A program made the translations under genes and the position numbers. The notes under the pieces are model-generated. The model searched no databases. It had not been told where the DNA came from and saw nothing but the letters and a program-made list of their open reading frames with translations. A stretch of 63,595 bases of DNA, filler included, from a bacterium (GTDB taxonomy: Bacteria; UBA9089; CG2-30-40-21; SBAY01): assembly GCA_040757115.1 (NCBI GenBank). It is 6 parts of 6 records of this genome, joined end to end, with 100 filler letters (N's around TTAATTAATTAA, not from the genome) between each part and the next. Parts side by side here need not be neighbours in the genome. Positions count along the whole stretch, not along the records: positions 1 to 6,619 come from JBFLYA010000208.1; positions 6,720 to 13,314 come from JBFLYA010000209.1; positions 13,415 to 43,650 come from JBFLYA010000021.1; positions 43,751 to 50,340 come from JBFLYA010000210.1; positions 50,441 to 56,993 come from JBFLYA010000211.1; positions 57,094 to 63,595 come from JBFLYA010000212.1. One strand, given 5' to 3'. Positions 1-63,595 of this stretch are shown piece by piece. Each line of letters opens with the position of its first letter. Position 1 is the stretch's first letter.

Positions 1-16
1 TTTGTGGGTAACTTTT

Positions 17-342
17 AACACCTCTATTATTATCAATTTCCTCCAAAGAGCAAAATGCAAAACTCGTTTATAGTTTAGGGTTTATAGTTTATAGTGTATA
101 GTTTATAGTTTATGGTTTATAGTTTATAGTCTATAGTCCTTCAACTATAAACTATCAACTATAAACTATCAACTATCTACTACATTTCAGCGTTAAAATA
201 GTTGAAGCAAAGATATTACCAAATTCCTCCAACTCTTTGAGAAACCATGCTACTTCCTTTTTGAAATTTGATTTGTAATTTTGCATTTTGATATTTGATA
301 TTTATTTGTTGTCTCCCCCAAATCCTATTTTGCAGAACCCTA
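17..342 (-). mobile_element. Deletion derivative of the TAGGGTTCTGCAAAA four-helix-bundle miniature element
   Basis: Ends ...TTTTGCAGAACCCTA at 342. 185-257 is the reverse complement of the 3' end of the gene at 51565-51936. Contains inverted TTATAGT/ACTATAA heptamer arrays. Confidence 0.8.
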
Positions 343-447
343 CTGAGTGATATAAGCATCAAAATGATGCTTGATTGAAGTCTATTATACCGGAAAAGGA
401 GGCATCAGGGAATAGTACAGTTTTCCTAAAAATGTATCTTTTTCTTC

Positions 448-477
448 TTGACATCAAATATCCTCATATGCTAAACT
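448..477 (+). promoter_or_regulatory. Sigma70-type promoter of the repeated promoter-attC unit (copy 1)
   Basis: TTGACA-18-TAAACT with extended -10 TG; near-identical copies at 2236-2265 and 12887-12916. Confidence 0.7.
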
Positions 478-525
478 TAAAATAGTTCTACAAAGCTGGC
501 AAAAAAACTGCCACAAAGTGGCTTA

Positions 526-587
526 GTTCAACCCAGCGCTGCACCTGACCCTCGCTTCGCTCGGGCAGGTGAGATTGGTCGTTAGCT
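526..587 (+). other. Integron attC site
   Basis: GTTCAAC...GTTAGCT enclosing imperfect palindrome CACCTGACC-CTCGCTTCGCTC-GGGCAGGTG. Confidence 0.85.
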
Positions 588-616
588 CAATAAATTCTAA
601 AAAGCAAGGTTGAAAA

Positions 617-907
617 ATGAAAATAGAGAAGAAATTCAAAAGATTAAAAGAAATAAAAGCAGACATTCAAAAAAGTTATTTTATAAAACAAATTGGGGTG
701 TTTGGCTCATATATTAGAAAGGAAGAGGAATCTGAGAGTGATTTAGATATTTTGGTTGAATTCTATAAACCAATAGATATTTTTAAATTTATGGAATTAG
801 AAAGATTTCTCTCCGAAGAATTAAATATTAAAGTAGACCTTGTAAGTAAAAAAGCCTTGAAGCCTTTTATAGGAAGAGAGATTTTAAAGGAAGTAGTATA
901 TGTCTAA
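617..907 (+). CDS. Minimal nucleotidyltransferase (MNT) antitoxin
   Basis: GVFGSY...SDLDILVEF...KVDLV motifs; overlaps a downstream HEPN gene. Confidence 0.9.
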   Translation: MKIEKKFKRLKEIKADIQKSYFIKQIGVFGSYIRKEEESESDLDILVEFYKPIDIFKFMELERFLSEELNIKVDLVSKKALKPFIGREILKEVVYV

Positions 908-1262
908 GAGCGAGTTTAGAGATTCTTTGGTAGATGTTTGGAAAGAAATAGAACATATAGAAAGGTTTTCAACATCTCTTAATTATGAAGGATTGATGGA
1001 AGACGAGAAAACTCTGTATGCAATTGTAAGGTGTTTTGAAATTATTGGCGAGGCAGTAAAGAATATTCCAGAAGAGGTTAAAGAAAACTATTGCCAAATT
1101 CCATGGAAAGATATGGGGGGAATGAGGCACAAATTAATTCATGAATACTTTGGGGTTGACTATGAAATATTATGGGAGACCATAAAACATAGAATCCCAG
1201 AACTAAGAAGGGAATGGTTAAAGATACTGGAAGATTATGAATTAAAAGAGATTCAGAGCTAA
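900..1262 (+). CDS. HEPN/DUF86 (HepT-like) RNase toxin
   Basis: EIIGEA and IPW..M.GMRHKLIHEYFGVD (RX4H) motifs. Confidence 0.9.
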   Translation: MSKSEFRDSLVDVWKEIEHIERFSTSLNYEGLMEDEKTLYAIVRCFEIIGEAVKNIPEEVKENYCQIPWKDMGGMRHKLIHEYFGVDYEILWETIKHRIPELRREWLKILEDYELKEIQS

Positions 1263-1318
1263 CAACTCGGCTATCAGCTAACCTCTCTTCGTTCGGTAGA
1301 TGAACTCTATCGTTAGCC
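1257..1318 (+). other. Integron attC site
   Basis: AGCTAAC (complement of GTTAGCT at 581) ... GTTAGCC; overlaps the HEPN stop codon. Confidence 0.8.
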
Positions 1319-1352
1319 GTACAAATTTTATCAATACAACAGGAGTTAGGTT

Positions 1353-2021
1353 ATGAAAAGTAGATTCCAAGATATACTATTCATACTTTTTGCTGTTGTA
1401 GTCATACCATTTTGCTATTGGACTTGTGGTATGAGAGGTCTTGCTGTTTTGGCATGGGCTTTTTTCTTACCACTCTATGTGCTGCGACTTGTAATCTGGT
1501 CTTTCTGGACAAGGTTGAAATCCTGGTTATCAGCTAAATGTACAGCCATATCCTGGAATATATTGGCATTCGGAGTCGGGGGAACTTTGGGAATTATTGT
1601 GTGGTTTGTGTTGTCCACAATCCTAAATGTTCCAAGATTTATCTTGCCCAAATGGTTGCAAATGCTCGGGTTTCTTATTGCAACAGTGGGATTAATATTG
1701 GCATTGTGGGCACAATGGCTTCTTGGCCTTCAAACTGCCATTCTTACGACTCGTATATTTGGCAAGGACAAACAAGAAGAGCGAAGAGTAGTCAGTACGG
1801 GTCCATACGCTATATTCCCTCATCCGATATTTTTAGGTGAGTGGTTAACTATAATTGGATGCTTTCTTTTAACATCACAGATTTCTCTGCTCATGTTATT
1901 ATTGATTGCTTTTTTATCAGACATGTTTGCGGCGAGCAGAGAAGAAAGAGATTTGCAAGAGCGATTTGGGGAGGAATACAAAACTTATCGCTCGCGGTTC
2001 TCCGTTTGGAAGCAATTGTAA
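1353..2021 (+). CDS. Isoprenylcysteine carboxylmethyltransferase/PEMT-family membrane protein
   Basis: Multiple TM helices; TGPYAIFPHPIFLGE and EERDLQERFGEEYKTY motifs. Confidence 0.8.
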   Translation: MKSRFQDILFILFAVVVIPFCYWTCGMRGLAVLAWAFFLPLYVLRLVIWSFWTRLKSWLSAKCTAISWNILAFGVGGTLGIIVWFVLSTILNVPRFILPKWLQMLGFLIATVGLILALWAQWLLGLQTAILTTRIFGKDKQEERRVVSTGPYAIFPHPIFLGEWLTIIGCFLLTSQISLLMLLLIAFLSDMFAASREERDLQERFGEEYKTYRSRFSVWKQL

Positions 2022-2044
2022 GAAAGTGAATTAATGAGAAGTTT

Positions 2045-2101
2045 GGCTAACGAATTAAGAATTTGTGTGGAGCAACGCTGACACACAATTCTGGGTTGAA
2101 C
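2045..2101 (+). other. Integron attC site
   Basis: GGCTAAC (complement of GTTAGCC at 1312) ... AGAATTTGTGTG/CACACAATTCT stem ... GTTGAAC. Confidence 0.75.
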
Positions 2102-2428
2102 TAACGCAATGGAGTATTATTTGGAATTTGAATAAAAGGCTATTTTGTATTTGGTAGGTTTAGTTATCTATTTTTGAGACTTCTATAGTCCGCTTTAATC
2201 CAGCTGTGAATGATTTTAATCAGCACTTTTTCTTCTTGACATCAAATATCCTAATATGCTAAACTTAAAATAGTTCTACAAAGCTGGCAAAAAAACTGCC
2301 ACAAAGTGGCGTAGTTCAACGAATCATTGCAGCGGACTGCGGGGGAGCTGAGCACTTCTCAAAGTTTTGTTATGTATATAAAGTTTAGTGGCAATTCTCC
2401 CTGCCGCCGATGAACTCAAGCATTAGCT
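2095..2428 (+). other. Gene-less promoter cassette with long attC (2314-2428; core mutated to ATTAGCT)
   Basis: Starts GTTGAAC, complementary GTTCAAC at 2314; no ORF; TTGACA-18-TAAACT at 2236-2265. Confidence 0.7.
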
Positions 2429-2479
2429 GGTTGCGCCAAAATCGAGAAGGTATTCTGAAGACGGTGGATTTTGTAATAA

Positions 2480-3229
2480 ATGAGCCCAAAAAAGAAAAAA
2501 CAATACTATGTAGTCATACAGGGGCATAAGCCGGGAATCTACGATAAATGGTATGGACCAGGCGGTGCCGCAGAACAAGTTGTGGGATTTCCTGAAGCGC
2601 TTTATAAAGGATTCTACACTCAGGAAGAAATACATAAGTGGTTGAAGGAACCTGGTGAAACATCCTTTCTATTGGAGCGTATTCCTGAATTACTCGACAA
2701 ACCTGCTTGTTCACCACTTGAAGATTCCAATGCTTTGATTAAAAGAAGAGAGGTAGTGATTTACACCGACGGAGCGGCTATTAGCAATCCAGGACCCGGT
2801 GGTTATGGCGTGATTCTCCTTCACAAAGGGCGGAGGAAAGAACTATCCGGCGGTTACCGTCTGACGACTAATAATCGCATGGAACTGCGTGCTTGTATCG
2901 TTGGACTCAAGGCTTTGAAGTTCAAGTGTTCAGTGGTTATCTGGACTGACTCAAAGTATGTAATTCACGGTATTACTAAAGGCTGGGCAAGGCGATGGCG
3001 CGCCAACAACTGGATGCGTGGTCCAGAAAATAAGGCCGAAAATCCAGATTTATGGGCAGAGTTACTTGAGTTGTGTGAAAAACACGATGTGAAATTTAGA
3101 TGGGTAAAGGGACATGATGGCAATCCGCAAAACGAACGATGTGACCAATTGGCAAACAAAATGGCCAGACGAAGAGATTTGCCAGCAGACGAAGTTTATG
3201 AAACCATGAAAATCAAAAAGGACAGATAA
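2480..3229 (+). CDS. rnhA: Ribonuclease HI with N-terminal hybrid-binding (Cauli_VI-like) domain
   Basis: YYVV..GHKPGIYDKW N-domain; IYTDGA..NPGPGG, TTNNRMEL, TDSKYV, WVKGH..NERCD. Confidence 0.95.
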   Translation: MSPKKKKQYYVVIQGHKPGIYDKWYGPGGAAEQVVGFPEALYKGFYTQEEIHKWLKEPGETSFLLERIPELLDKPACSPLEDSNALIKRREVVIYTDGAAISNPGPGGYGVILLHKGRRKELSGGYRLTTNNRMELRACIVGLKALKFKCSVVIWTDSKYVIHGITKGWARRWRANNWMRGPENKAENPDLWAELLELCEKHDVKFRWVKGHDGNPQNERCDQLANKMARRRDLPADEVYETMKIKKDR

Positions 3230-3288
3230 CCAATCGCTGAAGTTGACGGTGGGGGATAGTCGCACACCGCTTATTTCAGTCGTTAGAA
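3224..3288 (+). other. Integron attC site
   Basis: AGATAAC...GTTAGAA with CTGAAGTTGACGGTG/CACCGCTTATTTCAG stem; overlaps the rnhA stop. Confidence 0.8.
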
Positions 3289-3329
3289 AGTATTAAAAAG
3301 ACCAAAAAGAAAGGTAAAGGACAAATGAA

Positions 3330-5963
3330 ATGGATATTCCAAAATCTTACGACCCACATACAGTTGAAAAAAAATGGTATAAATTCTGGCAAGAAAATAA
3401 CTATTTTTATGCCAATGCTAACTCTGATAAAAAAACATTTTCTATCGTAATCCCTCCTCCGAATGTTACCGGCTCTCTTCACATGGGGCATGCCTTGAAT
3501 AATACCCTTCAAGATATTTTAATCCGATTTAAAAGGATGCAAGGATATAATACCCTCTGGCTTCCCGGAACAGACCACGCCGGTATTGCCACCCAGAATG
3601 TGGTTGAAAAACAACTTCGCCAAGAAGGTTTAAAAAGACACGATTTAGGGAGAGAAAAATTTATTCAAAGGGTCTGGGAATGGAAAAGACAATATGGAGA
3701 TTTGATTATTGAACAATTGAAAAGGTTAGGGGCATCCTGCGATTGGTCAAGAACACGATTTACAATGGATGAAGGATTATCTAAAGCGGTGCGAGAGGTT
3801 TTTGTCTCTCTTTATCAACAGGGATTTATCTACCAGGATTATTATATTGTAAATTGGTGTCCAAGATGCCAAACTGCATTAGCCGATATTGAAGTGGTGT
3901 ATAGAGTTATAAATGGCCACCTGGATTATATTAAATATCCCGGAGACAATGACCAGGCAATAATCGTTGCAACAACAAGACCGGAGACAATGTTAGGCGA
4001 TACAGCCGTTGCGGTTAATCCAGACGATAAACGATATAAACACCTGATTGGCAAGGAAGTGATATTGCCTATTTTAGGTCGAAGGCTTAAAGTCATAGGT
4101 GATAACTTTGTTGACCCTGAATTTGGCACAGGGGCAGTGAAGGTTACCCCAGCACATGACCCAAATGATTTTGAGATTGGTAAAAGGCACTCACTTCAGC
4201 AAATCAATATCCTCAATCCAGATGCCACAATGAATGAAAATGCAAGTCATTACCAGGGACTGGATAGATACGAATGTCGAAAAAGATTAGTCGAAGATTT
4301 AAAGGCACAAGGATTGTTAGTTAAAAGACAAGAATATTCCTACTCGGTCGGACATTGCTATCGCTGTGATACAATTATTGAGCCTTACTTATCCCAACAG
4401 TGGTTTGTCCGAATGAAGGAGCTGGCTAAACCAGCGATTGAAGCCGTCCAATCTGGTCGGACAGAGTTTATCCCTAAAAACTGGGAAAAGACATATTTTG
4501 AGTGGATGGTGAATATCAAAGATTGGTGCATCTCAAGACAAATATGGTGGGGACACCTGATACCTGTCTGGTATTGTCAAAAATGTAAAGCCACTTTAGT
4601 GGAAAGAGAGGACCCAACTAAATGTCTTAAGTGTGGGAGTAATGAATTGATTCAAGACCAGGATGTGCTTGATACCTGGTTTTCCTCAGCATTATGGCCA
4701 TTTTCTACACTCGGTTACCCGGAAAAGACAAAAGACCTATCTACATTTTATCCCACTTCCGTGCTTTCTACTGGTTTTGATATTATCTTTTTCTGGGTGG
4801 CAAGGATGATGATGATGGGATTGAAATTTATGGGCAATGTCCCTTTTAAGCAGGTCTATATCCATGCCTTAATTAGAGATGCCGAAGGACAAAAAATGAG
4901 TAAATCCAGAGGCAATGTCATTGACCCACTGGAAGTAATTGATAAATACGGCACAGATGCACTTAGATTTACACTGGCAATTATGGCTGTGCAAGGCAGG
5001 GATATTCTTTTATCTGAGGAAAGAATTGAAGGATACCGACATTTTTGTAATAAATTATGGAACGCCGGCAGATTCATTTTGACGAATTTAGAAGATTATG
5101 TTCGGAATTCAAAATTCGAAATTCGAAATTCGAAATTTTTATCATTAGCCGATAAATGGATTCTAAGCCGACTTAATCAGGTAATCGAAAAGGTAACCGA
5201 GGGGATAGATTCATATCGTTTTAATGAATCTGCTCAAATACTTTATGACTTTATCTGGCATGAATACTGTGATTGGTATTTAGAATTAATCAAACCAGAA
5301 TTAGGAGGGCAAAGAAGGAAGATAACACAACAGTTATTAATAGATACCTATGAGGCAATTTTAAGACTTCTGCATCCGTTTATGCCATTTATTACCGAAG
5401 AACTATGGGAGAAATTACCTGTTCACAAGACAACAAATTCTATTATGGTTACTCCCTGGCTAACATTCAATCCAGACCAGATAGATTTAGACTCAATAAA
5501 GGATATGGATTTGATTAAGGAAATAGTTGTTTCTATCCGCACGATTCGTTCAGAGATGAAGATACCCCCTCAAGTAAAATTTAAAACAGTCATTATTAAA
5601 AGTAAACCCTTTGCCCCATTGGAAGAAAATATCGTCTATGTGACATTTTTGACTCATACGGCTGAAGTAATCTTTGATTTAGATGCCACCAGGCCATTTG
5701 GAGCCGCTGTAATCATCGTTAAAGGAGTTGAGATTTATGTCCCATTAGCCGAAGTTGTTGATTTAGGTAAAGAAGAAGAACGATTGAGTAAAGAACTTTC
5801 AAAGGTAGAAAAGGAATTAAACTTACTTGAGGCGAAATTATCCAATGAAGATTTTATCACAAGAGCCCCAGTTGAGGTGGTTGATAAAGAAAAAGAAAAG
5901 TTAGAATCTTACATCTCAAAACGCGATAAGTTAGTGATGAGTTTAAAATATTATTTTCATTAA
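3330..5963 (+). CDS. valS: Valine--tRNA ligase
   Basis: PPPNVTGSLHMGH, DWCISRQIWWGH, KMSKS, C-terminal coiled coil. Confidence 0.98.
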   Translation: MDIPKSYDPHTVEKKWYKFWQENNYFYANANSDKKTFSIVIPPPNVTGSLHMGHALNNTLQDILIRFKRMQGYNTLWLPGTDHAGIATQNVVEKQLRQEGLKRHDLGREKFIQRVWEWKRQYGDLIIEQLKRLGASCDWSRTRFTMDEGLSKAVREVFVSLYQQGFIYQDYYIVNWCPRCQTALADIEVVYRVINGHLDYIKYPGDNDQAIIVATTRPETMLGDTAVAVNPDDKRYKHLIGKEVILPILGRRLKVIGDNFVDPEFGTGAVKVTPAHDPNDFEIGKRHSLQQINILNPDATMNENASHYQGLDRYECRKRLVEDLKAQGLLVKRQEYSYSVGHCYRCDTIIEPYLSQQWFVRMKELAKPAIEAVQSGRTEFIPKNWEKTYFEWMVNIKDWCISRQIWWGHLIPVWYCQKCKATLVEREDPTKCLKCGSNELIQDQDVLDTWFSSALWPFSTLGYPEKTKDLSTFYPTSVLSTGFDIIFFWVARMMMMGLKFMGNVPFKQVYIHALIRDAEGQKMSKSRGNVIDPLEVIDKYGTDALRFTLAIMAVQGRDILLSEERIEGYRHFCNKLWNAGRFILTNLEDYVRNSKFEIRNSKFLSLADKWILSRLNQVIEKVTEGIDSYRFNESAQILYDFIWHEYCDWYLELIKPELGGQRRKITQQLLIDTYEAILRLLHPFMPFITEELWEKLPVHKTTNSIMVTPWLTFNPDQIDLDSIKDMDLIKEIVVSIRTIRSEMKIPPQVKFKTVIIKSKPFAPLEENIVYVTFLTHTAEVIFDLDATRPFGAAVIIVKGVEIYVPLAEVVDLGKEEERLSKELSKVEKELNLLEAKLSNEDFITRAPVEVVDKEKEKLESYISKRDKLVMSLKYYFH

Positions 5964-5994
5964 GATATGATGATAACCGACACTCAAAATTTTT

Positions 5995-6164
5995 CCACCT
6001 GTGCAATTAGACTAATTTATCGCAGAGACGCAAAGGAAAAATAAATGTAAAATGTAAAATAGGAAATGAAAAATGGGAAATTTTAGTACTTCGCAAGACT
6101 CATTACCTTTCAGTTATACATTTTCATTTTACATTTCTCATTTTACATTTAACCGCACAGGTCG
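5995..6164. mobile_element. MITE with CCACCTGTGC/GCACAGGTCG ends and inverted AAAATGT/ACATTTT heptamers
   Basis: Near-identical copy at 31149-31332. Confidence 0.85.
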
Positions 6165-6170
6165 AGATTC

Positions 6171-6411
6171 GTAACCGTTCAGCCACAGAGGCACAGAGTT
6201 CACAGAGAATTAGAGAAATTAGCCACAAATGGACACGAATTAACCTGTGACATTCGATAAATGTAGTGCGAACCTTTAGGTTCGCTTTCCTGCTTGCCAG
6301 AAGCGCGGCTAAAGCCTCGCACTACAAATCTTTTTATTATTCGTGTTCATTCGTGGTTATATATTCCCTCTGTGTTCTTTGTGACTCTGTGGCTATATCC
6401 TGAACGGTTAC
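6171..6411. mobile_element. IS66-like MITE (GTAACCGTTCAG...CTGAACGGTTAC) with nested inverted repeats and GTAG-REP core
   Basis: 12-bp TIR; flanks CGAGATTC/CGAAATTC (7/8 TSD); inverted relative at 24402-24634. Confidence 0.85.
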
Positions 6412-6524
6412 CGAAATTCTTCCCTGGAAATGAAGACATAAAGGTCAGACCGGGAGCGCGATGCTCTTACTGGTGGCAATAAAAGTTGCCACCTGGAAAC
6501 AAAAATTACCAGAGGTGTAAGACT

Positions 6525-6619
6525 ATGGAATTATTGGACTTAGAAACTCTGATTGATACCGCTATTAAGGAAGATATAGGGAAAGGGGACATAACCACAG
6601 CCCTATGTCTGGTAAAAAA
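6525..6619 (+). CDS. nadC: Nicotinate-nucleotide pyrophosphorylase, N-terminal fragment cut by contig end
   Basis: LIDTAIKEDIGKGDITT is the typical NadC N-terminus. Confidence 0.7.
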
Positions 6620-6873
6620 NNNNNNNNNNNNNNNNNNNNNNNNNNNNNNNNNNNNNNNNNNNNTTAATTAATTAANNNNNNNNNNNNNNNNNNNNNNNNN
6701 NNNNNNNNNNNNNNNNNNNATTATCTCAGTAAGTAGATTTTCTTGATATTCTTCTCTGATATCTCCATATCCCCTTTATCCCCTTATCCCCCTTCTTATA
6801 CTAACTACGATCAAAATATTCCTATTTCACAGGTCGAAAAATTTTAAAAATATAAAAAAATATAAAAAAGTAC

Positions 6874-6902
6874 TTGACAAATTTTAATTAATGTGCTATA
6901 AT
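6874..6902 (+). promoter_or_regulatory. Consensus sigma70 promoter
   Basis: TTGACA-17-TATAAT with TG extension and A-rich upstream tract. Confidence 0.85.
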
Positions 6903-7061
6903 TTATATATCTGAAGAAAGAAGGAATAATGAAAGATAGATAGCCTAAATAAAAATGGACAAAAAAGGTGAAAGGGGAAGGCTATGATAGTTCAGGCAGT
7001 TTCTCAAGAGAAAAATGGAAGGGGAGGGGAAAAAGAGGATTTTATTACAACCTATGTGGAA

Positions 7062-7108
7062 ATAAAAGGTTACCCTATGTGTGGATAGAGTAGCCTTTTT
7101 TATTTTTT
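7062..7108 (+). terminator. Intrinsic terminator in long leader
   Basis: AAAAGGTTACCCTAT/ATAGAGTAGCCTTTT stem followed by T-rich tail. Confidence 0.65.
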
Positions 7109-7468
7109 GAGGAAAGTTTTATCTACGGCGATTCAGCAAAAGTGATGTCTAATGAAGTGGAGTGACCAATCTTTTAGATCCTGAGACTCCTAAAATAAGG
7201 TGCGGGTCAGGATGACAGGCGAGTTGAGGAGGACATTCTCGGCCTCCTTGGTAAACCAGAAGACAAATTCTATCCTGAGAGGAGAGGAGAGGTGAGGTAA
7301 GTTATTAAAGAGTTCTGGAAAATGAGATTTTACTTTATGTGTCATTCACGCCAAAGCAGGAATCAAAAGAAAATAAATGACTTTGAAAGTTCGTATCAAG
7401 TGTGGAATGACAAAAAAAATGGTATTTCCCAGAAGTCTAATTTTAACAAAAAAAGGAGGTGAAAAAGA

Positions 7469-8008
7469 ATGAAGAAATTACTAATGTTGATGGCTCTATT
7501 AGCCGTAATAGCAGTACCAGTAATGTGTTTTGCACATGTAGAGGGCGAAATTCCAGGTCCGACAGTACTGAAGTCGGATAATATCCCAGATGAGGGTGCA
7601 GGTGAGGAAGTGACGGTGAGGATTCGTGTGACGGCAGATGTGTACCCATATTTAAAGGTACGGATTAGCGAACAGCATATTCATTGGGAAATTACATCAC
7701 CAGGGATCTATACGGAAGAAGGACCATATATTTGGGTCGATAGTAACTGTCCTTACGCTGTAGAGCTTGGCTGGACAGATTTAGAAGGTCCAGGTCCAGA
7801 GCCGATAGCCCTGCTAACATCCTATGAGCTGGTACCGGCGGGGATGTATGACGAGTGGATCTTAATGTGCAAAGTGAATGCTAATGGGAATCCTCCAGCG
7901 ACCGCCAATTCTGAGGACTACTGTCTGTGGCCAGATGTACCTGTAGAACAGCAAGCCGATGGTTGGTATGAAGGTGAAGTTAGAATAGTCTTCCATGGAC
8001 ACATTTAG
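7469..8008 (+). CDS. Secreted beta-rich protein, pilin/WxL-like paralogue 1
   Basis: Signal peptide, strong SD AGGAGGTG; shares LKSD..IRVT.DVYPYLK and C-terminal GHI with the next gene. Confidence 0.7.
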   Translation: MKKLLMLMALLAVIAVPVMCFAHVEGEIPGPTVLKSDNIPDEGAGEEVTVRIRVTADVYPYLKVRISEQHIHWEITSPGIYTEEGPYIWVDSNCPYAVELGWTDLEGPGPEPIALLTSYELVPAGMYDEWILMCKVNANGNPPATANSEDYCLWPDVPVEQQADGWYEGEVRIVFHGHI

Positions 8009-8361
8009 AGAAGAAGAAAGGTTTATAGATGAAAAAAAGGGGAAGGAGGAAAAAATTTCTTTCCTCCTTCCCTAAAAAGTGTGAAATAAGAATGATAACC
8101 GTGGAGAGATAAAAATATGCAATTGGATTGAGGGGAAAAATTATCCGAAAATAACTTGATGCTAAAAATTAGAGACAAGGAAACCGAAGGGAAAAATAAA
8201 TATTAATGGTGAAAAATATGAATCTCGCGTGAAAGTGTGGTTATATAAATTTTGAAGTATAGAGAAGTAAATATTTATATGTGGGGAGAAAGAAAGAGTG
8301 TAGTGGTGCTATGTTACCGTGAAAATTAAACTAAAATATATAATTCTAAGGAGAAAAAAGA

Positions 8362-8994
8362 ATGAGTAAAAAATTGAAGGGGTGGAAAGGTTATATAATA
8401 GCGTTGTTCTTAATAACAATTGCAATTACCAGTAAGGCAGATATTGCTTTGGCCAAGGGTGCAATATTAAAATCAGACCATATTGAGCAGGCTGGAGAAG
8501 GTGAGATTGTCACTGGTAAAATAAGGGTCACAGGAGATGTATACCCATATTTGAAAATAACAATTGTTGACCCTAATATTACCTGGGATATTAATGGTGG
8601 AACAGGAGAAGCGGCGAGTGCAGGACCGTTGGTAATGGTAAAGGCAAATTCTTTATTTAATATTGGTGTAGGTGATGTTGATAACTTAATAAATACAGCA
8701 TATCCCCCGGACTACAATACAGGCGCAAATATATTAGAAACATGGTTTGCAACGGGGGATAACGAAATTGATAATCCATTTGAGGAAATATTACCACCCA
8801 ATAAGGCTATCATCGCAGGAAGTAATGACCCTACTAATCCTAATCACGGGGATTTAGAATGGAATATTGCACCAACCTATATCTCGTATGTGAGTAAATA
8901 TCTCTGGAATAAAATTAGGGTTGAAGGAAATGATGAAGCAGGTCATTATTTAGACCCAGATGGATATATTATCATCATCTATGGACATATTTAA
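8362..8994 (+). CDS. Secreted beta-rich protein, pilin/WxL-like paralogue 2
   Basis: Signal peptide; KYLWNK and AGHYLD...GHI C-terminus. Confidence 0.7.
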   Translation: MSKKLKGWKGYIIALFLITIAITSKADIALAKGAILKSDHIEQAGEGEIVTGKIRVTGDVYPYLKITIVDPNITWDINGGTGEAASAGPLVMVKANSLFNIGVGDVDNLINTAYPPDYNTGANILETWFATGDNEIDNPFEEILPPNKAIIAGSNDPTNPNHGDLEWNIAPTYISYVSKYLWNKIRVEGNDEAGHYLDPDGYIIIIYGHI

Positions 8995-9215
8995 TATTAT
9001 GGTTTGGTTCATATAAGTTAGGGGAGAAATTATCTCTCCAAATAGGGATAGATAAACGCCGATAGAAAACTTAGAGAGAGGAATAAATTCTTTCTTTTTA
9101 GCAACAATCTTTTGGGCAAGATGATAAGAAAGAGATAATTCTTTTCTAAGGGGGTAAAAGAGGGCTTCGTTTTATACGAGAACATTCAATATTTTGAAGG
9201 AGGTAAAAAAATAAA

Positions 9216-9824
9216 ATGAAAATATATGTATATATTATAATAGGTATGATGATATTATTTAGCCAGGAGGTAAAGGCAGAATTAAATGCGGAATTAGATG
9301 CCTGGGGTAATGAAATAGAAGGAGAATGTGATGGAGAGAATCCAGGACCAATATTTATGTATAACACCATCGGTGCAAAATTAGACCCATTTATTACCGT
9401 AAATGTTCAAGGGACAGGATTGTACTGGGAGATTACTTCCCCAGGAAAATATAAGGCACCTGGAACAAAGATAGATGTAGAGGGAAATGCGCGCTGTGAT
9501 ATTTATTTAGAAGGGGCAGGTAATCTCGTTTATAAAACAAATCCTGCTAAACCTATATTAGAGGCTAGATATGCCATTGGTGGTGATAATCAGAATACTC
9601 CACCAGAGGACGAATTTAAAGACATAGCCTATTTATCCACTTATCCATTAGTCGAAAATTTGGATACCAGTGGTGGTCAAACATATTATCTATGGGGTGA
9701 AGTAACTTCAGGAATAGAGGACCCAGCAACAGTGGATGATAACAACCCACCTCAGTTCCCACCAAATGAAGGGGAATATCAAGATTCATTAGGATTTTGG
9801 ATGACCTTTGTTGCACATTTGTAG
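9216..9824 (+). CDS. Secreted beta-rich protein, pilin/WxL-like paralogue 3
   Basis: Signal peptide; WEITSPG shared with paralogue 1; YYLWGE and EGEYQD...AHL. Confidence 0.7.
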   Translation: MKIYVYIIIGMMILFSQEVKAELNAELDAWGNEIEGECDGENPGPIFMYNTIGAKLDPFITVNVQGTGLYWEITSPGKYKAPGTKIDVEGNARCDIYLEGAGNLVYKTNPAKPILEARYAIGGDNQNTPPEDEFKDIAYLSTYPLVENLDTSGGQTYYLWGEVTSGIEDPATVDDNNPPQFPPNEGEYQDSLGFWMTFVAHL

Positions 9825-10459
9825 TAACCGTTCACCGCACAGACACAGAGACGCAGAGAAAAAATTAAAGTAACCGTTCAGCCACAGAGGCACAGAGTTC
9901 ACAGAGAATTAGAGAAATTAGCCACAAATGGACACGCATTATAGCACTTATTAATCGAAATTTGACATAGATAGGGCTCTGAAATTCCAAATCACAAATT
10001 CCAAATTCCATTTAGTGAATTAGTGAATTAAGCGAATTAGCGAATTAGTAAAATCTAATCTCTAATTCACTAATCTCTAATTCGCTTTTTGGTATGTGGA
10101 ATTTGGTGCTTGGGATTTGGGATTTTTTTTACTTATCCACTCTGAGTAAAGTTTTGACTAATAACTGCTATATTCCCTCTGTGTTCTCTGTGACTCTGTG
10201 GTTATATCCTGAACGGTTACCATCCTCAAAACTTCACTCCCTAAATTTTTCCTAAGCCTTACCTATGTCAGTGATAGTGTCCGTGTCAGTGAAGAAACTC
10301 CTTCAACTCATCCAACACTTCCAACTCTTCCTACTCTTTCAACTCTTCCAGCAGAAGTATAGGTAGGTCTCCCAAGCCTTCATTCTTCTGCAATTTCTGC
10401 CCGTTTTAGTCTGAAGTTTGATGTCTATAGTCTACTGTCTGAATCACAGGAACGCTTAC
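9824..10459. mobile_element. Compound nest of IS66-like MITEs (inner 9870-10220)
   Basis: GTAACCGTTCA at 9824 and 9870; CTGAACGGTTAC ending 10220; GAACGCTTAC ending 10459. Confidence 0.75.
9942..10170. mobile_element. IS630/Tc1-like MITE (TAGCACTTATTAATCGAAA ends, TA duplication)
   Basis: Flanked by TA on both sides; copies at 13420-13694 and 39162-39391. Confidence 0.8.
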
Positions 10460-10548
10460 ATATTTTTATATTATACCTCAAATTAAGATTAATTGCAAGT
10501 ATTTTTTTAGTTGAAAATCTATCCTTTTTATGCTATACTCTACTCAAA

Positions 10549-10971
10549 ATGGAGGATGATTCTATGGACTCACTTGAGATAAACAGTAAATCCAGAACAG
10601 AATTTATAGATATTACGGCAAAGGTAGAGGATATTGTCCGCAAAAGTGGGGTAAAAAGCGGAATATGTTATCTTTTTGTGCCACACACGACCGCAGGTAT
10701 AACTATTAATGAAAATGCTGACCCAGGTGTAGTCGTTGACATATTAAAAGAACTTAACAAAATTATTCCCTTCAAAGATGGATATTTACATTCTGAAGGG
10801 AATGCGGATGCCCACATTAAATCTACGATTGTTGGGACTTCACTGAATATTTTTATCGAGGATAGCCGACTTGTTTTAGGCACCTGGCAGGGGATATTTT
10901 TTTGTGAATTCGATGGCCCGCGAAGAAGAAAGGTATTTGTTAAGGTAATTGCACATCTGTTTTCCCAATAA
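10549..10971 (+). CDS. yjbQ: YjbQ/UPF0047 family protein
   Basis: PHTTAGITINENADP, HSEGNADAHIKS, LGTWQGIFFCEFDGPR. Confidence 0.93.
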   Translation: MEDDSMDSLEINSKSRTEFIDITAKVEDIVRKSGVKSGICYLFVPHTTAGITINENADPGVVVDILKELNKIIPFKDGYLHSEGNADAHIKSTIVGTSLNIFIEDSRLVLGTWQGIFFCEFDGPRRRKVFVKVIAHLFSQ

Positions 10972-12169
10972 ATTTATCGATAGTTGAATAGAATTTTTTA
11001 TCTATTTTTTTACCTTCACAGCCAACTTCATACGCACACTCAACACATTCTAATCTTCTGCCGCCGAGTTCTTCTAATTTGCCCGCCTCATCTAACTTCT
11101 CTAATTTCTTACAGGCATCATGATAGCCCTGCCGAACTGCTTTTTTCAATTTTTCAGGGGTGAACTCAAATAGCCCTATATCTATATCCTTATCAGGCTG
11201 GATGACAATATTATTAATTAACTCTTTGTGCTGTTTAAAAGGAATACTTTGCTCGATTACGGTTTGAATTTGCTGGATTATTTCTTTATCTTTAGCAGTT
11301 TTTTTAAGGATAAAATCTATTGCCTCAACCATCTTTTGCCATGTCTTGATAACATTGTTTATTAATTCTGCCCGTTGAAAATCCTCCTCAGTCGTATTTT
11401 CTAAAAATATTTCGAGTGTTCGGGCAGCAATCAAAGGTAGATTACTAAATTGTAAATCTACCGGTGTGCGTTGAGGCGGTTTAATTAAAATAGTGAAAAT
11501 ATCTTTACAACCAGATTCGATAGCATTCATTAATGGGGTATTATTCCCTACCCCACCATCAATATATTGATAGCCCGAAATATCCTCCGGATTAAAGGCA
11601 ACCGGGATAGCCGAGGTAGCCATCATACAAGAAATAGCCATCTTTTCAAAATCCGTATCTCTGACCTCTTTAATCGAATCCTTTCTTTTAATGAAAAATT
11701 TTCCATCTTCAGTTTTAACAAAGGTTTCCTCATTACCAATCTGAAGATTTGTCCCGGTAAGAATTAGTTTATTCCCGGAACCCTTCAGGTTATTGATATT
11801 GACTACACTTTTAACTAAACTCCGCAATGGAGTGGAGTCGCACAGGGAATTGATGTTAGAAACAATTTTAATTAACTTGCTTTTTGCCCAATATAACGAG
11901 ATAATTGGAAAAAGGAATAAGATATCTCCAAAATTAAATTTTAATTTAATCTTGGGCGCAAATACCGACTTATTAGTAATTTTTTCCTGCCATAGCTTTA
12001 TCAAATCATCAATCTGATTAGAGGCAATCAATGTTGCATTCAAGCCACCAACAGATGTGCCGACAATAACATCGAACTTAATTTTGGCATCGATTAGTGC
12101 CTTGACCACACCGGCTTCATAAGCCCCTTTTCCCCCGCCACCACTTAAAACTAAACCTATTTTAGCCAT
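10940..12169 (-). CDS. Patatin-like phospholipase
   Basis: LSGGGGKG, GTSVG (GxSxG) and DGG motifs. Confidence 0.9.
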   Translation of the reverse strand: MAKIGLVLSGGGGKGAYEAGVVKALIDAKIKFDVIVGTSVGGLNATLIASNQIDDLIKLWQEKITNKSVFAPKIKLKFNFGDILFLFPIISLYWAKSKLIKIVSNINSLCDSTPLRSLVKSVVNINNLKGSGNKLILTGTNLQIGNEETFVKTEDGKFFIKRKDSIKEVRDTDFEKMAISCMMATSAIPVAFNPEDISGYQYIDGGVGNNTPLMNAIESGCKDIFTILIKPPQRTPVDLQFSNLPLIAARTLEIFLENTTEEDFQRAELINNVIKTWQKMVEAIDFILKKTAKDKEIIQQIQTVIEQSIPFKQHKELINNIVIQPDKDIDIGLFEFTPEKLKKAVRQGYHDACKKLEKLDEAGKLEELGGRRLECVECAYEVGCEGKKIDKKFYSTIDKFIGKTDVQLP

Positions 12170-12213
12170 TTCATTTTACCTCCTTTGGACTTCTTACTTT
12201 TTATCCAGGAGTC

Positions 12214-12507
12214 GTAACCGTTCACCGCAGAGACACAGAGACGCAGAGAAGAAAATTAAAATTTATGGACGATAGGCTTAACATCCCTGATTTTCATCAG
12301 TGCAAGCTCTTGAGTCCAACAACATTAAACTTGCCCTGATGAAAATCAGGGATGGATTAACAAATCTGGCTTGCCGGCTGAACATTCGGCAAGCAAGTCA
12401 TAAGTATTTCCATGTCTGCATCAATAATCTTTTATGTTATCTGATTTATTTCTATATCTTCTCTGTTCCTCTGCGTCTCTGCGGTAAATTACCACCTGAA
12501 CGGTTAC
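12214..12507 (-). mobile_element. IS66-like MITE carrying a GxxExxY N-terminal remnant
   Basis: GTAACCGTTCA/TGAACGGTTAC ends; CCGCAGAGAC inverted repeats; minus strand reads IEINQIT*KIIDA. Confidence 0.75.
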
Positions 12508-12650
12508 GAATTATTATCCAATTCCAATGTTGACAAATCCAGATTTTTCTTCAAATCTTCTGGTAAGGTAGCATTGATAAAATCATCTGCATTCTCTTTA
12601 TTGGAAAACACCTCTTTAAAAAAGGCATCATGCGGATTGGATATCTCCAT
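12508..12650 (-). pseudogene. Truncated Rpn/YhgA-like recombination-promoting nuclease
   Basis: Manual translation MEISNPHDAFFKEVFSNKENADDFINATLPEDLKKNLDLSTLELDNNS, cut at the MITE end. Confidence 0.8.
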
Positions 12651-12731
12651 CTTTATTTTCTCCTGCCCCATTTTTATCTTACTGGTATTATAGCAGATAA
12701 TTCTGTAAAAGTCAAAGGTTTTTTACTTTTG

Positions 12732-12870
12732 TCAGGAATTCTCGGTGAAAAATTAGATAGAGACTCATTATTCCTTATTTTTCTCTCAAAATGTTTACGA
12801 AAAATATTTTTTTCTATCTCTCCTAAACATAGATGAATTCAGTCTCTAAAAATTCACCGAGAATTGCTGA
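12732..12870. mobile_element. Short MITE-like element
   Basis: Inverted ends TCAGGAATTCTCGGTGAA / TTCACCGAGAATTGCTGA; no TSD seen. Confidence 0.55.
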
Positions 12871-12877
12871 ATGTACA

Positions 12878-13098
12878 TTTTTCTTCTTGACATCAAATAT
12901 CCTAATATGATAAACTTAAAATAGCTCTATAAAGCTGTCAAAAAAAACTGCCACAAAATGGCTTAGTTCAACCAGTCGCTGCACCTGACTGCGGGGGACT
13001 GTGCCGTGATTAAAGTTTTGTGGTATTTTCAAGGTTTTATCTTGCTAATAAAGTTTAGTGGTAATTCCTCCCGCAGCAGGTGAGTTCAGTCGTTAGAC
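12878..13098 (+). other. Promoter unit copy 3 plus solo long attC (12966-13098)
   Basis: TTGACA at 12887; GTTCAAC...CACCTGACTGCGGG/CCCGCAGCAGGTG...GTTAGAC. Confidence 0.8.
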
Positions 13099-13187
13099 CA
13101 TCGCGAGCAATCGAGGAGGATTGGATAAATAAAGGTTAACTCCTGAACCTGTCAAAAACAGGTTTTATCCGAGAACGTTCATAATTT

Positions 13188-13314
13188 GTAACCGTTCAGG
13201 CTATATATCAAAAGTGTAAGAAAGGGGATAAGGAGATAAGAGTGATATGGAGATAAGATAATAGAAATAGATTGAAACTTATAGAAATTAGGTAGAAATT
13301 GATTGGGGAAAACA
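13188..13314. mobile_element. Left half of IS66-like MITE (same subfamily as 16765-17001), cut by contig end
   Basis: Nearly identical to 16765-16890. Confidence 0.8.
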
Positions 13315-13419
13315 NNNNNNNNNNNNNNNNNNNNNNNNNNNNNNNNNNNNNNNNNNNNTTAATTAATTAANNNNNNNNNNNNNNNNNNNNNNNNNNNNNN
13401 NNNNNNNNNNNNNNCTTTA

Positions 13420-13694
13420 TAGCACTTATTAATCGAAATTTGACCCAGATATGGTTATGAAATTCCAAATCACAAATTCCAAATTCCAATTAGCAGATAT
13501 GGTTATGAAATTCCAAATCACAAATTCCAAATTCCAATTAGTGAATTAGTGAATTAAGCGAGTTAGCGAATTAGTAAAATCTAATCTCTAATTCACTAAT
13601 CTCTAATTCGCTTTTTGGTATGTGGAATTTGGTGCTTGGGATTTGGGATTTTTTACTTATCCACTCTGAGTAAAATTTTGATTAATAACTGCTA
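13420..13694. mobile_element. IS630-like MITE with internal tandem duplication
   Basis: TA-flanked TAGCAC...TGCTA; the CAGATATGGTTATGAAATTCC... block is present twice. Confidence 0.8.
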
Positions 13695-13704
13695 TAGTAG
13701 TTAG

Positions 13705-13890
13705 TTATTGGTCACTTTTTAGTTTTTTCTCTAAGACAACCGGTAATTTTTCGAGTAAGTCAATTACCTGGTTTAGCGAATCAACTATCTGTTTTAATCG
13801 AGAAAAAAGGATAGTTGATAAAGAAAAAGCCCAGATAAAAAATAGTGTCCAGATAGCTAAGATGATATAAAACATATATTGTTCTTCCAT
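13705..13890 (-). CDS. Small single-TM hypothetical protein
   Basis: SD AAGGAGG upstream; hydrophobic N-terminal helix. Confidence 0.6.
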   Translation of the reverse strand: MEEQYMFYIILAIWTLFFIWAFSLSTILFSRLKQIVDSLNQVIDLLEKLPVVLEKKLKSDQ

Positions 13891-13920
13891 AATTCAATTC
13901 CTCCTTATTCTTTTATTCCT

Positions 13921-14241
13921 TAGAATTCTGCAAAATTAGGAAACTGTAGTTTTTAAGCGGGTATTTAAAACCTCTATTTTTATCAATTTCCTCCAAAGAG
14001 CAAAATGCACAACTCATTTATAGTTTATAGTGTATAGTTTATGGTTTATAGTTTATAGTCTATAGTCCTTCAACTATAAACTATCAACTATAAACTATCA
14101 ACTATCTACTACATTTCAGCGTTAAAATACTTAAAGCAAAGATATTACCAATTTGAAATTTGATTTGTAATTTTGCATTTTGATATTTGATATTTGATAT
14201 TTATTTGTTGTCTCCCCCCAATCCTATTTTGCAGAACCCTA
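13921..14241 (-). mobile_element. Deletion derivative of the four-helix-bundle element with 10-bp TSD
   Basis: TAGAATTCTGCAAAA...TTTTGCAGAACCCTA flanked by TTTTATTCCT on both sides. Confidence 0.85.
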
Positions 14242-14904
14242 TTTTATTCCTGCCTCCTTAAATCCTTTACTTCTTAAAACACAACTATCACACTTCCCAC
14301 ACGGTTTTTTCCCACCCTTGTAGCAAGACCAGGTGAGTTCAAAAGGCACCTTCAGTTTAATTCCCAGTTGGACAATTTCAGCCTTAGATTTGTCAATTAA
14401 AGGGGTAAGGATTTTTATCTTTGACCCCTCAACCCCTGTTTTAGTGGCTAATTGGGCTAAATTGTTAAATGTGCTATAATATTCAGGTCTGCAATCTGGA
14501 TAGCCGCTATAATCTAAGGCATTCGCACCAATAAATATAGTTTTAACACCCATTGTCTCAGCATAGGATAAAGCAAAGGCAAGAAAGATAGTATTGCGTG
14601 CCGGGACATAGGTGGATGGGATTTCGGATTTCGGATTTCGGATTTCGAATTTCGAATTAGTCGGAATAGGTATTCTTTTATCAAGCAAGGAACTACCCAA
14701 CCAGGGTAATTGGAATTTAATGATTTGGTATTCACAGCCTGTAATCACGGCTATTTTCCTGGCACATTGGACTTCTTTGCGGTGTCTTTGCTGGTAGTCA
14801 AAGATAAGGCAATGACACTTATATCCTTTATTTTTTGCCCAATAAAGTGTCGTAGTTGAATCCAATCCACCAGAAAGTAAAATAACTGCCTTTTTTGTCT
14901 GCAT
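14239..14904 (-). CDS. queC: 7-cyano-7-deazaguanine synthase
   Basis: LLSGGLDS, TYVPARNTIF, SGYPDCR, TWSCY..CGKCDSC. Confidence 0.97.
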   Translation of the reverse strand: MQTKKAVILLSGGLDSTTTLYWAKNKGYKCHCLIFDYQQRHRKEVQCARKIAVITGCEYQIIKFQLPWLGSSLLDKRIPIPTNSKFEIRNPKSEIPSTYVPARNTIFLAFALSYAETMGVKTIFIGANALDYSGYPDCRPEYYSTFNNLAQLATKTGVEGSKIKILTPLIDKSKAEIVQLGIKLKVPFELTWSCYKGGKKPCGKCDSCVLRSKGFKEAGIK

Positions 14905-14918
14905 AATATTCCCATTTC

Positions 14919-15191
14919 GTAAGCGTTTGGGTAATCCTTTACCGCAGAGACGCAGAGAAACAGAGAGGAAAATATCTTTTTTTCGTGTTTCTCGGGACGG
15001 TTCCTTTTATCGTTTTTCCTATGATTTTTGTTGGAAATTAGAAATTGGGCTTTTGTCTCTCTCCCTAATTTCCAATTTCTAATTTCAATCCGCAATCTTT
15101 CAAACAAAAGTGAACCGTCCCGAAATTTCTGTCTCTGGTGAATAGATTTTAATTTTTTCTCTGCGTCTCTGCGTCTCTGCGGTGAATAGTT
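14919..15191. mobile_element. Degenerate IS66-like MITE with nested TCGGGACGGTTC...GAACCGTCCCGA element
   Basis: CCGCAGAGAC repeats; inner inverted repeat about 14992-15123 around GAAATTA/TAATTTC heptamers. Confidence 0.7.
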
Positions 15192-16712
15192 TTATTCCCA
15201 CTCAATCGTTCCTGGTGGTTTAGAGGTAATGTCATAGACAACGCGGTTTATGCCCTTAACCTCATTAACAATTTTAGTCGCAATTTTATTTAGCAGGGAA
15301 TGAGGTAGTTGTGCCCAATCTGCGGTCATAGCATCTTGCGAGGTGACCGCACGAACTGCAATCACATCCTCATAAGTTCGTTCATCTCCCATCACGCCTA
15401 CTGTCTTAACCGGTAAAAATACAGCAAAACATTGCCAGAGTTTGTGATATAAATTAGCCTTTTTTATCTCCTGCTCAATTATCCAATCTGCCTCACGAAG
15501 GATATTTAATCTTTCCATAGTTATTTCGCCAATGATTCGCACGGCTAATCCTGGTCCTGGAAATGGATGTTGCCAGACAATTTCATCTGGTAAGCCTAAT
15601 TCTTTAGCCAGAATTCGAACCTCATCCTTAAATAATTCTCTAAACGGCTCAATTAACTTCAGATGCATCTTTTCAGGCAGTCCACCAACATTATGATGTG
15701 TTTTAATCGTTGCCGAAGGACCTTTAGTTGAAACACTTTCAATTACATCTGGATAAAGAGTCCCCTGGGCTAAAAAATCCACATCACCTATTTTTTTTGC
15801 CTCTTCCTCAAATACCTTGATAAATTCGTTTCCAATAATCTTGCGTTTTAATTCCGGGTTGGTGACATCTTTAAGTTTTGTTAGAAATCTTTCGCTCGCA
15901 TCGCAATAATCTAAATTGACATGGTAATAATCTCTAAAAGTCTTTATCACTCGTTGGGCTTCATATTTTCTTAGCAAACCATTATTGACAAATATGCAGG
16001 TCAATTGATTCCCAATTGCCTTATGAAGCAGAACAGCCACGGTTGATGAATCTACACCACCACTTAAGGCACAGATAATCTTTTTATTTTCTACCTTTTC
16101 TTTTATTTCCTTTATTTCATGGTCAATAAATGATTCCATTGTCCAGGTAGGTGCAAGCTGGCAAATTTTAAACAGGAAATTTTTGATTATTTGCATTCCA
16201 TAGGTCGTATGAACTACTTCCGGGTGAAATTGAAGTCCATAGATATTTCTCTCCTCGTTTGCTATGGCACAGGCAGGTGAATTAGCGGTTTCCCCAATCA
16301 CCTTGAATCCTTCAGGTAGATGTTCTACTTTATCACCATGGCTCATCCAGACCTGTGAAGATGCAGGAAGTTCTGTAAAAAGAGCGGAAGAACTCATTAT
16401 CTGTAATTTTGCTTTACCATACTCACGGCTTTTGGCACTTTTAACTTCACCTCCCAGACATTGCACTAACCATTGCATACCATAACAAATGCCTAAGACA
16501 GGTAGCCTTAACTGCAAAATTTTTGGCTTTCCAAGAGGTGCATCTTTATCATAAACGCTTGCCGGGCCCCCAGAAAGTATTATCCCTTTAAATTGCTTTA
16601 GTTCCTGTGCTGAAATGTTATAAGGCAATATTTTACAATAAATATGTTCTTCTCGCACCCGGCGGGCGATAAGTTGTGTGTATTGTGAGCCAAAATCTAA
16701 AATTGCTATCAT
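15192..16712 (-). CDS. guaA: GMP synthase (glutamine-hydrolysing)
   Basis: [29 protein letters not shown]. Confidence 0.98.
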
Positions 16713-16764
16713 TATTAATTATTATATCCTTCCCACTTTCTCACTTTTCCTGATTCTGGTATTT

Positions 16765-17001
16765 GTAACCGTTCAGGCTATATATCAAAAGTGTAAGAAA
16801 GGGGATAAGGAGATAAGAGTGATATGGAGATAAGATAATAGAAATAGATTGAAATTTATAGAAATAGGTAGAAATTGATTGTGGAAAACAACAAATTTCC
16901 ATAAATTTCTATTAGTTTCTATTAATTTCAATTTTTTTAATAATATCTCCCTATCTCCTTAATCTCCACATCTCCTTTTGTTACACCACCTGAACGCTTA
17001 C
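16765..17001. mobile_element. IS66-like MITE with perfect 8-bp TSD
   Basis: TGGTATTT on both sides; two nested inverted arrays (GGAGATA and ATAGAAAT types). Confidence 0.9.
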
Positions 17002-17561
17002 TGGTATTTTTTATTTTTATGTTGATAAATAAGCGAGAGATTTTGTTTAAAGGGCATAGTGGTATCAATATGCCCGGCAATTGTTTCAACTTCCTTCCCC
17101 TCGACTAAAATTTGAACATATTTGATTTTGGGAAAGTTAATCGTAAGGGTATTAACGATAGAGAATATCGTCTGGATTTCACCACAACTCCCACCAGGGT
17201 GTTTTGTGGTTAAGTCGGCTGAAAAATCTACATAAGCCGTATCCTCATAGAGATAGACCGCTCGGACTTGCGTTTCTTCAGGTATGGTGGGAAATAAATC
17301 CTTTGATTCTGGTCCTTTTATGAGTTCATTGAGAACTTCTTTAGCCTGTAAAAGTGGGTCGGCTAATCTGGGTATTCGATGTTCTTCTAAAACAAGGGAG
17401 TTAGCGTCTTTAGAGGAAAAATATAATTTTACTTTTATCTCTTTAGGCTTGAAGAATGGGATTTGAAACTTAATATCCTCTCTTTGTGTAAAGAAAAATA
17501 TTATCAATCCTAATAAAATAAGGGGAATAATAATTAAAAAAGAAAGTTTTTTAATCTTCAT
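16998..17561 (-). CDS. GerMN domain protein
   Basis: N-terminal TM; VKLYF, LIKGP, AYVDFS, IVNTLT...VQILVEG. Confidence 0.88.
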   Translation of the reverse strand: MKIKKLSFLIIIPLILLGLIIFFFTQREDIKFQIPFFKPKEIKVKLYFSSKDANSLVLEEHRIPRLADPLLQAKEVLNELIKGPESKDLFPTIPEETQVRAVYLYEDTAYVDFSADLTTKHPGGSCGEIQTIFSIVNTLTINFPKIKYVQILVEGKEVETIAGHIDTTMPFKQNLSLIYQHKNKKYQ

Positions 17562-18850
17562 TTGTTATTCACCTCTAATTTTTTCTCATATAAATCTTTG
17601 TATTGAACAATTGCCTCACAAATAGCCTCTGACATTTCATTTTTAAAACTTTCACTTGTTAATCTTTGAGATTCATAAGGATTAGAAATAAAGCCTGTTT
17701 CAATAAGAACTGCGGGCATCATTGCATCTTTAATAACCCAGAAAAAGGCACTTTTAATACCACGGTCATCAAGATGTAATTTTTTACAAACGATATTTTG
17801 TATTATTCCTGCTAATTCAATACTTTCATCTATAAACTCTTGTTGAGCCAGGCCACCGAGGATAATTTGTGTCAAATCAGTTTCATTTGGGTGTGTTTTT
17901 TCTTTTTCAAGCTCAACAACCTTATTTTCTATCGCGGCTATTGCCCTTGCCCTTTCATCAGAAACCGAGGCATTTGGTGAGAGGTAATAAACTTCAAATC
18001 CACTTGCCCCTTTTGAATAAGCGGCATTAGCGTGAATACTAATAAATAAATCTGCCTTTTTATAATTTGCAAATCCTGTCCGTTCTCTTAATGGAACAAA
18101 ATAATCTGCATCCCGGGTGAGGAATATTTTTACATCCGGAAGGTTATCTTTAAGTAATTGGGCTAGTCTTTTTCCTATGTCTAAAACAACATCTTTTTCT
18201 AATGCATTTGGTCCAATTGCACCCGGGTCATGCCCTCCATGTCCTGGGTCAATAACAATCGTTTTTATTTTAAATCCTTCGCTTGTGATGGTGGGGGTTA
18301 AAGGTGGTGTTTTCGTTCCAATTTGTTGTTCTCTTTTAGGTTCTTCAACCCCAGTTGAAGAAAGTGGGAAATATTCAGCAATGGTAGGTTGATTAGTTAA
18401 AGAAACAGGTGGGGTAAAAATTTTATTATCAATGGTTAATTTTTTGTTCTTCTTATCCCAGCTAACGATGACATCAAACGCCTGTGGAAACCTATCTTTG
18501 ACAAATTTTACCGGAATAAATACCCTTCCTGTAATTATCTCCGCCGGCATATCCATTAGCACCGTTTGGTCATTTATCTGGACTAAGGCACTACCTATAT
18601 TGAAGGTGATAGAATCTACCCCTTTAGTTAAAGTAATCTTTTTGGCAATAGGATTCCATTGACTTAAGGTTTTAAATACATTCGCTATGTCAGATAAAGA
18701 AACAAGTTCTTCTTCATTTTTGACCAGAAATTCTAAAGAAATCCGGCGCTCATGGATATTATCTACGACAGTAATGACTGATGCCGCATTAACCTCTAAA
18801 GGGAAAATACTTAAAAGACTGAAAAATATCAGGTAAATCCATAACCTCAT
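17558..18850 (-). CDS. N-acetylmuramoyl-L-alanine amidase (Amidase_3) with N-terminal copper-amine-oxidase-like domain
   Basis: IDPGHGGHDPGA, FISIHANA, PAVLIETGFISN. Confidence 0.93.
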   Translation of the reverse strand: MRLWIYLIFFSLLSIFPLEVNAASVITVVDNIHERRISLEFLVKNEEELVSLSDIANVFKTLSQWNPIAKKITLTKGVDSITFNIGSALVQINDQTVLMDMPAEIITGRVFIPVKFVKDRFPQAFDVIVSWDKKNKKLTIDNKIFTPPVSLTNQPTIAEYFPLSSTGVEEPKREQQIGTKTPPLTPTITSEGFKIKTIVIDPGHGGHDPGAIGPNALEKDVVLDIGKRLAQLLKDNLPDVKIFLTRDADYFVPLRERTGFANYKKADLFISIHANAAYSKGASGFEVYYLSPNASVSDERARAIAAIENKVVELEKEKTHPNETDLTQIILGGLAQQEFIDESIELAGIIQNIVCKKLHLDDRGIKSAFFWVIKDAMMPAVLIETGFISNPYESQRLTSESFKNEMSEAICEAIVQYKDLYEKKLEVNNK

Positions 18851-19131
18851 TGATATTTTCCTCCCCTGTTAATTTTAACTGGTGATTATTATATCATAAT
18901 ATTTGTTATTTGTCAAATTATTTCGATTGTAAAGTAGTAATTCTCATTATAGCAGAACTTGTGTAAAAAAGTGAAGAGGTGCAAGGGAGTTTATTTTCTA
19001 CCTTGAACCTTGCTCCTTATTCCTTTGGCTAATCTTTAAAACTTGTGGGACAGGCTAAGTTAATATATCACAAAATTTACCAGTTTGGGACAAAATTTCG
19101 TTGACATTTACCTTACCATCATATATACTTA

Positions 19132-19938
19132 ATGATGGCAGAACGGGGTCAGAGGTCAGACCACAAAGGAAACCCTTTGTTCCACTCATCTTTACCCCTC
19201 AAAAACCGAATGATGAATTCGCAAAAATTGCCAATAAATACTGGGACGAACTCCAAACTCAATTAACGGAGTTAGAAACGAAACTTGGGACATCTACCAG
19301 GATATATCATGAATTGGTCTCTATAGGTGGTGAAGCTTATCGTTACCCACAAGTCGAAATATAGTTAATTGACAATTATCAATTAGACATTATCAATTCA
19401 CAATTAATATTTGATGTTGACAAAATTAACAAATAATGGTCAATTGTTAATTGTAAATTGTCAATTGTTAATTATTGGGGCTGCATATCTCTGTTATTTC
19501 GCAGTATTTCCCCTCAAAAATCTTCCCTCTCAAGATGTGGGTAACGATAAGGTGGTGAAGAGGGGGTTAAAGTCATTGAAGAATTGAGTAAGGGAAGCTG
19601 TCAAATTGTCAAGTCCAGGTGAGACAAAGGAGCCCCACTTGAGCTGATCGAAGATAGAGAATTATTATCTGAGTTTATGGATTGGAGTAAATGTCTGATG
19701 GTGGAATTGGAGAAGGTATTTGATAAGGTTTATGCATTCTATACAGATGCCCAGCAAAAGAGGAATAAGTATATTGAGAAACAGATAGACGAGACATTAG
19801 GAGAAAATGAAGCGGGGATATTATTAATGTAAGAACATCATCAGGTGCAATTCCCACAAGGGGTACAGGTATTTTATGTTACCCCAGCTTCATTAGACGA
19901 ATTAGACGCTGGATTAGAACACATGTCTATGAAATTTA
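19132..19938 (+). pseudogene. Disrupted hypothetical gene
   Basis: Frame resumes after removing the 19336-19551 insertion (..SIGGE|EGVKVIEELS..) but contains further stop codons. Confidence 0.6.
19336..19551. mobile_element. MITE with CTTATCGTTACCCACA TIRs and 9-bp TSD
   Basis: Perfect 16-bp TIR; GTGGTGAAG duplicated; CAATT-type inverted heptamers inside. Confidence 0.9.
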
Positions 19939-20053
19939 AAAAGAGAACACGAATGATACGAATTACACAGTACATAGCATTGGAGTAACAGCAGTTGTGC
20001 TGTTATGACGCCACAAGTGGCATCAATCCGCTATCATTAAAGGTTGTAAAATT

Positions 20054-20338
20054 ATGAGTCTTGATAAAACTATTTGGAAGGAAGCTATTAGTCAATATAA
20101 AGCCTGGAATGAAGCCAAATTTACTGAACAGGTGTTGTCTGCTGGCAAAAAAACATTGTCTGATAAATGGCGAGAATATGAAGAGTTAATGTCTCTATGC
20201 TGGAAACTTAAACCAAACCCAGGATTAACCCAGCAACAGCGTGCTATGGAAGAATGGGAAACTTATTATGCCTTTATCCGTCGATTCGAGGAAAAAAGAA
20301 AAAGATATGGAAAGGCAACTTCTACCAGTATTACATAA
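20054..20338 (+). CDS. Small hypothetical protein coupled to a nucleotidyltransferase
   Basis: Overlaps the downstream gene; TA-like arrangement. Confidence 0.6.
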   Translation: MSLDKTIWKEAISQYKAWNEAKFTEQVLSAGKKTLSDKWREYEELMSLCWKLKPNPGLTQQQRAMEEWETYYAFIRRFEEKRKRYGKATSTSIT

Positions 20339-20882
20339 AGCTATCACTTTGTTAGAAGAATACGGTTACCGTTATGCTGTGATTGGAGGTCTTGCTGTTT
20401 CTAAATGGGGGTGGACCAGAGCTACTTATGATGTGGATATTAAGGTCTTAGTGACGGATACTGATTATTCATCTGTTCGTGCGATCATTCGTTCTGCTTT
20501 TTCAGAACGTGCCCGTCCACATATTCTGGAAAATCCATTGATTGTGGATACGAAAATAGATGAAGTTATTGTTGATTTTTTGCTGGCAGTACCAGGTTAT
20601 GAGGAAAATATTATCACTCGTGCCATATCTTGCGACATAAATGAGTTAAAGGTTTGGATTTGTTCACCAGAAGATTTGATTATTCAAAAAGCTGTCGCCA
20701 GCCGACCACAAGATTGGCAAGATATTGAAGGAATACTCACCGAACAATATGAACATCTCAATATGGATTACATAAATGATTGGCTTAAGGAATTTGCAGA
20801 GGTTTTAGAACGGCCAGAGATGTTGAATCAATATCAACATATACAGGAAGTTATATTAAATGTAAGGGGAGAGAAGGAATAA
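20307..20882 (+). CDS. Nucleotidyltransferase (DUF6036/AbiEii-like)
   Basis: YAVIGGLAV...RATYDVD and SPEDLIIQK..ASRPQDWQD; start moved to ATG 20307. Confidence 0.8.
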   Translation: MERQLLPVLHKAITLLEEYGYRYAVIGGLAVSKWGWTRATYDVDIKVLVTDTDYSSVRAIIRSAFSERARPHILENPLIVDTKIDEVIVDFLLAVPGYEENIITRAISCDINELKVWICSPEDLIIQKAVASRPQDWQDIEGILTEQYEHLNMDYINDWLKEFAEVLERPEMLNQYQHIQEVILNVRGEKE

Positions 20883-20913
20883 TTTTGATGCGAAAATTAT
20901 TGATAAGTATTTT

Positions 20914-21173
20914 GTAACTATTCAGCCACTGATTAACACGGATTAGCACGGATAAATACAGAGGGCAGAAGGCAGAGGGCAGAGGGCAGAGAGCAGAGGG
21001 TAGAAGGCAGAGAGCAGAGAGCAGAGGACAACAGGAGGAAAAACCTTCAGCCTGATTACGGACGCGATTCACGAATCCTCAGTGTTTCATCTATGTCCAT
21101 CTGTGGCTGAATAGTTACCAATAAATTTTAATTTTTTTTCTCTGCGTCTCTGTGTTCTGCGGTGAACAGTTAC
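20914..21173. mobile_element. IS66-like MITE nest with GCAGAGG heptamer array
   Basis: GTAACTATTCAGCC...GGCTGAATAGTTAC (21118) plus an outer right end TGAACAGTTAC (21173). Confidence 0.8.
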
Positions 21174-21187
21174 AAAAAGGAAATATT

Positions 21188-24100
21188 ATGCCAAAACGAA
21201 CAGACATACATAAGATATTAATTATTGGTTCAGGACCGATTATCATTTCACAAGCCTGTGAATTTGACTACTCCGGGACACAGGCCTGTAAGGCTTTAAA
21301 AGAGGAAGGTTACAAGGTCATTCTGGTCAATTCAAATCCTGCGACCATTATGACTGACCCGCAAATGGCTGACCAAACCTACATTGAGCCTATTACGCCG
21401 GAGGTTGTGGGTAAAATCATAGAGATTGAACGACCTGATGCCATTTTACCAACACTTGGTGGTCAGACAGGACTTAATGTCGCGGTTAAGGTATGCGAGA
21501 TGGGAATCCTTAAAAAATTCAAGGTAGAGATGATTGGAGCGAATTACCAGGCGATTAAAAAGGCTGAAGATAGAAGTCAATTCAAACAGGCGATGTTAAA
21601 AATTGGTCTTGCGGTGCCCAGAAGTGGGTTAGCCTACAATCTGGATGAGGCTAAAAACATCGCCCAGGAAATTGGTTTCCCGATAATTATCCGACCAAGC
21701 TTTACCTTAGGTGGGACAGGTGGAGGAATTGCCTACAATATTGAAGAGTTTGAAAAAATAGCCTCAACCGGTCTGGAGGCAAGTATGATTTCAGAGATAT
21801 TGATTGAAGAATCTGTTCTTGGCTGGAAGGAATATGAGTTAGAGGTGATGCGTGACATCAAAGATAATGTGGTGATTATCTGTTCTATCGAGAATTTTGA
21901 CCCAATGGGTGTTCATACAGGTGATTCAATCACAGTTGCCCCGGCTCAAACTCTCTCAGATAAAGAATATCAACTGATGCGGGATGCGGCTATTGCTATC
22001 ATCCGTGAAATTGGCGTAGAGACTGGTGGGTCAAATATTCAATTTGCAGTGAATCCTGATAATGGTAAAATGATGGTGATTGAAATAAATCCCCGTGTTT
22101 CAAGGAGTTCTGCATTAGCCTCAAAAGCCACCGGCTTTCCTATTGCTAAGATGGCGGCTAAATTAGCCGTTGGCTATACCTTAGATGAAATCCCAAATGA
22201 CATTACCAAAAAAACACCAGCCTCTTTTGAACCGACTATTGACTATTGCGTGGTCAAAATCCCAAGATTTACCTTTGAAAAATTCCCGCAGGCAGAGGAT
22301 GTTTTAACCACTTCGATGAAATCTGTTGGTGAGGCAATGGCTATCGGACGGACATTTAAAGAGGCACTTCAAAAAGGACTGCGGTCTCTGGAAATAGGTA
22401 AATTTGGTCTTGGTGCTGATGGCAAAGATAAACCTCAAGATTTAGCAGAAATTAAGAAAAACCTCATTGTCCCGAATTCAAAAAGGCTATTTTACATTAG
22501 ATATGCCCTGCAACACAGGATGACTGTAGATGAAATCTATGAATTGAGTAAGATAGATAAATGGTTTTTGGAAAATATCAAGCAGATTGTAGAGATGGAG
22601 GGAGAGATTCAAAATTCAAAATTCAAAATTCAAAACATTAAAAAAGCAAAGCAATATGGCTTTTCGGATAAACAGTTAGCACATCTTTTAGATTCAGATG
22701 AGGAATCTATTCGGCAGATACGAATGAAAAATGATATAAAAGCTACATTCAAATTAGTTGATACCTGTGCGGCTGAATTTGAGGCTTATACACCCTATTA
22801 TTACTCTACCTACGAAACCGAAAATGAAATCCGTCTATCTACCAGAGAAAAGGTGATGATACTTGGTGGTGGTCCCAATCGCATTGGACAGGGAATTGAG
22901 TTTGATTATTGTTGTTGTCAGGCCTCCTTTGCCTTAAAAGAAGAAGGTTATGAAAGTATTATGGTCAATTGTAATCCTGAAACCGTCTCAACCGACTACG
23001 ATACATCAGATAAACTTTACTTTGAGCCAATGACGATTGAGGATATTTTAAATATCGTTGAAATGGAAAAACCAAAAGGCGTCATCATTCAACTGGGTGG
23101 ACAGACACCATTAAATTTAGCCATTCCATTAGAAAAAGCCGGGGTAAAGATTTTAGGGACTTCAACGGATGCGGTTGACCGTGCAGAAGACCGGGGTAGA
23201 TTCAAGATGCTTCTTGAAAAATTGAATCTTAAACAAACACCAAATGGCATTGCCTTTTCACCAGAAGTGGCAAAAAAAATCGCCCAGGAGATAGGTTATC
23301 CGGTGCTTGTTCGTCCTTCTTATGTGCTGGGTGGTCGAGCAATGGAGATTGTCTATGATGAGGCAGAACTAAAAAAATACATCCAGTCTGCGGCTGAAAT
23401 TTCACCTGAACATCCAATTTTAGTTGATAAATTCCTTGAAGATGCCATTGAGGTTGATGTCGATGCTATCGCAGATGGAGAAACAGTGGTTATTGCGGGG
23501 ATTATGGAACACATTGAGCATGCAGGCATACACTCAGGGGATTCTGCCTGTGTCCTTCCACCTCATACCCTGCCAAAACCAATTATTGCTGAACTTAAAA
23601 AACAAACCTATGCCCTGGCAAAAGAACTTGAAATAATCGGATTGATTAACATTCAATATGCTATTCGAGAAGGTGAAATATATGTTTTAGAGGTTAATCC
23701 AAGGGCATCCCGAACAATACCTTTTGTCTCAAAGGCGATAGGTGTCTCTTTAGCTAATTTGGCAACTAAAGTTATAGTTGGAAAAACACTTAAAGAACTT
23801 GGATTCACTCAAGAAGTCCTACCAAAACATGTGACAGTTAAAGAAGTGGTCTTCCCATTTGTTCGATTTCCTGGCACAGATACCATTTTGGGTCCAGAGA
23901 TGAAATCCACTGGTGAAGTAATGGGCATTGACACAGATTTTGGCCTGGCATTTGCCAAATCGCAAATAGCCGCAAATCAACTCTTGCCTCAAAAAGGAAA
24001 TGTCTTTGTCTCGGTCAAGGATAAGGATAAACCAGTAATCCTGCCTGCGATTAAGAAGCTGGTAGAGTTAGGATTTAACTTAATTGCAACTGAAGGGACA

Positions 24101-24496
24101 CATAACTTCTTTATGCAACATAACTTGCAGATGACTAAAATTGCAAAGGTAGGAGAAGGCAGACCTGATGTGATTGATTTAATGAAAAATCAAGAGGTGC
24201 AACTTCTGATAAATACGCCAGGTGGTAAAAAGCCGCGACAGGATGAGATGAAAATGCGCACCAATGCCTATCTTCACAATATTCCAATTATTACTACGGC
24301 TCAAGGTGTTTTAGCCGCCGCTGATGGCATTTGTGCACTTATACAGGGTGAATTTGGAGTAAAACCTATTCAGGAATATCACAGCCAGATATTAAATAAA
24401 AGTAACCGTTCAGCCACAGAGGCACAGAGAACACAGAGGGAATATATAACTACGAATGAACACAAATACAAAAAAATTTGTAGTACGAGGCTTTAG
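21188..24496 (+). CDS. carB: Carbamoyl-phosphate synthase large subunit
   Basis: MPKRTDI start, two ATP-grasp halves, MGS domain; the last ~31 codons lie in a MITE. Confidence 0.98.
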
Positions 24497-24634
24497 CCTC
24501 GCTTCTGGCAAGCCAAAAGGCGAACCTAAAGATTCGCACTACATTTATGGGATGTCAGAGGTTAATTCGTGTGCATTTGTGGTTAATTTCCTTAATTCTC
24601 TGTGAACTCTGTGCCTCTGTGGCTGAACGCTTAC
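24402..24634. mobile_element. IS66-like MITE with GTAG-REP core
   Basis: Inverted relative of 6171-6411. Confidence 0.85.
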
Positions 24635-24699
24635 GAAGATTTTTTATCAAATTTTATGCTTGACAAATTAGGGATTATTCTGATACAATAGATACCAAT

Positions 24700-25071
24700 G
24701 TGGCAAAGATTTTAATCGTTGATGATGATAGCTATATAATTGATGTTGTGAAGGTTGCTCTGGAAATACAAGGATATGAGATTATTGATGCCTTTGATGG
24801 TGATGAAGCTTTAGCAAAAACAATACATGAATTTCCTGACCTTATCCTCTTAGACCTTTTGATGCCAAAAATGGATGGTTGGGAGGTATATGAACAACTT
24901 AAAGGAGAGACAAAAACAGCTCATATCCCAATAATAATCATAAGTGCCTTATCTGAGGAAACAAGTATGCCAGAGGGAATGGAAGTTGAAGATTATATTG
25001 CAAAACCATTTGAAATGAATGATTTATTAAATAGGGTAAAGAAAGTCTTGAGAAAATATGAGCGGGGGTAG
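24700..25071 (+). CDS. Single-domain response regulator
   Basis: ILIVDDD, DLILLDLLMPKMDG, YIAKPF. Confidence 0.93.
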   Translation: MAKILIVDDDSYIIDVVKVALEIQGYEIIDAFDGDEALAKTIHEFPDLILLDLLMPKMDGWEVYEQLKGETKTAHIPIIIISALSEETSMPEGMEVEDYIAKPFEMNDLLNRVKKVLRKYERG

Positions 25072-25137
25072 CTCAGTTGGTAGAGCAACGGCCTTCCAAG
25101 CCGTTGGCCGCGGGTTCGAATCCCGTCCCCCGCTCCA
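25062..25137 (+). tRNA. tRNA-Gly(TCC)
   Basis: 76-nt cloverleaf, anticodon loop CTTCCAA, GGTTCGAATCC T-arm, encoded CCA. Confidence 0.95.
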
Positions 25138-25209
25138 AAAGGAAAAACTGAAGTAATGGAGTGGTAATTTTAGAACCATTACTCCATCTCTCCATCACTT
25201 TAGTCATCC

Positions 25210-25397
25210 TATTGTCGTGTTGAACAAATAACGCACGGAATTTGATTCTGGTAACTGGTGATTGGTAACTGGTAATTAAATACCGTTCGGCTGATCTCAG
25301 GACGAAACTATTTAACCAATTACCAGTTACCAATTATCCGTTTGCAGGTTATGAAATCTGATGATACCCCGTGCAAAACTTACTCAACACGACACTA
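25210..25397. mobile_element. MITE with TATTGTCGTGTTGA/TCAACACGACACTA ends
   Basis: Inverted TGGTAAC/GTTACCA heptamer arrays inside. Confidence 0.75.
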
Positions 25398-25408
25398 TGA
25401 GGTGTAAA

Positions 25409-26209
25409 GTGGCAAAGAAGAAAAAAGACGGTGGTGGAGAAGGAGGAGCGAAGGTTGAAACTGCGGGTGGGTTACGCTGGCTAATTACTTATGCAGATAT
25501 GATTACACTCCTTCTGGGAGTATTTATTATTTTATGTTCTGGTGGTGCTCCGAGTGAATCGGAAATGCAACAACTTACCACTGCATTTGAAAAGGTATTT
25601 AGTATTAGTGAAGGTGGTGGTGGAGAAAAGGTTGTCACAGGAGCAGGTGGTAAAAAGGTATTAGAGGGTAAAAGTGGTGTCCTATCCGCTACAAAAGATT
25701 TAATCTCTCCTAAGGCATTAATTACCCGTAAATATACTCAAACCTTTAGTTCTGAAATTAAAAAAGGTAAGATGGCGGTTAAATCGACTAAAGATGCCCT
25801 GGTAATTAGATGTTATGAAACATTATTATTTGAGCGAGGGAGTCCCCTAATAAAACCAGAGGCATATCCTACACTTGAGCGGATTGGTCTTTTAATCTCA
25901 AGAATTCCTAATAAAATCGCCATTGAAGGACATACGGATGCCTCATTACCAGCACAATTCCCATCTAATTGGGAACTATCAACTGCTCGGGCAACAAATG
26001 TCTTACAGCACCTGATAGATTATGCAGAGAAAAGTGGTCTATCTCCAACAGAGATTGAAAATATTCAAAAGAGATTGTCTGTATTTGGCTATGCTCAATT
26101 TCACCCGGTAAATGATGACCCTTATGCTAAAGTTAATAACCGCATAGATATTATTATCTATCATCATAAAACAGCGGAAGAATTACTTTTTAAAGAAGAG
26201 GAGAGTTAA
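25409..26209 (+). CDS. MotB-like protein (TM/plug + OmpA-like domain), copy 1
   Basis: WLITYADMITLL, IEGHTD, SNWELSTARA; start GTG 25409 after GAGGTG. Confidence 0.9.
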   Translation: MAKKKKDGGGEGGAKVETAGGLRWLITYADMITLLLGVFIILCSGGAPSESEMQQLTTAFEKVFSISEGGGGEKVVTGAGGKKVLEGKSGVLSATKDLISPKALITRKYTQTFSSEIKKGKMAVKSTKDALVIRCYETLLFERGSPLIKPEAYPTLERIGLLISRIPNKIAIEGHTDASLPAQFPSNWELSTARATNVLQHLIDYAEKSGLSPTEIENIQKRLSVFGYAQFHPVNDDPYAKVNNRIDIIIYHHKTAEELLFKEEES

Positions 26210-26211
26210 AA

Positions 26212-26994
26212 ATGGCGAAGAAGAAGAAAGGTGGTGGAGAACATGGTGAAGGACTTGAAACCGCAGGTGGCTTACGGTGGCTAATTACCTATGCGGATAT
26301 GATTACCTTACTTCTTGGAGTATTTATTATTTTAGTCTCGACATCTCAAATGGAAGGACCTAAATCAGCGGCTTTAGGTGAGGCATTAGAACGAATATTT
26401 TCTATATTTAAACGCGAGGGAGGAGATAAAGCTAATGCCCCGCAATCAGGAGGAGATAGTGTTCTTCCCAAACGCACAGCAGAAGAAGGAATCAGGGCAA
26501 CCGCTGTTATCCGAACAGCAATCATTAAAAAAAGATTAGTCCAGAGTATACCCCAGACCGTTGCTGAGGGAAAAATAGTTACTGAAAAAACTAAAAAAGG
26601 ATTAGTGGTAAGTTATCATGATTCGTTGTTTTTTGATGTCGGCAGGGCTAATATAAAAGAAGAATCTTATGCCAGTCTGGATAAAATTGCCCGAACCCTT
26701 GAGATAATCCCAAATAAAGTCATAATTGAAGGGCATACAGATGCCTCACCAATTTCCACTCAAGAGTTTAAATCTAACTGGGAATTATCAACGGCAAGGG
26801 CTAATAATATCTTACATTATTTTATTGAACATGCTAAAAAAAGCGGTTTTGATGAAGAAAAATTAGAGGAATACGAACAAAGATTTGCTATTGCCGGCTA
26901 TGGTCAATTCCAGCCTATTGATGAAAATCCTTCTTCTCCTCAAAACAGAAGAATCAATATTGTTATCCTGGATAAAAAAACAAAGGAATTTTAA
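26212..26994 (+). CDS. MotB-like protein, copy 2
   Basis: Same motifs; NRRINIVIL. Confidence 0.9.
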   Translation: MAKKKKGGGEHGEGLETAGGLRWLITYADMITLLLGVFIILVSTSQMEGPKSAALGEALERIFSIFKREGGDKANAPQSGGDSVLPKRTAEEGIRATAVIRTAIIKKRLVQSIPQTVAEGKIVTEKTKKGLVVSYHDSLFFDVGRANIKEESYASLDKIARTLEIIPNKVIIEGHTDASPISTQEFKSNWELSTARANNILHYFIEHAKKSGFDEEKLEEYEQRFAIAGYGQFQPIDENPSSPQNRRINIVILDKKTKEF

Positions 26995-28083
26995 ATGGGC
27001 TTTACCTTAGGGATTATTGGGCTGCCAAATGTAGGTAAATCTACGGTTTTCAACGCCTTAACCAAACTACATGTCCCCGCAGAAAATTTTCCTTTCTGTA
27101 CAGTAAGACCAAATGTAGGTATGGTAAGCATAAAAGATAGTCGTCTAAACGAATTGTCGAAATTAATTGATGCGGTGGAAACAATCCCAACAACTATTGA
27201 ATTTATTGACATCGCGGGTTTGGTTCGTGGAGCAAGTAAAGGAGCAGGACTGGGAAATCAATTTCTATCTCATATTCAGGAAGTAAATGGACTTGCTCAG
27301 ATTATTCGTGCCTTCATCGACCAGAATGTCTCGCATATTGAGGGAGAAATCTGTCCACAAAAGGATATTAATATCATAAATATCGAACTAATTTTAAAAG
27401 ACCTGGAGACGATTGAAAAACGGATAAATAAAATAACCCCATATCTTAAAACAAAAGATAAAATCTATAAAGAAGAAATAGCGGTTCTAAATAAACTTAA
27501 AACTCACTTAGATTCCGAAAATCCAGTGAGGGGATTGGACCTTGACGAAAAAGAAAAGGAATTTGTCAAAACTTATGGACTACTTACGGCTAAACCGATA
27601 ATTTATGTGGCAAATATTAATGAAAATACACCTGACGAGTTAATTGGTCAGGTTAAACTCAAGGGATTAAAAGAGGGATTAGAGGTAATTATCTTAAATG
27701 CTAAATTGGAAGTAGAATTATTAGAAGATTTCGATGAAGATGAGGCACAAAGATTTAGAGAAGAACTCGGCATTCAAGAATCTGGCTTACAAAAATTAGC
27801 CCAATCAGGATATAAGGCACTTAATCTCATCACCTTTTTTACGGTGGCAAATAGAAAACTTCGAGCCTGGACGATTGAGAAAAATACATTAGCCTCAAAA
27901 GCCGCCGGGAAAATACATACGGATATGGAAAAAGGATTTATATGTGCTGAGGTTATTCCATATCAAAAATTGAAAGAAATAGGTTCGTGGACAAAGGCAA
28001 AAGAAATGGGCGAGATTAAGCACGAAGGCAGAGAATATTGTGTTTGTGATGGAGATGTTATTACTTTTAAATTTAATCCTTAA
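26995..28083 (+). CDS. ychF: Redox-regulated ATPase YchF
   Basis: GIIGLPNVGKST, DIAGLVRGASKGAGLGNQFL, AGKIHTD. Confidence 0.96.
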   Translation: MGFTLGIIGLPNVGKSTVFNALTKLHVPAENFPFCTVRPNVGMVSIKDSRLNELSKLIDAVETIPTTIEFIDIAGLVRGASKGAGLGNQFLSHIQEVNGLAQIIRAFIDQNVSHIEGEICPQKDINIINIELILKDLETIEKRINKITPYLKTKDKIYKEEIAVLNKLKTHLDSENPVRGLDLDEKEKEFVKTYGLLTAKPIIYVANINENTPDELIGQVKLKGLKEGLEVIILNAKLEVELLEDFDEDEAQRFREELGIQESGLQKLAQSGYKALNLITFFTVANRKLRAWTIEKNTLASKAAGKIHTDMEKGFICAEVIPYQKLKEIGSWTKAKEMGEIKHEGREYCVCDGDVITFKFNP

Positions 28084-28132
28084 AATTTTATTGACACAAT
28101 ATTGATTTTTTGATATACTTATTTTGGAGGAA

Positions 28133-29044
28133 ATGATGACAATATTAGAGTGGATTAACTCAGTTCAGGGAGTAATTACTATTCTCGGAAGTATTCTCGG
28201 AGGAATAATTACTCTAATAGGAACCATTATTGGTGGTATATTATGGTTACAAAGAAAGTTTGCGGCAATTGATGCAAGGTTCGAGGCAATTGATGCAAGA
28301 TTTGCGGCAATTGATGCAAGGTTCGAGGCAGTTGATGCAAGATTTGAAATAATTGAAAGAAAACTTGCGACAATTGATGCAAGATTAGCGGCAATTGATG
28401 AAAGGTTTGCGACAATTGATGCAAGATTAGCGGCAATTGATGAAAGGTTTGCGACAATTGATGCAAGATTAGCGGCAATTGATGAAAGGTTTGCGACAAT
28501 TGATGCAAGATTAGCGGCAATTGATGAAAGGTTTGCGACAATTGATGCAAGATTAGCGAAAGTTGATGCAAGGTTTGCAACAACTGATGAAAAATTTGAG
28601 AAGTTAGTTAACGCAATGAGGATAATGGCTGAAAATATAAGTGAGAATACGAGAGTTCTAAAAATGGTGGATGAAAATATAATTACAGTCCTGGCTCGGG
28701 CACATCTTATTTTACCGGAGGAACAAATTACACTTTATAAAAGTTTTAGTGATAGTCATATAAATACATTTGAAAATACAGTAAAATGGCTAACAGGAAA
28801 AGCTAATCCTTTCAGCAAAGAAGAAGTTGCAAGATTAGTAAAATATAAAGATATGGCTACGGGGGGAAAAATATTTTCGCTTGAAGAAGCCAAAGATTTC
28901 CATGAACTCGCTCATAAGCTGGACCGTGAACCAGGTGCCCCAGGCGAAGGGGTGGGATTTTTATTAGCCTTAACGGCTTATATCTTTGGAGTAAGTCTGG
29001 GCATTGAAGATGATAAAAAAAAGGAGGTGAGGGATAAAAATTGA
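28133..29044 (+). CDS. Membrane-anchored coiled-coil repeat protein
   Basis: N-terminal TM; tandem 7-aa (21-nt) repeats xAxIDAR/ER at about 28258-28590; promoter TTGACA-17-TATACT at 28091-28119. Confidence 0.75.
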   Translation: MMTILEWINSVQGVITILGSILGGIITLIGTIIGGILWLQRKFAAIDARFEAIDARFAAIDARFEAVDARFEIIERKLATIDARLAAIDERFATIDARLAAIDERFATIDARLAAIDERFATIDARLAAIDERFATIDARLAKVDARFATTDEKFEKLVNAMRIMAENISENTRVLKMVDENIITVLARAHLILPEEQITLYKSFSDSHINTFENTVKWLTGKANPFSKEEVARLVKYKDMATGGKIFSLEEAKDFHELAHKLDREPGAPGEGVGFLLALTAYIFGVSLGIEDDKKKEVRDKN

Positions 29045-29379
29045 GATGTTATGAATGTATGTTAATTGTTAACCCACAAGTAAAAGAAGAAGAGGTCGAA
29101 AAGTTAATCAAAAAGGTAGAAAAAATAGTCGAAAAACATAGTGGAGAAATTAAAAAGGTAACAAAACTGGGGTTAAAAAAATTAGCAAATCCCATTAAAC
29201 ATAAAAGGGAAGGGATTTATTACCTGCTAAATTTAGAAATTGACCCTGTCTCAATTAAAGAATATGAAAATATTCTGAAACTCTCTAATATTGTTTTAAG
29301 ATTTCTTACCCAAACATCAACTGCACCAGTAGTTGAAACACAACCAGTAAAGGAAGAACTAATAAAGGAGGAAGCATAG
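29041..29379 (+). CDS. rpsF: 30S ribosomal protein S6
   Basis: YECMLIVNP, LGLKKLANPI, EGIYYLL; rpsF-ssb-rpsR synteny. Confidence 0.92.
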   Translation: MRCYECMLIVNPQVKEEEVEKLIKKVEKIVEKHSGEIKKVTKLGLKKLANPIKHKREGIYYLLNLEIDPVSIKEYENILKLSNIVLRFLTQTSTAPVVETQPVKEELIKEEA

Positions 29380-29381
29380 TC

Positions 29382-29801
29382 GTGGCAAATTATAATCGTG
29401 TGATAATAGCCGGTAATTTAACCCGTGATCCAGAATTGAGATATATTCCAAGTGGTCAACCTGTAGCAAATTTTACAGTTGCGATTAATAGGAGTTATAT
29501 AACTCAAGCAGGAGAGCGACGGGAAGAAACAAGTTTTATACCAGTGGTAGTCTGGAGAAAGCAAGCGGAAACTTGCAATCAGTATTTAAGTAAAGGGAGT
29601 CCTGTTTTAGTCGAAGGCAGACTTCAACAACGCTCATGGGAAACTCAAGAGGGACAAAAAAGAAGCATCATCGAAGTAGTGGCAGATAGAGTAGTTTTCT
29701 TAGGAGGAGCTAAACCTCCGGTGGAAGAAGTAGAAGAAGGAGTATCTGAATCTCAAAACAATAGAACTCCAGAAGATAAAAATGAGGATGTGCCTTTTTA
29801 A
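29382..29801 (+). CDS. ssb: Single-stranded DNA-binding protein
   Basis: GNLTRDPELRY; acidic tail EDVPF. Confidence 0.97.
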   Translation: MANYNRVIIAGNLTRDPELRYIPSGQPVANFTVAINRSYITQAGERREETSFIPVVVWRKQAETCNQYLSKGSPVLVEGRLQQRSWETQEGQKRSIIEVVADRVVFLGGAKPPVEEVEEGVSESQNNRTPEDKNEDVPF

Positions 29802-29824
29802 AGGAGGAAAAAAATTAATAGATT

Positions 29825-30079
29825 ATGTTAAAAAAAACACAGACAAAAAAAACAACTAATTGGGCCGATCCAAAACGAAGGAGAAAATGTTATTTTTGTG
29901 TGGATAAAAAGAAAGAAATTGACTATAAAGATATGGATGGTTTAAGAAGATACATATCTGAAAGAGGAAAGATTTTGAATAGACGAATTACCAAAAATTG
30001 TGCAAAACACCAGCGTTTGGTAACCAGAGCCATTAAACAAGCAAGAAATCTGGCGATTTTACCATACACTGTAGAATAG
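29825..30079 (+). CDS. rpsR: 30S ribosomal protein S18 (Cys-containing form)
   Basis: KCYFC, IDYKD, CAKHQR, AIKQAR. Confidence 0.96.
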
Positions 30080-30119
30080 ATTTATCCTTTTATAACGGGT
30101 AAACAGTATCACAAGCATC

Positions 30120-30438
30120 GTACCTGTTTAGCGTGGTCAGAGAACACAAATGAATGGTAGTGACTTAGTGCGAACCCACTTCAAACACAATAAGTTGTGT
30201 AATACAAAATCAAAAATTAAATATTAAAATGCAAAATGACATATCAAATATCAAAAATCTTGACTTCGTGTTTAATTTAGTGTCTGACAAGTATTTGTGC
30301 ATTTTGCTTTGTCCTTTTGCTTTGGACATTTTGATATGCGCATTAAATTCCTTGTGGAATATTTCGCACCGGTATCCTATTGTTTAACAAAGAGTTAAGT
30401 CTCAAATCAACGCAATTTGGAACACGCTAAACACCTAC
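30120..30438. mobile_element. MITE inserted in a hairpin loop downstream of rpsR
   Basis: GTACCTGTTTAGCGTG / CACGCTAAACACCTAC ends; AAGCATC duplicated; CAAAAT-type inverted arrays inside. Confidence 0.75.
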
Positions 30439-30536
30439 AAGCATCTTGCTTGTGATTATTTTATTTCTCAATCTGGAAGATTGAACTACCTGTTACTACT
30501 CTCCGTGCTAATCAAATTATCAGTGACAGAATAATA

Positions 30537-30622
30537 GTTAACCAATTACCATTTAACCAATTACCAGTTACCAATTACCAATTACCAGTTACCAATTACC
30601 AGTTACCAGTTACCAATTACCA
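30537..30622 (+). repeat. Tandem heptamer array (TTACCAA/TTACCAG)
   Basis: About 11 units directly upstream of rplI. Confidence 0.9.
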
Positions 30623-30640
30623 GAATTAAGGATATAGATA

Positions 30641-31096
30641 ATGGAAGTAATATTAAAAACCGATATTACAGGAGTGGGGAAAAAAGGTGAGATTAAAAAT
30701 GTGGCTGAAGGATATGCGAGGAATTTTTTAATCCCAAAAGGATTAGGGGTGCCAGCTACAAAGAGTAATTTAGAAAAGCTCAATGAGGAGAAAAAAAGAA
30801 TAGCAGTTTTCGCCCAGCGCGAAAAACAAACAGCCATAGAATTTAGTCAAAACCTTAAAAACACTACCATAACTATTACGAGAAAAGCAGGTGAGGGAAA
30901 TAAAATTTTTGGCTCGGTAACTAAAGAAGACATTGTTGAAGCAGTGGCTAAAAAAGGTTTTGTAATGGATAAAAAGATGGTTGATATTCCGCAACCAATA
31001 AAACTTTTAGGCGTCTATACAATTCCAATTAAACTCCATAAAGAAGTCGAAACAGAAATAAGTCTTAGAGTAGTCCGAGAAAAAGGAGGTGAATAA
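30641..31096 (+). CDS. rplI: 50S ribosomal protein L9
   Basis: [31 protein letters not shown]. Confidence 0.97.
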
Positions 31097-31148
31097 TAAG
31101 GTTTCACGAAATTGGTGATTGACACCGACATCCGAAATAGAAAAAAAG

Positions 31149-31332
31149 CCACCTGTGCGATTAGACTAATTCATCGCAGAGACACAAAGGAAAAATAAAT
31201 GTAAAATGTAAAATAGGAAATGAAAAATGGGAAATTTTACTACTTCGCAAGACTCATTACCTTTCAGTTACACATTTTCATTTTACATTTCTCATTTTAC
31301 ATTATCCATTTTACATTTAACCGCACAGGTTG
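31149..31332. mobile_element. CCACCTGTGC-type MITE with perfect 8-bp TSD
   Basis: AAAAAAAG at 31141-31148 and 31333-31340. Confidence 0.9.
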
Positions 31333-31353
31333 AAAAAAAGGGAGGGGATACAA

Positions 31354-32697
31354 ATGAGTTTGCCAGAAGCAATTGCAGAAAAGATTCAACCACAATCAAT
31401 CGAAGCTGAAGTATCCGTTATCGGTGCAATGTTAATGGATAAAGATGCAATTTGTAAAGCGGTTGAGGTCTTAAGTGAAGATGCTTTTTATAAAACTACG
31501 CATCGTAAAATATATAGTGCTATTTTAGATTTATTTGAAAGAAATGAACCAGTAGATTTAGTTACTTTAACTAATGAATTAAAGAGAAAAGGTGAGTTGG
31601 GTAATGTTGGTGGTCCACTATACCTGACCACTATCTTAAATAGTGTTCCGACAGCGGCTAATGTCGAATATTATATTCGAATTGTCAATGAAAAAGCCGT
31701 AATAAGAGGACTTATCTCCGCGGCAACTGAGATTGTCTCTATGGCATATCAACAAACCGAAGATGTTTCACAAATGTTGGATAATGCCGAACAATTGATC
31801 TTTAACATCGTCCAGCGTAAAATAAGCCGTGATTTTGTTCATATTGGCGAAATGTTACATGATAGTTTTGAGATGATTGAAAATCTCTACGCAAAAAAGA
31901 CTTATGTAACAGGCATACCAACTGGTTTTGTGGATTTAGATATTCTTACATCAGGATTTCATCCCTCAGATTTAATTATTATTGCTGGAAGACCATCTAT
32001 GGGGAAATCAAGTCTGGCGTTGAATATTGCTCAGTATGCCAGTACTCGCGAAAAGATTCCAGTTGGAATATTCAGTTTAGAGATGAGCAAAGAACAATTA
32101 GTTCAACGAACTTTATGTTCAGAGGCAAGAGTAGATGCCCAGAAGCTAAAAACAGGTTATTTAGGAGAGGCTGATTGGCCCAAACTTACGACCGCGGCGG
32201 GAATATTAGCCGACGCACCGCTTTACATCGATGATACCCCAGCTATCCCAATATTAGAAATAAGGGCTAAGGCACGAAGACTTAAAGCAAAATATAACAT
32301 CGGCTTAATTTTAGTCGATTATTTACAACTTGTTCAAGGCAGGATGCAGATTGATAATCGCCAACAGGAAATATCCGAAATATCTCGCTCTCTGAAATCT
32401 TTAGCCAGAGAATTAAATATCCCGATAATAGCCTTATCTCAACTTTCACGAGAGGTAGAAAAACGAGGTGATAGAAAACCACAATTATCTGATTTACGCG
32501 AATCAGGGGCGATTGAACAGGATGCAGATGTGGTAGCATTTGTCTATCGCGAAGAATACTACAAACCTACTCCTGAAAATGAAGGGATAGCAGAAGTAAT
32601 CATTGGGAAACAACGCAATGGTCCTATTGGAACGGTAAAATTAGCCTTTATAAAAAAATATACTCGATTTGAAAACCTCGCAAAGGTAGAAGAATGA
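31354..32697 (+). CDS. dnaB: Replicative DNA helicase
   Basis: AGRPSMGKS, VDYLQL, DLRESGAIEQDAD, KQRNGP. Confidence 0.98.
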   Translation: MSLPEAIAEKIQPQSIEAEVSVIGAMLMDKDAICKAVEVLSEDAFYKTTHRKIYSAILDLFERNEPVDLVTLTNELKRKGELGNVGGPLYLTTILNSVPTAANVEYYIRIVNEKAVIRGLISAATEIVSMAYQQTEDVSQMLDNAEQLIFNIVQRKISRDFVHIGEMLHDSFEMIENLYAKKTYVTGIPTGFVDLDILTSGFHPSDLIIIAGRPSMGKSSLALNIAQYASTREKIPVGIFSLEMSKEQLVQRTLCSEARVDAQKLKTGYLGEADWPKLTTAAGILADAPLYIDDTPAIPILEIRAKARRLKAKYNIGLILVDYLQLVQGRMQIDNRQQEISEISRSLKSLARELNIPIIALSQLSREVEKRGDRKPQLSDLRESGAIEQDADVVAFVYREEYYKPTPENEGIAEVIIGKQRNGPIGTVKLAFIKKYTRFENLAKVEE

Positions 32698-33443
32698 AAA
32701 AAAGAATCTACTGTTTCCTTGAGGAAATTGGTGGAATGAGTCTTCTCTTGCCACAAATTATCATTCAAATATTTAAACCACCATTTAGACCTAAATATAT
32801 CATACACCAATTAGTTGAAATTGGGGTAAATACCTTACCCATAGTTAGTCTTATGTCATTATTTGTTGGAATGGTTTTAGCTTACCTGGCATATCTTCAG
32901 TTTAAATTAGTTGAATTTGAAATGTATACCGGCAGTTTAGTTGGTGCGTCTATGGTTATGGAATTAGGGCCGGTATTAACCGCGATTATCGTTGCAGGAA
33001 GAATTGGCGCCGCTACTGCCGCTGAAATAGGCAGTATGAAAGTAACCGAGCAAATTGATGCACTCTATACCCTGGCAGTTAATCCAATTAAATACTTAGC
33101 GGCACCCAGATTTTTAGCCGCGATTATTATGCTCCCATTACTAACTATATTTGCTGATATTATTGGGATGTTTGGTGGATATATGATTGGCGTGTGGCAG
33201 TTTGGAATCCAACATTCCGTTTATATTAACAAAACACTTGACTTTTTAGCCCCAGATGATATAATATGTGGGTTGATAAAAACTATGTTCTTTGGAGCAA
33301 TGATTGTTCTTGTCAGTTGTTACAAAGGCTTTACGACCTATGGTGGGGCGGAAGGGGTTGGAAAGGCAACGACTTCCGCCGTCGTTATCTCAATCGTGCT
33401 TATCTTAGTGATGGATTATTTCTTAACCATTGTGCTTTTTTAA
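32694..33443 (+). CDS. mlaE: MlaE family ABC permease
   Basis: ELGPVLTA..AGRIG..AEIGSMKVTEQIDA. Confidence 0.93.
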   Translation: MKKRIYCFLEEIGGMSLLLPQIIIQIFKPPFRPKYIIHQLVEIGVNTLPIVSLMSLFVGMVLAYLAYLQFKLVEFEMYTGSLVGASMVMELGPVLTAIIVAGRIGAATAAEIGSMKVTEQIDALYTLAVNPIKYLAAPRFLAAIIMLPLLTIFADIIGMFGGYMIGVWQFGIQHSVYINKTLDFLAPDDIICGLIKTMFFGAMIVLVSCYKGFTTYGGAEGVGKATTSAVVISIVLILVMDYFLTIVLF

Positions 33444-33482
33444 TTACATCCAACTACAAATATCAAAAGTGGAGAGGTAAGG

Positions 33483-34229
33483 ATGATTCTTATTACTGAT
33501 TTATGGAAGAACTTTGGGGAAACTCAAGTTTTAAAAGGTGTTAATATCCAGATAAATAAAGGTGAAGTCATTGTCATTATTGGCAGAAGTGGCTGTGGAA
33601 AAAGTGTTCTCTTAAAACATATCATCGGTATTCTAAAACCTGATAAAGGTAAAATAGAAATTTTTGGTAAAGATATTGCGAAAGTTAAGGAAAATGAATT
33701 AAATCAAATCAGGAGAAAGTTTGGCATGCTTTTTCAAGGTGCGGCATTGTTTGACTCGCTAACCGTGCGGGAAAATGTGGGCTTTTTCTTAGATGAACAT
33801 ACTAAATTAAATAATGCGACTATCTCAAAGATAGTTTCTGAAAAACTAAAACTTGTAGGTCTGTCTGGGGTAGAAAATTTAATGCCTTGCGATTTAAGTG
33901 GTGGTATGAAAAAAAGGGTTGGATTAGCCAGAGCGATTGCCGCAGACCCTGAAATTATCCTCTATGATGAACCAACAACAGGTATTGACCCAATTATGGC
34001 AACGGCAATAAATGGATTAATTAAAGACCTTCAGGCAAAACTATCATTAACTTCTATTGTTGTTACCCATGATATGACTTCCGCATATCAAATTGCGGAT
34101 AGGATTGCAATGTTAGAAGATGGAAAGATTATTGAAGATGGAACACCTGAAGAAATAAGAAATACCAAAAAACCTGTTGTTAAACAATTCATTACAGGAG
34201 GAAAACCAATAAATGGAGTATTGGAGTGA
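33483..34229 (+). CDS. mlaF: MlaF family ABC ATPase
   Basis: GRSGCGKS, LSGGMKKRVGLARA, YDEPT. Confidence 0.92.
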   Translation: MILITDLWKNFGETQVLKGVNIQINKGEVIVIIGRSGCGKSVLLKHIIGILKPDKGKIEIFGKDIAKVKENELNQIRRKFGMLFQGAALFDSLTVRENVGFFLDEHTKLNNATISKIVSEKLKLVGLSGVENLMPCDLSGGMKKRVGLARAIAADPEIILYDEPTTGIDPIMATAINGLIKDLQAKLSLTSIVVTHDMTSAYQIADRIAMLEDGKIIEDGTPEEIRNTKKPVVKQFITGGKPINGVLE

Positions 34230-34235
34230 AGATAA

Positions 34236-35192
34236 ATGAAAATAAGTCCTGAATTAAAAGTTGGAATTATGGTCACTGTCGCATTAACTATTTTAGGCAT
34301 ATTAATTATCGTTGCCAGTGGACCATATTTTTTCTACAAAGGATACTTAATACGCGTCCATTTTGACTATGTTAGTGGTTTAGATGCGGGTGCACCAGTA
34401 AGATTAGCCGGGATGGAAGTTGGTGAAGTAAAAGACCTTAAATTAGTTAATGAGAAGATTGAAGTAACATTAAAATTAAACCACACGGCTCAAATTAGAA
34501 GTGATTCGCAGGTTACAATAAATTCCCTCGGTATTGTTGGAGAAAAATATGTGGAAATTACTCGGGGAACACCTCAAGGTAAAATTCTTAAATCAGAAAG
34601 TGTAATTCAGGGAATAAATCCGGTGAATGTAGAAGAAATGCTTAATAGAACAGAGGCTGTCGTTTATAAATCAGAGAAAATAATTGCTTTTCTGGATAAA
34701 ATGTTAGGCGGAGAAGAACTCTGGGTAGAACTTGATAAAATCATTAAAAATATCTCTATTTTTACCATTACCCTGAATGAATTAGTAGTTGAAAATAAAG
34801 ATGAATTAAATTCAACGATTAAAGACCTCCACGCAATCTGTGCCTCATTAAAAAAGATAATTAAAGAAAATAGTGAGGATGTTAAAATAACTACCGAGAA
34901 ACTTAAGCAAACCACAATTCAATTAAATAAAACCGTCGAGAATATAAACAATACTGTGCTTGGAACAAAAAAGGATATAACTAATACATTTACAGAATTA
35001 AGTCAAACCATAGTTTCTCTCCAGAATATACTTGAAAAAGTAGAAAAAGGAGAAGGTAGTCTGGGTAAATTATTAGCTGATGAAGAAATCGCTAATCGTC
35101 TCACAAACGCCTCTAAAAACATAGAAGAACTAACATTGGATTTAAAAAAACATCCATGGAAATTATTACAAAAAGGGGGGACGACTAAATGA
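34236..35192 (+). CDS. mlaD: MlaD/MCE family protein
   Basis: GLDAGAPVRLAGMEVGEV MCE motif plus helical C-terminus. Confidence 0.9.
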   Translation: MKISPELKVGIMVTVALTILGILIIVASGPYFFYKGYLIRVHFDYVSGLDAGAPVRLAGMEVGEVKDLKLVNEKIEVTLKLNHTAQIRSDSQVTINSLGIVGEKYVEITRGTPQGKILKSESVIQGINPVNVEEMLNRTEAVVYKSEKIIAFLDKMLGGEELWVELDKIIKNISIFTITLNELVVENKDELNSTIKDLHAICASLKKIIKENSEDVKITTEKLKQTTIQLNKTVENINNTVLGTKKDITNTFTELSQTIVSLQNILEKVEKGEGSLGKLLADEEIANRLTNASKNIEELTLDLKKHPWKLLQKGGTTK

Positions 35193-36088
35193 AAAAGATA
35201 ATCTTTGGGCAACGGCTCATTTTCGCTCTTTTTTCCGTGATTCCTCTGGTAACACTAATAAATACTTCTGTGGCAAATGCCTATGTGCAAATCTCAGATT
35301 TTTGTGGAAACTATAATATTAATATTAATGGATTAAAAGGAACTTTGCAATTAATCCTGTGCTTGGAGGAAAAGGATTACAATCTTCAAGGCACATATAC
35401 TAATGATAGTGAACAAATCTTTCAAGTCAAAGGGTTCACAGGACATCTTAATCAGAGTATTCCATTGCATAAAATTACTTTCTATATTGATTTTCCACAA
35501 AATAGGCAAATGTTTGAAGGATATTTAATGTGTGAGAGCAGGGATGCTATTGCTGGATATACGATTGAGAAGAAAGTCCCTGTAGGATTCTATGCAATTA
35601 AAATGCCAAAATATCAAATGCCAGAAGAAAAACAGCAGAAAAAATCATTTCTGCAAAAACCAATAAAAGATAAACTTTCAGACTTAAAATATATCTTAAA
35701 GGATATACGATATGCAATCCTAATCTATAATGGTCAACATCATCGTCAGGCTAAATTAGGATTTATATGGGATGAAAGGACACAAAAGCAAATTGCATAT
35801 ACTGATGGTAAAGATGTAATGACACAACTACTCCAACGCACCGATAAAAATGGCTTAACTAATACTACTGAGGCACAATTTGGCCCATATTTCCATGAGT
35901 TTCGCATAAATCCATTTACTTTAGGAAACACGATTCACATCGTTGATTCACCTCTACCAATTAAAGAAATCATTACCTCAGCTGAAAACTATGATTGGAT
36001 TTTTAATGTCCGCACTTCTGAATTTAGAGCAGGCGGAGAGGTAGTTTTACCTGATGATATTTCCGAACACTCTTTACAGGATTTTTAA
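35189..36088 (+). CDS. Secreted hypothetical protein
   Basis: Signal peptide; translationally coupled to mlaD. Confidence 0.65.
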   Translation: MKKIIFGQRLIFALFSVIPLVTLINTSVANAYVQISDFCGNYNININGLKGTLQLILCLEEKDYNLQGTYTNDSEQIFQVKGFTGHLNQSIPLHKITFYIDFPQNRQMFEGYLMCESRDAIAGYTIEKKVPVGFYAIKMPKYQMPEEKQQKKSFLQKPIKDKLSDLKYILKDIRYAILIYNGQHHRQAKLGFIWDERTQKQIAYTDGKDVMTQLLQRTDKNGLTNTTEAQFGPYFHEFRINPFTLGNTIHIVDSPLPIKEIITSAENYDWIFNVRTSEFRAGGEVVLPDDISEHSLQDF

Positions 36089-36095
36089 AAATGGG

Positions 36096-36296
36096 GTAAT
36101 TGTTCACCGCCCAGACGCAGAGAAACAGAGAAGACATAGAAATAAAGTAACTATTCAGCCACTGATTAACACGGATTAGCACGGATAAAAAAATAAAATC
36201 AGTGTTTCATCTGTGTCCATCTGTGGCTGAATAGTTACCAATAGATTTTAATTTTTTCTCTGCGTCTCTGCGGTAAAAGATTACCTGAACGGTTAC
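36096..36296. mobile_element. IS66-like MITE within MITE, perfect 8-bp TSD
   Basis: AAAATGGG on both sides; inner GTAACTATTCAGCC...GGCTGAATAGTTAC copy. Confidence 0.9.
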
Positions 36297-36299
36297 AAA

Positions 36300-36827
36300 A
36301 TGGGTGAGATTAAATTACCAAAGCCAGTAAAATTAATCGTGGGAATGATTTCCGGGGATAATAAATTATTTGAATTGGCACAACAAAAATTAATGGAACG
36401 GTTTGGTGAAGTTGATTTTTTTAGTCAGATTTTACCATTTGACTCTACAAATTATTATTGTCAGGAAATGGGAATAAGTCTAAAGAGGAAATTTATTAGT
36501 TTTGCCATCTTAATTGACCCCGGTCAACTTCCAGACATTAAAATTTTTACTAATTTAACTGAAAAAGAATTTAGTTTTGATTCAAAACGAAGGATTAATC
36601 TTGACCCCGGCTACATTTCCCTGTCAAAACTGGTGTTAGCGACAACTAAAGATTATCAACATCGTATTTACCTGCGTGATGGGATTTATGGTGAGGTAAC
36701 ATTACGATTCAAATCAAAAGGATTTCAAAACTGGGAATGGACATATCCGGATTATAGAACTGAGACTTACCAAAGGATATTTTTGGAGATACGGAAATTG
36801 TATGTTGAACAATTGAAAAGTAGGTAA
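36300..36827 (+). CDS. DUF4416 family protein
   Basis: RRINLDPGY, LATTKD..HRIYL, WTYPDY. Confidence 0.85.
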   Translation: MGEIKLPKPVKLIVGMISGDNKLFELAQQKLMERFGEVDFFSQILPFDSTNYYCQEMGISLKRKFISFAILIDPGQLPDIKIFTNLTEKEFSFDSKRRINLDPGYISLSKLVLATTKDYQHRIYLRDGIYGEVTLRFKSKGFQNWEWTYPDYRTETYQRIFLEIRKLYVEQLKSR

Positions 36828-36981
36828 CCGTTCAGGTAGTCTGGTATCTGGGTGTCTAAGTGTCTGGGTTACATAGACTACCAGACACATAGACACCCTT
36901 TACGCAAAATTGTAGGATTTGTTACTATCCTGATTTCCTGGATGTTAACTGATTGCTGATACCTGATGGCTGAACGCTTAC
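36824..36981. mobile_element. IS66-like MITE, perfect 8-bp TSD
   Basis: AAAAGTAG on both sides. Confidence 0.9.
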
Positions 36982-37027
36982 AAAAGTAGTTAGCGATGAG
37001 GAATATTCCTTTCAGGAGATATGGAAA

Positions 37028-38086
37028 ATGTTATATGGTATCATCTTAGCCGGTGGGTATGGTGAACGATTTTGGCCAAAAAGTCAACCTGATACCCCAA
37101 AACAATTATTATCAATTACCAGTAAAAAAACATTATTAGAAGAAACACTGGATAGAATCGCAGATTTAATTCCTCGCGAGAGAATATTAATTGTAACAAA
37201 TAGGACTATCGGAGATAAAATTTTATCGGCAACCCCTGCCCTGACGATGAATAACATTATCGCAGAACCAATGCGTAAAAATACTGCTCCAGCAATTGCA
37301 TTAGCCACTTTATATCTAAAAAATAAAGATAAAGAGGCGGTGATGGCGGTCTTACCCGCAGACCATTTTATTCCGGATAAAGAAAGATTCTTAAAAATTC
37401 TGTCCATTGCTTATGAAGTGGCTAAAGAGAAAAAAGACCTTGTAACCTTTGGAATTAAACCAACAAGACCTGAAACCGGATACGGCTATATAGAAGTGGG
37501 AAAAAAAGTAGCCACACAAAATGGCATCTCGACTTATGAGGTCATCTCATTTAGAGAAAAACCTGACCTAAATACAGCAAAAGAATTCCTTGCAAAAGGA
37601 AATTACCTGTGGAACAGTGGAATGTTTATCTGGCATATCCAAACAATCCTTGATGCCTTTTCTAACCTTATGCCAGACTTATACTCAAAATTAATGAAAG
37701 TTGAAAATGACCTGAAAGTAGAAGAATTTTATCAAGGGGTAGAAAATATCTCCATAGATTTTGGAATAATGGAAAAGGCTAAAAATATCTTGATGATTGA
37801 AGGAGATTTTATCTGGGACGATGTGGGTTCCTGGAGGGCATTAGAAAGGATATATTCTCAAGATGAGAATAAAAATGTAATTTTAGGCAATCACATCGGA
37901 ATTGATACTCAAAATTGTATTGTTATGGCTGAGGAAAAATTAGTCGCTACAATTGGAATCTCTGATTTAATTGTAGTCAGCACAAAAGAAGCAACCTTTA
38001 TCTGTCCAAAACAAAGGGCAGAAGAAGTAAAAAAAATAGTCGAGAAATTAAAAAATGGAGGTAAATTATGTCAGAAAGATGTTTAA
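37028..38086 (+). CDS. manC: Mannose-1-phosphate guanylyltransferase
   Basis: ILAGGYGERFWPKS, NTAPAI, PETGYGYI, WDDVGSW. Confidence 0.93.
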   Translation: MLYGIILAGGYGERFWPKSQPDTPKQLLSITSKKTLLEETLDRIADLIPRERILIVTNRTIGDKILSATPALTMNNIIAEPMRKNTAPAIALATLYLKNKDKEAVMAVLPADHFIPDKERFLKILSIAYEVAKEKKDLVTFGIKPTRPETGYGYIEVGKKVATQNGISTYEVISFREKPDLNTAKEFLAKGNYLWNSGMFIWHIQTILDAFSNLMPDLYSKLMKVENDLKVEEFYQGVENISIDFGIMEKAKNILMIEGDFIWDDVGSWRALERIYSQDENKNVILGNHIGIDTQNCIVMAEEKLVATIGISDLIVVSTKEATFICPKQRAEEVKKIVEKLKNGGKLCQKDV

Positions 38087-39036
38087 TTACGGGTATCACA
38101 GGATTTGCAGGGAGTTATTTAGCTGATTTCTTGCTTGAAAAAGGAAATGTCGAAATTTATGGGATTAAAAGATGGCGTAGTCGAATGGAAACCATTGAGC
38201 ATATTAAAGATAAAATAACACTAATCGAATGTGATTTAAGAGATGCAACATCAGTTCTCAATTGTATTGAAGAAATGCAACCTGATAAAATCTTCCATTT
38301 AGCCGCTCAAAGTTTTGTTCCTACTTCATGGCTGGCACCTACTGAAACCTTAATGACTAATATCTTAAGCACTTTAAATATATTTGAGGCGGTGCGTAAA
38401 GCTCATTTAACTCATACAAGAATTCAAATTGCCGGCTCTTCTGAAGAATATGGAATGGTTTATGAGGATGAAGTCCCTATCAAAGAAACTAATCCTCTAA
38501 GACCTTTAAGCCCTTATGGTGTCAGTAAAGTAGCTCATGATTTATTAGGATACCAATATTATATGAGTTATAATCTCTATATTGTAAGAACAAGGGGATT
38601 TAATCATAGTGGTCCTCGAAGAGGTGAGGTATTTGTAGAAGCAGATTTTGCTAAACAAATTGCTGAGATAGAGAAGGGATTAAAAGAACCAATTATATAT
38701 GTAGGAAATCTTGAGGCAAAAAGAGATTTTACGGATGTGCGGGATATGGCTAAGGGATATTGGTTATCACTTGAGAAATGTGACCCCGGCGATGTCTATA
38801 ATATCTGCTCTGGAAAGGCGTATGGCATAGAAGAGGTTTTAGATATGTTACTTTCTCTTTCTACGGTAAAAGTGGAAGTAAAACAAGATCCCTCGCGAAT
38901 GCGTCCTTCTGATGTTCCGATATTATTAGGAGATTTCACTAAATTTAGAGAAAAGACCGGTTGGCAACCAACTATCCCTTTTGAAAAAACACTTAAAGAT
39001 ATATTAAACTACTGGCGTGAATATTATCAGGTTTAG
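38068..39036 (+). CDS. GDP-mannose 4,6-dehydratase / GDP-4-keto-6-deoxymannose reductase family SDR
   Basis: ITGITGFAGS, HLAAQSFV, SPYGVSK. Confidence 0.85.
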   Translation: MSERCLITGITGFAGSYLADFLLEKGNVEIYGIKRWRSRMETIEHIKDKITLIECDLRDATSVLNCIEEMQPDKIFHLAAQSFVPTSWLAPTETLMTNILSTLNIFEAVRKAHLTHTRIQIAGSSEEYGMVYEDEVPIKETNPLRPLSPYGVSKVAHDLLGYQYYMSYNLYIVRTRGFNHSGPRRGEVFVEADFAKQIAEIEKGLKEPIIYVGNLEAKRDFTDVRDMAKGYWLSLEKCDPGDVYNICSGKAYGIEEVLDMLLSLSTVKVEVKQDPSRMRPSDVPILLGDFTKFREKTGWQPTIPFEKTLKDILNYWREYYQV

Positions 39037-39719
39037 TAATAAAATATTAACGGCTCCAGCATAAAAGAAGTTTTTGCGAAACAAAAAAGGAGTAACCGTT
39101 CAGGTAGTCTTTTACCGCAGAGACGCAGAGAAACAGAGAAGACATAGAAATAAAGTAACTATAGCAGTTATTAGTCAAAACTTTACTCAGAGTGAATAAG
39201 TAAAAAAATCCCAAATCCCAAGCACCAAATCTCAAATAAGCACCAAATTCCACATACCAAAAAGCGAATTAGAGATTAGTGAATTAGAGATTAGATTTTA
39301 CTAATTCGCTTAATTCACTAAATGGAATTTGGAATTTGTGATTTGGAATTTCATAGCCATATCTATGTCAAATTTCGATTAATAAGTGCTATATTCAGCC
39401 ACTGATTAGCACGGATAGAAAAATAAAATCAGTGTTTCATCTGTGTCCATCTCTGGCTGAATAGTTACCAATAGATTTTAATTTTTTTCTCTGCCTCTGT
39501 TATGTAAAGTGTCAAGCTTTTTTTATTTTTTTATTTAAGAAAAAAGTCTACGACTTATCTCTACAACTTTCTTTGCTTTCTCTTTTTAGCCTGTCGAGGT
39601 TGTCGGGGCACCCGCTTGCGGGTCGTCCTCGAGCAGGGGTTTTCTCTAAAGCAGAGGCAAAGGGGTTAGATGATTGACAACTTCTTTTATTAACCCCTTT
39701 GGAGAAAAGAGAAAACCTA

Positions 39720-39990
39720 AATAAAAGTCCTTAAAGATATATCTGTTGCAGTGAACAGTCGCGAAAAATGAATCTTGTACCTCCTTTTGTTCTTTGATAG
39801 ATATAAAAGGTAACCGTAACTTTCTATTATACGTGGCAACCTGAGTTTTTATAAAACAGCAGGTTCACACTCATTGATTCTTTCGTTTTGATTTTTTTGA
39901 GTCTCTTTCTGTGCTCGAGTATTACTCTTTCACGGACCGAGGCGTCTCAAAAAAATACGTTACCAATTACAATTGATACCTTATCAAAGA
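39720..39990 (-). ncRNA. Candidate bridge/seekRNA of the IS1111 element
   Basis: Structured non-coding region; stem ATTTTTTTGAG/CTCAAAAAAAT (39891-39956) closes a large internal loop; boundaries approximate. Confidence 0.5.
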
Positions 39991-39997
39991 CCACTAT

Positions 39998-41068
39998 TTA
40001 AAAATGTGGAATATACTTTCTTTCTTCTTTTAAGATACGATAGATAATCGCAGTTAATTTACGAGCAACAGCAGTAATGGCTTTCTTTTTAGCAATCTCT
40101 GAATGATGTCTGTTTTTGATTCGGCAATAAAACTGATAGAGTCTGATGTCTTTTCGAATGGCAACCCAGGCTGCTTCTATAAGTAGAAACCGTAATACCT
40201 TGTCGCCTAAATGAGTAATAGAGCCTCTATTAACATCATCACCAGTAGAGTTTTCTCTTGGCACAAGACCAACAAAGGAGGCTAATTCTCGTGGGTCTTT
40301 TAAGTTCTTGGGATCACCTATGTTACCGAGTAAAGTAACTGCCACAACAAATCCTATTCCAGGAATTGATTGCAAAAAACTGAGGTAATTCTTAATGTTT
40401 TCATGGCTGTTACAAAAACTTCTTAGAACACGGTGAATGGTTAATAGTTGTTTTCGGGCATAGAAAAGGTCATCTATCAACATATCTAAACAATCTCGAA
40501 TAGCTGGCTGACAAGGAATCTTTTTGATTTCATTGATGTGGTTACAAGACCATTTTTGATAAGGGTCTTTGATATAACCATCCAGATGAGCAAACAAAAG
40601 TAAAGCTTTGATGCGTTGTTGAGTAACCTTACGCAAAGAAGCATAGTTCTGGCGAATTTTAACTAAATGACGAAGTTCTCGCCATTCATCTTGAGGTACT
40701 CTTATAGATTTTAAACTCCCAGCTTTAAGTAGCGCCGTTAGTTTTACTGAATCTATACGGTTAGTCTTTACTCGTTCATTCGGTGCTTTAGGGATAGATA
40801 GTGGTGGCACAACCAGACAAGGAATATTTTTCTGTGTCAGATAGTCATAAAGATGATATCCTGTAGGACCTGCTTCGTAAGCACAGATAATCTGTTTGTT
40901 AGAGTAGTTGTTTTGCAGGTAATTATAAAAATATTGTGGTTGTGCTGGTATTGTTTTTGTCCGTTTCATAATATTGTGGTCCTGAATGGTAAAAGAAAAA
41001 CTCTTTTTATCCACATCTAGCCCAATGAATAGTTCATAATCTTTCGGTAAATATGTTGTTTGTGTCAT
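39998..41068 (-). CDS. IS110 family transposase/recombinase
   Basis: IGLDVDK, YEAGPTG, KTNRIDS, SIPGIG, GLVPRENSTG, AVARKL. Confidence 0.95.
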   Translation of the reverse strand: MTQTTYLPKDYELFIGLDVDKKSFSFTIQDHNIMKRTKTIPAQPQYFYNYLQNNYSNKQIICAYEAGPTGYHLYDYLTQKNIPCLVVPPLSIPKAPNERVKTNRIDSVKLTALLKAGSLKSIRVPQDEWRELRHLVKIRQNYASLRKVTQQRIKALLLFAHLDGYIKDPYQKWSCNHINEIKKIPCQPAIRDCLDMLIDDLFYARKQLLTIHRVLRSFCNSHENIKNYLSFLQSIPGIGFVVAVTLLGNIGDPKNLKDPRELASFVGLVPRENSTGDDVNRGSITHLGDKVLRFLLIEAAWVAIRKDIRLYQFYCRIKNRHHSEIAKKKAITAVARKLTAIIYRILKEERKYIPHF

Positions 41069-41180
41069 AAGTTTGTCCTCCTTATTTTAGTCAGTTAATA
41101 CTTTTTGTATAGTATACCACAAAATCTTTCGCAGGTCAAACTTGACACTTTATCATATCATCTCTGCGGTGAACAGTTAC

Positions 41181-41277
41181 TGCTTTTTGCATTTTGCTCT
41201 TTGGAGAAAATTGATAAAAATAGAGGTTTTAAATACCCGTTTAAAAACTACAGTTTCCTGGTTTTGCAGAACCCTAA
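41181..41277 (+). mobile_element. Right end of the four-helix-bundle element family
   Basis: Matches 51967-52062. Confidence 0.8.
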
Positions 41278-41305
41278 GACACATCCACCAGAGGAGGATA
41301 CAAAT

Positions 41306-42211
41306 TTGAATTTAAGTAATCTAAAACAACTATTTTATTACTTTCCCTTACGCTGGTTGGCAACTTTATTGCCAATTTCATTAATTGGTGTTCTTGGGAC
41401 TCTGTGTGCCTATATTGAGATTTTGACGATTCGTCCTGGCACTAAAAAAAGGCTTTTTGTGAACCTGATGACTGCCTTAGGTTTGGAGAATGATAGCCAA
41501 AAATGTGCTACCTTATGTTTCAATGTCATCCGCCATTACATTTGGAATATTCTGGAATTTACCTTGGCTCATCGTTTATGGAAAGGAAGGAAAACAAATT
41601 TTATCCAGCTGGTTGGTTTTGAACATATCACCCAATCTCTACGACAGGGTAGAGGAGTTGTTCTTGTTGGGGGACATTTAGCCACATTTGAATTCCACAC
41701 AACGGCAGTTGCCTGGCAGGGATATTCTTCGGCACAGGTGGAACCCAGAGAAACGCAGTTAGACAATATCCCATCTGGTATTCCACGAATTATCCAGATA
41801 TATCGGCGTCGTCACCAGACTCGATATTTGCAATATGAAACAATATATACGGGAATGGGATTTCGCCAGGCATTAAAATTTTTGAAACAAGGTAGGGTAG
41901 TTGGAATTGCTATTGATTATCCGGTGGTAACTCATTCGGTTATCTGCCGATTTCTTGGTCAAGAACGCAAGGTGCCACTCGGACCTGCCTATCTGGCAAT
42001 GAAAACGGATGCAGATATTGTCATTGCTCACCTGGAAAGGATAACTTTTGGCAAGAATCGATTAACATTTATCCCTGTGCCAGTCATCAAAACAGAAGAC
42101 TTTATAGCCGATATCTCTTCCCTATCTCTTCAATTAGCACAGACTTACGAACAGTTCATCCTTAAACATCCTGAACAATGGGCATGGCAAATGTGGTTAC
42201 AAAATCAATGA
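41306..42211 (+). CDS. LpxL-like lipid acyltransferase
   Basis: GRGVVLVGGHLATFE, FLG, ILKHPEQW.W; start TTG after GAGGAGG. Confidence 0.85.
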   Translation: MNLSNLKQLFYYFPLRWLATLLPISLIGVLGTLCAYIEILTIRPGTKKRLFVNLMTALGLENDSQKCATLCFNVIRHYIWNILEFTLAHRLWKGRKTNFIQLVGFEHITQSLRQGRGVVLVGGHLATFEFHTTAVAWQGYSSAQVEPRETQLDNIPSGIPRIIQIYRRRHQTRYLQYETIYTGMGFRQALKFLKQGRVVGIAIDYPVVTHSVICRFLGQERKVPLGPAYLAMKTDADIVIAHLERITFGKNRLTFIPVPVIKTEDFIADISSLSLQLAQTYEQFILKHPEQWAWQMWLQNQ

Positions 42212-42289
42212 GAATGCGTAAATGAAGAATAACAACCTTCTTTTAACAAAATGATTGACAAGGACTTTGGGTAATGATATAATTAAATT

Positions 42290-42916
42290 ATGTTCACTGG
42301 AATTATAGAAGAGATAGGGATAATTAAACAAAAATCTAATAATTTCTTGGTTATTCAAGCTAAAAAGGTATTAGAGGATTTAAAACAAGGAGATAGTATC
42401 AGCGTCAATGGTGTTTGCTTAACTACAATTGAATTTACTAAAGATACCTTTAAGGTTAATATGATGCCTGAAACACTAAAACTAACCAATTTAGGGATGG
42501 TTTCTATAGGAGATGAGGTTAATTTAGAGCGGGCACTTCGCCTGACTGATAGACTTGGCGGACATATAGTCACGGGACACATTGATGGACTGGGCAGGAT
42601 TGTGGATAAAATAACGCAGGGTGATAATCAAATACTACAAATATCTATCTTGCCGCAGGTGAGTAAATATATTGTTAAAAAGGGGTCGGTGGCGGTTGAA
42701 GGACTTAGTTTAACTGTTGCAGATGTCCAGACTGAAGAATTTAAAATATGCCTTATCCCTCATACCCTTAAAATAACTACATTAGGGAAAAAGAATATTG
42801 GTGATTTACTTAATATTGAGGTAGATATACTGGGTAAATATGCCGAGAAATTTTTAAATAAAGGTGAAAAAAAAGAGATTAGTCTTGATTTTTTATCTAT
42901 GCAAGGTTTTGCCTGA
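42290..42916 (+). CDS. ribE: Riboflavin synthase
   Basis: MFTGII, GDSISVNGVCLT, VNLERA, GGHIVTGHID. Confidence 0.96.
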   Translation: MFTGIIEEIGIIKQKSNNFLVIQAKKVLEDLKQGDSISVNGVCLTTIEFTKDTFKVNMMPETLKLTNLGMVSIGDEVNLERALRLTDRLGGHIVTGHIDGLGRIVDKITQGDNQILQISILPQVSKYIVKKGSVAVEGLSLTVADVQTEEFKICLIPHTLKITTLGKKNIGDLLNIEVDILGKYAEKFLNKGEKKEISLDFLSMQGFA

Positions 42917-42917
42917 T

Positions 42918-43159
42918 GTAACTATTCAGCCACTGATTAACACGGATTAGCACGGATAAATAGTCAGAAGACAGAACTCAGAGGAGAGAGGAGAAATGGG
43001 GAAACGGAGAAAGGGAGAAACAGAGAAGGAGAGGAGACACGAGGTACTATACCTGAATTTTCAGCCATCAGCCTTCAGCCTGATTACGGACACGGAAAAC
43101 GGACACGATTTACGAATTTTCAGTATTTCATCTGTGTCCATCTGTGGCTGAATAGTTAC
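42918..43159. mobile_element. IS66-like MITE with GGAGAAA-type repeat core
   Basis: Same shell as 20914-21118 with a different core. Confidence 0.85.
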
Positions 43160-43300
43160 AATTTTTGTAACTATTCAGCAAAAAGAAGGATGATGGAGAA
43201 AGATTATAGATAAGATTTAAGTTTTGTTCCTCGTGTTCCGATATAAGTAATATAAGCGAATAAAAACACGGGGGAATTAATGACCATAGAGAGTATTAAT

Positions 43301-43650
43301 CCTGCAATCGGCAAGTAGGCTAACCAGAATAGCGTTAACCCCTTGATATATCAGTAGTTAATCTGTTGAAAAATCTGTAGATTTTTTAACAGAAATGATT
43401 GACATTGGCCTCCTTCTATGCTATACTTTAGGTAAGTAATTAACATTACTAAAGTTAACATAAAAAGGAGACCAATTATGATTACTTCTTTAACCTCTCA
43501 AATAGATACCCGTCCTCGTCGGGAACGACGACCAGAAATTATCGCTCTGGAGAAAAGAAAACGAAAATTGGCTCGCAAACTCAGACATGTTAATCTCCAG
43601 GTTGAATTCGATAATGATACAGTCACCCAATTTGGTAACTTCCATACCAT
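43301..43650 (+). mobile_element. Left part of a probable IS1380-family element cut by contig end
   Basis: ORF from 43478 with VEFDNDTVTQFGNF resembling an IS1380 transposase N-terminus; CCTG-starting candidate end. Confidence 0.45.
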
Positions 43651-43750
43651 NNNNNNNNNNNNNNNNNNNNNNNNNNNNNNNNNNNNNNNNNNNNTTAATT
43701 AATTAANNNNNNNNNNNNNNNNNNNNNNNNNNNNNNNNNNNNNNNNNNNN

Positions 43751-44078
43751 AAGAAAAAGTAAATTTTACTATTCCTTTATTAACAATAAGTTATGTAAAA
43801 TATCAATTCACAATTCAAGATGCGACCCTACACACCCCTTGTAAGTAATCTTACCACCATCTCCTGGATTCAGGTCTCTAAAAAATGGTGCTATCTCTAT
43901 TATCAGGGATGTTTAATTTTCAAAGAGCAATTAAGAGAAGAAAAAGTAAATTTTACTATTCCTTTATTAACAATAAGTTATGTAAAATATCAATTCACAA
44001 TTCAAGATGCGACCCTACACTCCGACAATTCAAGATGCGACCCTACACTCCGACAATTCAAGATGCGACCCTACACTA
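43751..44078 (+). repeat. Direct repeat at 187-bp spacing and three tandem 28-mers CAATTCAAGATGCGACCCTACACTCCGA
   Basis: Units at 43811, 43998, 44026 and 44054. Confidence 0.9.
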
Positions 44079-44089
44079 CACATTCGTAT

Positions 44090-44228
44090 AACTCCTTACC
44101 AGTAAATGTCGGTCCACCGACAGGTCCGCCACCTCCAAAGGGATAATAGAAGATTTGTGCTACTACCTTGCCATCCTTGTCACTAATTACCCTTGCTGAA
44201 CCTAACTGGTCATTATGGTAGTAATATA
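44090..44228 (-). pseudogene. Rhs core fragment
   Basis: Encodes YYYHNDQLGSARVISDKDGKVV..YYPFGGGGPVGGPTFTGKEL, matching the Rhs ORFs. Confidence 0.85.
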
Positions 44229-44316
44229 AGGTTTAAGGTTTTGCTCGTGTGCCAAGTGCATTCTACATTCACGGTCCGGTCTGACCCTAACTCCCCACAA
44301 GGTTTGCCCCCCTACT

Positions 44317-44652
44317 TTACTCAAGTAATAATTTTTTTAATACCTTATCTACATTCTGAAAATATTCTTTATTTAATTCCCTCTCTCTTAATTCTCCCTT
44401 TAACTTTATCCTTTTCCTAAAAAATTTATCATAGTCCTTACCTGCAAGAAGAGTAACCAAATTTTTCAACGAATTCATAAAATAGGATTTATATCTTTTC
44501 CTTCTCATCTCTTTAGCAAACCAATCCACCAAAACGAATAAGCCTTGCTGGTCCGCAAAATTAGATAGAGTCTCGATGTTTTTCTTTATTAGGATTGGAT
44601 CATCATCATCATAGAAAGTAAGATCAAATCTCTCAAAATATATCTTATCCAT
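44317..44652 (-). CDS. Putative orphan immunity protein
   Basis: Close paralogue of 44730-45074 inside the Rhs array. Confidence 0.6.
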   Translation of the reverse strand: MDKIYFERFDLTFYDDDDPILIKKNIETLSNFADQQGLFVLVDWFAKEMRRKRYKSYFMNSLKNLVTLLAGKDYDKFFRKRIKLKGELRERELNKEYFQNVDKVLKKLLLE

Positions 44653-44729
44653 TTTATTCTCCTATTGTGTCCAGATTAAGAGAGGCCTAATTGATCTAAC
44701 ATCCACTTTTGCCCTATAATCTCCCAACC

Positions 44730-45074
44730 TTAAAAAAACTCAAGAAATATCTGTTTTAATATCTTATCCACATCCTGATATTCTTCTTTATTATATAGAT
44801 TCCTCTTTATTAATCCGCTCTCTAACTTTATCCTTTTTATAAAAAATTTGTCGTAATCCTCACCTGCAAGAAAAGTAATCAAATTTCTCAACGAATTCAT
44901 AAAATAGGATTTATATCTTCTCCTTCTCATCTCTTTACCAAATTCCCCCTCCAGAGCTAATAAACCTAACTGCTCTATAAAATTAGATAAAGTCTCAATG
45001 TTTTTCTTTACTAAGATTGGGTCATCAGCATCATAGAAGGTACAATCAAATCGCTCAAAATATATCTCATTCAT
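44730..45074 (-). CDS. Putative orphan immunity protein
   Basis: IYFERFD.TFYD.DDPIL.KKNIETLSNF shared with its neighbour. Confidence 0.6.
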   Translation of the reverse strand: MNEIYFERFDCTFYDADDPILVKKNIETLSNFIEQLGLLALEGEFGKEMRRRRYKSYFMNSLRNLITFLAGEDYDKFFIKRIKLESGLIKRNLYNKEEYQDVDKILKQIFLEFF

Positions 45075-45201
45075 AATAATTCTCCTTAGGGACATTTGTT
45101 GGACAGAATGATTCATCGAAAGTGCATTCTACATTCACGGTCTGACCCTAACTCCCCACCCAAGGCTACGCTCCTCCTTCCAAATTCTCCAACTGATCTG
45201 C

Positions 45202-45603
45202 TCAAGTTATGTATATATCAATATCTATGTTAACATTTAATTCAGCCAATCGCTTTACCAAGTCGCTATCAAAATGTATTTCAGGGAAAGGTTCAGATTC
45301 ACTAAAGTAACCAGCACATGATAATTCTGTGTAATATCGGGCAGTTATCGTCTTAAATAACTCGAGTGACGGTTCGATAGAAGATAGCAGATGTTCCACA
45401 TGTTCTCTTAGAGGTTTTTCTTTTGGCAACTTTGACTGTAGCTCCCAACCGTTTTCTTTTTCCTTGATGACTGTTTTTGGTCTTAGATCACCACGATGCC
45501 ATATTCTAGTTGGCTGGATGTTTGTAGTTGTAGTTATTTCCTCTGGTAAAGACAAATATTTACTATCAGTAATTCTCATATATACATAGAATTCATATTT
45601 CAT
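45202..45603 (-). CDS. DUF4279-like immunity protein
   Basis: PEEIT...IQPTRIW..GD...W; IDIDIY C-terminus. Confidence 0.7.
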   Translation of the reverse strand: MKYEFYVYMRITDSKYLSLPEEITTTTNIQPTRIWHRGDLRPKTVIKEKENGWELQSKLPKEKPLREHVEHLLSSIEPSLELFKTITARYYTELSCAGYFSESEPFPEIHFDSDLVKRLAELNVNIDIDIYIT

Positions 45604-45613
45604 TCAATCTTCC

Positions 45614-45740
45614 TCATAACTCATTGATATTGATCCCTGTGGAATCGCCAGGTCCAGTACCATCTTTTGGTTTAACTATAATATTGCCATGTTTATCTTT
45701 GAACAAGTCATAACGAGATGCATTTTTCTTAGGTTTGAGA
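45614..45740 (-). pseudogene. Orphan toxin tip (Ntox33-like)
   Basis: Manual translation LKPKKNASRYDLFKDKHGNIIVKPKDGTGPGDSTGININEL*. Confidence 0.65.
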
Positions 45741-45968
45741 TCACTTTATGGTAGTCTGATCCCTTTCTGCCTCTTCAAACATATATGCAGGGAATAAATA
45801 GTCTTCTCCTGTATCGTCTATTATTCTATAATAGTCATCTCCATTTTCAATAGAAACTACTTCATAAATTTTGCCAATGGTTAAAGAACATCTTAATCCA
45901 TGTTCCACCTCTATATCTTCATCTTCCAAAACTATATAGCTATCATTACTAATACATTTTACTTTCAT
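45741..45968 (-). CDS. Putative cognate immunity protein
   Basis: Directly follows an Rhs CT; SLTIGKIYEV..YRIIDDTGEDYLFP. Confidence 0.7.
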   Translation of the reverse strand: MKVKCISNDSYIVLEDEDIEVEHGLRCSLTIGKIYEVVSIENGDDYYRIIDDTGEDYLFPAYMFEEAERDQTTIK

Positions 45969-45981
45969 GCTCTTACCCCCT

Positions 45982-47007
45982 CTACTCTTCCAACCATCTT
46001 TTTACTTTATACTCTACCTTGCCAACCCCATGAGCTTCATACCAATGAACTTCGGCTTTACGTATTCTACCAGATTCATCTTTAGCATAGGCAATCCCTT
46101 TTTTCTTTTTCCAGTTTTTCCCTCCATAAGTCTCCTTTAGCCTCTTTATGTCTTTAATTCCATGCCCTTTTGCAATAGTTTTTTCAGCAGTTATCTTTCC
46201 TATTTCTGTAGTTCCTTTTCCTATAACTTTCGTTCCAATTTTACCTATTACTTTACTGCCACCAACAAGAACTGTTTTTATTCCACCAACAACTATCTTT
46301 CCAGCTCCCAAGAAATCTGTTGGATCAACTGGATCGCTAATAATTGCCTCTTCCTCTGGAGTAGGTACTGCACCTAAAATAGGTAATAAAGCATTTGCTA
46401 TTCTAGAACCAACTCCCGAAATAGCTCCTGTTCTTGCTCCTTCCCAGAAGTCTCCACCGTACATCGCTGCTTCTATTCCCCCATATATCGCTCCTTCTAC
46501 CCCCCATTCTAATACATCTCCAAATCCTCCTCCCCAATCTCCAAAATTAATAGATTTACCAATTCCCGCACTGAATTGATTAAGCATCCAGCTACTACCA
46601 GCACTCATTAAGGCTGCGTCCCAGCCACCGTATTGATATGCCTCATAGATATTATAAAGTGTCCTTGCTGCGGTATAGAATTTCCATGCTGCCCATATAA
46701 ATTGCCAAAATTCACCATTCGGGTCTATATTTGTGAGTGGATTATTGGCACAGTAGATATAGAGATTATCTGCTGGGATTTGAACTGGATCAGGTGTAAT
46801 GAATCTCCCTAACGCAGGGTCATAGTATCTGGCGCCGAAGTAGAATAGGCCGCTGTCATCCAACTCCTTGCCGGTAAATGTCGGTCCGCCAACAGGTCCG
46901 CCACCTCCAAAGGGATAATAGAAATACTGCTCGACTACCTTGCCATCCTTATCCGTAATCACCCTTGCTGAACCTAAGTGGTCATTATGGTAGTAATATG
47001 ACCCCAA
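45982..47007 (-). CDS. Orphan Rhs core + C-terminal toxin
   Basis: YFGARYYDPALGRFITPDP, YCANNPLTNIDPNG; basic CT domain. Confidence 0.9.
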   Translation of the reverse strand: MGSYYYHNDHLGSARVITDKDGKVVEQYFYYPFGGGGPVGGPTFTGKELDDSGLFYFGARYYDPALGRFITPDPVQIPADNLYIYCANNPLTNIDPNGEFWQFIWAAWKFYTAARTLYNIYEAYQYGGWDAALMSAGSSWMLNQFSAGIGKSINFGDWGGGFGDVLEWGVEGAIYGGIEAAMYGGDFWEGARTGAISGVGSRIANALLPILGAVPTPEEEAIISDPVDPTDFLGAGKIVVGGIKTVLVGGSKVIGKIGTKVIGKGTTEIGKITAEKTIAKGHGIKDIKRLKETYGGKNWKKKKGIAYAKDESGRIRKAEVHWYEAHGVGKVEYKVKRWLEE

Positions 47008-47033
47008 TTCCTAATTCCCTATTCCTAATTCCT

Positions 47034-47897
47034 TTATTCAACTTCCATCTCTAAAAAATTTATATTAGTGAAGTGATTTTGAAGAATTATATCCCTAACT
47101 TTATCATTAACAATAATATATAAAGTTGTATTAAGAAAAAATATATCTGTTTCTGGAATAATGTCTTTAGTTAAAATAAGAACTCGTTTTGATTCATCAA
47201 ATTCTTCTCTTCCACAACTTTTACATTGCTTTGTTACTTCAACCCCTGGTGGTTTTCCACTATTAGAAATAACAACCATTTCAAATAGAGGACCAAATTT
47301 ATTAGGAGATTTCTCTTTTTCAACCTCCTTAATAATATCCTCTGGCTCTCCTGTTTCAGGAATAGGAACCGGTCCAACTGATTCTCTTTTCCCAACCTTC
47401 TTTATTATTGCTGGACAAAAAGTAATACCTGAAACATTATTAGATTTAAATAAACTTTTTACCTTTTGAGATACTATTATGGAACCCAAGGTGGACCATA
47501 AAAAATCACTTTTAGGTCGGGAAGGAAACTCAAGATATACAGGTTGAAATTCATCACCAGGCAATAAGAAATCAATATTTTGACCTGATTTATTTAGTTC
47601 TTTTAAAAGAGATTGTCGTAATTTTAAATGTTCTTCCGACGAGATAGGCCATCGATCTCTAATTTCCTTTAGTTTCTGGAATGAACTAGGACATTCAAAG
47701 GGTAATATTCTTGAACCACCCCATGTTTCTCCACAAGTAGAACATTTAACCCCAGGCAATCCAAATAAATGTTTTCCACTTCCATTTACAAAAATATCCT
47801 TGTAATCACTTTCATAATCAGGAGGTTCTATCTTCCAAAAATTTTTATACAAGGAGATATTTTTTACTTGACAAACCCTTTTCATAGCTGACCCCAC
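47034..47897 (-). CDS. Double-CXXCG immunity-like protein
   Basis: LPGVKCSTCGETWG and CKSCGR motifs. Confidence 0.7.
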   Translation of the reverse strand: MGSAMKRVCQVKNISLYKNFWKIEPPDYESDYKDIFVNGSGKHLFGLPGVKCSTCGETWGGSRILPFECPSSFQKLKEIRDRWPISSEEHLKLRQSLLKELNKSGQNIDFLLPGDEFQPVYLEFPSRPKSDFLWSTLGSIIVSQKVKSLFKSNNVSGITFCPAIIKKVGKRESVGPVPIPETGEPEDIIKEVEKEKSPNKFGPLFEMVVISNSGKPPGVEVTKQCKSCGREEFDESKRVLILTKDIIPETDIFFLNTTLYIIVNDKVRDIILQNHFTNINFLEMEVE

Positions 47898-47946
47898 TAT
47901 CCTTCCCTAATCTATTCCCCTGAGAAAAATCTTTAGCGTAGTCGTA

Positions 47947-48456
47947 CTAATCGATAAAAAATTCTTCCGGATGCAGTTCGATGTAGCGTTTGAAAAAAGG
48001 ATAAAGTTGTTCCTCCCCATATAATTGTTCGTTTAGTGGCTCAAAATAAGCTTCTAATTGATCCTCTGGAATATCCAAAAATTTTTGACGAATATTTCTG
48101 TCCAGGGGAACTTTCCCATCTGGGAAAAATTTGAATGCCTGACTCAAAATTTCTGCATGCAAAGTCATTCCTAAAAGTCTGAAACCTTTAAGCACTTCTT
48201 CAGAATAAATTCCGCTGCTGTTCCAAAAAAATTGTTGCAAACCCCCATTATCAACTTCACGCATAAATAAAGTTGTAGTATAAATAGCTCTTTGACCTGG
48301 ACTACCATACGAAATGTGTTTAAGTTCGTCGATAACAGAACTATTAGGCCAAATCGGTTCAATCACTTTCCAGAAAAGTTCTTCATCATTCATGCCTTTA
48401 ACAGTAGATTTTGAAATACGGTAATCAAATCCTTTCATAAGAGTTACCCCCCACAT
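47947..48456 (-). CDS. DUF4375/DMP19-like protein
   Basis: EVDNGGLQQFFWNSSG, YIELHPEEF. Confidence 0.8.
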   Translation of the reverse strand: MWGVTLMKGFDYRISKSTVKGMNDEELFWKVIEPIWPNSSVIDELKHISYGSPGQRAIYTTTLFMREVDNGGLQQFFWNSSGIYSEEVLKGFRLLGMTLHAEILSQAFKFFPDGKVPLDRNIRQKFLDIPEDQLEAYFEPLNEQLYGEEQLYPFFKRYIELHPEEFFID

Positions 48457-48483
48457 TTCTTCAAAGAATCATTTATTTTACCT

Positions 48484-49116
48484 TCAAATCGGTTTAGCTA
48501 AATCTTCTGGCCACCGATACTCATTGGATGGAGTAAATTCTATATTACTTAATTTATGTTTTTCAACAACCTCTTTTACTCGTTCACTAACTAATCCGTA
48601 ATTACAATCTTTGAGCCTAAAAAAGTCTGAGCCATTCCATCTCTTCTCATCCACAAGAATTCCATATTTAAACTCATTTCTTGACCAGTATATTTTTAGA
48701 TCACATGCTTTGCACTCCTTTGCTAAATATATTTCACAAATAGGATGTGCATATCCATCCTTTACTGCAGTAATCAATTCCCATAACTTTGGAAATGATT
48801 CCGGATTGCTCAGTCCTCTTACACTTTTTATGATAACAGGACGCAATTCATATCCTGTAAGTCCTGCTTCTTTAAACAATTGTGCTACCCGATCAGTAAT
48901 TAAACCATCACTATCAAGTGTCCAAGTAAAGTCTCCAATCTTAGGAGAACGTAGTTCAATACTTAATATTTCCATTCTCTCTCCCGCCCTTTGATGACCA
49001 GGATTTACAGGACAATAAATGGTGTTTTTGTATTTCATTTCTTCTGACCATATAGCAACAGGGTATTTTTTATCATCAGTACCAATTGTATAAACATAAA
49101 ACTTCATCCTTATCAC
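48484..49116 (-). CDS. Putative immunity protein (Imm11/DUF1629-like)
   Basis: Immediately after the Rhs toxin; duplicated ITDRV/VSERVKE motifs, WNGSDFF. Confidence 0.65.
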   Translation of the reverse strand: MIRMKFYVYTIGTDDKKYPVAIWSEEMKYKNTIYCPVNPGHQRAGERMEILSIELRSPKIGDFTWTLDSDGLITDRVAQLFKEAGLTGYELRPVIIKSVRGLSNPESFPKLWELITAVKDGYAHPICEIYLAKECKACDLKIYWSRNEFKYGILVDEKRWNGSDFFRLKDCNYGLVSERVKEVVEKHKLSNIEFTPSNEYRWPEDLAKPI

Positions 49117-49117
49117 C

Positions 49118-50305
49118 TCACTTAAGATTAAATTGTAATTTCATTTTCTCTAACTGTTGCAGTATGTGTTCTCGTGTTGGTTTAATTCCCATTCTCTCAT
49201 ATTTATTAAAAAACTCTCGCCACTGCTTATTCCAATTATTAGGTCCTGTATGTAATCCTCCGGGTTTTAATCTATGTTTCTCTTGAGAAATTTTAATAGT
49301 ATATTTCTCAGGATTTAACCCTGCATCTCTAAACCTCTCAGCAAATTCTTTAGGAAGCAAATGGTGAGTTTCTAATTTTGTAGCTCCTCTTCCTATAACC
49401 TTTGCACCAATTTTGCCTATTGCCTTACCACCACCAACAAGAACTGTTTTTATTCCACCAACAACTATCTTTCCAGCTCCCAAGAAATCTGTTGGATCAA
49501 CTGGATCGCTAATAATTGTCTCTTTCTCTGCAGTAGGTACTGCACCTAAAATAGGTAATAAAGCATTTGCTATTCCAGAACCAACTCCCGAAATAGCTCC
49601 TGTTCTTGCCCCTTCCCAGAAATCTCCACCATACATTAATGAACTTATGCCACCAGTTATCGCCCCTTCTACTCCTAATTGGAATATATCTCCTAATGGA
49701 CCTCCCCAATCTCCAAAATCTATCCCTGCACTTATCCCCGCACTGAATTGATTAAACATCCAGCTACTACCAGCACTCATTAAAGCTGCATCCCATCCAC
49801 CGTATTGATATGCCTCATAGACATTATAAAGTGTCTTTGCTGCCGTATAGAATTTCCATACTGCCCATATAAATTGCCAGAATTCTCCATTCGGGTCTAT
49901 ATTTGTGAGCGGATTATTAGCACAGTAGACATAGAGATTATCTGCTGGGATTTGAACTGGATCAGGTGTAATAAATCTACCAAGTGCCGGATCATAGTAT
50001 CTGGCGCCGAAGTAGAATAAGCCGCTGTCATCCAGCTCCTTACCGGTAAATGTCGGTCCACCTACAGGTCCTCCACCACCAAAGGGATAATAGAAATACT
50101 GCTCGACTACCTTGCCGTCCTTGTCACTAATTACCCTTGATGAGCCTAAGTGGTCATTATGGTAGTAATAAATCTTGGGAGCAGAGTTAATTGGTTCTTC
50201 CTGTAGCTTTGCTACTAACTGCCCATTACCATAGACATACGAAGTTTTACTGGTAATAGTTACCTTCTCTGCCGGTGGTGATTCTAACTTCTGGACTACC
50301 CGCAC
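49118..50305 (-). CDS. Rhs core + C-terminal HNH-like (DUF2380-type) toxin
   Basis: Rhs core; CT HHLLPKEF...H...LH...WNKQWREFF. Confidence 0.88.
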   Translation of the reverse strand: MRVVQKLESPPAEKVTITSKTSYVYGNGQLVAKLQEEPINSAPKIYYYHNDHLGSSRVISDKDGKVVEQYFYYPFGGGGPVGGPTFTGKELDDSGLFYFGARYYDPALGRFITPDPVQIPADNLYVYCANNPLTNIDPNGEFWQFIWAVWKFYTAAKTLYNVYEAYQYGGWDAALMSAGSSWMFNQFSAGISAGIDFGDWGGPLGDIFQLGVEGAITGGISSLMYGGDFWEGARTGAISGVGSGIANALLPILGAVPTAEKETIISDPVDPTDFLGAGKIVVGGIKTVLVGGGKAIGKIGAKVIGRGATKLETHHLLPKEFAERFRDAGLNPEKYTIKISQEKHRLKPGGLHTGPNNWNKQWREFFNKYERMGIKPTREHILQQLEKMKLQFNLK

Positions 50306-50440
50306 TATTTCGTATGCCTTGCCATTGGCAAGTAATGTCTNNNNNNNNNNNNNNNNNNNNNNNNNNNNNNNNNNNNNNNNNNNNTTAATTAATTAANNNN
50401 NNNNNNNNNNNNNNNNNNNNNNNNNNNNNNNNNNNNNNNN

Positions 50441-50653
50441 ATAAACCATAAACCATAAACTATAAACTATAAACCATAAACCATAAACCATAAACCATAA
50501 ACTATAAACCATAAACCATAAACTATAAACCATAAACTATAAACCATAAACTATAAACTATAAACGAGTTTTGCTTTTTGGAGGAAATTGATAAAAATAG
50601 AGGTTTTAAATACCCGCTTAAAAACTACAGTTTCCTGGTTTTGCAGAACTCTA
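50441..50653 (+). mobile_element. AAACCAT/AAACTAT heptamer array plus right end of the four-helix-bundle element
   Basis: About 17 heptamers, then ...TTTTGCAGAACTCTA. Confidence 0.8.
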
Positions 50654-50669
50654 ATAGGAGTGGGAGAAA

Positions 50670-51461
50670 ATGATTAAGCATATTTTGTTCGTTATCGTTA
50701 TTTTAAGCCAATTTTTAGGTTGTGCCACGGTTCAAACAGGATTAGAACGGCAGGAAAGCATATTTATCTCCACACAACAAGAAATCGCAATTGGAGAGCA
50801 GGTCGTCCAACAGATAGAAAAAGAAAATAAACTTTTAGATAATCCGTCTTTAACCCAATATGTCCAGGCTGTTGGTCAAAAGTTAGCCGGGGTATGTTTT
50901 CGTAATGATATAGCCTATCATTTTAAGATAATAGATTCTGATGTAATTAATGCCTTTGCCCTGCCAGGTGGATATATTTATATTTATCGCGGGGCATTAG
51001 AATCTATGGATAATGAGGCGCAATTAGCCGCTGTGCTTGCCCATGAAATAGGTCATATCGCCGCCAGACATTCGGTCAAACAAATACAAAAATATCAGAC
51101 TTATGACATTTTAGCCAGTATCCTTTTAAAAGACCAAAAAAAAGCCATTCAAGACCTTTCAAACATTGCCGCTAATCTTGTCTTTTTAGGATATAGCCGT
51201 GAGGCAGAATTTGAGGCCGATGACCTGGGGATTCATTTCCTCTATCAAGCCGACTATGACCCAAAAGGAATGGTAGAATTCTTTAATAAACTAAAACAAA
51301 AAGAAAAAGAGAAATCCAGTAAAATAGAGATTATGTTAAGAACTCATCCGCTGACTTCAGATAGGATAAGGCGAGTTGAAGAAAAAATCGCCTCATTACC
51401 ACAAAAGCCCAATTTAATACGAAATGAGGCGAGATTCAGAAAGGAAATTGGTAATTTGTAA
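50670..51461 (+). CDS. M48 family metallopeptidase lipoprotein
   Basis: FLGC lipobox; NAFALPGG, LAHEIGH, EFEAD, THP. Confidence 0.93.
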   Translation: MIKHILFVIVILSQFLGCATVQTGLERQESIFISTQQEIAIGEQVVQQIEKENKLLDNPSLTQYVQAVGQKLAGVCFRNDIAYHFKIIDSDVINAFALPGGYIYIYRGALESMDNEAQLAAVLAHEIGHIAARHSVKQIQKYQTYDILASILLKDQKKAIQDLSNIAANLVFLGYSREAEFEADDLGIHFLYQADYDPKGMVEFFNKLKQKEKEKSSKIEIMLRTHPLTSDRIRRVEEKIASLPQKPNLIRNEARFRKEIGNL

Positions 51462-51478
51462 CCGGTATTGGGTACCAA

Positions 51479-52062
51479 TAGGGTTCTGCAAAATAGGATT
51501 TGGGAGAGATAACTGAGAGTTAGACCTGAAATTAGAGATAAAAATTCAAATATCAAATATCAAAATGCAAAATTACAAATCAAATTTCAAAAAGGACTTC
51601 AAGAAAAGACTGTATAACTTTACTCTGCGACTTATAGAACTCATCGATAAGTTGCCAAAGGATAGTGTTTCTCAAAGAATTGGTGATCAATTATTACGGA
51701 GTGGTACAAGCATCATTGGGAATTATATTGAAGGGCAGGCGGCGAGTAGTAAGAAAGATTTTACTAATTTCTTTAATACATCTTTAAAGTCAACTAACGA
51801 AAGTAAGTTATGGCTTGCATTACTTCGTGATAGTAAACGTGCTAAACCAGAGGAAGTAGCAGGGTTTCTCAAAGAGTTGGAGGAATTTGGTAATATCTTT
51901 GCTTCAAGTATTTTAACGCTGAAAGGAAAGAGATAATTTTACATTTTGATATGTAATTTTTATATTTGCTTTTTGCATTTTGCTCTTTGGAGGAAATTGA
52001 TAAAAATAGAGGTTTTAAATACCCGCTTAAAAACTATAGTTTCCTGATTTTGCACAACCCTA
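51479..52062 (+). mobile_element. Non-autonomous TIR element carrying an intact four-helix-bundle gene
   Basis: TAGGGTTCTGCAAAA...TTTTGCACAACCCTA; flanks GGGTACCAA/TGGTACCAA. Confidence 0.85.
51565..51936 (+). CDS. Four helix bundle protein (23S rRNA IVP-like, TIGR02436 type)
   Basis: QLLRSGTSIIGNYIEGQAASSKKDF, ESKLWL. Confidence 0.92.
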   Translation: MQNYKSNFKKDFKKRLYNFTLRLIELIDKLPKDSVSQRIGDQLLRSGTSIIGNYIEGQAASSKKDFTNFFNTSLKSTNESKLWLALLRDSKRAKPEEVAGFLKELEEFGNIFASSILTLKGKR

Positions 52063-52089
52063 TGGTACCAAAATAAAGGAGGTAATCTT

Positions 52090-52491
52090 ATGGTCGGTTT
52101 TTTAGAAATAACTTTAGTCGTTCTTATGTTTGCAACGATATTAGTCTGGGCAATTTTAATTACATTTCTCTGGTGGGAATTATTACAGTTGAAAAAGATA
52201 AGACAAGAAATGGAAGAATTACCAACTAAATTATCTGAGGCATTGAGATTTATGGAGGATGCAGATGGGATTTCCAATAATATGAAGGAAGAAGTTATGC
52301 CAATGATAATGGGAGCAAGTACTGATTTAAAAATCGTTGCGGATGATATGCGAACATCGATGGACACTATCGTAAAATCCTTAAAAGACCCACCTCCCTG
52401 GCTCAATCAATTAGTCGCCGCAATTGATATGAAACTTGAAAATAAACTGGGTAAAGTGGAAAAAGGTATTAGTGAGTTATTAAAAAGGTAG
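52090..52491 (+). CDS. Single-TM coiled-coil hypothetical protein
   Basis: SD AAGGAGGT; N-terminal TM. Confidence 0.7.
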   Translation: MVGFLEITLVVLMFATILVWAILITFLWWELLQLKKIRQEMEELPTKLSEALRFMEDADGISNNMKEEVMPMIMGASTDLKIVADDMRTSMDTIVKSLKDPPPWLNQLVAAIDMKLENKLGKVEKGISELLKR

Positions 52492-52572
52492 AAATAAGGG
52501 AATAGGTCTTAACTTCTTCCTTGAAATTTCCCTTGACTAAATTCAAATTATTTGCTATCATAATTAATAACA

Positions 52573-55500
52573 ATGAAAAAAACAATAGATTTTGTCGTCA
52601 ATAATTTAAAAATTCTCACTCATTATCTAAAAAGAACCGAAGGAAAAGATTCAATTCCTCTTGAACAAAATGACTTTGACAAACTACTTAATTGGGTTGT
52701 TGGGATAGTCGTCATTGGGTTTGTTATTTTAAGTTTCTTCTTCCTTCATAATGTTACTGTTTTATGGATGTCTGTTTTATTTCTGGTAATTCTTCTGGCG
52801 ATGCATAATTTTATTCTCCTCAAGGCGCGAAGTGATGAAAAAATAAGTAACTATCGTGCCGAACAACTCGCTACCCTTCAACAAATATCCTTAGGACTAA
52901 CCTCTACCCTTCATATGAATGAGATTCTGGAGTTAATTCCATCGGCGGGTGTCAAATTAGCCCAGGTAGATGGTTGTTTAGTTAGTCTGGCAGGGAAGAT
53001 GAAAGAAGACATAATCCCTAAGGCTAAAGAAGGCATTCAAACAGACCTGGCACAAATGGAAACCAAAGGAAAGATAAGTAATTGGCTGGTTCAGCACAAA
53101 ACATCCCTCGCTATCCAGGATTTATCTACAGACCCCAGAATGCCTGACTGGGTAAAAAGTGAAGGATTCTCCTCATATCTTGGACTACCACTGAAAGTCA
53201 GGGATGAAATAATTGGTGTTTTAGAATTTTATTCTAAAACCCATCGTAGTTTCACCACTGAAGAAATAGACTTACTTAATATATTTTCTGCCCAGGCCGC
53301 GACCGATTTAGAAAATGCCAGACTTTATGGAATCACTAAAGATGCTTTACAACGCGAAATTACCAGCTCTATGGCTTTACTCAAAATAGAACAAGCCATT
53401 ACCACAAAATTCGACCTTAAAGAACAATTAAATTTAATTATGGCTGGTGCGATTGACATAACTCTGGCAGAGAAATCTTCTCTCTGGTTAATTGATGAGA
53501 TTTCAGGAGAGGTTATTTGCAAAGGCACATATCCTCTTGAGGAAAAATTAGCGAAATCAAGTGTCCGATTCGGTGAAGGAATTACAGGTTGGGTGGCTAA
53601 AGAAGGTAAATTACAAAATATACAGGATTTAAGTAAAGATTCACGGTTTGTTAATCCATTAAAACAAGACCTTTATTCTCAACTCTCTGTTCCTCTAATG
53701 TATAAAGAAAAAACTATAGGTGTGCTCAATGTCTTCAATTCAAAGCGTGAAGAAGGATTTAATGAGGCAGATGAAAAAATACTTATGGTTTTAGCCTCAC
53801 AAACCGCTGTCTCCTTGCAAACCATTAAATTATATACCGAACTAAAAACCGCGGCTAATGCCCTGTCGGTATTATATGAAATAAGTAAAACTATTAGTGA
53901 GGGTAGAGAACTCCAGGAAGTATTAACCTTAATTCTGAAGAAAGGGAGTGAAATATTCCAGGCTCAACATGGCTCGATTATGTTATTAGATGAATCTTCA
54001 GGTGAACTGAGGATTAAAACCGCTGAAGGACTTTCTGAAGAAATTATTAAACATACAGTTAAAAAACCAGGAGATGGAAGTATCGCCGGTTGGGTGGCAG
54101 AGAAAAAAGAACCTCTATTACTTATTGGTAAAGTGGATGATGTTCGATTCAAATCAAGCAAAGTAGAAACTGAGATTAAAGATGCTATGTGTGCCCCATT
54201 GATTCTTAAGGATAAATTAATTGGTGTTTTTAATATTAGCAATCGAGTTGGAGCGGGTGTATTTACAGAATCTGACCTGAATTTACTCTGCACTTTAGCC
54301 AATGAGGTCAGTATTGCCATTGAAACAGCAAGATTATATGAAATAATTACTCAACGGGTAACAGAATTATCAAGTTTTTATATTATCTCAACCGCTTTAT
54401 CTTCTACACTCAGTCTTTCAGAAATCTTTAAAATCGTCATGGAAAGAATAACGACAATATTCACAGAGTTTGCCATAAGTATCTCTCTTTATGAAAAGGA
54501 TAAATTAAAGAGAATAGCCGAACGCGGCTTTGGAGAAGATAAAACTTTAGACACAGAGTTAGAATTAGAAAAGGATGAATTAAAAGAAAAACTAAAACCT
54601 TTATTTGTTAGTAAAAGATACCTTTGTTTTAAAACAACAGAAGATATATCCAATTTGAAAATACTGGTTGGGACAGGCAAAATAGAGTATGCTTTATTAT
54701 TCCCATTAGTGGCAAAAGATAAGGTCATTGGTATTTTAACCTTTATCTCGCAAACTAAAGAAGAACTAACGAAAGAAGAGATAAGATTGCTTACTGCCCT
54801 TTCACAAGCTACTGCTTCCTCCATAGAAAATGCTAAACTATACACTCAGACAACTCGACGATTGCAAGAATTATCAGGGCTACAACAAATAACCAATAAA
54901 ATGGCATTAACGACAAATACAACCGAGCTTTTAGCCCTGGCGGTAAATATCATTAATGAAGTCATCGGTTCAGAATTGGGACTTGTATTTCTGTGGGATG
55001 AAGACCGTAAGGAGTATATCGTTAAGGTTGGTCAGGGTAAAAAGAGGGTAAGCGAAGGACTATTTAAAGCACTTAAATTTAAACTGGGTGAGGGTATAGT
55101 TGGCTGGGTAGGTGAAAAAGGAGAAGGTGTAATACTTGATGATGCCCGCAAAGACCCAAGATTTAAACAAATAGGAGATTTATATATCCGAAGTGTCCTT
55201 GCTGTTCCAATCATTAAAGATAATAAACCAATAGGGGTTATGGAATTTATAAATAAACTACCCGCAGGTGGAGGATTTTGTAGTGAAGATGAACGAATGG
55301 TTTCTATCATCGCTAATCAAACAGCCATTATTTTAAGTAATGCTGATGCATTTGATGAAATAAAGCGTCGGGCATTACAACTATCTACGGTTCAAGCAGT
55401 GAATAAAATGATTACATCAGTATTTGGTGTGGAGGAACTGCTAACACAAATCGTCGAGTTGACGGCTAAGGTATTACGAGTTAAAAAGGCAAGTTTATCT

Positions 55501-56535
55501 TTATTAGAGCCAGATGGTCATGTTAAGTTAGAAGCGGCTTATGGATTAACCTATATGGAACAAGAGCGAGAAGAAAAATTAACACCAGGATTTGGAATTG
55601 CCAGTAGGGTCATCCAAACCAATCATCCGTTCTTGATTAATAATTTACCAGAAGATACAACCTTAAGCGAGGAGGAGAAAAATATTTATATTGAAAAATC
55701 ATACCTGAGTGTGCCTCTTAATATTAGAAAAAAGACCGTTGGAGCATTGACTATTTCATCAAAACTTAATGAGTCTTTCTTTAATGAACAGGATATTGAA
55801 GTTTTAACTACTATTTCTGAACAATCATCAATTGTAATTGAATATGCAAAATTATACCAAAATCTGCAAAGACACAGTATGGATACTTTGCGGACCCTTT
55901 CATTGGTAATTGAAACAAGAGACCCGTTCACAAAGGGACATTCAGAGGCTGTAGCAAAATATGCAGTCGCCATTGGTAAAGAATTGAATCTTTCTAATGA
56001 TGCCCTTAAAACATTAGAAGTATCTGCCCTTTTACATGATATTGGGAAGATAGGCATAAAGGAGAGTATTTTACTCAAGACAGAAAAGGAATTGAGTATT
56101 GATGAACATCGGGAGATAAGGAATCATCCGTTCCTTGGTAGTCAAATTTTAAGACCACTGGAATTTTTGAAGGATGTTATTCCAATTGTTTATCATCATC
56201 ATGAACGATATGATGGCACAGGTTATCTGGATGGATTAGCCGATGAAAAAATACCATTGTTAGCCAGAATCATTGCTGTGGCAGATACCTTTGATGCAAT
56301 GACCTCAACACGGGCATTTCGGGAAAGTGTGTCTGATGAGGAAGCAATAGAGGAATTAAAAGACCAATCCGGGAAACAATTTGACCCAAAGGTAGTCGAG
56401 GCTTTCCTGAAAATACATCCCATCCTCCGCAAAGACGCCCTTGAAAAAGCAAGACGGGAAAAAGAGAAAAAGAAAAAAGAAGTCAAATCAACCACACCAG
56501 TAGGTGAACATAAGATTTGGGAAAGATATGAGTAG
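52573..56535 (+). CDS. Membrane protein with six GAF domains and an HD-GYP-type phosphohydrolase
   Basis: Six GAF repeats ending in xENARLY-like helices; HDIGKIG, HHERYDGTGYL, ADTFDAMTS.R. Confidence 0.92.
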   Translation: MKKTIDFVVNNLKILTHYLKRTEGKDSIPLEQNDFDKLLNWVVGIVVIGFVILSFFFLHNVTVLWMSVLFLVILLAMHNFILLKARSDEKISNYRAEQLATLQQISLGLTSTLHMNEILELIPSAGVKLAQVDGCLVSLAGKMKEDIIPKAKEGIQTDLAQMETKGKISNWLVQHKTSLAIQDLSTDPRMPDWVKSEGFSSYLGLPLKVRDEIIGVLEFYSKTHRSFTTEEIDLLNIFSAQAATDLENARLYGITKDALQREITSSMALLKIEQAITTKFDLKEQLNLIMAGAIDITLAEKSSLWLIDEISGEVICKGTYPLEEKLAKSSVRFGEGITGWVAKEGKLQNIQDLSKDSRFVNPLKQDLYSQLSVPLMYKEKTIGVLNVFNSKREEGFNEADEKILMVLASQTAVSLQTIKLYTELKTAANALSVLYEISKTISEGRELQEVLTLILKKGSEIFQAQHGSIMLLDESSGELRIKTAEGLSEEIIKHTVKKPGDGSIAGWVAEKKEPLLLIGKVDDVRFKSSKVETEIKDAMCAPLILKDKLIGVFNISNRVGAGVFTESDLNLLCTLANEVSIAIETARLYEIITQRVTELSSFYIISTALSSTLSLSEIFKIVMERITTIFTEFAISISLYEKDKLKRIAERGFGEDKTLDTELELEKDELKEKLKPLFVSKRYLCFKTTEDISNLKILVGTGKIEYALLFPLVAKDKVIGILTFISQTKEELTKEEIRLLTALSQATASSIENAKLYTQTTRRLQELSGLQQITNKMALTTNTTELLALAVNIINEVIGSELGLVFLWDEDRKEYIVKVGQGKKRVSEGLFKALKFKLGEGIVGWVGEKGEGVILDDARKDPRFKQIGDLYIRSVLAVPIIKDNKPIGVMEFINKLPAGGGFCSEDERMVSIIANQTAIILSNADAFDEIKRRALQLSTVQAVNKMITSVFGVEELLTQIVELTAKVLRVKKASLSLLEPDGHVKLEAAYGLTYMEQEREEKLTPGFGIASRVIQTNHPFLINNLPEDTTLSEEEKNIYIEKSYLSVPLNIRKKTVGALTISSKLNESFFNEQDIEVLTTISEQSSIVIEYAKLYQNLQRHSMDTLRTLSLVIETRDPFTKGHSEAVAKYAVAIGKELNLSNDALKTLEVSALLHDIGKIGIKESILLKTEKELSIDEHREIRNHPFLGSQILRPLEFLKDVIPIVYHHHERYDGTGYLDGLADEKIPLLARIIAVADTFDAMTSTRAFRESVSDEEAIEELKDQSGKQFDPKVVEAFLKIHPILRKDALEKARREKEKKKKEVKSTTPVGEHKIWERYE

Positions 56536-56547
56536 ACATCTCTTCCC

Positions 56548-56817
56548 GTAACCGTTCAGGTGGTAATTCACCGCAGAGACGCAGAGGAACAGAGAAGACA
56601 TGGAAATAAATCAGATAACAGAAAAGATTATTGATGCAATCATTATCCTACATAGGACATCAAAACCAAATTTGTTAATCAATCATGATATGTCGGTCCT
56701 CAAAAGCTTGCACTGATGAAAATCCGTGATGGAATTCTGCGTCTGGTAAATAGTTTTTAATTTTTTCTCTGCGTCTCTGTGTCTCTGCGGTGAACGGTTA
56801 CCGTGGTGAATAGTTAC
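56548..56817 (+). mobile_element. IS66-like MITE with internally deleted GxxExxY gene
   Basis: Encodes MEINQITEKIIDA... and ...RDGILRLVNSF* between CCGCAGAGAC inverted repeats. Confidence 0.8.
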
Positions 56818-56875
56818 AAATTCGACGCTTTCAGCGTCAATAACCTAAAACCTAATCGCACAGGTCGAAAAATTT

Positions 56876-56993
56876 CGACCTGTGCGGTTAGATTTTATGC
56901 TGCCAATTTGAGTTCTATCTTACCCTCTTCAAACCATCTTTTAGTTTCATTGTTTCTTACCATAGCAGTTATTGAGGCAAGAGTTACTGAACC
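56876..56993 (-). mobile_element. 3' end of a transposase (ISLre2/ISKra4-like) with CGACCTGTGCGGTTAG terminal repeat
   Basis: 56895-56993 translates GSVTLASITAMVRNNETKRWFEEGKIELKLAA*, followed by the same end as the MITEs at 5995 and 31149. Confidence 0.65.
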
Positions 56994-57296
56994 NNNNNNN
57001 NNNNNNNNNNNNNNNNNNNNNNNNNNNNNNNNNNNNNTTAATTAATTAANNNNNNNNNNNNNNNNNNNNNNNNNNNNNNNNNNNNNNNNNNNNCTACCAA
57101 TATATCGTTCCTACGGAACTGATTGATTTGTCTATCTATTTCTACCGATATTATGTTCCTAACGGAACGATTATTCTCCTGCCTTATTTATGGGTATTAT
57201 CCTATGTAGACTTCCAGTTAATAACCGCTATATTTTTCGTAGGGCGACCCTTTAGGGTTGCTTCTTGCTTGCCTTACAATCTTGATGCTTTTACTA

Positions 57297-57566
57297 TTAT
57301 GGGAAATATCTGTAAATTTCCTTGCGGTGTAAAAAGCGTACCATATCAACGGTATCCCTTTTCATTTTCACACCCAGACGATAATCCCCAACCTTAATTC
57401 TAAAATATTCTGTGTAACCCTGTATCTTTTTAACATCCTTCAGCGTAGTCAGTTCTTTAGTTTCTTTGATCTGTTGAATAAGTTTCCAGAGGCGTTTTTT
57501 TACGGTAGTCTGATTCTTAATCTTATCAATATCTTGACTAAATTTCTTTGTGTATTTTATCTTCAT
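57297..57566 (-). CDS. RelE/ParE family toxin
   Basis: KKIQG...FRIKVGDYRLG...HRKEIYRYFP. Confidence 0.9.
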   Translation of the reverse strand: MKIKYTKKFSQDIDKIKNQTTVKKRLWKLIQQIKETKELTTLKDVKKIQGYTEYFRIKVGDYRLGVKMKRDTVDMVRFLHRKEIYRYFP

Positions 57567-57569
57567 AGA

Positions 57570-57773
57570 TTATCCTTCCAACTTTGCCAGAATCTCTTTT
57601 TCAGAGACATATTCACCTATATCTCCTTCTTCTATTGCCAGACCAAATTTCATATCCAAAATAGCTTCAGATACTGCATCTTCTAACAAATCTTTTCTTT
57701 CACTTAACACGCTAATAAAGACCTCTCTAATTACTTTTTTAAGTTCCATTACTGATGTTTGTTGTGTCCTCAT
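57570..57773 (-). CDS. Putative antitoxin
   Basis: Upstream of RelE; AIEEG..GEYVSEKEIL. Confidence 0.75.
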   Translation of the reverse strand: MRTQQTSVMELKKVIREVFISVLSERKDLLEDAVSEAILDMKFGLAIEEGDIGEYVSEKEILAKLEG

Positions 57774-57777
57774 TCTG

Positions 57778-58310
57778 TCACTCCTTTCTCTTATCAATGC
57801 GACCTTTTAGGGTTACTTCTTGACTAAGAAACTCATTTTGTTTTATGTCGTGTATTCCATACCAGTCAGCCACAAGCTCAAACACGCCTTTATTTATTTT
57901 GAATCCAATATCATAGCCGGGATTTTTTGTTGGAATCATCAAGTCAACCTCTGTGGTCATCCCACCGTATCCCCGTTTCTTGACTCTGTCTTCTACGGGT
58001 TGATATCCAAGGTCTTGCAGGGCTTTTAGTAAATGTTCTTTTTGTAACTATTCACCATTCACCATTCACAATTTCTTCCCTAAATTTCCTTAATAATGGT
58101 GAATGGTGAATTGTCAATTGTGAATTGTGAATTATCACTCTTCACGGTGTCAAGCAAACCTGGCCCAAGAGTTCGATGCACCGCTATAGCGCATCCAATG
58201 ACTCTATTCGATAATTCATCAAATTTCACTTCGTGCTCTCCGTACCCTTCGTGGTGAATAGTTACTTCGTTTTTTACAAGTTTTGTTTTGATGCGAGTAA
58301 AATGCGACAT
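57778..58310 (-). pseudogene. DUF1257 (Ycf35-like) gene interrupted by a MITE
   Basis: MSHFTRIKTKL...[insertion]...EHLLKALQDLGY...YDIGF...ELVADW. Confidence 0.8.
58044..58265 (-). mobile_element. IS66-like MITE with GxxExxY 5' fragment
   Basis: TSD TTCTTTTT/TTCGTTTT; encodes FDELSNRVIGCAIAVHRTLGPGLL. Confidence 0.85.
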
Positions 58311-58336
58311 AGTTTTCTTTACCTCCTCGTATAATA

Positions 58337-58485
58337 TAGTAGTTATTAACGAAAATTTCTCATAGAACAGATATAGCAACAGGGTTGATGGTTGATAGTT
58401 TATAGTTGATAGTTTCATAGACTATCAACCATCAACTATCAACTATCAACAATACTAATGTGAACTTTTGGTTAATACTTACTTA
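58337..58485. mobile_element. IS630-like MITE with GTTGATA/TATCAAC inverted heptamers
   Basis: TAGTAGTTATTAAC left end similar to the 39162 family; truncates the ORF following the MNT gene. Confidence 0.6.
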
Positions 58486-58523
58486 TAGAAGCCTTCAATA
58501 AGGTTATTGCTTTTTTTAGATGT

Positions 58524-58814
58524 TCAAATTCCTGTAATATCAAGCCTTTTTGCATTTTTTAATACCTCCTGGCAAAAAGCACTTTTATCGTCATAAACAA
58601 TAATATCAATCTTTTCCTCACATCTTAGAAAAAATCTTGCTTGAATCTTAAGAGATAACTTTAAAGGATTTATCTTTTCTTGAGAAATGAGGAGGATATC
58701 TATATCTCCTCCTTTTTTTGTCTCATCAAGCCTTGAACCAAATAGATAAACTGCTCCTTTGAAATCAGTTAAAGCAAACTTTAATGCCTCCTTTTCCTCT
58801 TTATCCAGACGCAT
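58524..58814 (-). CDS. Minimal nucleotidyltransferase
   Basis: VYLFGSRLDETKKGGDIDIL; start at MRL. Confidence 0.88.
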   Translation of the reverse strand: MRLDKEEKEALKFALTDFKGAVYLFGSRLDETKKGGDIDILLISQEKINPLKLSLKIQARFFLRCEEKIDIIVYDDKSAFCQEVLKNAKRLDITGI

Positions 58815-58969
58815 AATCTTTTCCAACTGATAAGAATTTGTTTTTTGGATATTTTTTGCTTCGCAAGATTTTCGTTTTGCTCGAATTCGAATATTAGATT
58901 CACTTTTGCTCATTATGGAGATATTTTACCAAAGATTTTAACTCATGTCAATAGAAATTTGCCTACTGC

Positions 58970-59253
58970 CTGTGATTCAGACACTGGACATCAGACACAA
59001 GACTATAGATTCTATTTATGCAGGAAATTAGTGACATTTGGGAAACCATCCTCAAAACTTCACTCCCTGAATTTTTCCTGAGCCTTACCTATGTCAGTGA
59101 CAGTATCAGTGTCAGTGTCAGTTAAGGAAATGTTTTCAACACTTCCAACTCCTTCAACACTTTCAACACTTCCAACTCTTCCAACATTCTTCTGCAATTT
59201 CTGCCCGCTTTAGTCTGAGGTCTGATGTCTATAGTCTACTGTCTAAATCACAG
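58970..59253. repeat. Nested repeat element homologous to 10220-10449
   Basis: IR CTGTGATTCAGACA/TGTCTAAATCACAG; internal GTCAGT and CCAAC-type tandem units. Confidence 0.75.
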
Positions 59254-59272
59254 TTCCAGGTAAAAAAAATAC

Positions 59273-59301
59273 TTGCAATTAATCTTAATTTAAGGTATAA
59301 T
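59273..59301 (+). promoter_or_regulatory. Sigma70 promoter abutting a minimal IS66-like MITE (59312-59384)
   Basis: TTGCAA-17-TATAAT; inverted copy at 10470-10498. Confidence 0.7.
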
Positions 59302-59401
59302 ATAAAAATATGTAAGCGTTCAGCATTCAGTTTTTGAAAGATGGCTAAATGCTGACAACTGATGGCTGACCGCTGAACGCTTACCTTTCAGGGGGTTAAT
59401 A

Positions 59402-60118
59402 ATGATGTTAAAAAATATCATAAGATTAGTTATTGCTATTTATTTAGGTGGGGATTTTTATACTTATGCGGCGGATAAGTTAGAATTAGATGAGTTAACT
59501 ATAACTTTACCAACGACAACTGTTTCAAGCACATCCTCTCTTCCTTCTACTTCATCTACTCTGTCTTTTGAGGACATTTTTAATCAAACTTCAGAAGGTA
59601 TCTTGACGCCAGCTCTTAAAGAGATAGTCCCGCCTACTTCTATTAAAGATTTAACGGTTGTCCATAAAAGACAGGATTCTATTTCCTTAACCTGGACTAC
59701 TCCAGGAGGAAGTGTGACGACCTATGATATTCGCTATTCCCTTGTTCCAATTACAGATGAGAATTGGGATGATACTATCCAGGTAGAAAAAGAGCCAAAA
59801 CCAGGGAGTTCAGGAACCCTTGAGCGATGGACGATAGGAAATTTATCTCCTCAAACTACCTACTACTTTGCGATTAAAACCTCAGATGAAACATCAAATT
59901 GGTCTCCATTATCCAAAATAGCAAACTGCACAACCTTTAAATTAGAAGATACGGATATTCCTCAGACAATAAAATTTATAGTTGGCTGTGAATATGCGAT
60001 GGGAGATATTAGGGTCAGACCGGGGGAGATATTAGGGTCAGACCGTGAATGTGGAATGCACAATAATTCGGTGAGGCAGAGGAAAAGGAAAAGACAGCGA
60101 ATCAGAGCTTTTGTCTAA
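59402..60118 (+). CDS. Secreted fibronectin type III domain protein, C-terminus probably disrupted
   Basis: SISLTWTTPG..YDIRYS...TTYYFAIKTSDE..NWSPLS; the last ~38 codons come from the repeat block. Confidence 0.75.
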   Translation: MMLKNIIRLVIAIYLGGDFYTYAADKLELDELTITLPTTTVSSTSSLPSTSSTLSFEDIFNQTSEGILTPALKEIVPPTSIKDLTVVHKRQDSISLTWTTPGGSVTTYDIRYSLVPITDENWDDTIQVEKEPKPGSSGTLERWTIGNLSPQTTYYFAIKTSDETSNWSPLSKIANCTTFKLEDTDIPQTIKFIVGCEYAMGDIRVRPGEILGSDRECGMHNNSVRQRKRKRQRIRAFV

Positions 60119-60244
60119 CCCTGCGTTGCAGTTGACGGCGGGGGACTGTGCCGTGGTCAGAGTTTTGTGGTCTCTCAAAGTTTTATCTTGCTATCAAACT
60201 TTTGTGGTAATCCTCCCCGCCGCACCTGAACTTTATCGTTAGGC
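60113..60244 (+). other. Long integron attC site
   Basis: GTCTAAC...GTTAGGC with GACGGCGGGGGA/TCCCCGCCGC stem. Confidence 0.85.
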
Positions 60245-60295
60245 AATCCATTTGTTTCCTATATATAAAGAAAATAAACTTTTGAGGGATTTTTA

Positions 60296-60745
60296 ATGGT
60301 AAAAAGGATAATAATAAGTATAATAATAATTATAGTAATAGGCTGTGGTAGGACTCAAGAGATAAAGACTAAAGAACTTATTAAAAAGTTCAATGGAATG
60401 AGTTTTCAATTGAGTATTCCACAGAGGACTTATTATAGGGATATTAAAGATAAACCCTCAATAGAGTTTAATCTTGACATCGTCAGTGACAATATCGCCA
60501 TTAGACTATTTGAAGGAGAAGATACAAATGGTCGATTAATTACTGATGCAGTCGTTATTCTACGAATAACCGTGGAAGGAATTAAAGGATACAATGAGGA
60601 AATATTAGTTTGTCGTGATGGAATCTATAAAGCCCACCCCCCATGGTTAAGTGGTAGTATGACGCAAAATCTTGAAATACTCGTTCAATACAAAGGAAAA
60701 CAAACTTCTGTGATGAAAGCCAAAGTTCTACTTGTAAAGGGATAA
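60296..60745 (+). CDS. Hypothetical lipoprotein (cassette-borne)
   Basis: VIGC lipobox after a hydrophobic stretch. Confidence 0.7.
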   Translation: MVKRIIISIIIIIVIGCGRTQEIKTKELIKKFNGMSFQLSIPQRTYYRDIKDKPSIEFNLDIVSDNIAIRLFEGEDTNGRLITDAVVILRITVEGIKGYNEEILVCRDGIYKAHPPWLSGSMTQNLEILVQYKGKQTSVMKAKVLLVKG

Positions 60746-60764
60746 AAATTAAATAGGAGTAAAA

Positions 60765-61304
60765 ATGAAAAATGACGAAGCAAAAAGTCTCATCGGGTGC
60801 TGTGGAATATATTGCGGGTTATGCAACAAGTACCAATCAAAAGCACCAAGCAGATGTATTGGTTGCAAATTGGGTGAACAACATTCATGGTGCAATATTT
60901 GGAACTGCTGTGTAACGAAGCGTGGATTTGAGACTTGTACCGAATGTAGTGAAATATTTAGTTGTGAAATTTTCCAAAGAAGAAAAGTTACAGAATGGAT
61001 TCCAGCCGCTGATAATTTACGCCAAATTAAAGAAGTCGGTTTAGAACATTGGTTACAAGAACAAAAAGAAAGACAAAGATTAGTAGAAGAGTTACTACAG
61101 AATTATAATGAAGGCCGATCAATGAATTTTTACTGTAAAGTCTGTGAAAGGATGTCGCTTGAGTTGATTAACAAGGCAATAAAAGAAGCGAAAGAAAAAC
61201 TTGTAAGAGAAAAAGTAGATAAATCTGATATAAAATCAAAAGCAAAAGTTTTGAAAGGAATAATGAAAGATTTGGCACTAAAGGCTAATGTTAGTTTGAA
61301 TTGA
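60765..61304 (+). CDS. DUF3795 Cys-rich protein
   Basis: CCGIYCGLC, CIGC, CxIWNCC, TCTEC. Confidence 0.8.
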   Translation: MKNDEAKSLIGCCGIYCGLCNKYQSKAPSRCIGCKLGEQHSWCNIWNCCVTKRGFETCTECSEIFSCEIFQRRKVTEWIPAADNLRQIKEVGLEHWLQEQKERQRLVEELLQNYNEGRSMNFYCKVCERMSLELINKAIKEAKEKLVREKVDKSDIKSKAKVLKGIMKDLALKANVSLN

Positions 61305-61318
61305 AAGATTATTTTGTT

Positions 61319-61378
61319 GTCTAACAACTCGCTGCAGCCGACCTCGCTTTGCTCGGCGGCTGAGCTTGGTCGTTAGAC
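61319..61378 (+). other. Integron attC site
   Basis: GTCTAAC...CAGCCGACC-TCGCTTTGCTC-GGCGGCTG...GTTAGAC. Confidence 0.88.
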
Positions 61379-61604
61379 AGGCCGGGCAGACAAGAAGGAG
61401 TAAGGAGGAGTTATTCCTGGTGGAAGTTTCGGTGAGAATATTTGCTCCTTTAGTGGTCTATACCATGCCTACGAGATTGATGCTTTCTTGAAAGAGTTGC
61501 TTATCCATTAGAAGCAACAGGGGGAAGCTAAGAAAGTCTACTGAAAGGTGATAGTTAGGTAAGATAGAGGAAGCAAGAAGAAACAGACGGCGAAGTGCAG
61601 CTTT

Positions 61605-61735
61605 TTCTAACCATTCGCTGCACCTGACTGCGGGGGCTGTGCCGTAATTAGAGTTTTGTGGTATCTCAAGCTTTTATCTTGTTTACAAAGTTTGGTGGTA
61701 ATCCGCCCCGCAGCAGGTGAGCTCTATCGTTAGAC
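61605..61735 (+). other. Long integron attC site
   Basis: TTCTAAC...GTTAGAC; similar to 12966-13098. Confidence 0.85.
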
Positions 61736-62287
61736 TAAAAGAGATTAAACCACGAAGGACACGAAATAAAATTTGATGAAATATCTAATAAAGTTAGCAA
61801 ATATTAAATATGCTATTATATAATCATAAGGGATTAGGAATTAAATCCCCCTTTCAATTGTAGATAGGAATCAAAAAAAAGAGATATCGCTATATCTTAT
61901 TGAAAATCAGATGGTTGTGCTAAATTTTTGCCTTTAAATAGAGGGGAAGTTCCGTTAAAAAGTGGGGGTGAAAGAAAGGTTCGAGGTGTGTGAAGGCTAA
62001 TAAACCTGTGCTGGTCCTGAACTTGATTCAGGATAGGTTAGGAATCAACCCTCAATTTTATCCGAAAGCGTTGTTTTTATAGATAGCAGGTGAGATTTAG
62101 CGTGCTTTTTTTGTGCCTGATTAGAAAGTCTGATGGGCTAAGTTTATCCTTATTCACCATCCCATAAAAAGGTGCGAAATAGAAGAAATTTATCGAATAA
62201 TTACAAAAATATTATTCGTTTATATATCGGTGGAAGTGAGTTGATTTTTAAAGAATCAAATAATCTTTGAGAAAGGAGGACAAAGAG

Positions 62288-63109
62288 ATGTTATTTTTAT
62301 CAAGGAAGACAAATAGGTTATTGGTGATAAGCGTGTTGGCTGTAGTGTTTTTAAGTTGTGGTTTGATGAGGGAAACGGCTGCCTATACTTTATTTAGTGA
62401 CGATTTCGAATCAGGCTTGGATTTAGCAACAAAATGGAAAACAGAAACCATTGCAGGTGCGACTTGGGTATTAGCAGGAGATGCGAGCAATAAATTTATT
62501 ACCGCTCAACCACACATGGGAGCTGGGGATCGACATCTGGACATCGTTACCCAAAAAAACGATTTTTCAGACTTCACCTTCAACTGGAGTATGCAATTTA
62601 AGAACCAGGGTTGGCATGTAGACATCCGGCACGTATGCTTTCGCTGTGGCGATCTTTCTCCTATAGAGGCTCATTCCGGCTATTATCTTATCATTCAAGC
62701 CCAGAATGTTTTTACTAATCATTCTCACATCAGACTTATGAATTACCGACAAACAGGTCCCAATTACAATTTAGTCAGTATGGATCTTGGGCCAAATTAT
62801 TTTGAGCTCTCAAAGTGGTATAACTTTGAGTTGGAAGCAATAGGGAATAGTTTCAATCTAAAAACATGGGAGCAAGGGAGTCCCTATCCGAATAATTGGC
62901 TATTCACGGCTGTGGATACAAGCAGTACCCCATTTAATAGTGGTAGAATTGGATTTGGCGATTATTGGGGAGGAATTACCTATGTAGACAATGTAAGAGT
63001 AGATTCTCCGATTCCTGAGCCAGCAACGGTATTACTATTCACTTGTGCAATAGTAGGTTTGGGAGTTTGGAGAAGAAAAATTCGTGTCGAACCCAAGTTC
63101 ATGATCTAA
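62288..63109 (+). CDS. PEP-CTERM sorting domain protein
   Basis: Signal peptide; FSDDFE; IPEPAT + TM helix + RRK. Confidence 0.88.
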   Translation: MLFLSRKTNRLLVISVLAVVFLSCGLMRETAAYTLFSDDFESGLDLATKWKTETIAGATWVLAGDASNKFITAQPHMGAGDRHLDIVTQKNDFSDFTFNWSMQFKNQGWHVDIRHVCFRCGDLSPIEAHSGYYLIIQAQNVFTNHSHIRLMNYRQTGPNYNLVSMDLGPNYFELSKWYNFELEAIGNSFNLKTWEQGSPYPNNWLFTAVDTSSTPFNSGRIGFGDYWGGITYVDNVRVDSPIPEPATVLLFTCAIVGLGVWRRKIRVEPKFMI

Positions 63110-63368
63110 AAAATAAGTTGTGTGTTATCAATAAGTTACAGATTAGGGGGAGATGAGGGTCAACCTTGAGTGAGTGTTGACAAGAGGTATAGATTTAGGT
63201 ATGAGTTATTTCTTTGGATAACAAGGAGTTAGAGACACAAGATAAAGAAGCAACTTTGAGGTCAATTAAAAAAAATTAAAGGAGATATGAGGGTCAGACC
63301 GTGAATGTGGAATGCACAATAATTCGGTGAGGCAGAGGAAAAGGAAAAGACAGCGAATCAAAGCTTTT

Positions 63369-63500
63369 GTCTAACCCTGCGTTGCAGTTGACGGCGGGGG
63401 ACTGTGCCGTGGTCAGAGTTTTGTGGTCTCTCAAAGTTTTATCTTGCTATTAAACTTTTGTGGTAATTCTCCCCGCCGCACCTGAACTTTATCGTTAGGT
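63369..63500 (+). other. Long integron attC site
   Basis: Nearly identical to 60113-60244. Confidence 0.85.
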
Positions 63501-63536
63501 GTATAACTGACATACGAGGAGAGGGTAAATTATACA

Positions 63537-63595
63537 ATGCCAACAATTAAAAATATCCCAGGTCCTTATCGGTTTTTCTTTTATAGCTTCGATTG
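63537..63595 (+). CDS. DUF4160-like protein, partial
   Basis: MPTIKNIPGPYRFFFYSFD at the window end, following attC. Confidence 0.6.
   Translation, partial: MPTIKNIPGPYRFFFYSFD

Follow-up and report, generated by a model that had tools for sequence, protein, structure and literature searches.

Cassettes of inverted short-repeat arrays in non-autonomous transposon shells: a probable two-layered class of selfish DNA in a bacterial genome

Why do transposon ends of several kinds enclose the same kind of interior, namely inward-facing arrays of short repeats with or without a small gene between them? The window analysed here, meaning the whole stretch of 63,595 nucleotides, is made up of six draft contigs, with an N44-TTAATTAATTAA-N44 linker between each and the next. 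The first-pass annotation had treated 5995-59384 as one candidate system, but the DNA is discontinuous there, with linkers between contigs, and what is seen is therefore a property of the genome rather than of a single locus. Once contiguity and the gene content of the window had been corrected, its observation as a whole was confirmed, and its interpretation was supported, the main claims holding under test. The source bacterium inhabits groundwater. A cyanobacterial identity was ruled out by the flagellar and pilus genes of the organism. For comparison we used a sister genome, G001, which is 97-98% identical and was assembled independently.

Shell intervals in the window were drawn by hand from end motifs, and arrays were called with TRF (period 6-10, at least 2.5 copies). 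All seven claimed end motifs (S1 to S7) were found in the window, and all act as the inverted termini of elements that have duplicated their target. The S1 motif occurs 10 times forward and 5 times in reverse; the forward/reverse counts are 4/3 for S2, 1/3 for S3, 2/1 for S4 and 1/1 for S5, while S6 and S7 occur once each as typed, with imperfect mates. There is also an eighth end type, S1b, which is closely related to S1, so that calling the shells unrelated was too strong for this pair. Perfect 8-bp flanking repeats were found at 21 of 52 distinct S1 end pairs (31 of 52 are without one), whereas an offset control gave 0 of 51. The target duplication of S2 is TA, as seen by comparison with uninterrupted S1b ends. 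In G001 the S1 motif GTAASCGTTCA occurs 918 times (462+456) against 3 (3+0) for a control, S7 has at least six partial copies that each start exactly at the end motif, and clean empty sites were found for S1, S3 and S6. Of 24 genomes from the phylum, at least 12 carry S1 ends in tens to hundreds of copies. The elements of the window are as follows.

14..342, minus: gene-less S3 shell with GTTTATA x10 and TCAACTA x6; right end TTTTGCAGAACCCTA at 328-342
171-258: 88-nt stub of the 3' end of a four-helix-bundle (4HB) gene, within the S3 shell 14..342
5995..6149, plus: S4 shell with ends CCACCTGTGC / GCACAGGT and inverted AAATGTA / TACATTT; 96.8% identical to 31149-31303; no visible target duplication
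6171..6411, plus: S1 shell GTAACCGTTCA...TGAACGGTTAC with CACAGAG-type arms; a single hairpin (z -12.4); 39 similar places in G001
9824..10220, plus: S1 left-end fragment (9824-9869), then S1 shell (9870-10220)
9942-10170: S2 shell replacing the S1 centre, with AAATTCC, TTAGTGAA, TCTAATC and TTTGGGA arrays (S1+S2 composite)
12214..12507, minus: S1 shell, CGCAGAGA arms; a GxxExxY gene survives as its first codons; derived by deletion from an element of L031 type; about 20 similar places in G001
13188..13314, plus: S1 shell of GGAGATA type, cut by the contig end
13420..13694, plus: S2 shell TAGCACTTATT...AATAACTGCTA with TA on both sides and four array pairs (z -10.3)
13921..14241, minus: gene-less S3 shell; 10-bp duplication TTTTATTCCT; cleanly absent at the matching site on G001 contig C240
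14919..15189, plus: S1-type element with CGCAGAGA arms; G001 has another S1 interior behind the same left end
16765..17001, plus: S1 shell, arms made of AAGGAGAT and ATAGAAAT; target duplication TGGTATTT; 30 places in G001, 10 of them at 100% identity
19336..19551, plus: S5 shell CTTATCGTTACCCACA... with CAATTAT / TAATTGT arms; 9-bp duplication GTGGTGAAG; one full G001 copy (98%)
20914..21118, plus: S1b shell GTAACTATTCA...TGAATAGTTAC with CACGGATTA arms; a 122-bp insert with (CAGAGGG)x10 is missing at the G001 site
24402..24634, minus: S1 shell of the 6171 family in inverted orientation, CACAGAG arms (z -14.2)
25213..25394, plus: S6 shell TGTCGTGTTGA...TCAACACGACA with TGGTAAT / ACCAATT arms; 4-bp duplication CTAT; downstream of tRNA-Gly; site empty in G001 (C170)
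30120..30438, plus: S7 shell GTACCTGTTTAGCGTG...CACGCTAAACACCTAC with an AATATCA array; 7-bp duplication AAGCATC
30541..30622, plus: shell-less ACCAATT/ACCAGTT array x11.6, directly 5' of the L9 gene
31149..31303, plus: S4 shell; 8-bp duplication AAAAAAAG; the G001 spacer holds an unrelated 56-bp heptamer hairpin
36095..36296, plus: S1 shell with CGCAGAGA arms and a nested S1b shell at 36147-36245
36824..36981, plus: S1 shell, arms GTCTGG / CCAGAC; target duplication AAAAGTAG; on C22 of G001 the site is empty
39092..39500, plus: three-level nest, S1 left part > S1b > S2; the S1b end is split at TA by the S2 shell (39162-39391)
41162..41276, plus: S1 right end next to an S3 right-end fragment
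42918..43159, plus: S1b shell; arms of CACGGATTA, and GGAGAAAC arrays further in
50441..50654, plus: (ATAAACC)x18 array and S3 right end, at the contig start
51479..52062, plus: S3 shell with the only intact cassette of the window (AAATATC-type arrays, 4HB gene, mirrored arrays); 8-bp GGTACCAA on both sides; G001 has a (GTTACCA/TTTACCA)x16 array at this site instead
51565..51936, plus: 4HB gene, 123 aa (TIGR02436 81.7 bits, cut-off 24; PF05635 67.2 bits; PDB 2RLD 3e-11)
56548..56801, plus: S1 shell with CGCAGAGA arms; GxxExxY gene start kept
58044..58265, minus: S1b shell enclosing a hairpin of ATTCACC / AATTGTG, units of CACGAAG type and the N-terminal stub of a GxxExxY gene
58137..58217, minus: GxxExxY stub, model positions 1-27 of 116 (20.1 bits in one search; 20.7 bits in another, under its cut-off of 35)
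58384..58450, plus: shell-less perfect hairpin, GTTGATA x4 / ACTATCA x4 (z -12.6)
59312..59384, plus: minimal S1 element of 73 bp

As had been proposed, arrays are concentrated inside shells, 61 of the 75 (81%) lying within 6,947 bp, or 11% of the window. The claim that fuller copies hold genes was borne out by two deletion series, one leading from the S3+4HB element to gene-less derivatives and the other made up of the S1+GxxExxY element L031 and its deletion derivatives; the window itself holds one intact 4HB gene and only a few GxxExxY stubs. About 17 codons of the GxxExxY gene are kept in two S1 elements (12214-12507 and 56548-56801), and 31 of 72 window arrays have at least 30% of their 9-mers in common with the flanks of gene-bearing G001 cassettes. 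The association of arrays with both gene families was recovered genome-wide: in G001, inverted flanks exceeded the 95th percentile of the controls (133 ORFs) at all 33 scorable full-length 4HB and GxxExxY genes, with medians of 44-45 against 17 for controls (Mann-Whitney p=1.8e-18), and the same was true of 57 of 77 GxxExxY relatives from many phyla. Within 320 bp of the G001 family genes (n=34), shell ends were absent at 21, present on both sides at 7 and on one side at 6, which indicates that the cassette is the primary unit and that the shells are vehicles. Around the shell-less cassettes (n=22), the upstream neighbour lay on the same strand in 18 cases and on the opposite strand in 2, and the downstream neighbour in 21 and 0, respectively.

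We also compared the repeat units with the proteins that they enclose. The motif C[AG]C[AG][AG]AG, which was defined from the GxxExxY loci in which it was then counted, had two or more copies upstream and two or more inverted copies downstream at 41 of 76 of them, against 5 of 76 in an opposite-orientation control; identity of these loci to the query is 55-74%, and the GC content of their flanks 30-68%. Among 4HB relatives, array similarity drops in step with protein identity. The repeat units follow the protein clade across phyla; their period is in most cases 7 nt with 4HB genes and 8-10 nt with GxxExxY genes. Genome G003 holds 133 TGGTAAY-TGGTRA dimers yet no relative above 33% identity, so arrays persist without a close cognate gene; G008 has a 57% relative and no such dimer.

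IS66 ends reportedly begin with GTAAGCG and make 8-bp duplications (ISfinder). In G007, a genome of the same order, a 1,505-bp IS66-family element with a single 476-aa PF03050 ORF is bounded by S1 ends; it carries no arrays and has no target duplication. In G002 the same end adjoins IS66 fragments. The closest homologue of the S1 transposase in G001 is only 27% identical. That the shells hitchhike on IS ends is shown for S1 alone, by the G007 element and the abundance of the ends across the phylum; for S2, S3 and S5 a search for an autonomous partner found none. S1 ends flank just one of 80 GxxExxY genes from other phyla, and this marks the shell as a separate entity.

The elements also nest in each other, as had been noticed, in five combinations that are present in both the window genome and G001: S1 hosts S2, S1b and other S1 elements, S1b hosts S2, and a heptamer array hosts S3. 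It is highly improbable, and already largely refuted, that the nests and composites are chimeras of short-read metagenome assembly; the window is a string of contigs and contigs break at repeats, but the S1+S2 composite is found at 13 places in the independent G001, and composites stand there at no fewer than that number with flanks and duplications of their own.

We consider it rather probable that selfish DNA of two kinds is layered here, cassettes within transposon shells, and that the arrays would serve as recognition sites. The cassette is a small gene between inverted short-repeat arrays that settles between co-directional genes, crosses phylum boundaries and decays to gene-less hairpins. 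The shells, classical non-autonomous transposons with at least seven end types, would have acquired cassettes, or what is left of them, and multiplied these to dozens to hundreds of copies, moved by transposases supplied in trans, for S1 via the ends of an IS66-family element. The arrays may be the cis-acting ends of the cassette, repeated and clade-specific, and most simply would be read by the protein encoded between them; this binding is putative, conservation being what points to it. The inverted layout would let the unit fold back on itself, transcription may come by read-through from the host operon, and by analogy with the rRNA form the fold could be excised by RNase III, which would make insertion between genes nearly harmless. 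G:U pairs show no strand bias, so this working mechanism is one that we only infer. Several further results weigh against the reading: arrays that outlast any close cognate gene, the missing target duplication of the G007 element, the want of a close S1 transposase homologue in G001, the S1 end pairs with no perfect repeat, and the searches for partners of S2, S3 and S5 that found none.

Folding alone might suffice: the arrays would be a stem cut by RNase III as in rRNA intervening sequences (IVS), the unit sequence would be meaningless and the protein would recognise nothing. Whole elements do fold as hairpins (z -5 to -14), cassettes are strongly co-oriented with host genes, and in a published study RNase III excises an ORF-bearing IVS with heptameric repeats in its stem (PMC4990558). 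We nevertheless hold this to be unlikely, because one protein clade keeps a core unit across phyla and across 30-68% GC, a constancy that base pairing by itself would not call for, the spacer bases between conserved cores are often non-complementary, and G:U arm mismatches (108 sense vs 89 antisense, p=0.20) are not in excess on the sense strand, so that an RNA stem shows no mark of selection. Doubtful to a greater degree is an origin of the arrays within the transposons, by replication slippage and palindrome symmetrisation, with genes merely preferring to land in hairpins. The share of window arrays in shells, copy numbers that differ between orthologous loci and array indels that distinguish the window from G001 would fit it; it does not explain why 21 of 34 gene-bearing G001 cassettes have arrays and no shell end, why relatives in other phyla have arrays without S1 ends, why the repeat unit follows the protein clade, or why the autonomous S1 element lacks arrays.

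Hairpins that serve the host as terminators, mRNA stabilisers or processing sites, kept for the regulation of neighbours like REP or Correia elements, are less probable again. Such a role would fit the position of the elements, which lie in spacers of co-directional genes, directly behind a stop codon and ahead of a ribosome-binding site; it would also fit the report that Correia elements bind RNase III and affect their neighbours (PMC2649163). Against it, presence or absence varies between 97-98% identical genomes, one spacer can hold different elements in different genomes, the elements have hundreds of copies with target duplications, and genes and arrays decay to stubs.

The two-layered arrangement that we favour resembles several known systems in part. 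REPIN/RAYT systems combine many intergenic hairpin repeats with a low-copy gene that presumably acts on them, and genome-wide hairpins likewise stand here alongside few putative acting genes; as far as seen, however, no Y1/HUH transposase is involved, the gene lies inside the hairpin, and the units are tandem arrays that differ by clade. Heterocystous cyanobacteria reportedly have short tandemly repeated (STRR) heptamers and small dispersed repeats nested in MITEs (Mazel 1990, Elhai 2008). Intergenic tandem heptamers and mutually nested small elements are shared with our host, which belongs to a different phylum, and we know of no reported link of STRR to 4HB or GxxExxY genes. Like IS-derived bacterial MITEs (IS66 family for S1), the shells have short inverted ends and fixed-length duplications, lack a transposase, occur in high copy number and have a full-length counterpart that shares their ends; in contrast, the match to the IS is confined to about 13 nt of end, the inside consists of a different selfish unit, gene-bearing or gene-less, and several unrelated end types carry the same interior kinds. 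The accessible text of a 2024 review of prokaryotic MITEs (PMC10969869) does not contain 'tandem repeat', 'passenger', 'nested', 'IS66' or 'heptam'. The Correia elements of Neisseria are transposon-like hairpins co-transcribed with neighbours and bound and cleaved by RNase III (PMC2649163); unlike the present elements, they form one conserved family with neither internal tandem arrays nor a small gene.

A close likeness is also to the ORF-bearing IVS of 23S rRNA in Coxiella burnetii and Leptospira. The Coxiella IVS has an S23p ORF inside a 28-bp stem, its heptameric repeats vary, and RNase III cleaves it in vitro (PMC4990558). Shared features are a PF05635 protein inside an inverted-terminal stem, variable-number heptameric repeats in that stem, and a sporadic, horizontally transferred distribution. 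The units here differ in lying between protein genes and inside transposons rather than in rRNA helices, in having long multi-copy arrays as arms, in a second cargo family of the same design, GxxExxY, and in gene-less relics by the hundred. The earlier remark that no mechanistic description was known stands for the other forms, for which none was found, and not for the rRNA form, which has one in print. The shells and their IS66-family transposase partner are new, and the gene boxed by mirrored arrays is a design so far described only inside rRNA genes.

The window is divided by five N44-TTAATTAATTAA-N44 linkers (6620-6719, 13315-13414, 43651-43750, 50341-50440, and 56994-57093), so it represents concatenated contigs and not one chromosomal stretch. 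The six contigs occupy the following positions:

1-6619, first contig
6720-13314, second contig
13415-43650, third contig
43751-50340, fourth contig
50441-56993, fifth contig
57094-63595, sixth contig

The GC content of the window is 36.6%, and most of its contig ends lie in arrays or in shells (non-autonomous transposons with inverted ends). The same DNA is present in three public DNA runs from one groundwater metagenome study, and no RNA run was among those listed for it. In the nearest sister genome (G001, 4.7 Mb in 770 contigs), blocks orthologous to the window are 97-98% identical, and flagellar and pilus genes are encoded at its loci, indicating that the organism is not a cyanobacterium. 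Insertion differences were compared between the window and G001 only, because G001 is the sole genome of its genus in the comparison, the other relatives reach at most ~70% DNA identity, and this pair alone is usable for empty sites. The 23 other genomes of the phylum that we compared measure 1.3-4.3 Mb (mostly 1.4-3.1 Mb).

The first-pass annotation had described seven end motifs as the ends of miniature transposons, and all of them were found in the window (types S1 to S7). The shells carry terminal inverted repeats and occur in multiple copies; they contain no transposase, and their interiors hold only arrays or a gene of one of two families, the four-helix-bundle (4HB) family or the GxxExxY family. 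As expected of MITEs, target duplications of fixed length and empty sites were both seen. Among the fetched loci, perfect 8-bp repeats flanked 21 of 52 distinct S1 end pairs, compared to 0 of 51 in the offset control. When the empty sites proposed as a check were looked for in G001, they were obtained for S1, S3, and S6: the S3 copy at 13921-14241 is missing from G001, where the 10-bp TTTTATTCCT stands once; the S1 copy at 36824-36981 is missing as well, and AAAAGTAG is doubled in the window; and the S6 shell at 25213-25394 has CTAT on its flanks and no copy in G001. The flanks are GTGGTGAAG for S5, AAGCATC for S7, and AAAAAAAG for the S4 copy at 31149; no flanking duplication was seen for the S4 copy at 5995. 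Most shells folded end to end as hairpins, with z scores of -5 to -14 against mononucleotide shuffles, and folding was weaker (z -1.6 to -3.1, same shuffles) in S4, S7, and the copy at 42918-43159 of the end type S1b. The predicted nesting was also recovered, since the S1b end GTAAC-TA-TTCAGCC is interrupted at its TA by S2 in the window and an S1-in-S1 nest occurs in G001. At 56846-56897, two S4-type ends adjoin each other with hardly any interior and form a 52-nt palindrome that may be a minimal S4 relic.

TRF returned 145 rows of short-period repeats in the window. Of 75 arrays with periods of 6-10, 61 lie within shells, whose intervals as we assigned them cover 6,947 bp (11% of the window); 8 others are in long ORFs and 6 have no shell end nearby. 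A separate 21/42-nt tandem repeat (28259-28598, about 16 copies, 77-88% identity) is coding, lies within the ORF at 28124-29044, and is unrelated to the hairpin arrays. A further repeated element at 10221-10450 and 59045-59253 combines TGTCAG with 9-nt arrays (AACTCTTCC / TTTCAACAC); we found no end motif for it and no matching gene-bearing cassette in G001. Three pairs of paralogous segments (46197-46998 and 49369-50170, 89% identity; 44319-44663 and 44738-45086, 82%; 60025-60243 and 63281-63499, 98%) are either gene duplications or other repeat families.

The shells are numerous and turn over between the two genomes. In G001, the 6171 family was found in 39 places, the 16765 family in 30 (10 at 100% identity), the 12214 family in ~20, and the S1+S2 composite in 13, together with at least six partial copies of S7 and one full copy of S5. 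For the 11-nt S1 end, 462+456 occurrences were counted there, compared to 3+0 for the reversed control. The spacer at 31113-31333 is occupied by an S4 shell in the window but by a heptamer hairpin of 56 bp in G001, and at 14919-15189 one S1 left end is followed by interiors that differ between the two. Of this pair, only G001 has a 71-bp TGGTAAC hairpin without shell ends and only the window has a (CAGAGGG)x10 block; the window site corresponding to the G001 S1-in-S1 nest is without the nest. In addition, the 804 bp at 19175-19978 (an S5 shell plus coding-looking sequence) correspond to 3 bp in G001, an indel between the two. The biology of the shell layer is that of ordinary transposons, combined in an unusual way.

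The fuller copies were said to contain a 4HB gene or GxxExxY remnants, and the window bears this out:

51565-51936, intact 4HB gene, enclosed in an S3 shell with GGTACCAA on its flanks; TIGR02436 81.7 bits (cut-off 24), PF05635 67.2 bits (cut-off 33.8)
58137-58217, GxxExxY stub, profile score under the cut-off

GxxExxY is represented in the window by stubs only, all under the cut-off, and two S1 elements retain the first codons of the gene. The S3 copies without a gene still carry a 55-88-nt remnant from the 3' end of 4HB, which marks them as deletion derivatives. In G001 there are 38 TIGR02436 matches (36 above the cut-off) and 75 matches to TIGR04256 / PF13366, PD-(D/E)XK_3 (52 above the cut-off), with many fragments among the matches of both families. 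In 16 aligned GxxExxY copies, G20, E23, Y26, D63, E73, and K75 are invariant, so that both the GxxExxY motif and the D...ExK triad are present. The AlphaFold model of GxxExxY has a pLDDT of 95 and matches the folds of Cas4, Hjc, and lambda exonuclease best (TM about 0.45-0.5); a sequence search of the PDB gave no match. The 4HB protein was rejected as the DGR accessory protein Avd (NF033474, 19 bits, cut-off 80), and the protein of L012, a 4HB-type locus, was rejected as a PF22296 member (20 bits, cut-off 40). To our knowledge, 4HB and GxxExxY are very widespread small families with no known function. The window also encodes an MntA-like antitoxin / HepT-like toxin pair (617-907 and 900-1262) and a weak second MntA-like ORF (58524-58913), all under the curated cut-offs.

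We then considered the cassette, a small gene between inverted arrays of short repeats, in 17 4HB and 17 GxxExxY genes of G001 with near-full model coverage and clear of contig ends. TRF arrays stood on both sides of 16 of the 17 4HB genes and on at least one side of 14 of the 17 GxxExxY genes, the arrays of the other three being too short for TRF. When the upstream flank was locally aligned to the reverse-complemented downstream flank, all 33 scorable genes exceeded the 95th percentile set by 133 control ORFs, with the caveat that these were drawn from the same loci; the statistical association of arrays with these gene families, which had been set as a test, was therefore found. Arrays beside 4HB genes mostly have period 7 (32 of 41) and those beside GxxExxY genes period 8-10 (23 of 24, both by TRF). 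In the window, 31 of 72 arrays had at least 30% of their 9-mers in common with the flanks of intact G001 cassettes (for example L007, L009/L012, L011, L013/L014, L018/L019, L031/L032, L033, and L046), one of the 31 being a false hit in coding sequence. Shell ends (S1, S1b, or S5) lay on both sides of 7 of the 34 G001 cassettes and nearby on one side of 6, and 21 had none within 320 bp. We also collected GxxExxY relatives (55-74% identity) from 80 public MAG contigs, using a five-sequence alignment because a wide alignment was too diverse. Their hosts were Proteobacteria, Acidobacteriota, Planctomycetota, Chloroflexota, Verrucomicrobiota, Omnitrophota, and one archaeon; inverted flanks were found in 57 of 77 scorable loci, and S1 ends on both sides in 1 of 80. 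These results indicate that the cassette stands on its own as a unit, to which the shells were added. The interpretation of the first-pass annotation was largely right, and the finding is real.

Two G001 cassettes stand beside another kind of repeat. Locus L006 (G001:C761:30494-33817) contains a ~25-nt CRISPR-like direct repeat at 75-76-bp spacing, with three slots widened to 564-861 bp and one of these holding a repeat-armed 4HB cassette, and a single copy of this repeat lies just past the downstream arm of L011 (G001:C29). It seems that these cassettes occupy the places of spacers in a CRISPR array.

The S1 end is enriched in many genomes of the phylum (600 in G012, 274 in G003, and 257 in G017, with 0-5 for controls), and among the phylum genomes compared G001 has the highest counts of both S1 ends and TGGTAAC dimers. 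The shells had been proposed to hitchhike on IS ends, and this held for S1: genome G007 has a 1,505-bp element (L323 1339-2843) with the S1-type ends GTAACCGTTCAC...GTGAACGGTTAC, no arrays, and a single 476-aa ORF between them that matches DDE_Tnp_IS66 (PF03050) at 136.6 bits, and in G002 an S1 end adjoins IS66 fragments. For S2, S3, and S5, no partner was found. G001 has no close copy of the S1 transposase, its IS66 homologue being only 27% identical, so either the partner is unassembled there or the S1 copies are now orphans. Two G001 insertion sequences, an IS66 copy (C698) and an IS630 copy (C696), were rejected as autonomous partners, the latter for S2, because their ends differ. PF01609 loci of the phylum, checked for shell ends including S4, S6, and S7, gave just chance S3 and S5 matches.

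With stop-to-stop ORFs as proxies for genes, the upstream neighbour of 22 cassettes without shell ends shared the cassette's strand in 18 cases and was on the opposite strand in 2, and for the downstream neighbour the counts were 21 and 0. This co-orientation is consistent with read-through from host operons, by which the cassettes would be expressed. As for the arrays, 41 of 76 loci of the GxxExxY clade had two or more copies of the motif C[AG]C[AG][AG]AG upstream together with two or more mirrored copies downstream (5 of 76 in the opposite orientation), and 66 of 76 had it on one side or both (20 of 76), counts made on the same 76 loci from which the motif was derived; the flank GC of these loci ranges from 30 to 68%. 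Among 79 relatives of the L012 4HB protein from metagenomes, array 6-mer similarity was 0.70 at ≥90% protein identity, 0.28 at 70-90%, 0.083 at 55-70%, and 0.068 at 40-55%, with a background of 0.035-0.044, and the unit shifts from TGGTAAN to TGGTTAA to CGTTAAC. Since the cassettes cross phyla, the encoded protein is the only clade-specific factor that moves with the arrays, and we infer from these sequence comparisons that it may recognise its own arrays. If the arrays served only as an RNA stem, G:U-compatible mismatches in the sense transcript might be favoured; they were not enriched (108 vs 89, p=0.20), which is evidence against an RNA-only stem. A requirement of the TGGTAAC hairpins for an L012-type gene in trans was likewise unsupported. 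G001 has 1,505 TGGTAAY-TGGTRA dimers and, as L012-type genes, one intact and one stop-bearing copy; G003 has 133 dimers and no relative above 33% identity; and G008 has zero dimers, yet a 57% relative with GTCTGGT-type arms. This distribution counts against strict dependence on a cognate gene.

Published systems were compared with these cassettes. The nearest is the ORF-bearing intervening sequence (IVS) of 23S rRNA. For the Coxiella IVS, PMC4990558 describes an S23p ORF enclosed by terminal inverted repeats, which form a stem and include heptameric repeats variable in number; the IVS is cut in vitro by RNase III, and its protein is apparently not made in vivo. In CPR bacteria, 23S_rRNA_IVP ORFs are described within 16S and 23S insertions alike, the domain being termed uncharacterised (10.1101/2024.02.27.582315), and the account of Correia elements in PMC2649163 notes that transposon-like mRNA hairpins can serve as RNase III substrates. 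The window elements were rejected as 23S rRNA IVSs because they lie between protein genes and the window contains no rRNA; an Rfam search of the window at gathering score returned one tRNA and nothing else. A CRISPR array consists of direct repeats of 25-40 nt with unique spacers, whereas the window arrays have units of 6-10 nt, head to tail, spacer-free, and in inverted pairs, which rules it out. In the openly accessible articles covered, our search found no such cassettes outside rRNA and no MITEs carrying them. The contribution of this window lies in the shells and their copy numbers, in the IS66 partner, and in the analysis of array units by protein clade.

A broader reading, which we consider rather unlikely as a whole, is that 4HB and GxxExxY would be sequence-specific readers of their own 7-10-nt arrays, and that protein and mirrored arrays would form a minimal, self-contained class of mobile or addictive elements crossing phyla unaided. 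GxxExxY would then be a nuclease acting on fold-back or cruciform arms, much of the heptamer-type intergenic repeat DNA of bacteria that lacks an explanation would derive from the gene-less array hairpins (relics), and in this lineage the elements would have been captured and multiplied by ordinary transposon ends.

The cassette layer is the interesting part. The only published context of both protein families is the 23S rRNA IVS, and this genome pair supplies intact cassettes in the dozens and relics in the hundreds, along with recent insertion differences and one candidate shell transposase, so that the function of 4HB and GxxExxY becomes open to direct experiment. One selfish element is here amplified by another, with ~920 S1 ends in 4.7 Mb, which accounts for the poor assembly of such genomes and provides a possible origin of short-period intergenic repeats.

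Follow-up and report, generated by a model that had tools for sequence, protein, structure and literature searches.

The insertion sequence and its ends

The stretch of DNA analysed, hereafter referred to as the window (63,595 nt), consists of several contigs joined by paired runs of N (6620-6719, 13315-13414, 43651-43750, 50341-50440 and 56994-57093), and only window positions 13415-43650 are contiguous with the element described here. The element lies on C124, one of the 462 contigs of a draft genome of 4.3 Mb with 36.8% G+C. The host phylum is small, and among the 25 species genomes covered just one partial relative was found. The following features were located, positions being those of the window.

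39499..41161, minus strand: insertion sequence proper, IS1111 group, 1663 bp; the end blocks of relatives stop at these limits and the flanks diverge beyond them
39998..41068, minus strand: transposase/recombinase gene, intact, 356 aa (Pfam domains and PDB matches)
41162..41163, minus strand: core dinucleotide at the left-end junction, the same as at the right-end junction
39497..39498, minus strand: core dinucleotide at the right-end junction, AG in the sense of the IS; identical at both junctions
41141..41151, minus strand: 11-bp subterminal inverted repeat on the left, set 10 nt in from the end; it repeats 39506-39516 perfectly in inverted orientation
39506..39516, minus strand: 11-bp subterminal inverted repeat on the right, set 7 nt in from the end; contains the -35 box of the junction promoter
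41152..41161, minus strand: left terminal extension with TGn and TATGAT (-10 box, 41152-41157), a block conserved in relatives
41111..41139, minus strand: resident promoter-like site before the transposase gene, TTGACC-17-TATACT with TG, 10/12; a consensus match only

The preliminary description had placed an IS110/IS1111-superfamily element at this locus, and the Pfam domains, the inverted repeats and the IS1111-type organization bear this out. The product of the gene matched PF01548 (E 1.3e-15) and PF02371 (E 8.6e-23), and combines the DEDD RuvC-like N-terminal domain with the Transposase_20 C-terminal domain that are expected of the superfamily. Its C-terminal domain also matched the solved transposases of ISCro4 (E 2.2e-11) and IS621 (E 1.1e-08), and 4154 homologues were recovered at an E value of 1e-20 or below. 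The C-terminal motif of the IS1111 group, GL-P----S(t)G (PMC11187229), fits residues 267-276, with G267, P270, S274 and G276 invariant across 38 homologues. The length of 356 aa falls outside the 330-350 aa given for IS1111 transposases, which is a descriptive range for the family and no strict criterion (PMC11187229), and close homologues have 353 to 359 aa. Judged from its sequence, the protein is a member of this family.

Genome and metagenome scans with the alignment of 38 homologues yielded 159 related loci, 16 of which share the same 11-mer inverted repeat. When the ends of 16 relatives were aligned, each repeat proved to be bordered on its outer side by a conserved block, of 10 nt at the left and 7 nt at the right, followed by the core dinucleotide, beyond which the flanks were unrelated to each other. 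The core is AG in most relatives, and AA at both ends together in three of them (L016, L106 and L017). The conserved end blocks and the shared dinucleotide, with unrelated flanks beyond, thus delimit the IS to 39499-41161, flanked at either end by the 2-nt core. The insertion had been recognized at the right place to within 1-2 nt, and two letters of the quoted left-flank 8-mer, the last ones, belong to the IS.

The layout is that of the IS1111 group in two further respects. Subterminal inverted repeats in this group measure 7-17 bp according to the available text of PMC11208160, in accordance with the perfect 11-bp pair, and the longer non-coding region lies downstream of the transposase gene (about 497-499 nt, versus 93 nt upstream). 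The distance from stop codon to right end in relatives is shorter than in the window copy, ranging from 188 to 381 nt.

When the ends were joined, TTGACA (39510-39515) was followed by a spacer of 17 nt (11 + 2 + 4) and by TATGAT (41152-41157) preceded by TGn, both boxes being part of blocks conserved among relatives. A junction promoter had been proposed; it does form, and its TTGACA was correctly named, while the -10 box is TATGAT at 17 nt and not the TAAAGT originally chosen, which lies 5 nt further on (spacing, 22). Reconstitution of a promoter at the circle junction is described for this family in the available text of PMC11208160.

A predicted structured RNA downstream of the transposase gene

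The first ~200 nt after the stop codon are shared with relatives, and contain the following segments.

39806..39960, minus strand: predicted bridge (seek) RNA, in which the target-binding loop comes before the donor-binding one (133.9 bits with covariance model R1)
39946..39955, minus strand: basal helix P1, 5' strand, pairing with 39892-39901; 10 pairs, all compensatory in a 55-row alignment
39892..39901, minus strand: basal helix P1, 3' strand, pairing with 39946-39955
39938..39943, minus strand: scaffold motif GCCTCG, G[CA]CTCG in 23/23 best rows and in 46/55 rows
39901..39906, minus strand: scaffold motif AGAGAC, in 22/23 best rows
39916..39928, minus strand: apical hairpin P2 of the target-binding loop, with compensatory changes in 3/4 pairs
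39833..39870, minus strand: apical stem-loop of the donor-binding loop, 8 pairs, 6 of them compensatory, 99.2% paired

In a MAFFT alignment of 18 sequences, a fixed frame surrounds four variable blocks. Its consensus fold, obtained with RNAalifold, comprised the 10-bp P1 helix, a CUC/GAG helix and the donor-loop stem, with compensatory changes in 12/21 pairs. The CUC of the first scaffold hexamer faces the GAG of the second in this 3-bp helix, which is present in 18/18 sequences. The covariance model R1 was built from the RNAalifold structure, the small apical hairpin being added by hand, and a search with it gave 55 matches in 71 sources. Every match lay just 3' of a transposase gene and on the same strand, in agreement with the proposal that an RNA follows the gene.

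In the 55-row alignment, 94.8% of the cells were paired, compared to 71.5% in shuffles, and 20/25 pairs showed compensatory changes; this alignment was fitted to R1 and is biased toward the structure, but the RNAalifold prediction on the MAFFT alignment is independent of the model and agrees with it. None of the shuffles (0/500) matched the observed pairing values, and controls with slid partners reached 30-52%. The single-sequence fold of 39806-39960 gave a z score of -2.53. A search of Rfam at E values up to 10 returned no relevant family, its matches being at chance level. Helices supported by covariation are thus found next to the gene, and in the available text of PMC11208160 a bridge RNA is predicted in the right end of 93.0% of IS1111 elements. 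In the single-sequence fold of the window copy, the two target-guide segments described below (39907-39937) can also pair with each other, which would close the target loop; no conservation of this pairing was seen.

The preliminary description had drawn a large internal loop at this position, which is correct in outline, and had taken two 8-mers in it (39936-39943 and 39901-39908) for guides that read the left flank and the repeat consensus, respectively. The letters themselves were accurate enough, since the former 8-mer differs from the plus-strand flank at 39493-39500 in 1/8 positions (identity, 7/8) and the latter, with 6/8 identities, stands as quoted. Moreover, matches of at least 7/8 to the flank 8-mer occur twice in the non-coding region, versus 0.18 expected from 500 shuffles, of which 1.6% reached 2, and the left-flank match is a little more than chance. 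Against this, the first six letters of one 8-mer and the last six of the other are the two scaffold motifs, kept in 23/23 and 22/23 best relatives with unrelated targets. Three letters of each pair with one another in the conserved 3-bp helix, and two of the supposed left-flank letters are IS letters. Given that these hexamers are constant among relatives with different targets, they cannot specify the target, and it is hardly credible that the 8-mers act as guides. Resemblance between a loop and a flank can evidently mislead where the flank is a simple repeat.

Between the conserved RNA and the right end, this lineage carries one more segment.

39530..39794, minus strand: ~265 nt extra in the non-coding region of this lineage; the homology of relatives stops at ~39794 and resumes at ~39530

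Two hairpins are present in this segment, a G+C-rich one and a long one with an internal loop. The latter (~39640-39720) might be considered the real target-binding loop or an additional one, since its asymmetric internal loop contains 7 nt that match the window copy at its right junction, and the hairpin also carries the other 7/8 match to the left flank, and the hairpin is present in two transposase-less copies of the element (see below). It lies, however, within the ~265 nt that relatives lack, is devoid of scaffold motifs, has loop letters that do not track the different flanks of these two copies, and is found twice more on contig C16, away from any transposase. A guiding role for this hairpin is therefore very unlikely, and the target-binding loop is placed in the conserved RNA.

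As to contig C16, its two copies (8747-8913 and 10101-10267) are 90% identical to 39570-39739, and each immediately precedes a fragment similar to Rhs/YD-repeat proteins in their conserved end. Beside them lie a degenerate sequence resembling the inverted repeat of the IS and a short motif that relatives keep near the right end. The C16 copies may be IS remnants duplicated with the cassette.

Predicted guide segments of the target and donor loops

Four segments of the RNA were found to follow the DNA that they would read.

39929..39937, minus strand: V1, predicted guide for the right target, which complements the top strand on the right side of the core (own-site match, n=20)
39907..39915, minus strand: V2, predicted left-target guide in the sense of the top strand, 5 nt + core AG + 2 nt (own-site match, n=17)
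39875..39878, minus strand: predicted right-donor guide, pairing with the first bases of the IS left end; its third base follows the fourth base of the left end
39824..39830, minus strand: predicted left-donor guide and core, in the sense of the last 5 nt of the right end plus core; exact in 19/22 loci

For the target loop, V1 matched the right flank of its own element in 6.90/9 positions on average, and the flanks of other elements in 4.25 (sd, 1.23; n=20; 0/20000 permutations). The five letters of V2 that precede its core copy matched the own left flank in 3.35/5 positions, compared to 1.86 for the others (n=17; 0/20000 permutations). The loci are kin and several have related targets, so these permutation counts overstate independence. 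The V1 score was the best of four offsets, controls being treated alike, as the register shifts by up to 2 nt among relatives. L097 was omitted from the right-flank test because it has no right end fitting the motif, as were L015 and L109, whose right flanks are cut by contig ends, and the left-end match of L019 was discarded as spurious, since its core is wrong. Guides and target flanks thus covary at the level of the family, the right side of the window copy being at chance. The loop that had been pointed out is indeed the target-binding one, as V1 and V2 lie inside it and track the flanks. Covariation between loop and target, which had been suggested as a check, was observed for V1 and V2 and not for the quoted 8-mers, which are constant.

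A similar behaviour was observed in the donor loop. Where the left end can be trusted and has G as its fourth base, which is so in three loci (L105, L095 and L016), the third base of the right-donor guide is always C; it is U in the other loci, with one U.G case (L018). The exact matches of the left-donor guide (19/22) include all three loci with a variant end or core, so that guides and IS ends covary as well. For its part, the window copy has a single change in its donor guide, U for C at 39826, with which wobble pairing to the bottom strand is still possible.

Comparison of the relatives identifies the guide letters as the variable 9-mers (V1 and V2) directly inside the scaffold hexamers. 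The rule that separates scaffold from guide in this clade is a clear one, and should be useful for annotation and for the choice of reprogrammable positions.

We propose that a DEDD recombinase would be guided by a bridge/seek RNA produced from the minus-strand non-coding region 3' of its gene. Both loops appear to be built on one plan: to the right of the core the DNA top strand is complemented by a segment of the 5' strand, and to its left it is reproduced by a segment of the 3' strand, which then runs on into the core. The first loop (39892-39955) would read the target and the second (~39816-39885) the joined ends of the IS. Recombination at the shared AG would then insert the IS where two 8-nt units of the CAGAG type adjoin in a repeat with hundreds of copies, and in the excised circle the joined ends would form a near-consensus promoter facing the recombinase gene. 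Within this scheme, the structure of the RNA, the covariation of guides with flanks and IS ends across relatives, and the shared target repeat are established at the level of sequence comparison; we infer transcription, binding of the RNA to the protein, a circular intermediate and current activity. That the element is an RNA-guided insertion sequence of the IS1111 group, with its bridge/seek RNA 3' of the gene, is given a probability of about 0.85.

This organization largely reproduces that of the IS1111 seekRNA elements ISEc11, ISPa11, ISKpn4 and ISPst6 (Siddiquee et al. 2024, PMC11187229), with which the window element shares the DEDD transposase, subterminal inverted repeats, site-specific insertion, a long 3' non-coding region, and short RNA segments that match both target strands. 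The order of the segments also coincides, as the top-strand match of IS1111 seekRNAs is 5' of the bottom-strand match (PMC11187229). Compared to these elements as they are described, the window protein is longer (356 versus 330-350 aa) and its non-coding region has ~265 extra nt.

Similarities with the bridge RNA of IS621 and the IS110 group (Durrant et al. 2024, PMC11208160; 8wt6 and others) were also evident as far as the available text of that report goes. Both RNAs have target and donor internal loops, and IS621, whose transposase is homologous to the window one in the C-terminal domain (E 1.1e-08), likewise has a core dinucleotide common to target and donor and a circle-junction promoter. 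Unlike in IS621, as presented in the same text (PMC11208160), the window RNA lies 3' and not 5' of the gene, the order of the strand matches within each loop is reversed, the core is AG instead of CT, and the inverted repeats are long.

The window element thus belongs to the IS1111 group as an ordinary and apparently intact member, which has a canonical bridge RNA and homes to an abundant repeat. The RNA-guided recombinases gain with it a well-resolved example from nature, in a clade of uncultivated groundwater and sediment bacteria, where comparison of about twenty elements in different targets lets the two loops, the scaffold and the core be read directly.

The target repeat and the transposase-less copies

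The insertion site and the other copies of the element were located as follows.

41164..41182, minus strand: left half of the target, repeat head and first CAGAG unit (19-mer search)
39478..39496, minus strand: right half of the target, with the last of the CAGAG units and the A-rich tail, continuing as in unoccupied copies
C405:5509-5981 and C335:1184-1673: mini-elements without transposase, ~450 bp, with both ends, inverted repeats and the full bridge RNA
L176 (G008:C106) 1-270: mini-element of a sister species, with both IS ends and the full bridge RNA
C418:10948-11111: left-end fragment of the IS, 164 bp, 98% identical, in the same repeat

The 19-mer from the left flank gave 428 matches with at most 4 substitutions in the 4.3-Mb genome. 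Unoccupied copies of the repeat consist of a head, two or three 8-nt units of the CAGAG type and an A-rich tail. The preliminary description had called it a MITE associated with GxxExxY; it is treated here as a dispersed repeat, characterised by its abundance and its modular make-up. The window element separates the two units of a two-unit copy, and the C335 mini-element lies between the second and the third unit, while that of C405 occupies a variant copy of the repeat. Likewise, the C418 fragment and the sister-species mini-element follow ...CAG-AG or ...AAG-AG of the same repeat. No readable copy was thus found in an unrelated target, since the window copy, the two mini-elements, the fragment and the sister-species mini-element are all in the repeat, and in this respect the idea of a guide programmed against it was not refuted. 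Relatives from other organisms also reside in short-unit repeats (L018, L096, L102 and L105).

REP and other short extragenic repeats were reportedly described as IS targets by Tobes and Pareja in 2006. Compared to REP-type targets, the repeat found here has a conserved head, after which 8-nt units of the CAGAG type follow in variable number. A closer parallel is offered by ISPpu9 of Pseudomonas putida and its ssr9 module (PMC12288879), an IS110-family element that, in the available text of that report, lies in repetitive extragenic sequences and has separate transposase-less sub-modules, as is the case here. The same text describes its small RNA as dispensable for transposition. Compared with what is given there for ISPpu9 (PMC12288879), the transposase-less copies of the genome studied here retain both IS ends and the whole bridge RNA.

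The claim that the guide is programmed against the abundant repeat turned out to be only half true for the window copy, whose V1 matched the right flank of its own site in 4/9 positions, that is, at the level of chance (cross mean, 4.25). The V1 segments of the mini-elements matched their own right flanks better, with 5/9 in C405 and 6/9 in C335. The V2 segment of the window copy matched in 3/5 positions, with a mismatch beside the core, at 39911, where the mini-elements have the matching base. The right site of the mini-element type (core plus the first eight guide letters; core + TTCGCAGA) occurs 29 times in the genome, and among the 20 of these sites that were listed, 19 sit within the repeat family. 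The site corresponding to the right guide of the window copy occurs 4 times, one of them in a repeat-like context (C381) that is similar to the site of the metagenomic relative L019. The imperfect fit of the window copy to its own site is possibly due to drift after insertion, to the use of RNA from another copy or to tolerance of half-matched sites. The last option has a precedent in IS621, for which the available part of a preprint (10.64898/2026.08.31.748434) reports that partial, half-match fits are enough for insertion.

Drift would also be expected if the window copy were a decaying relic that no longer transposes. The presence of just one full copy in the genome, the 4/9 fit of the right guide, the left-guide mismatch beside the core, the change in the donor guide and the truncation of the C418 fragment would all be in accordance with this view. 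Nevertheless, the 356-aa reading frame is open and has kept the positions at which 38 homologues do not vary, both inverted repeats are free of mismatches, wobble pairing would accommodate the change in the donor guide, and half-matches suffice for insertion of IS621 in the available part of the preprint (10.64898/2026.08.31.748434). Decay is regarded as possible but rather doubtful, and the single transposase-bearing copy may still be active.

In contigs from 2 DNA sequencing runs of one groundwater study, the differences found at 39911 and 39826 were the mini-element versions. The depth of the transposase contig (315.9), compared to that of the unique flanks (293-323), gave a weak hint of one copy per genome, given that contig depth is no copy number. 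A candidate empty allele of the site was rejected, as the contigs that skip over the IS have sides of 20-22 nt with extra letters between them, and match other copies of the repeat.

A division of labour could be imagined between the one recombinase gene and several transposase-less carriers of guides, in which the mini-elements would be mobilised in trans and might even lend their RNA to the recombinase, thereby setting the choice of target. This suggestion arises because the right guide of the only transposase-bearing copy misfits its own site (4/9), and because the ~450-bp mini-elements, which have retained the two ends and a complete bridge RNA, carry a different right guide. We consider it improbable; if true, the choice of target would be set by a small population of RNA-only elements, and not by the autonomous copy. 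Together with the mini-elements, the poor match of the autonomous copy to its site raises a small question about bridge RNAs acting in trans. In the sister species, no transposase was found with this protein query.

Some other observations were made on the copies and on the repeat. The C418 fragment is cut inside the transposase gene, beside the end of another open reading frame. The head of the repeat precedes differing families of units (CAGAG type and CACGAAG type) and several alternative tails, and some copies of the repeat are arranged head to head as long palindromes (C78 and C111). In L096 (~600-660), the right end of a second related IS copy is separated by 14 nt from the left end of the first, which comes after it; the two copies occupy neighbouring units of a short tandem repeat.
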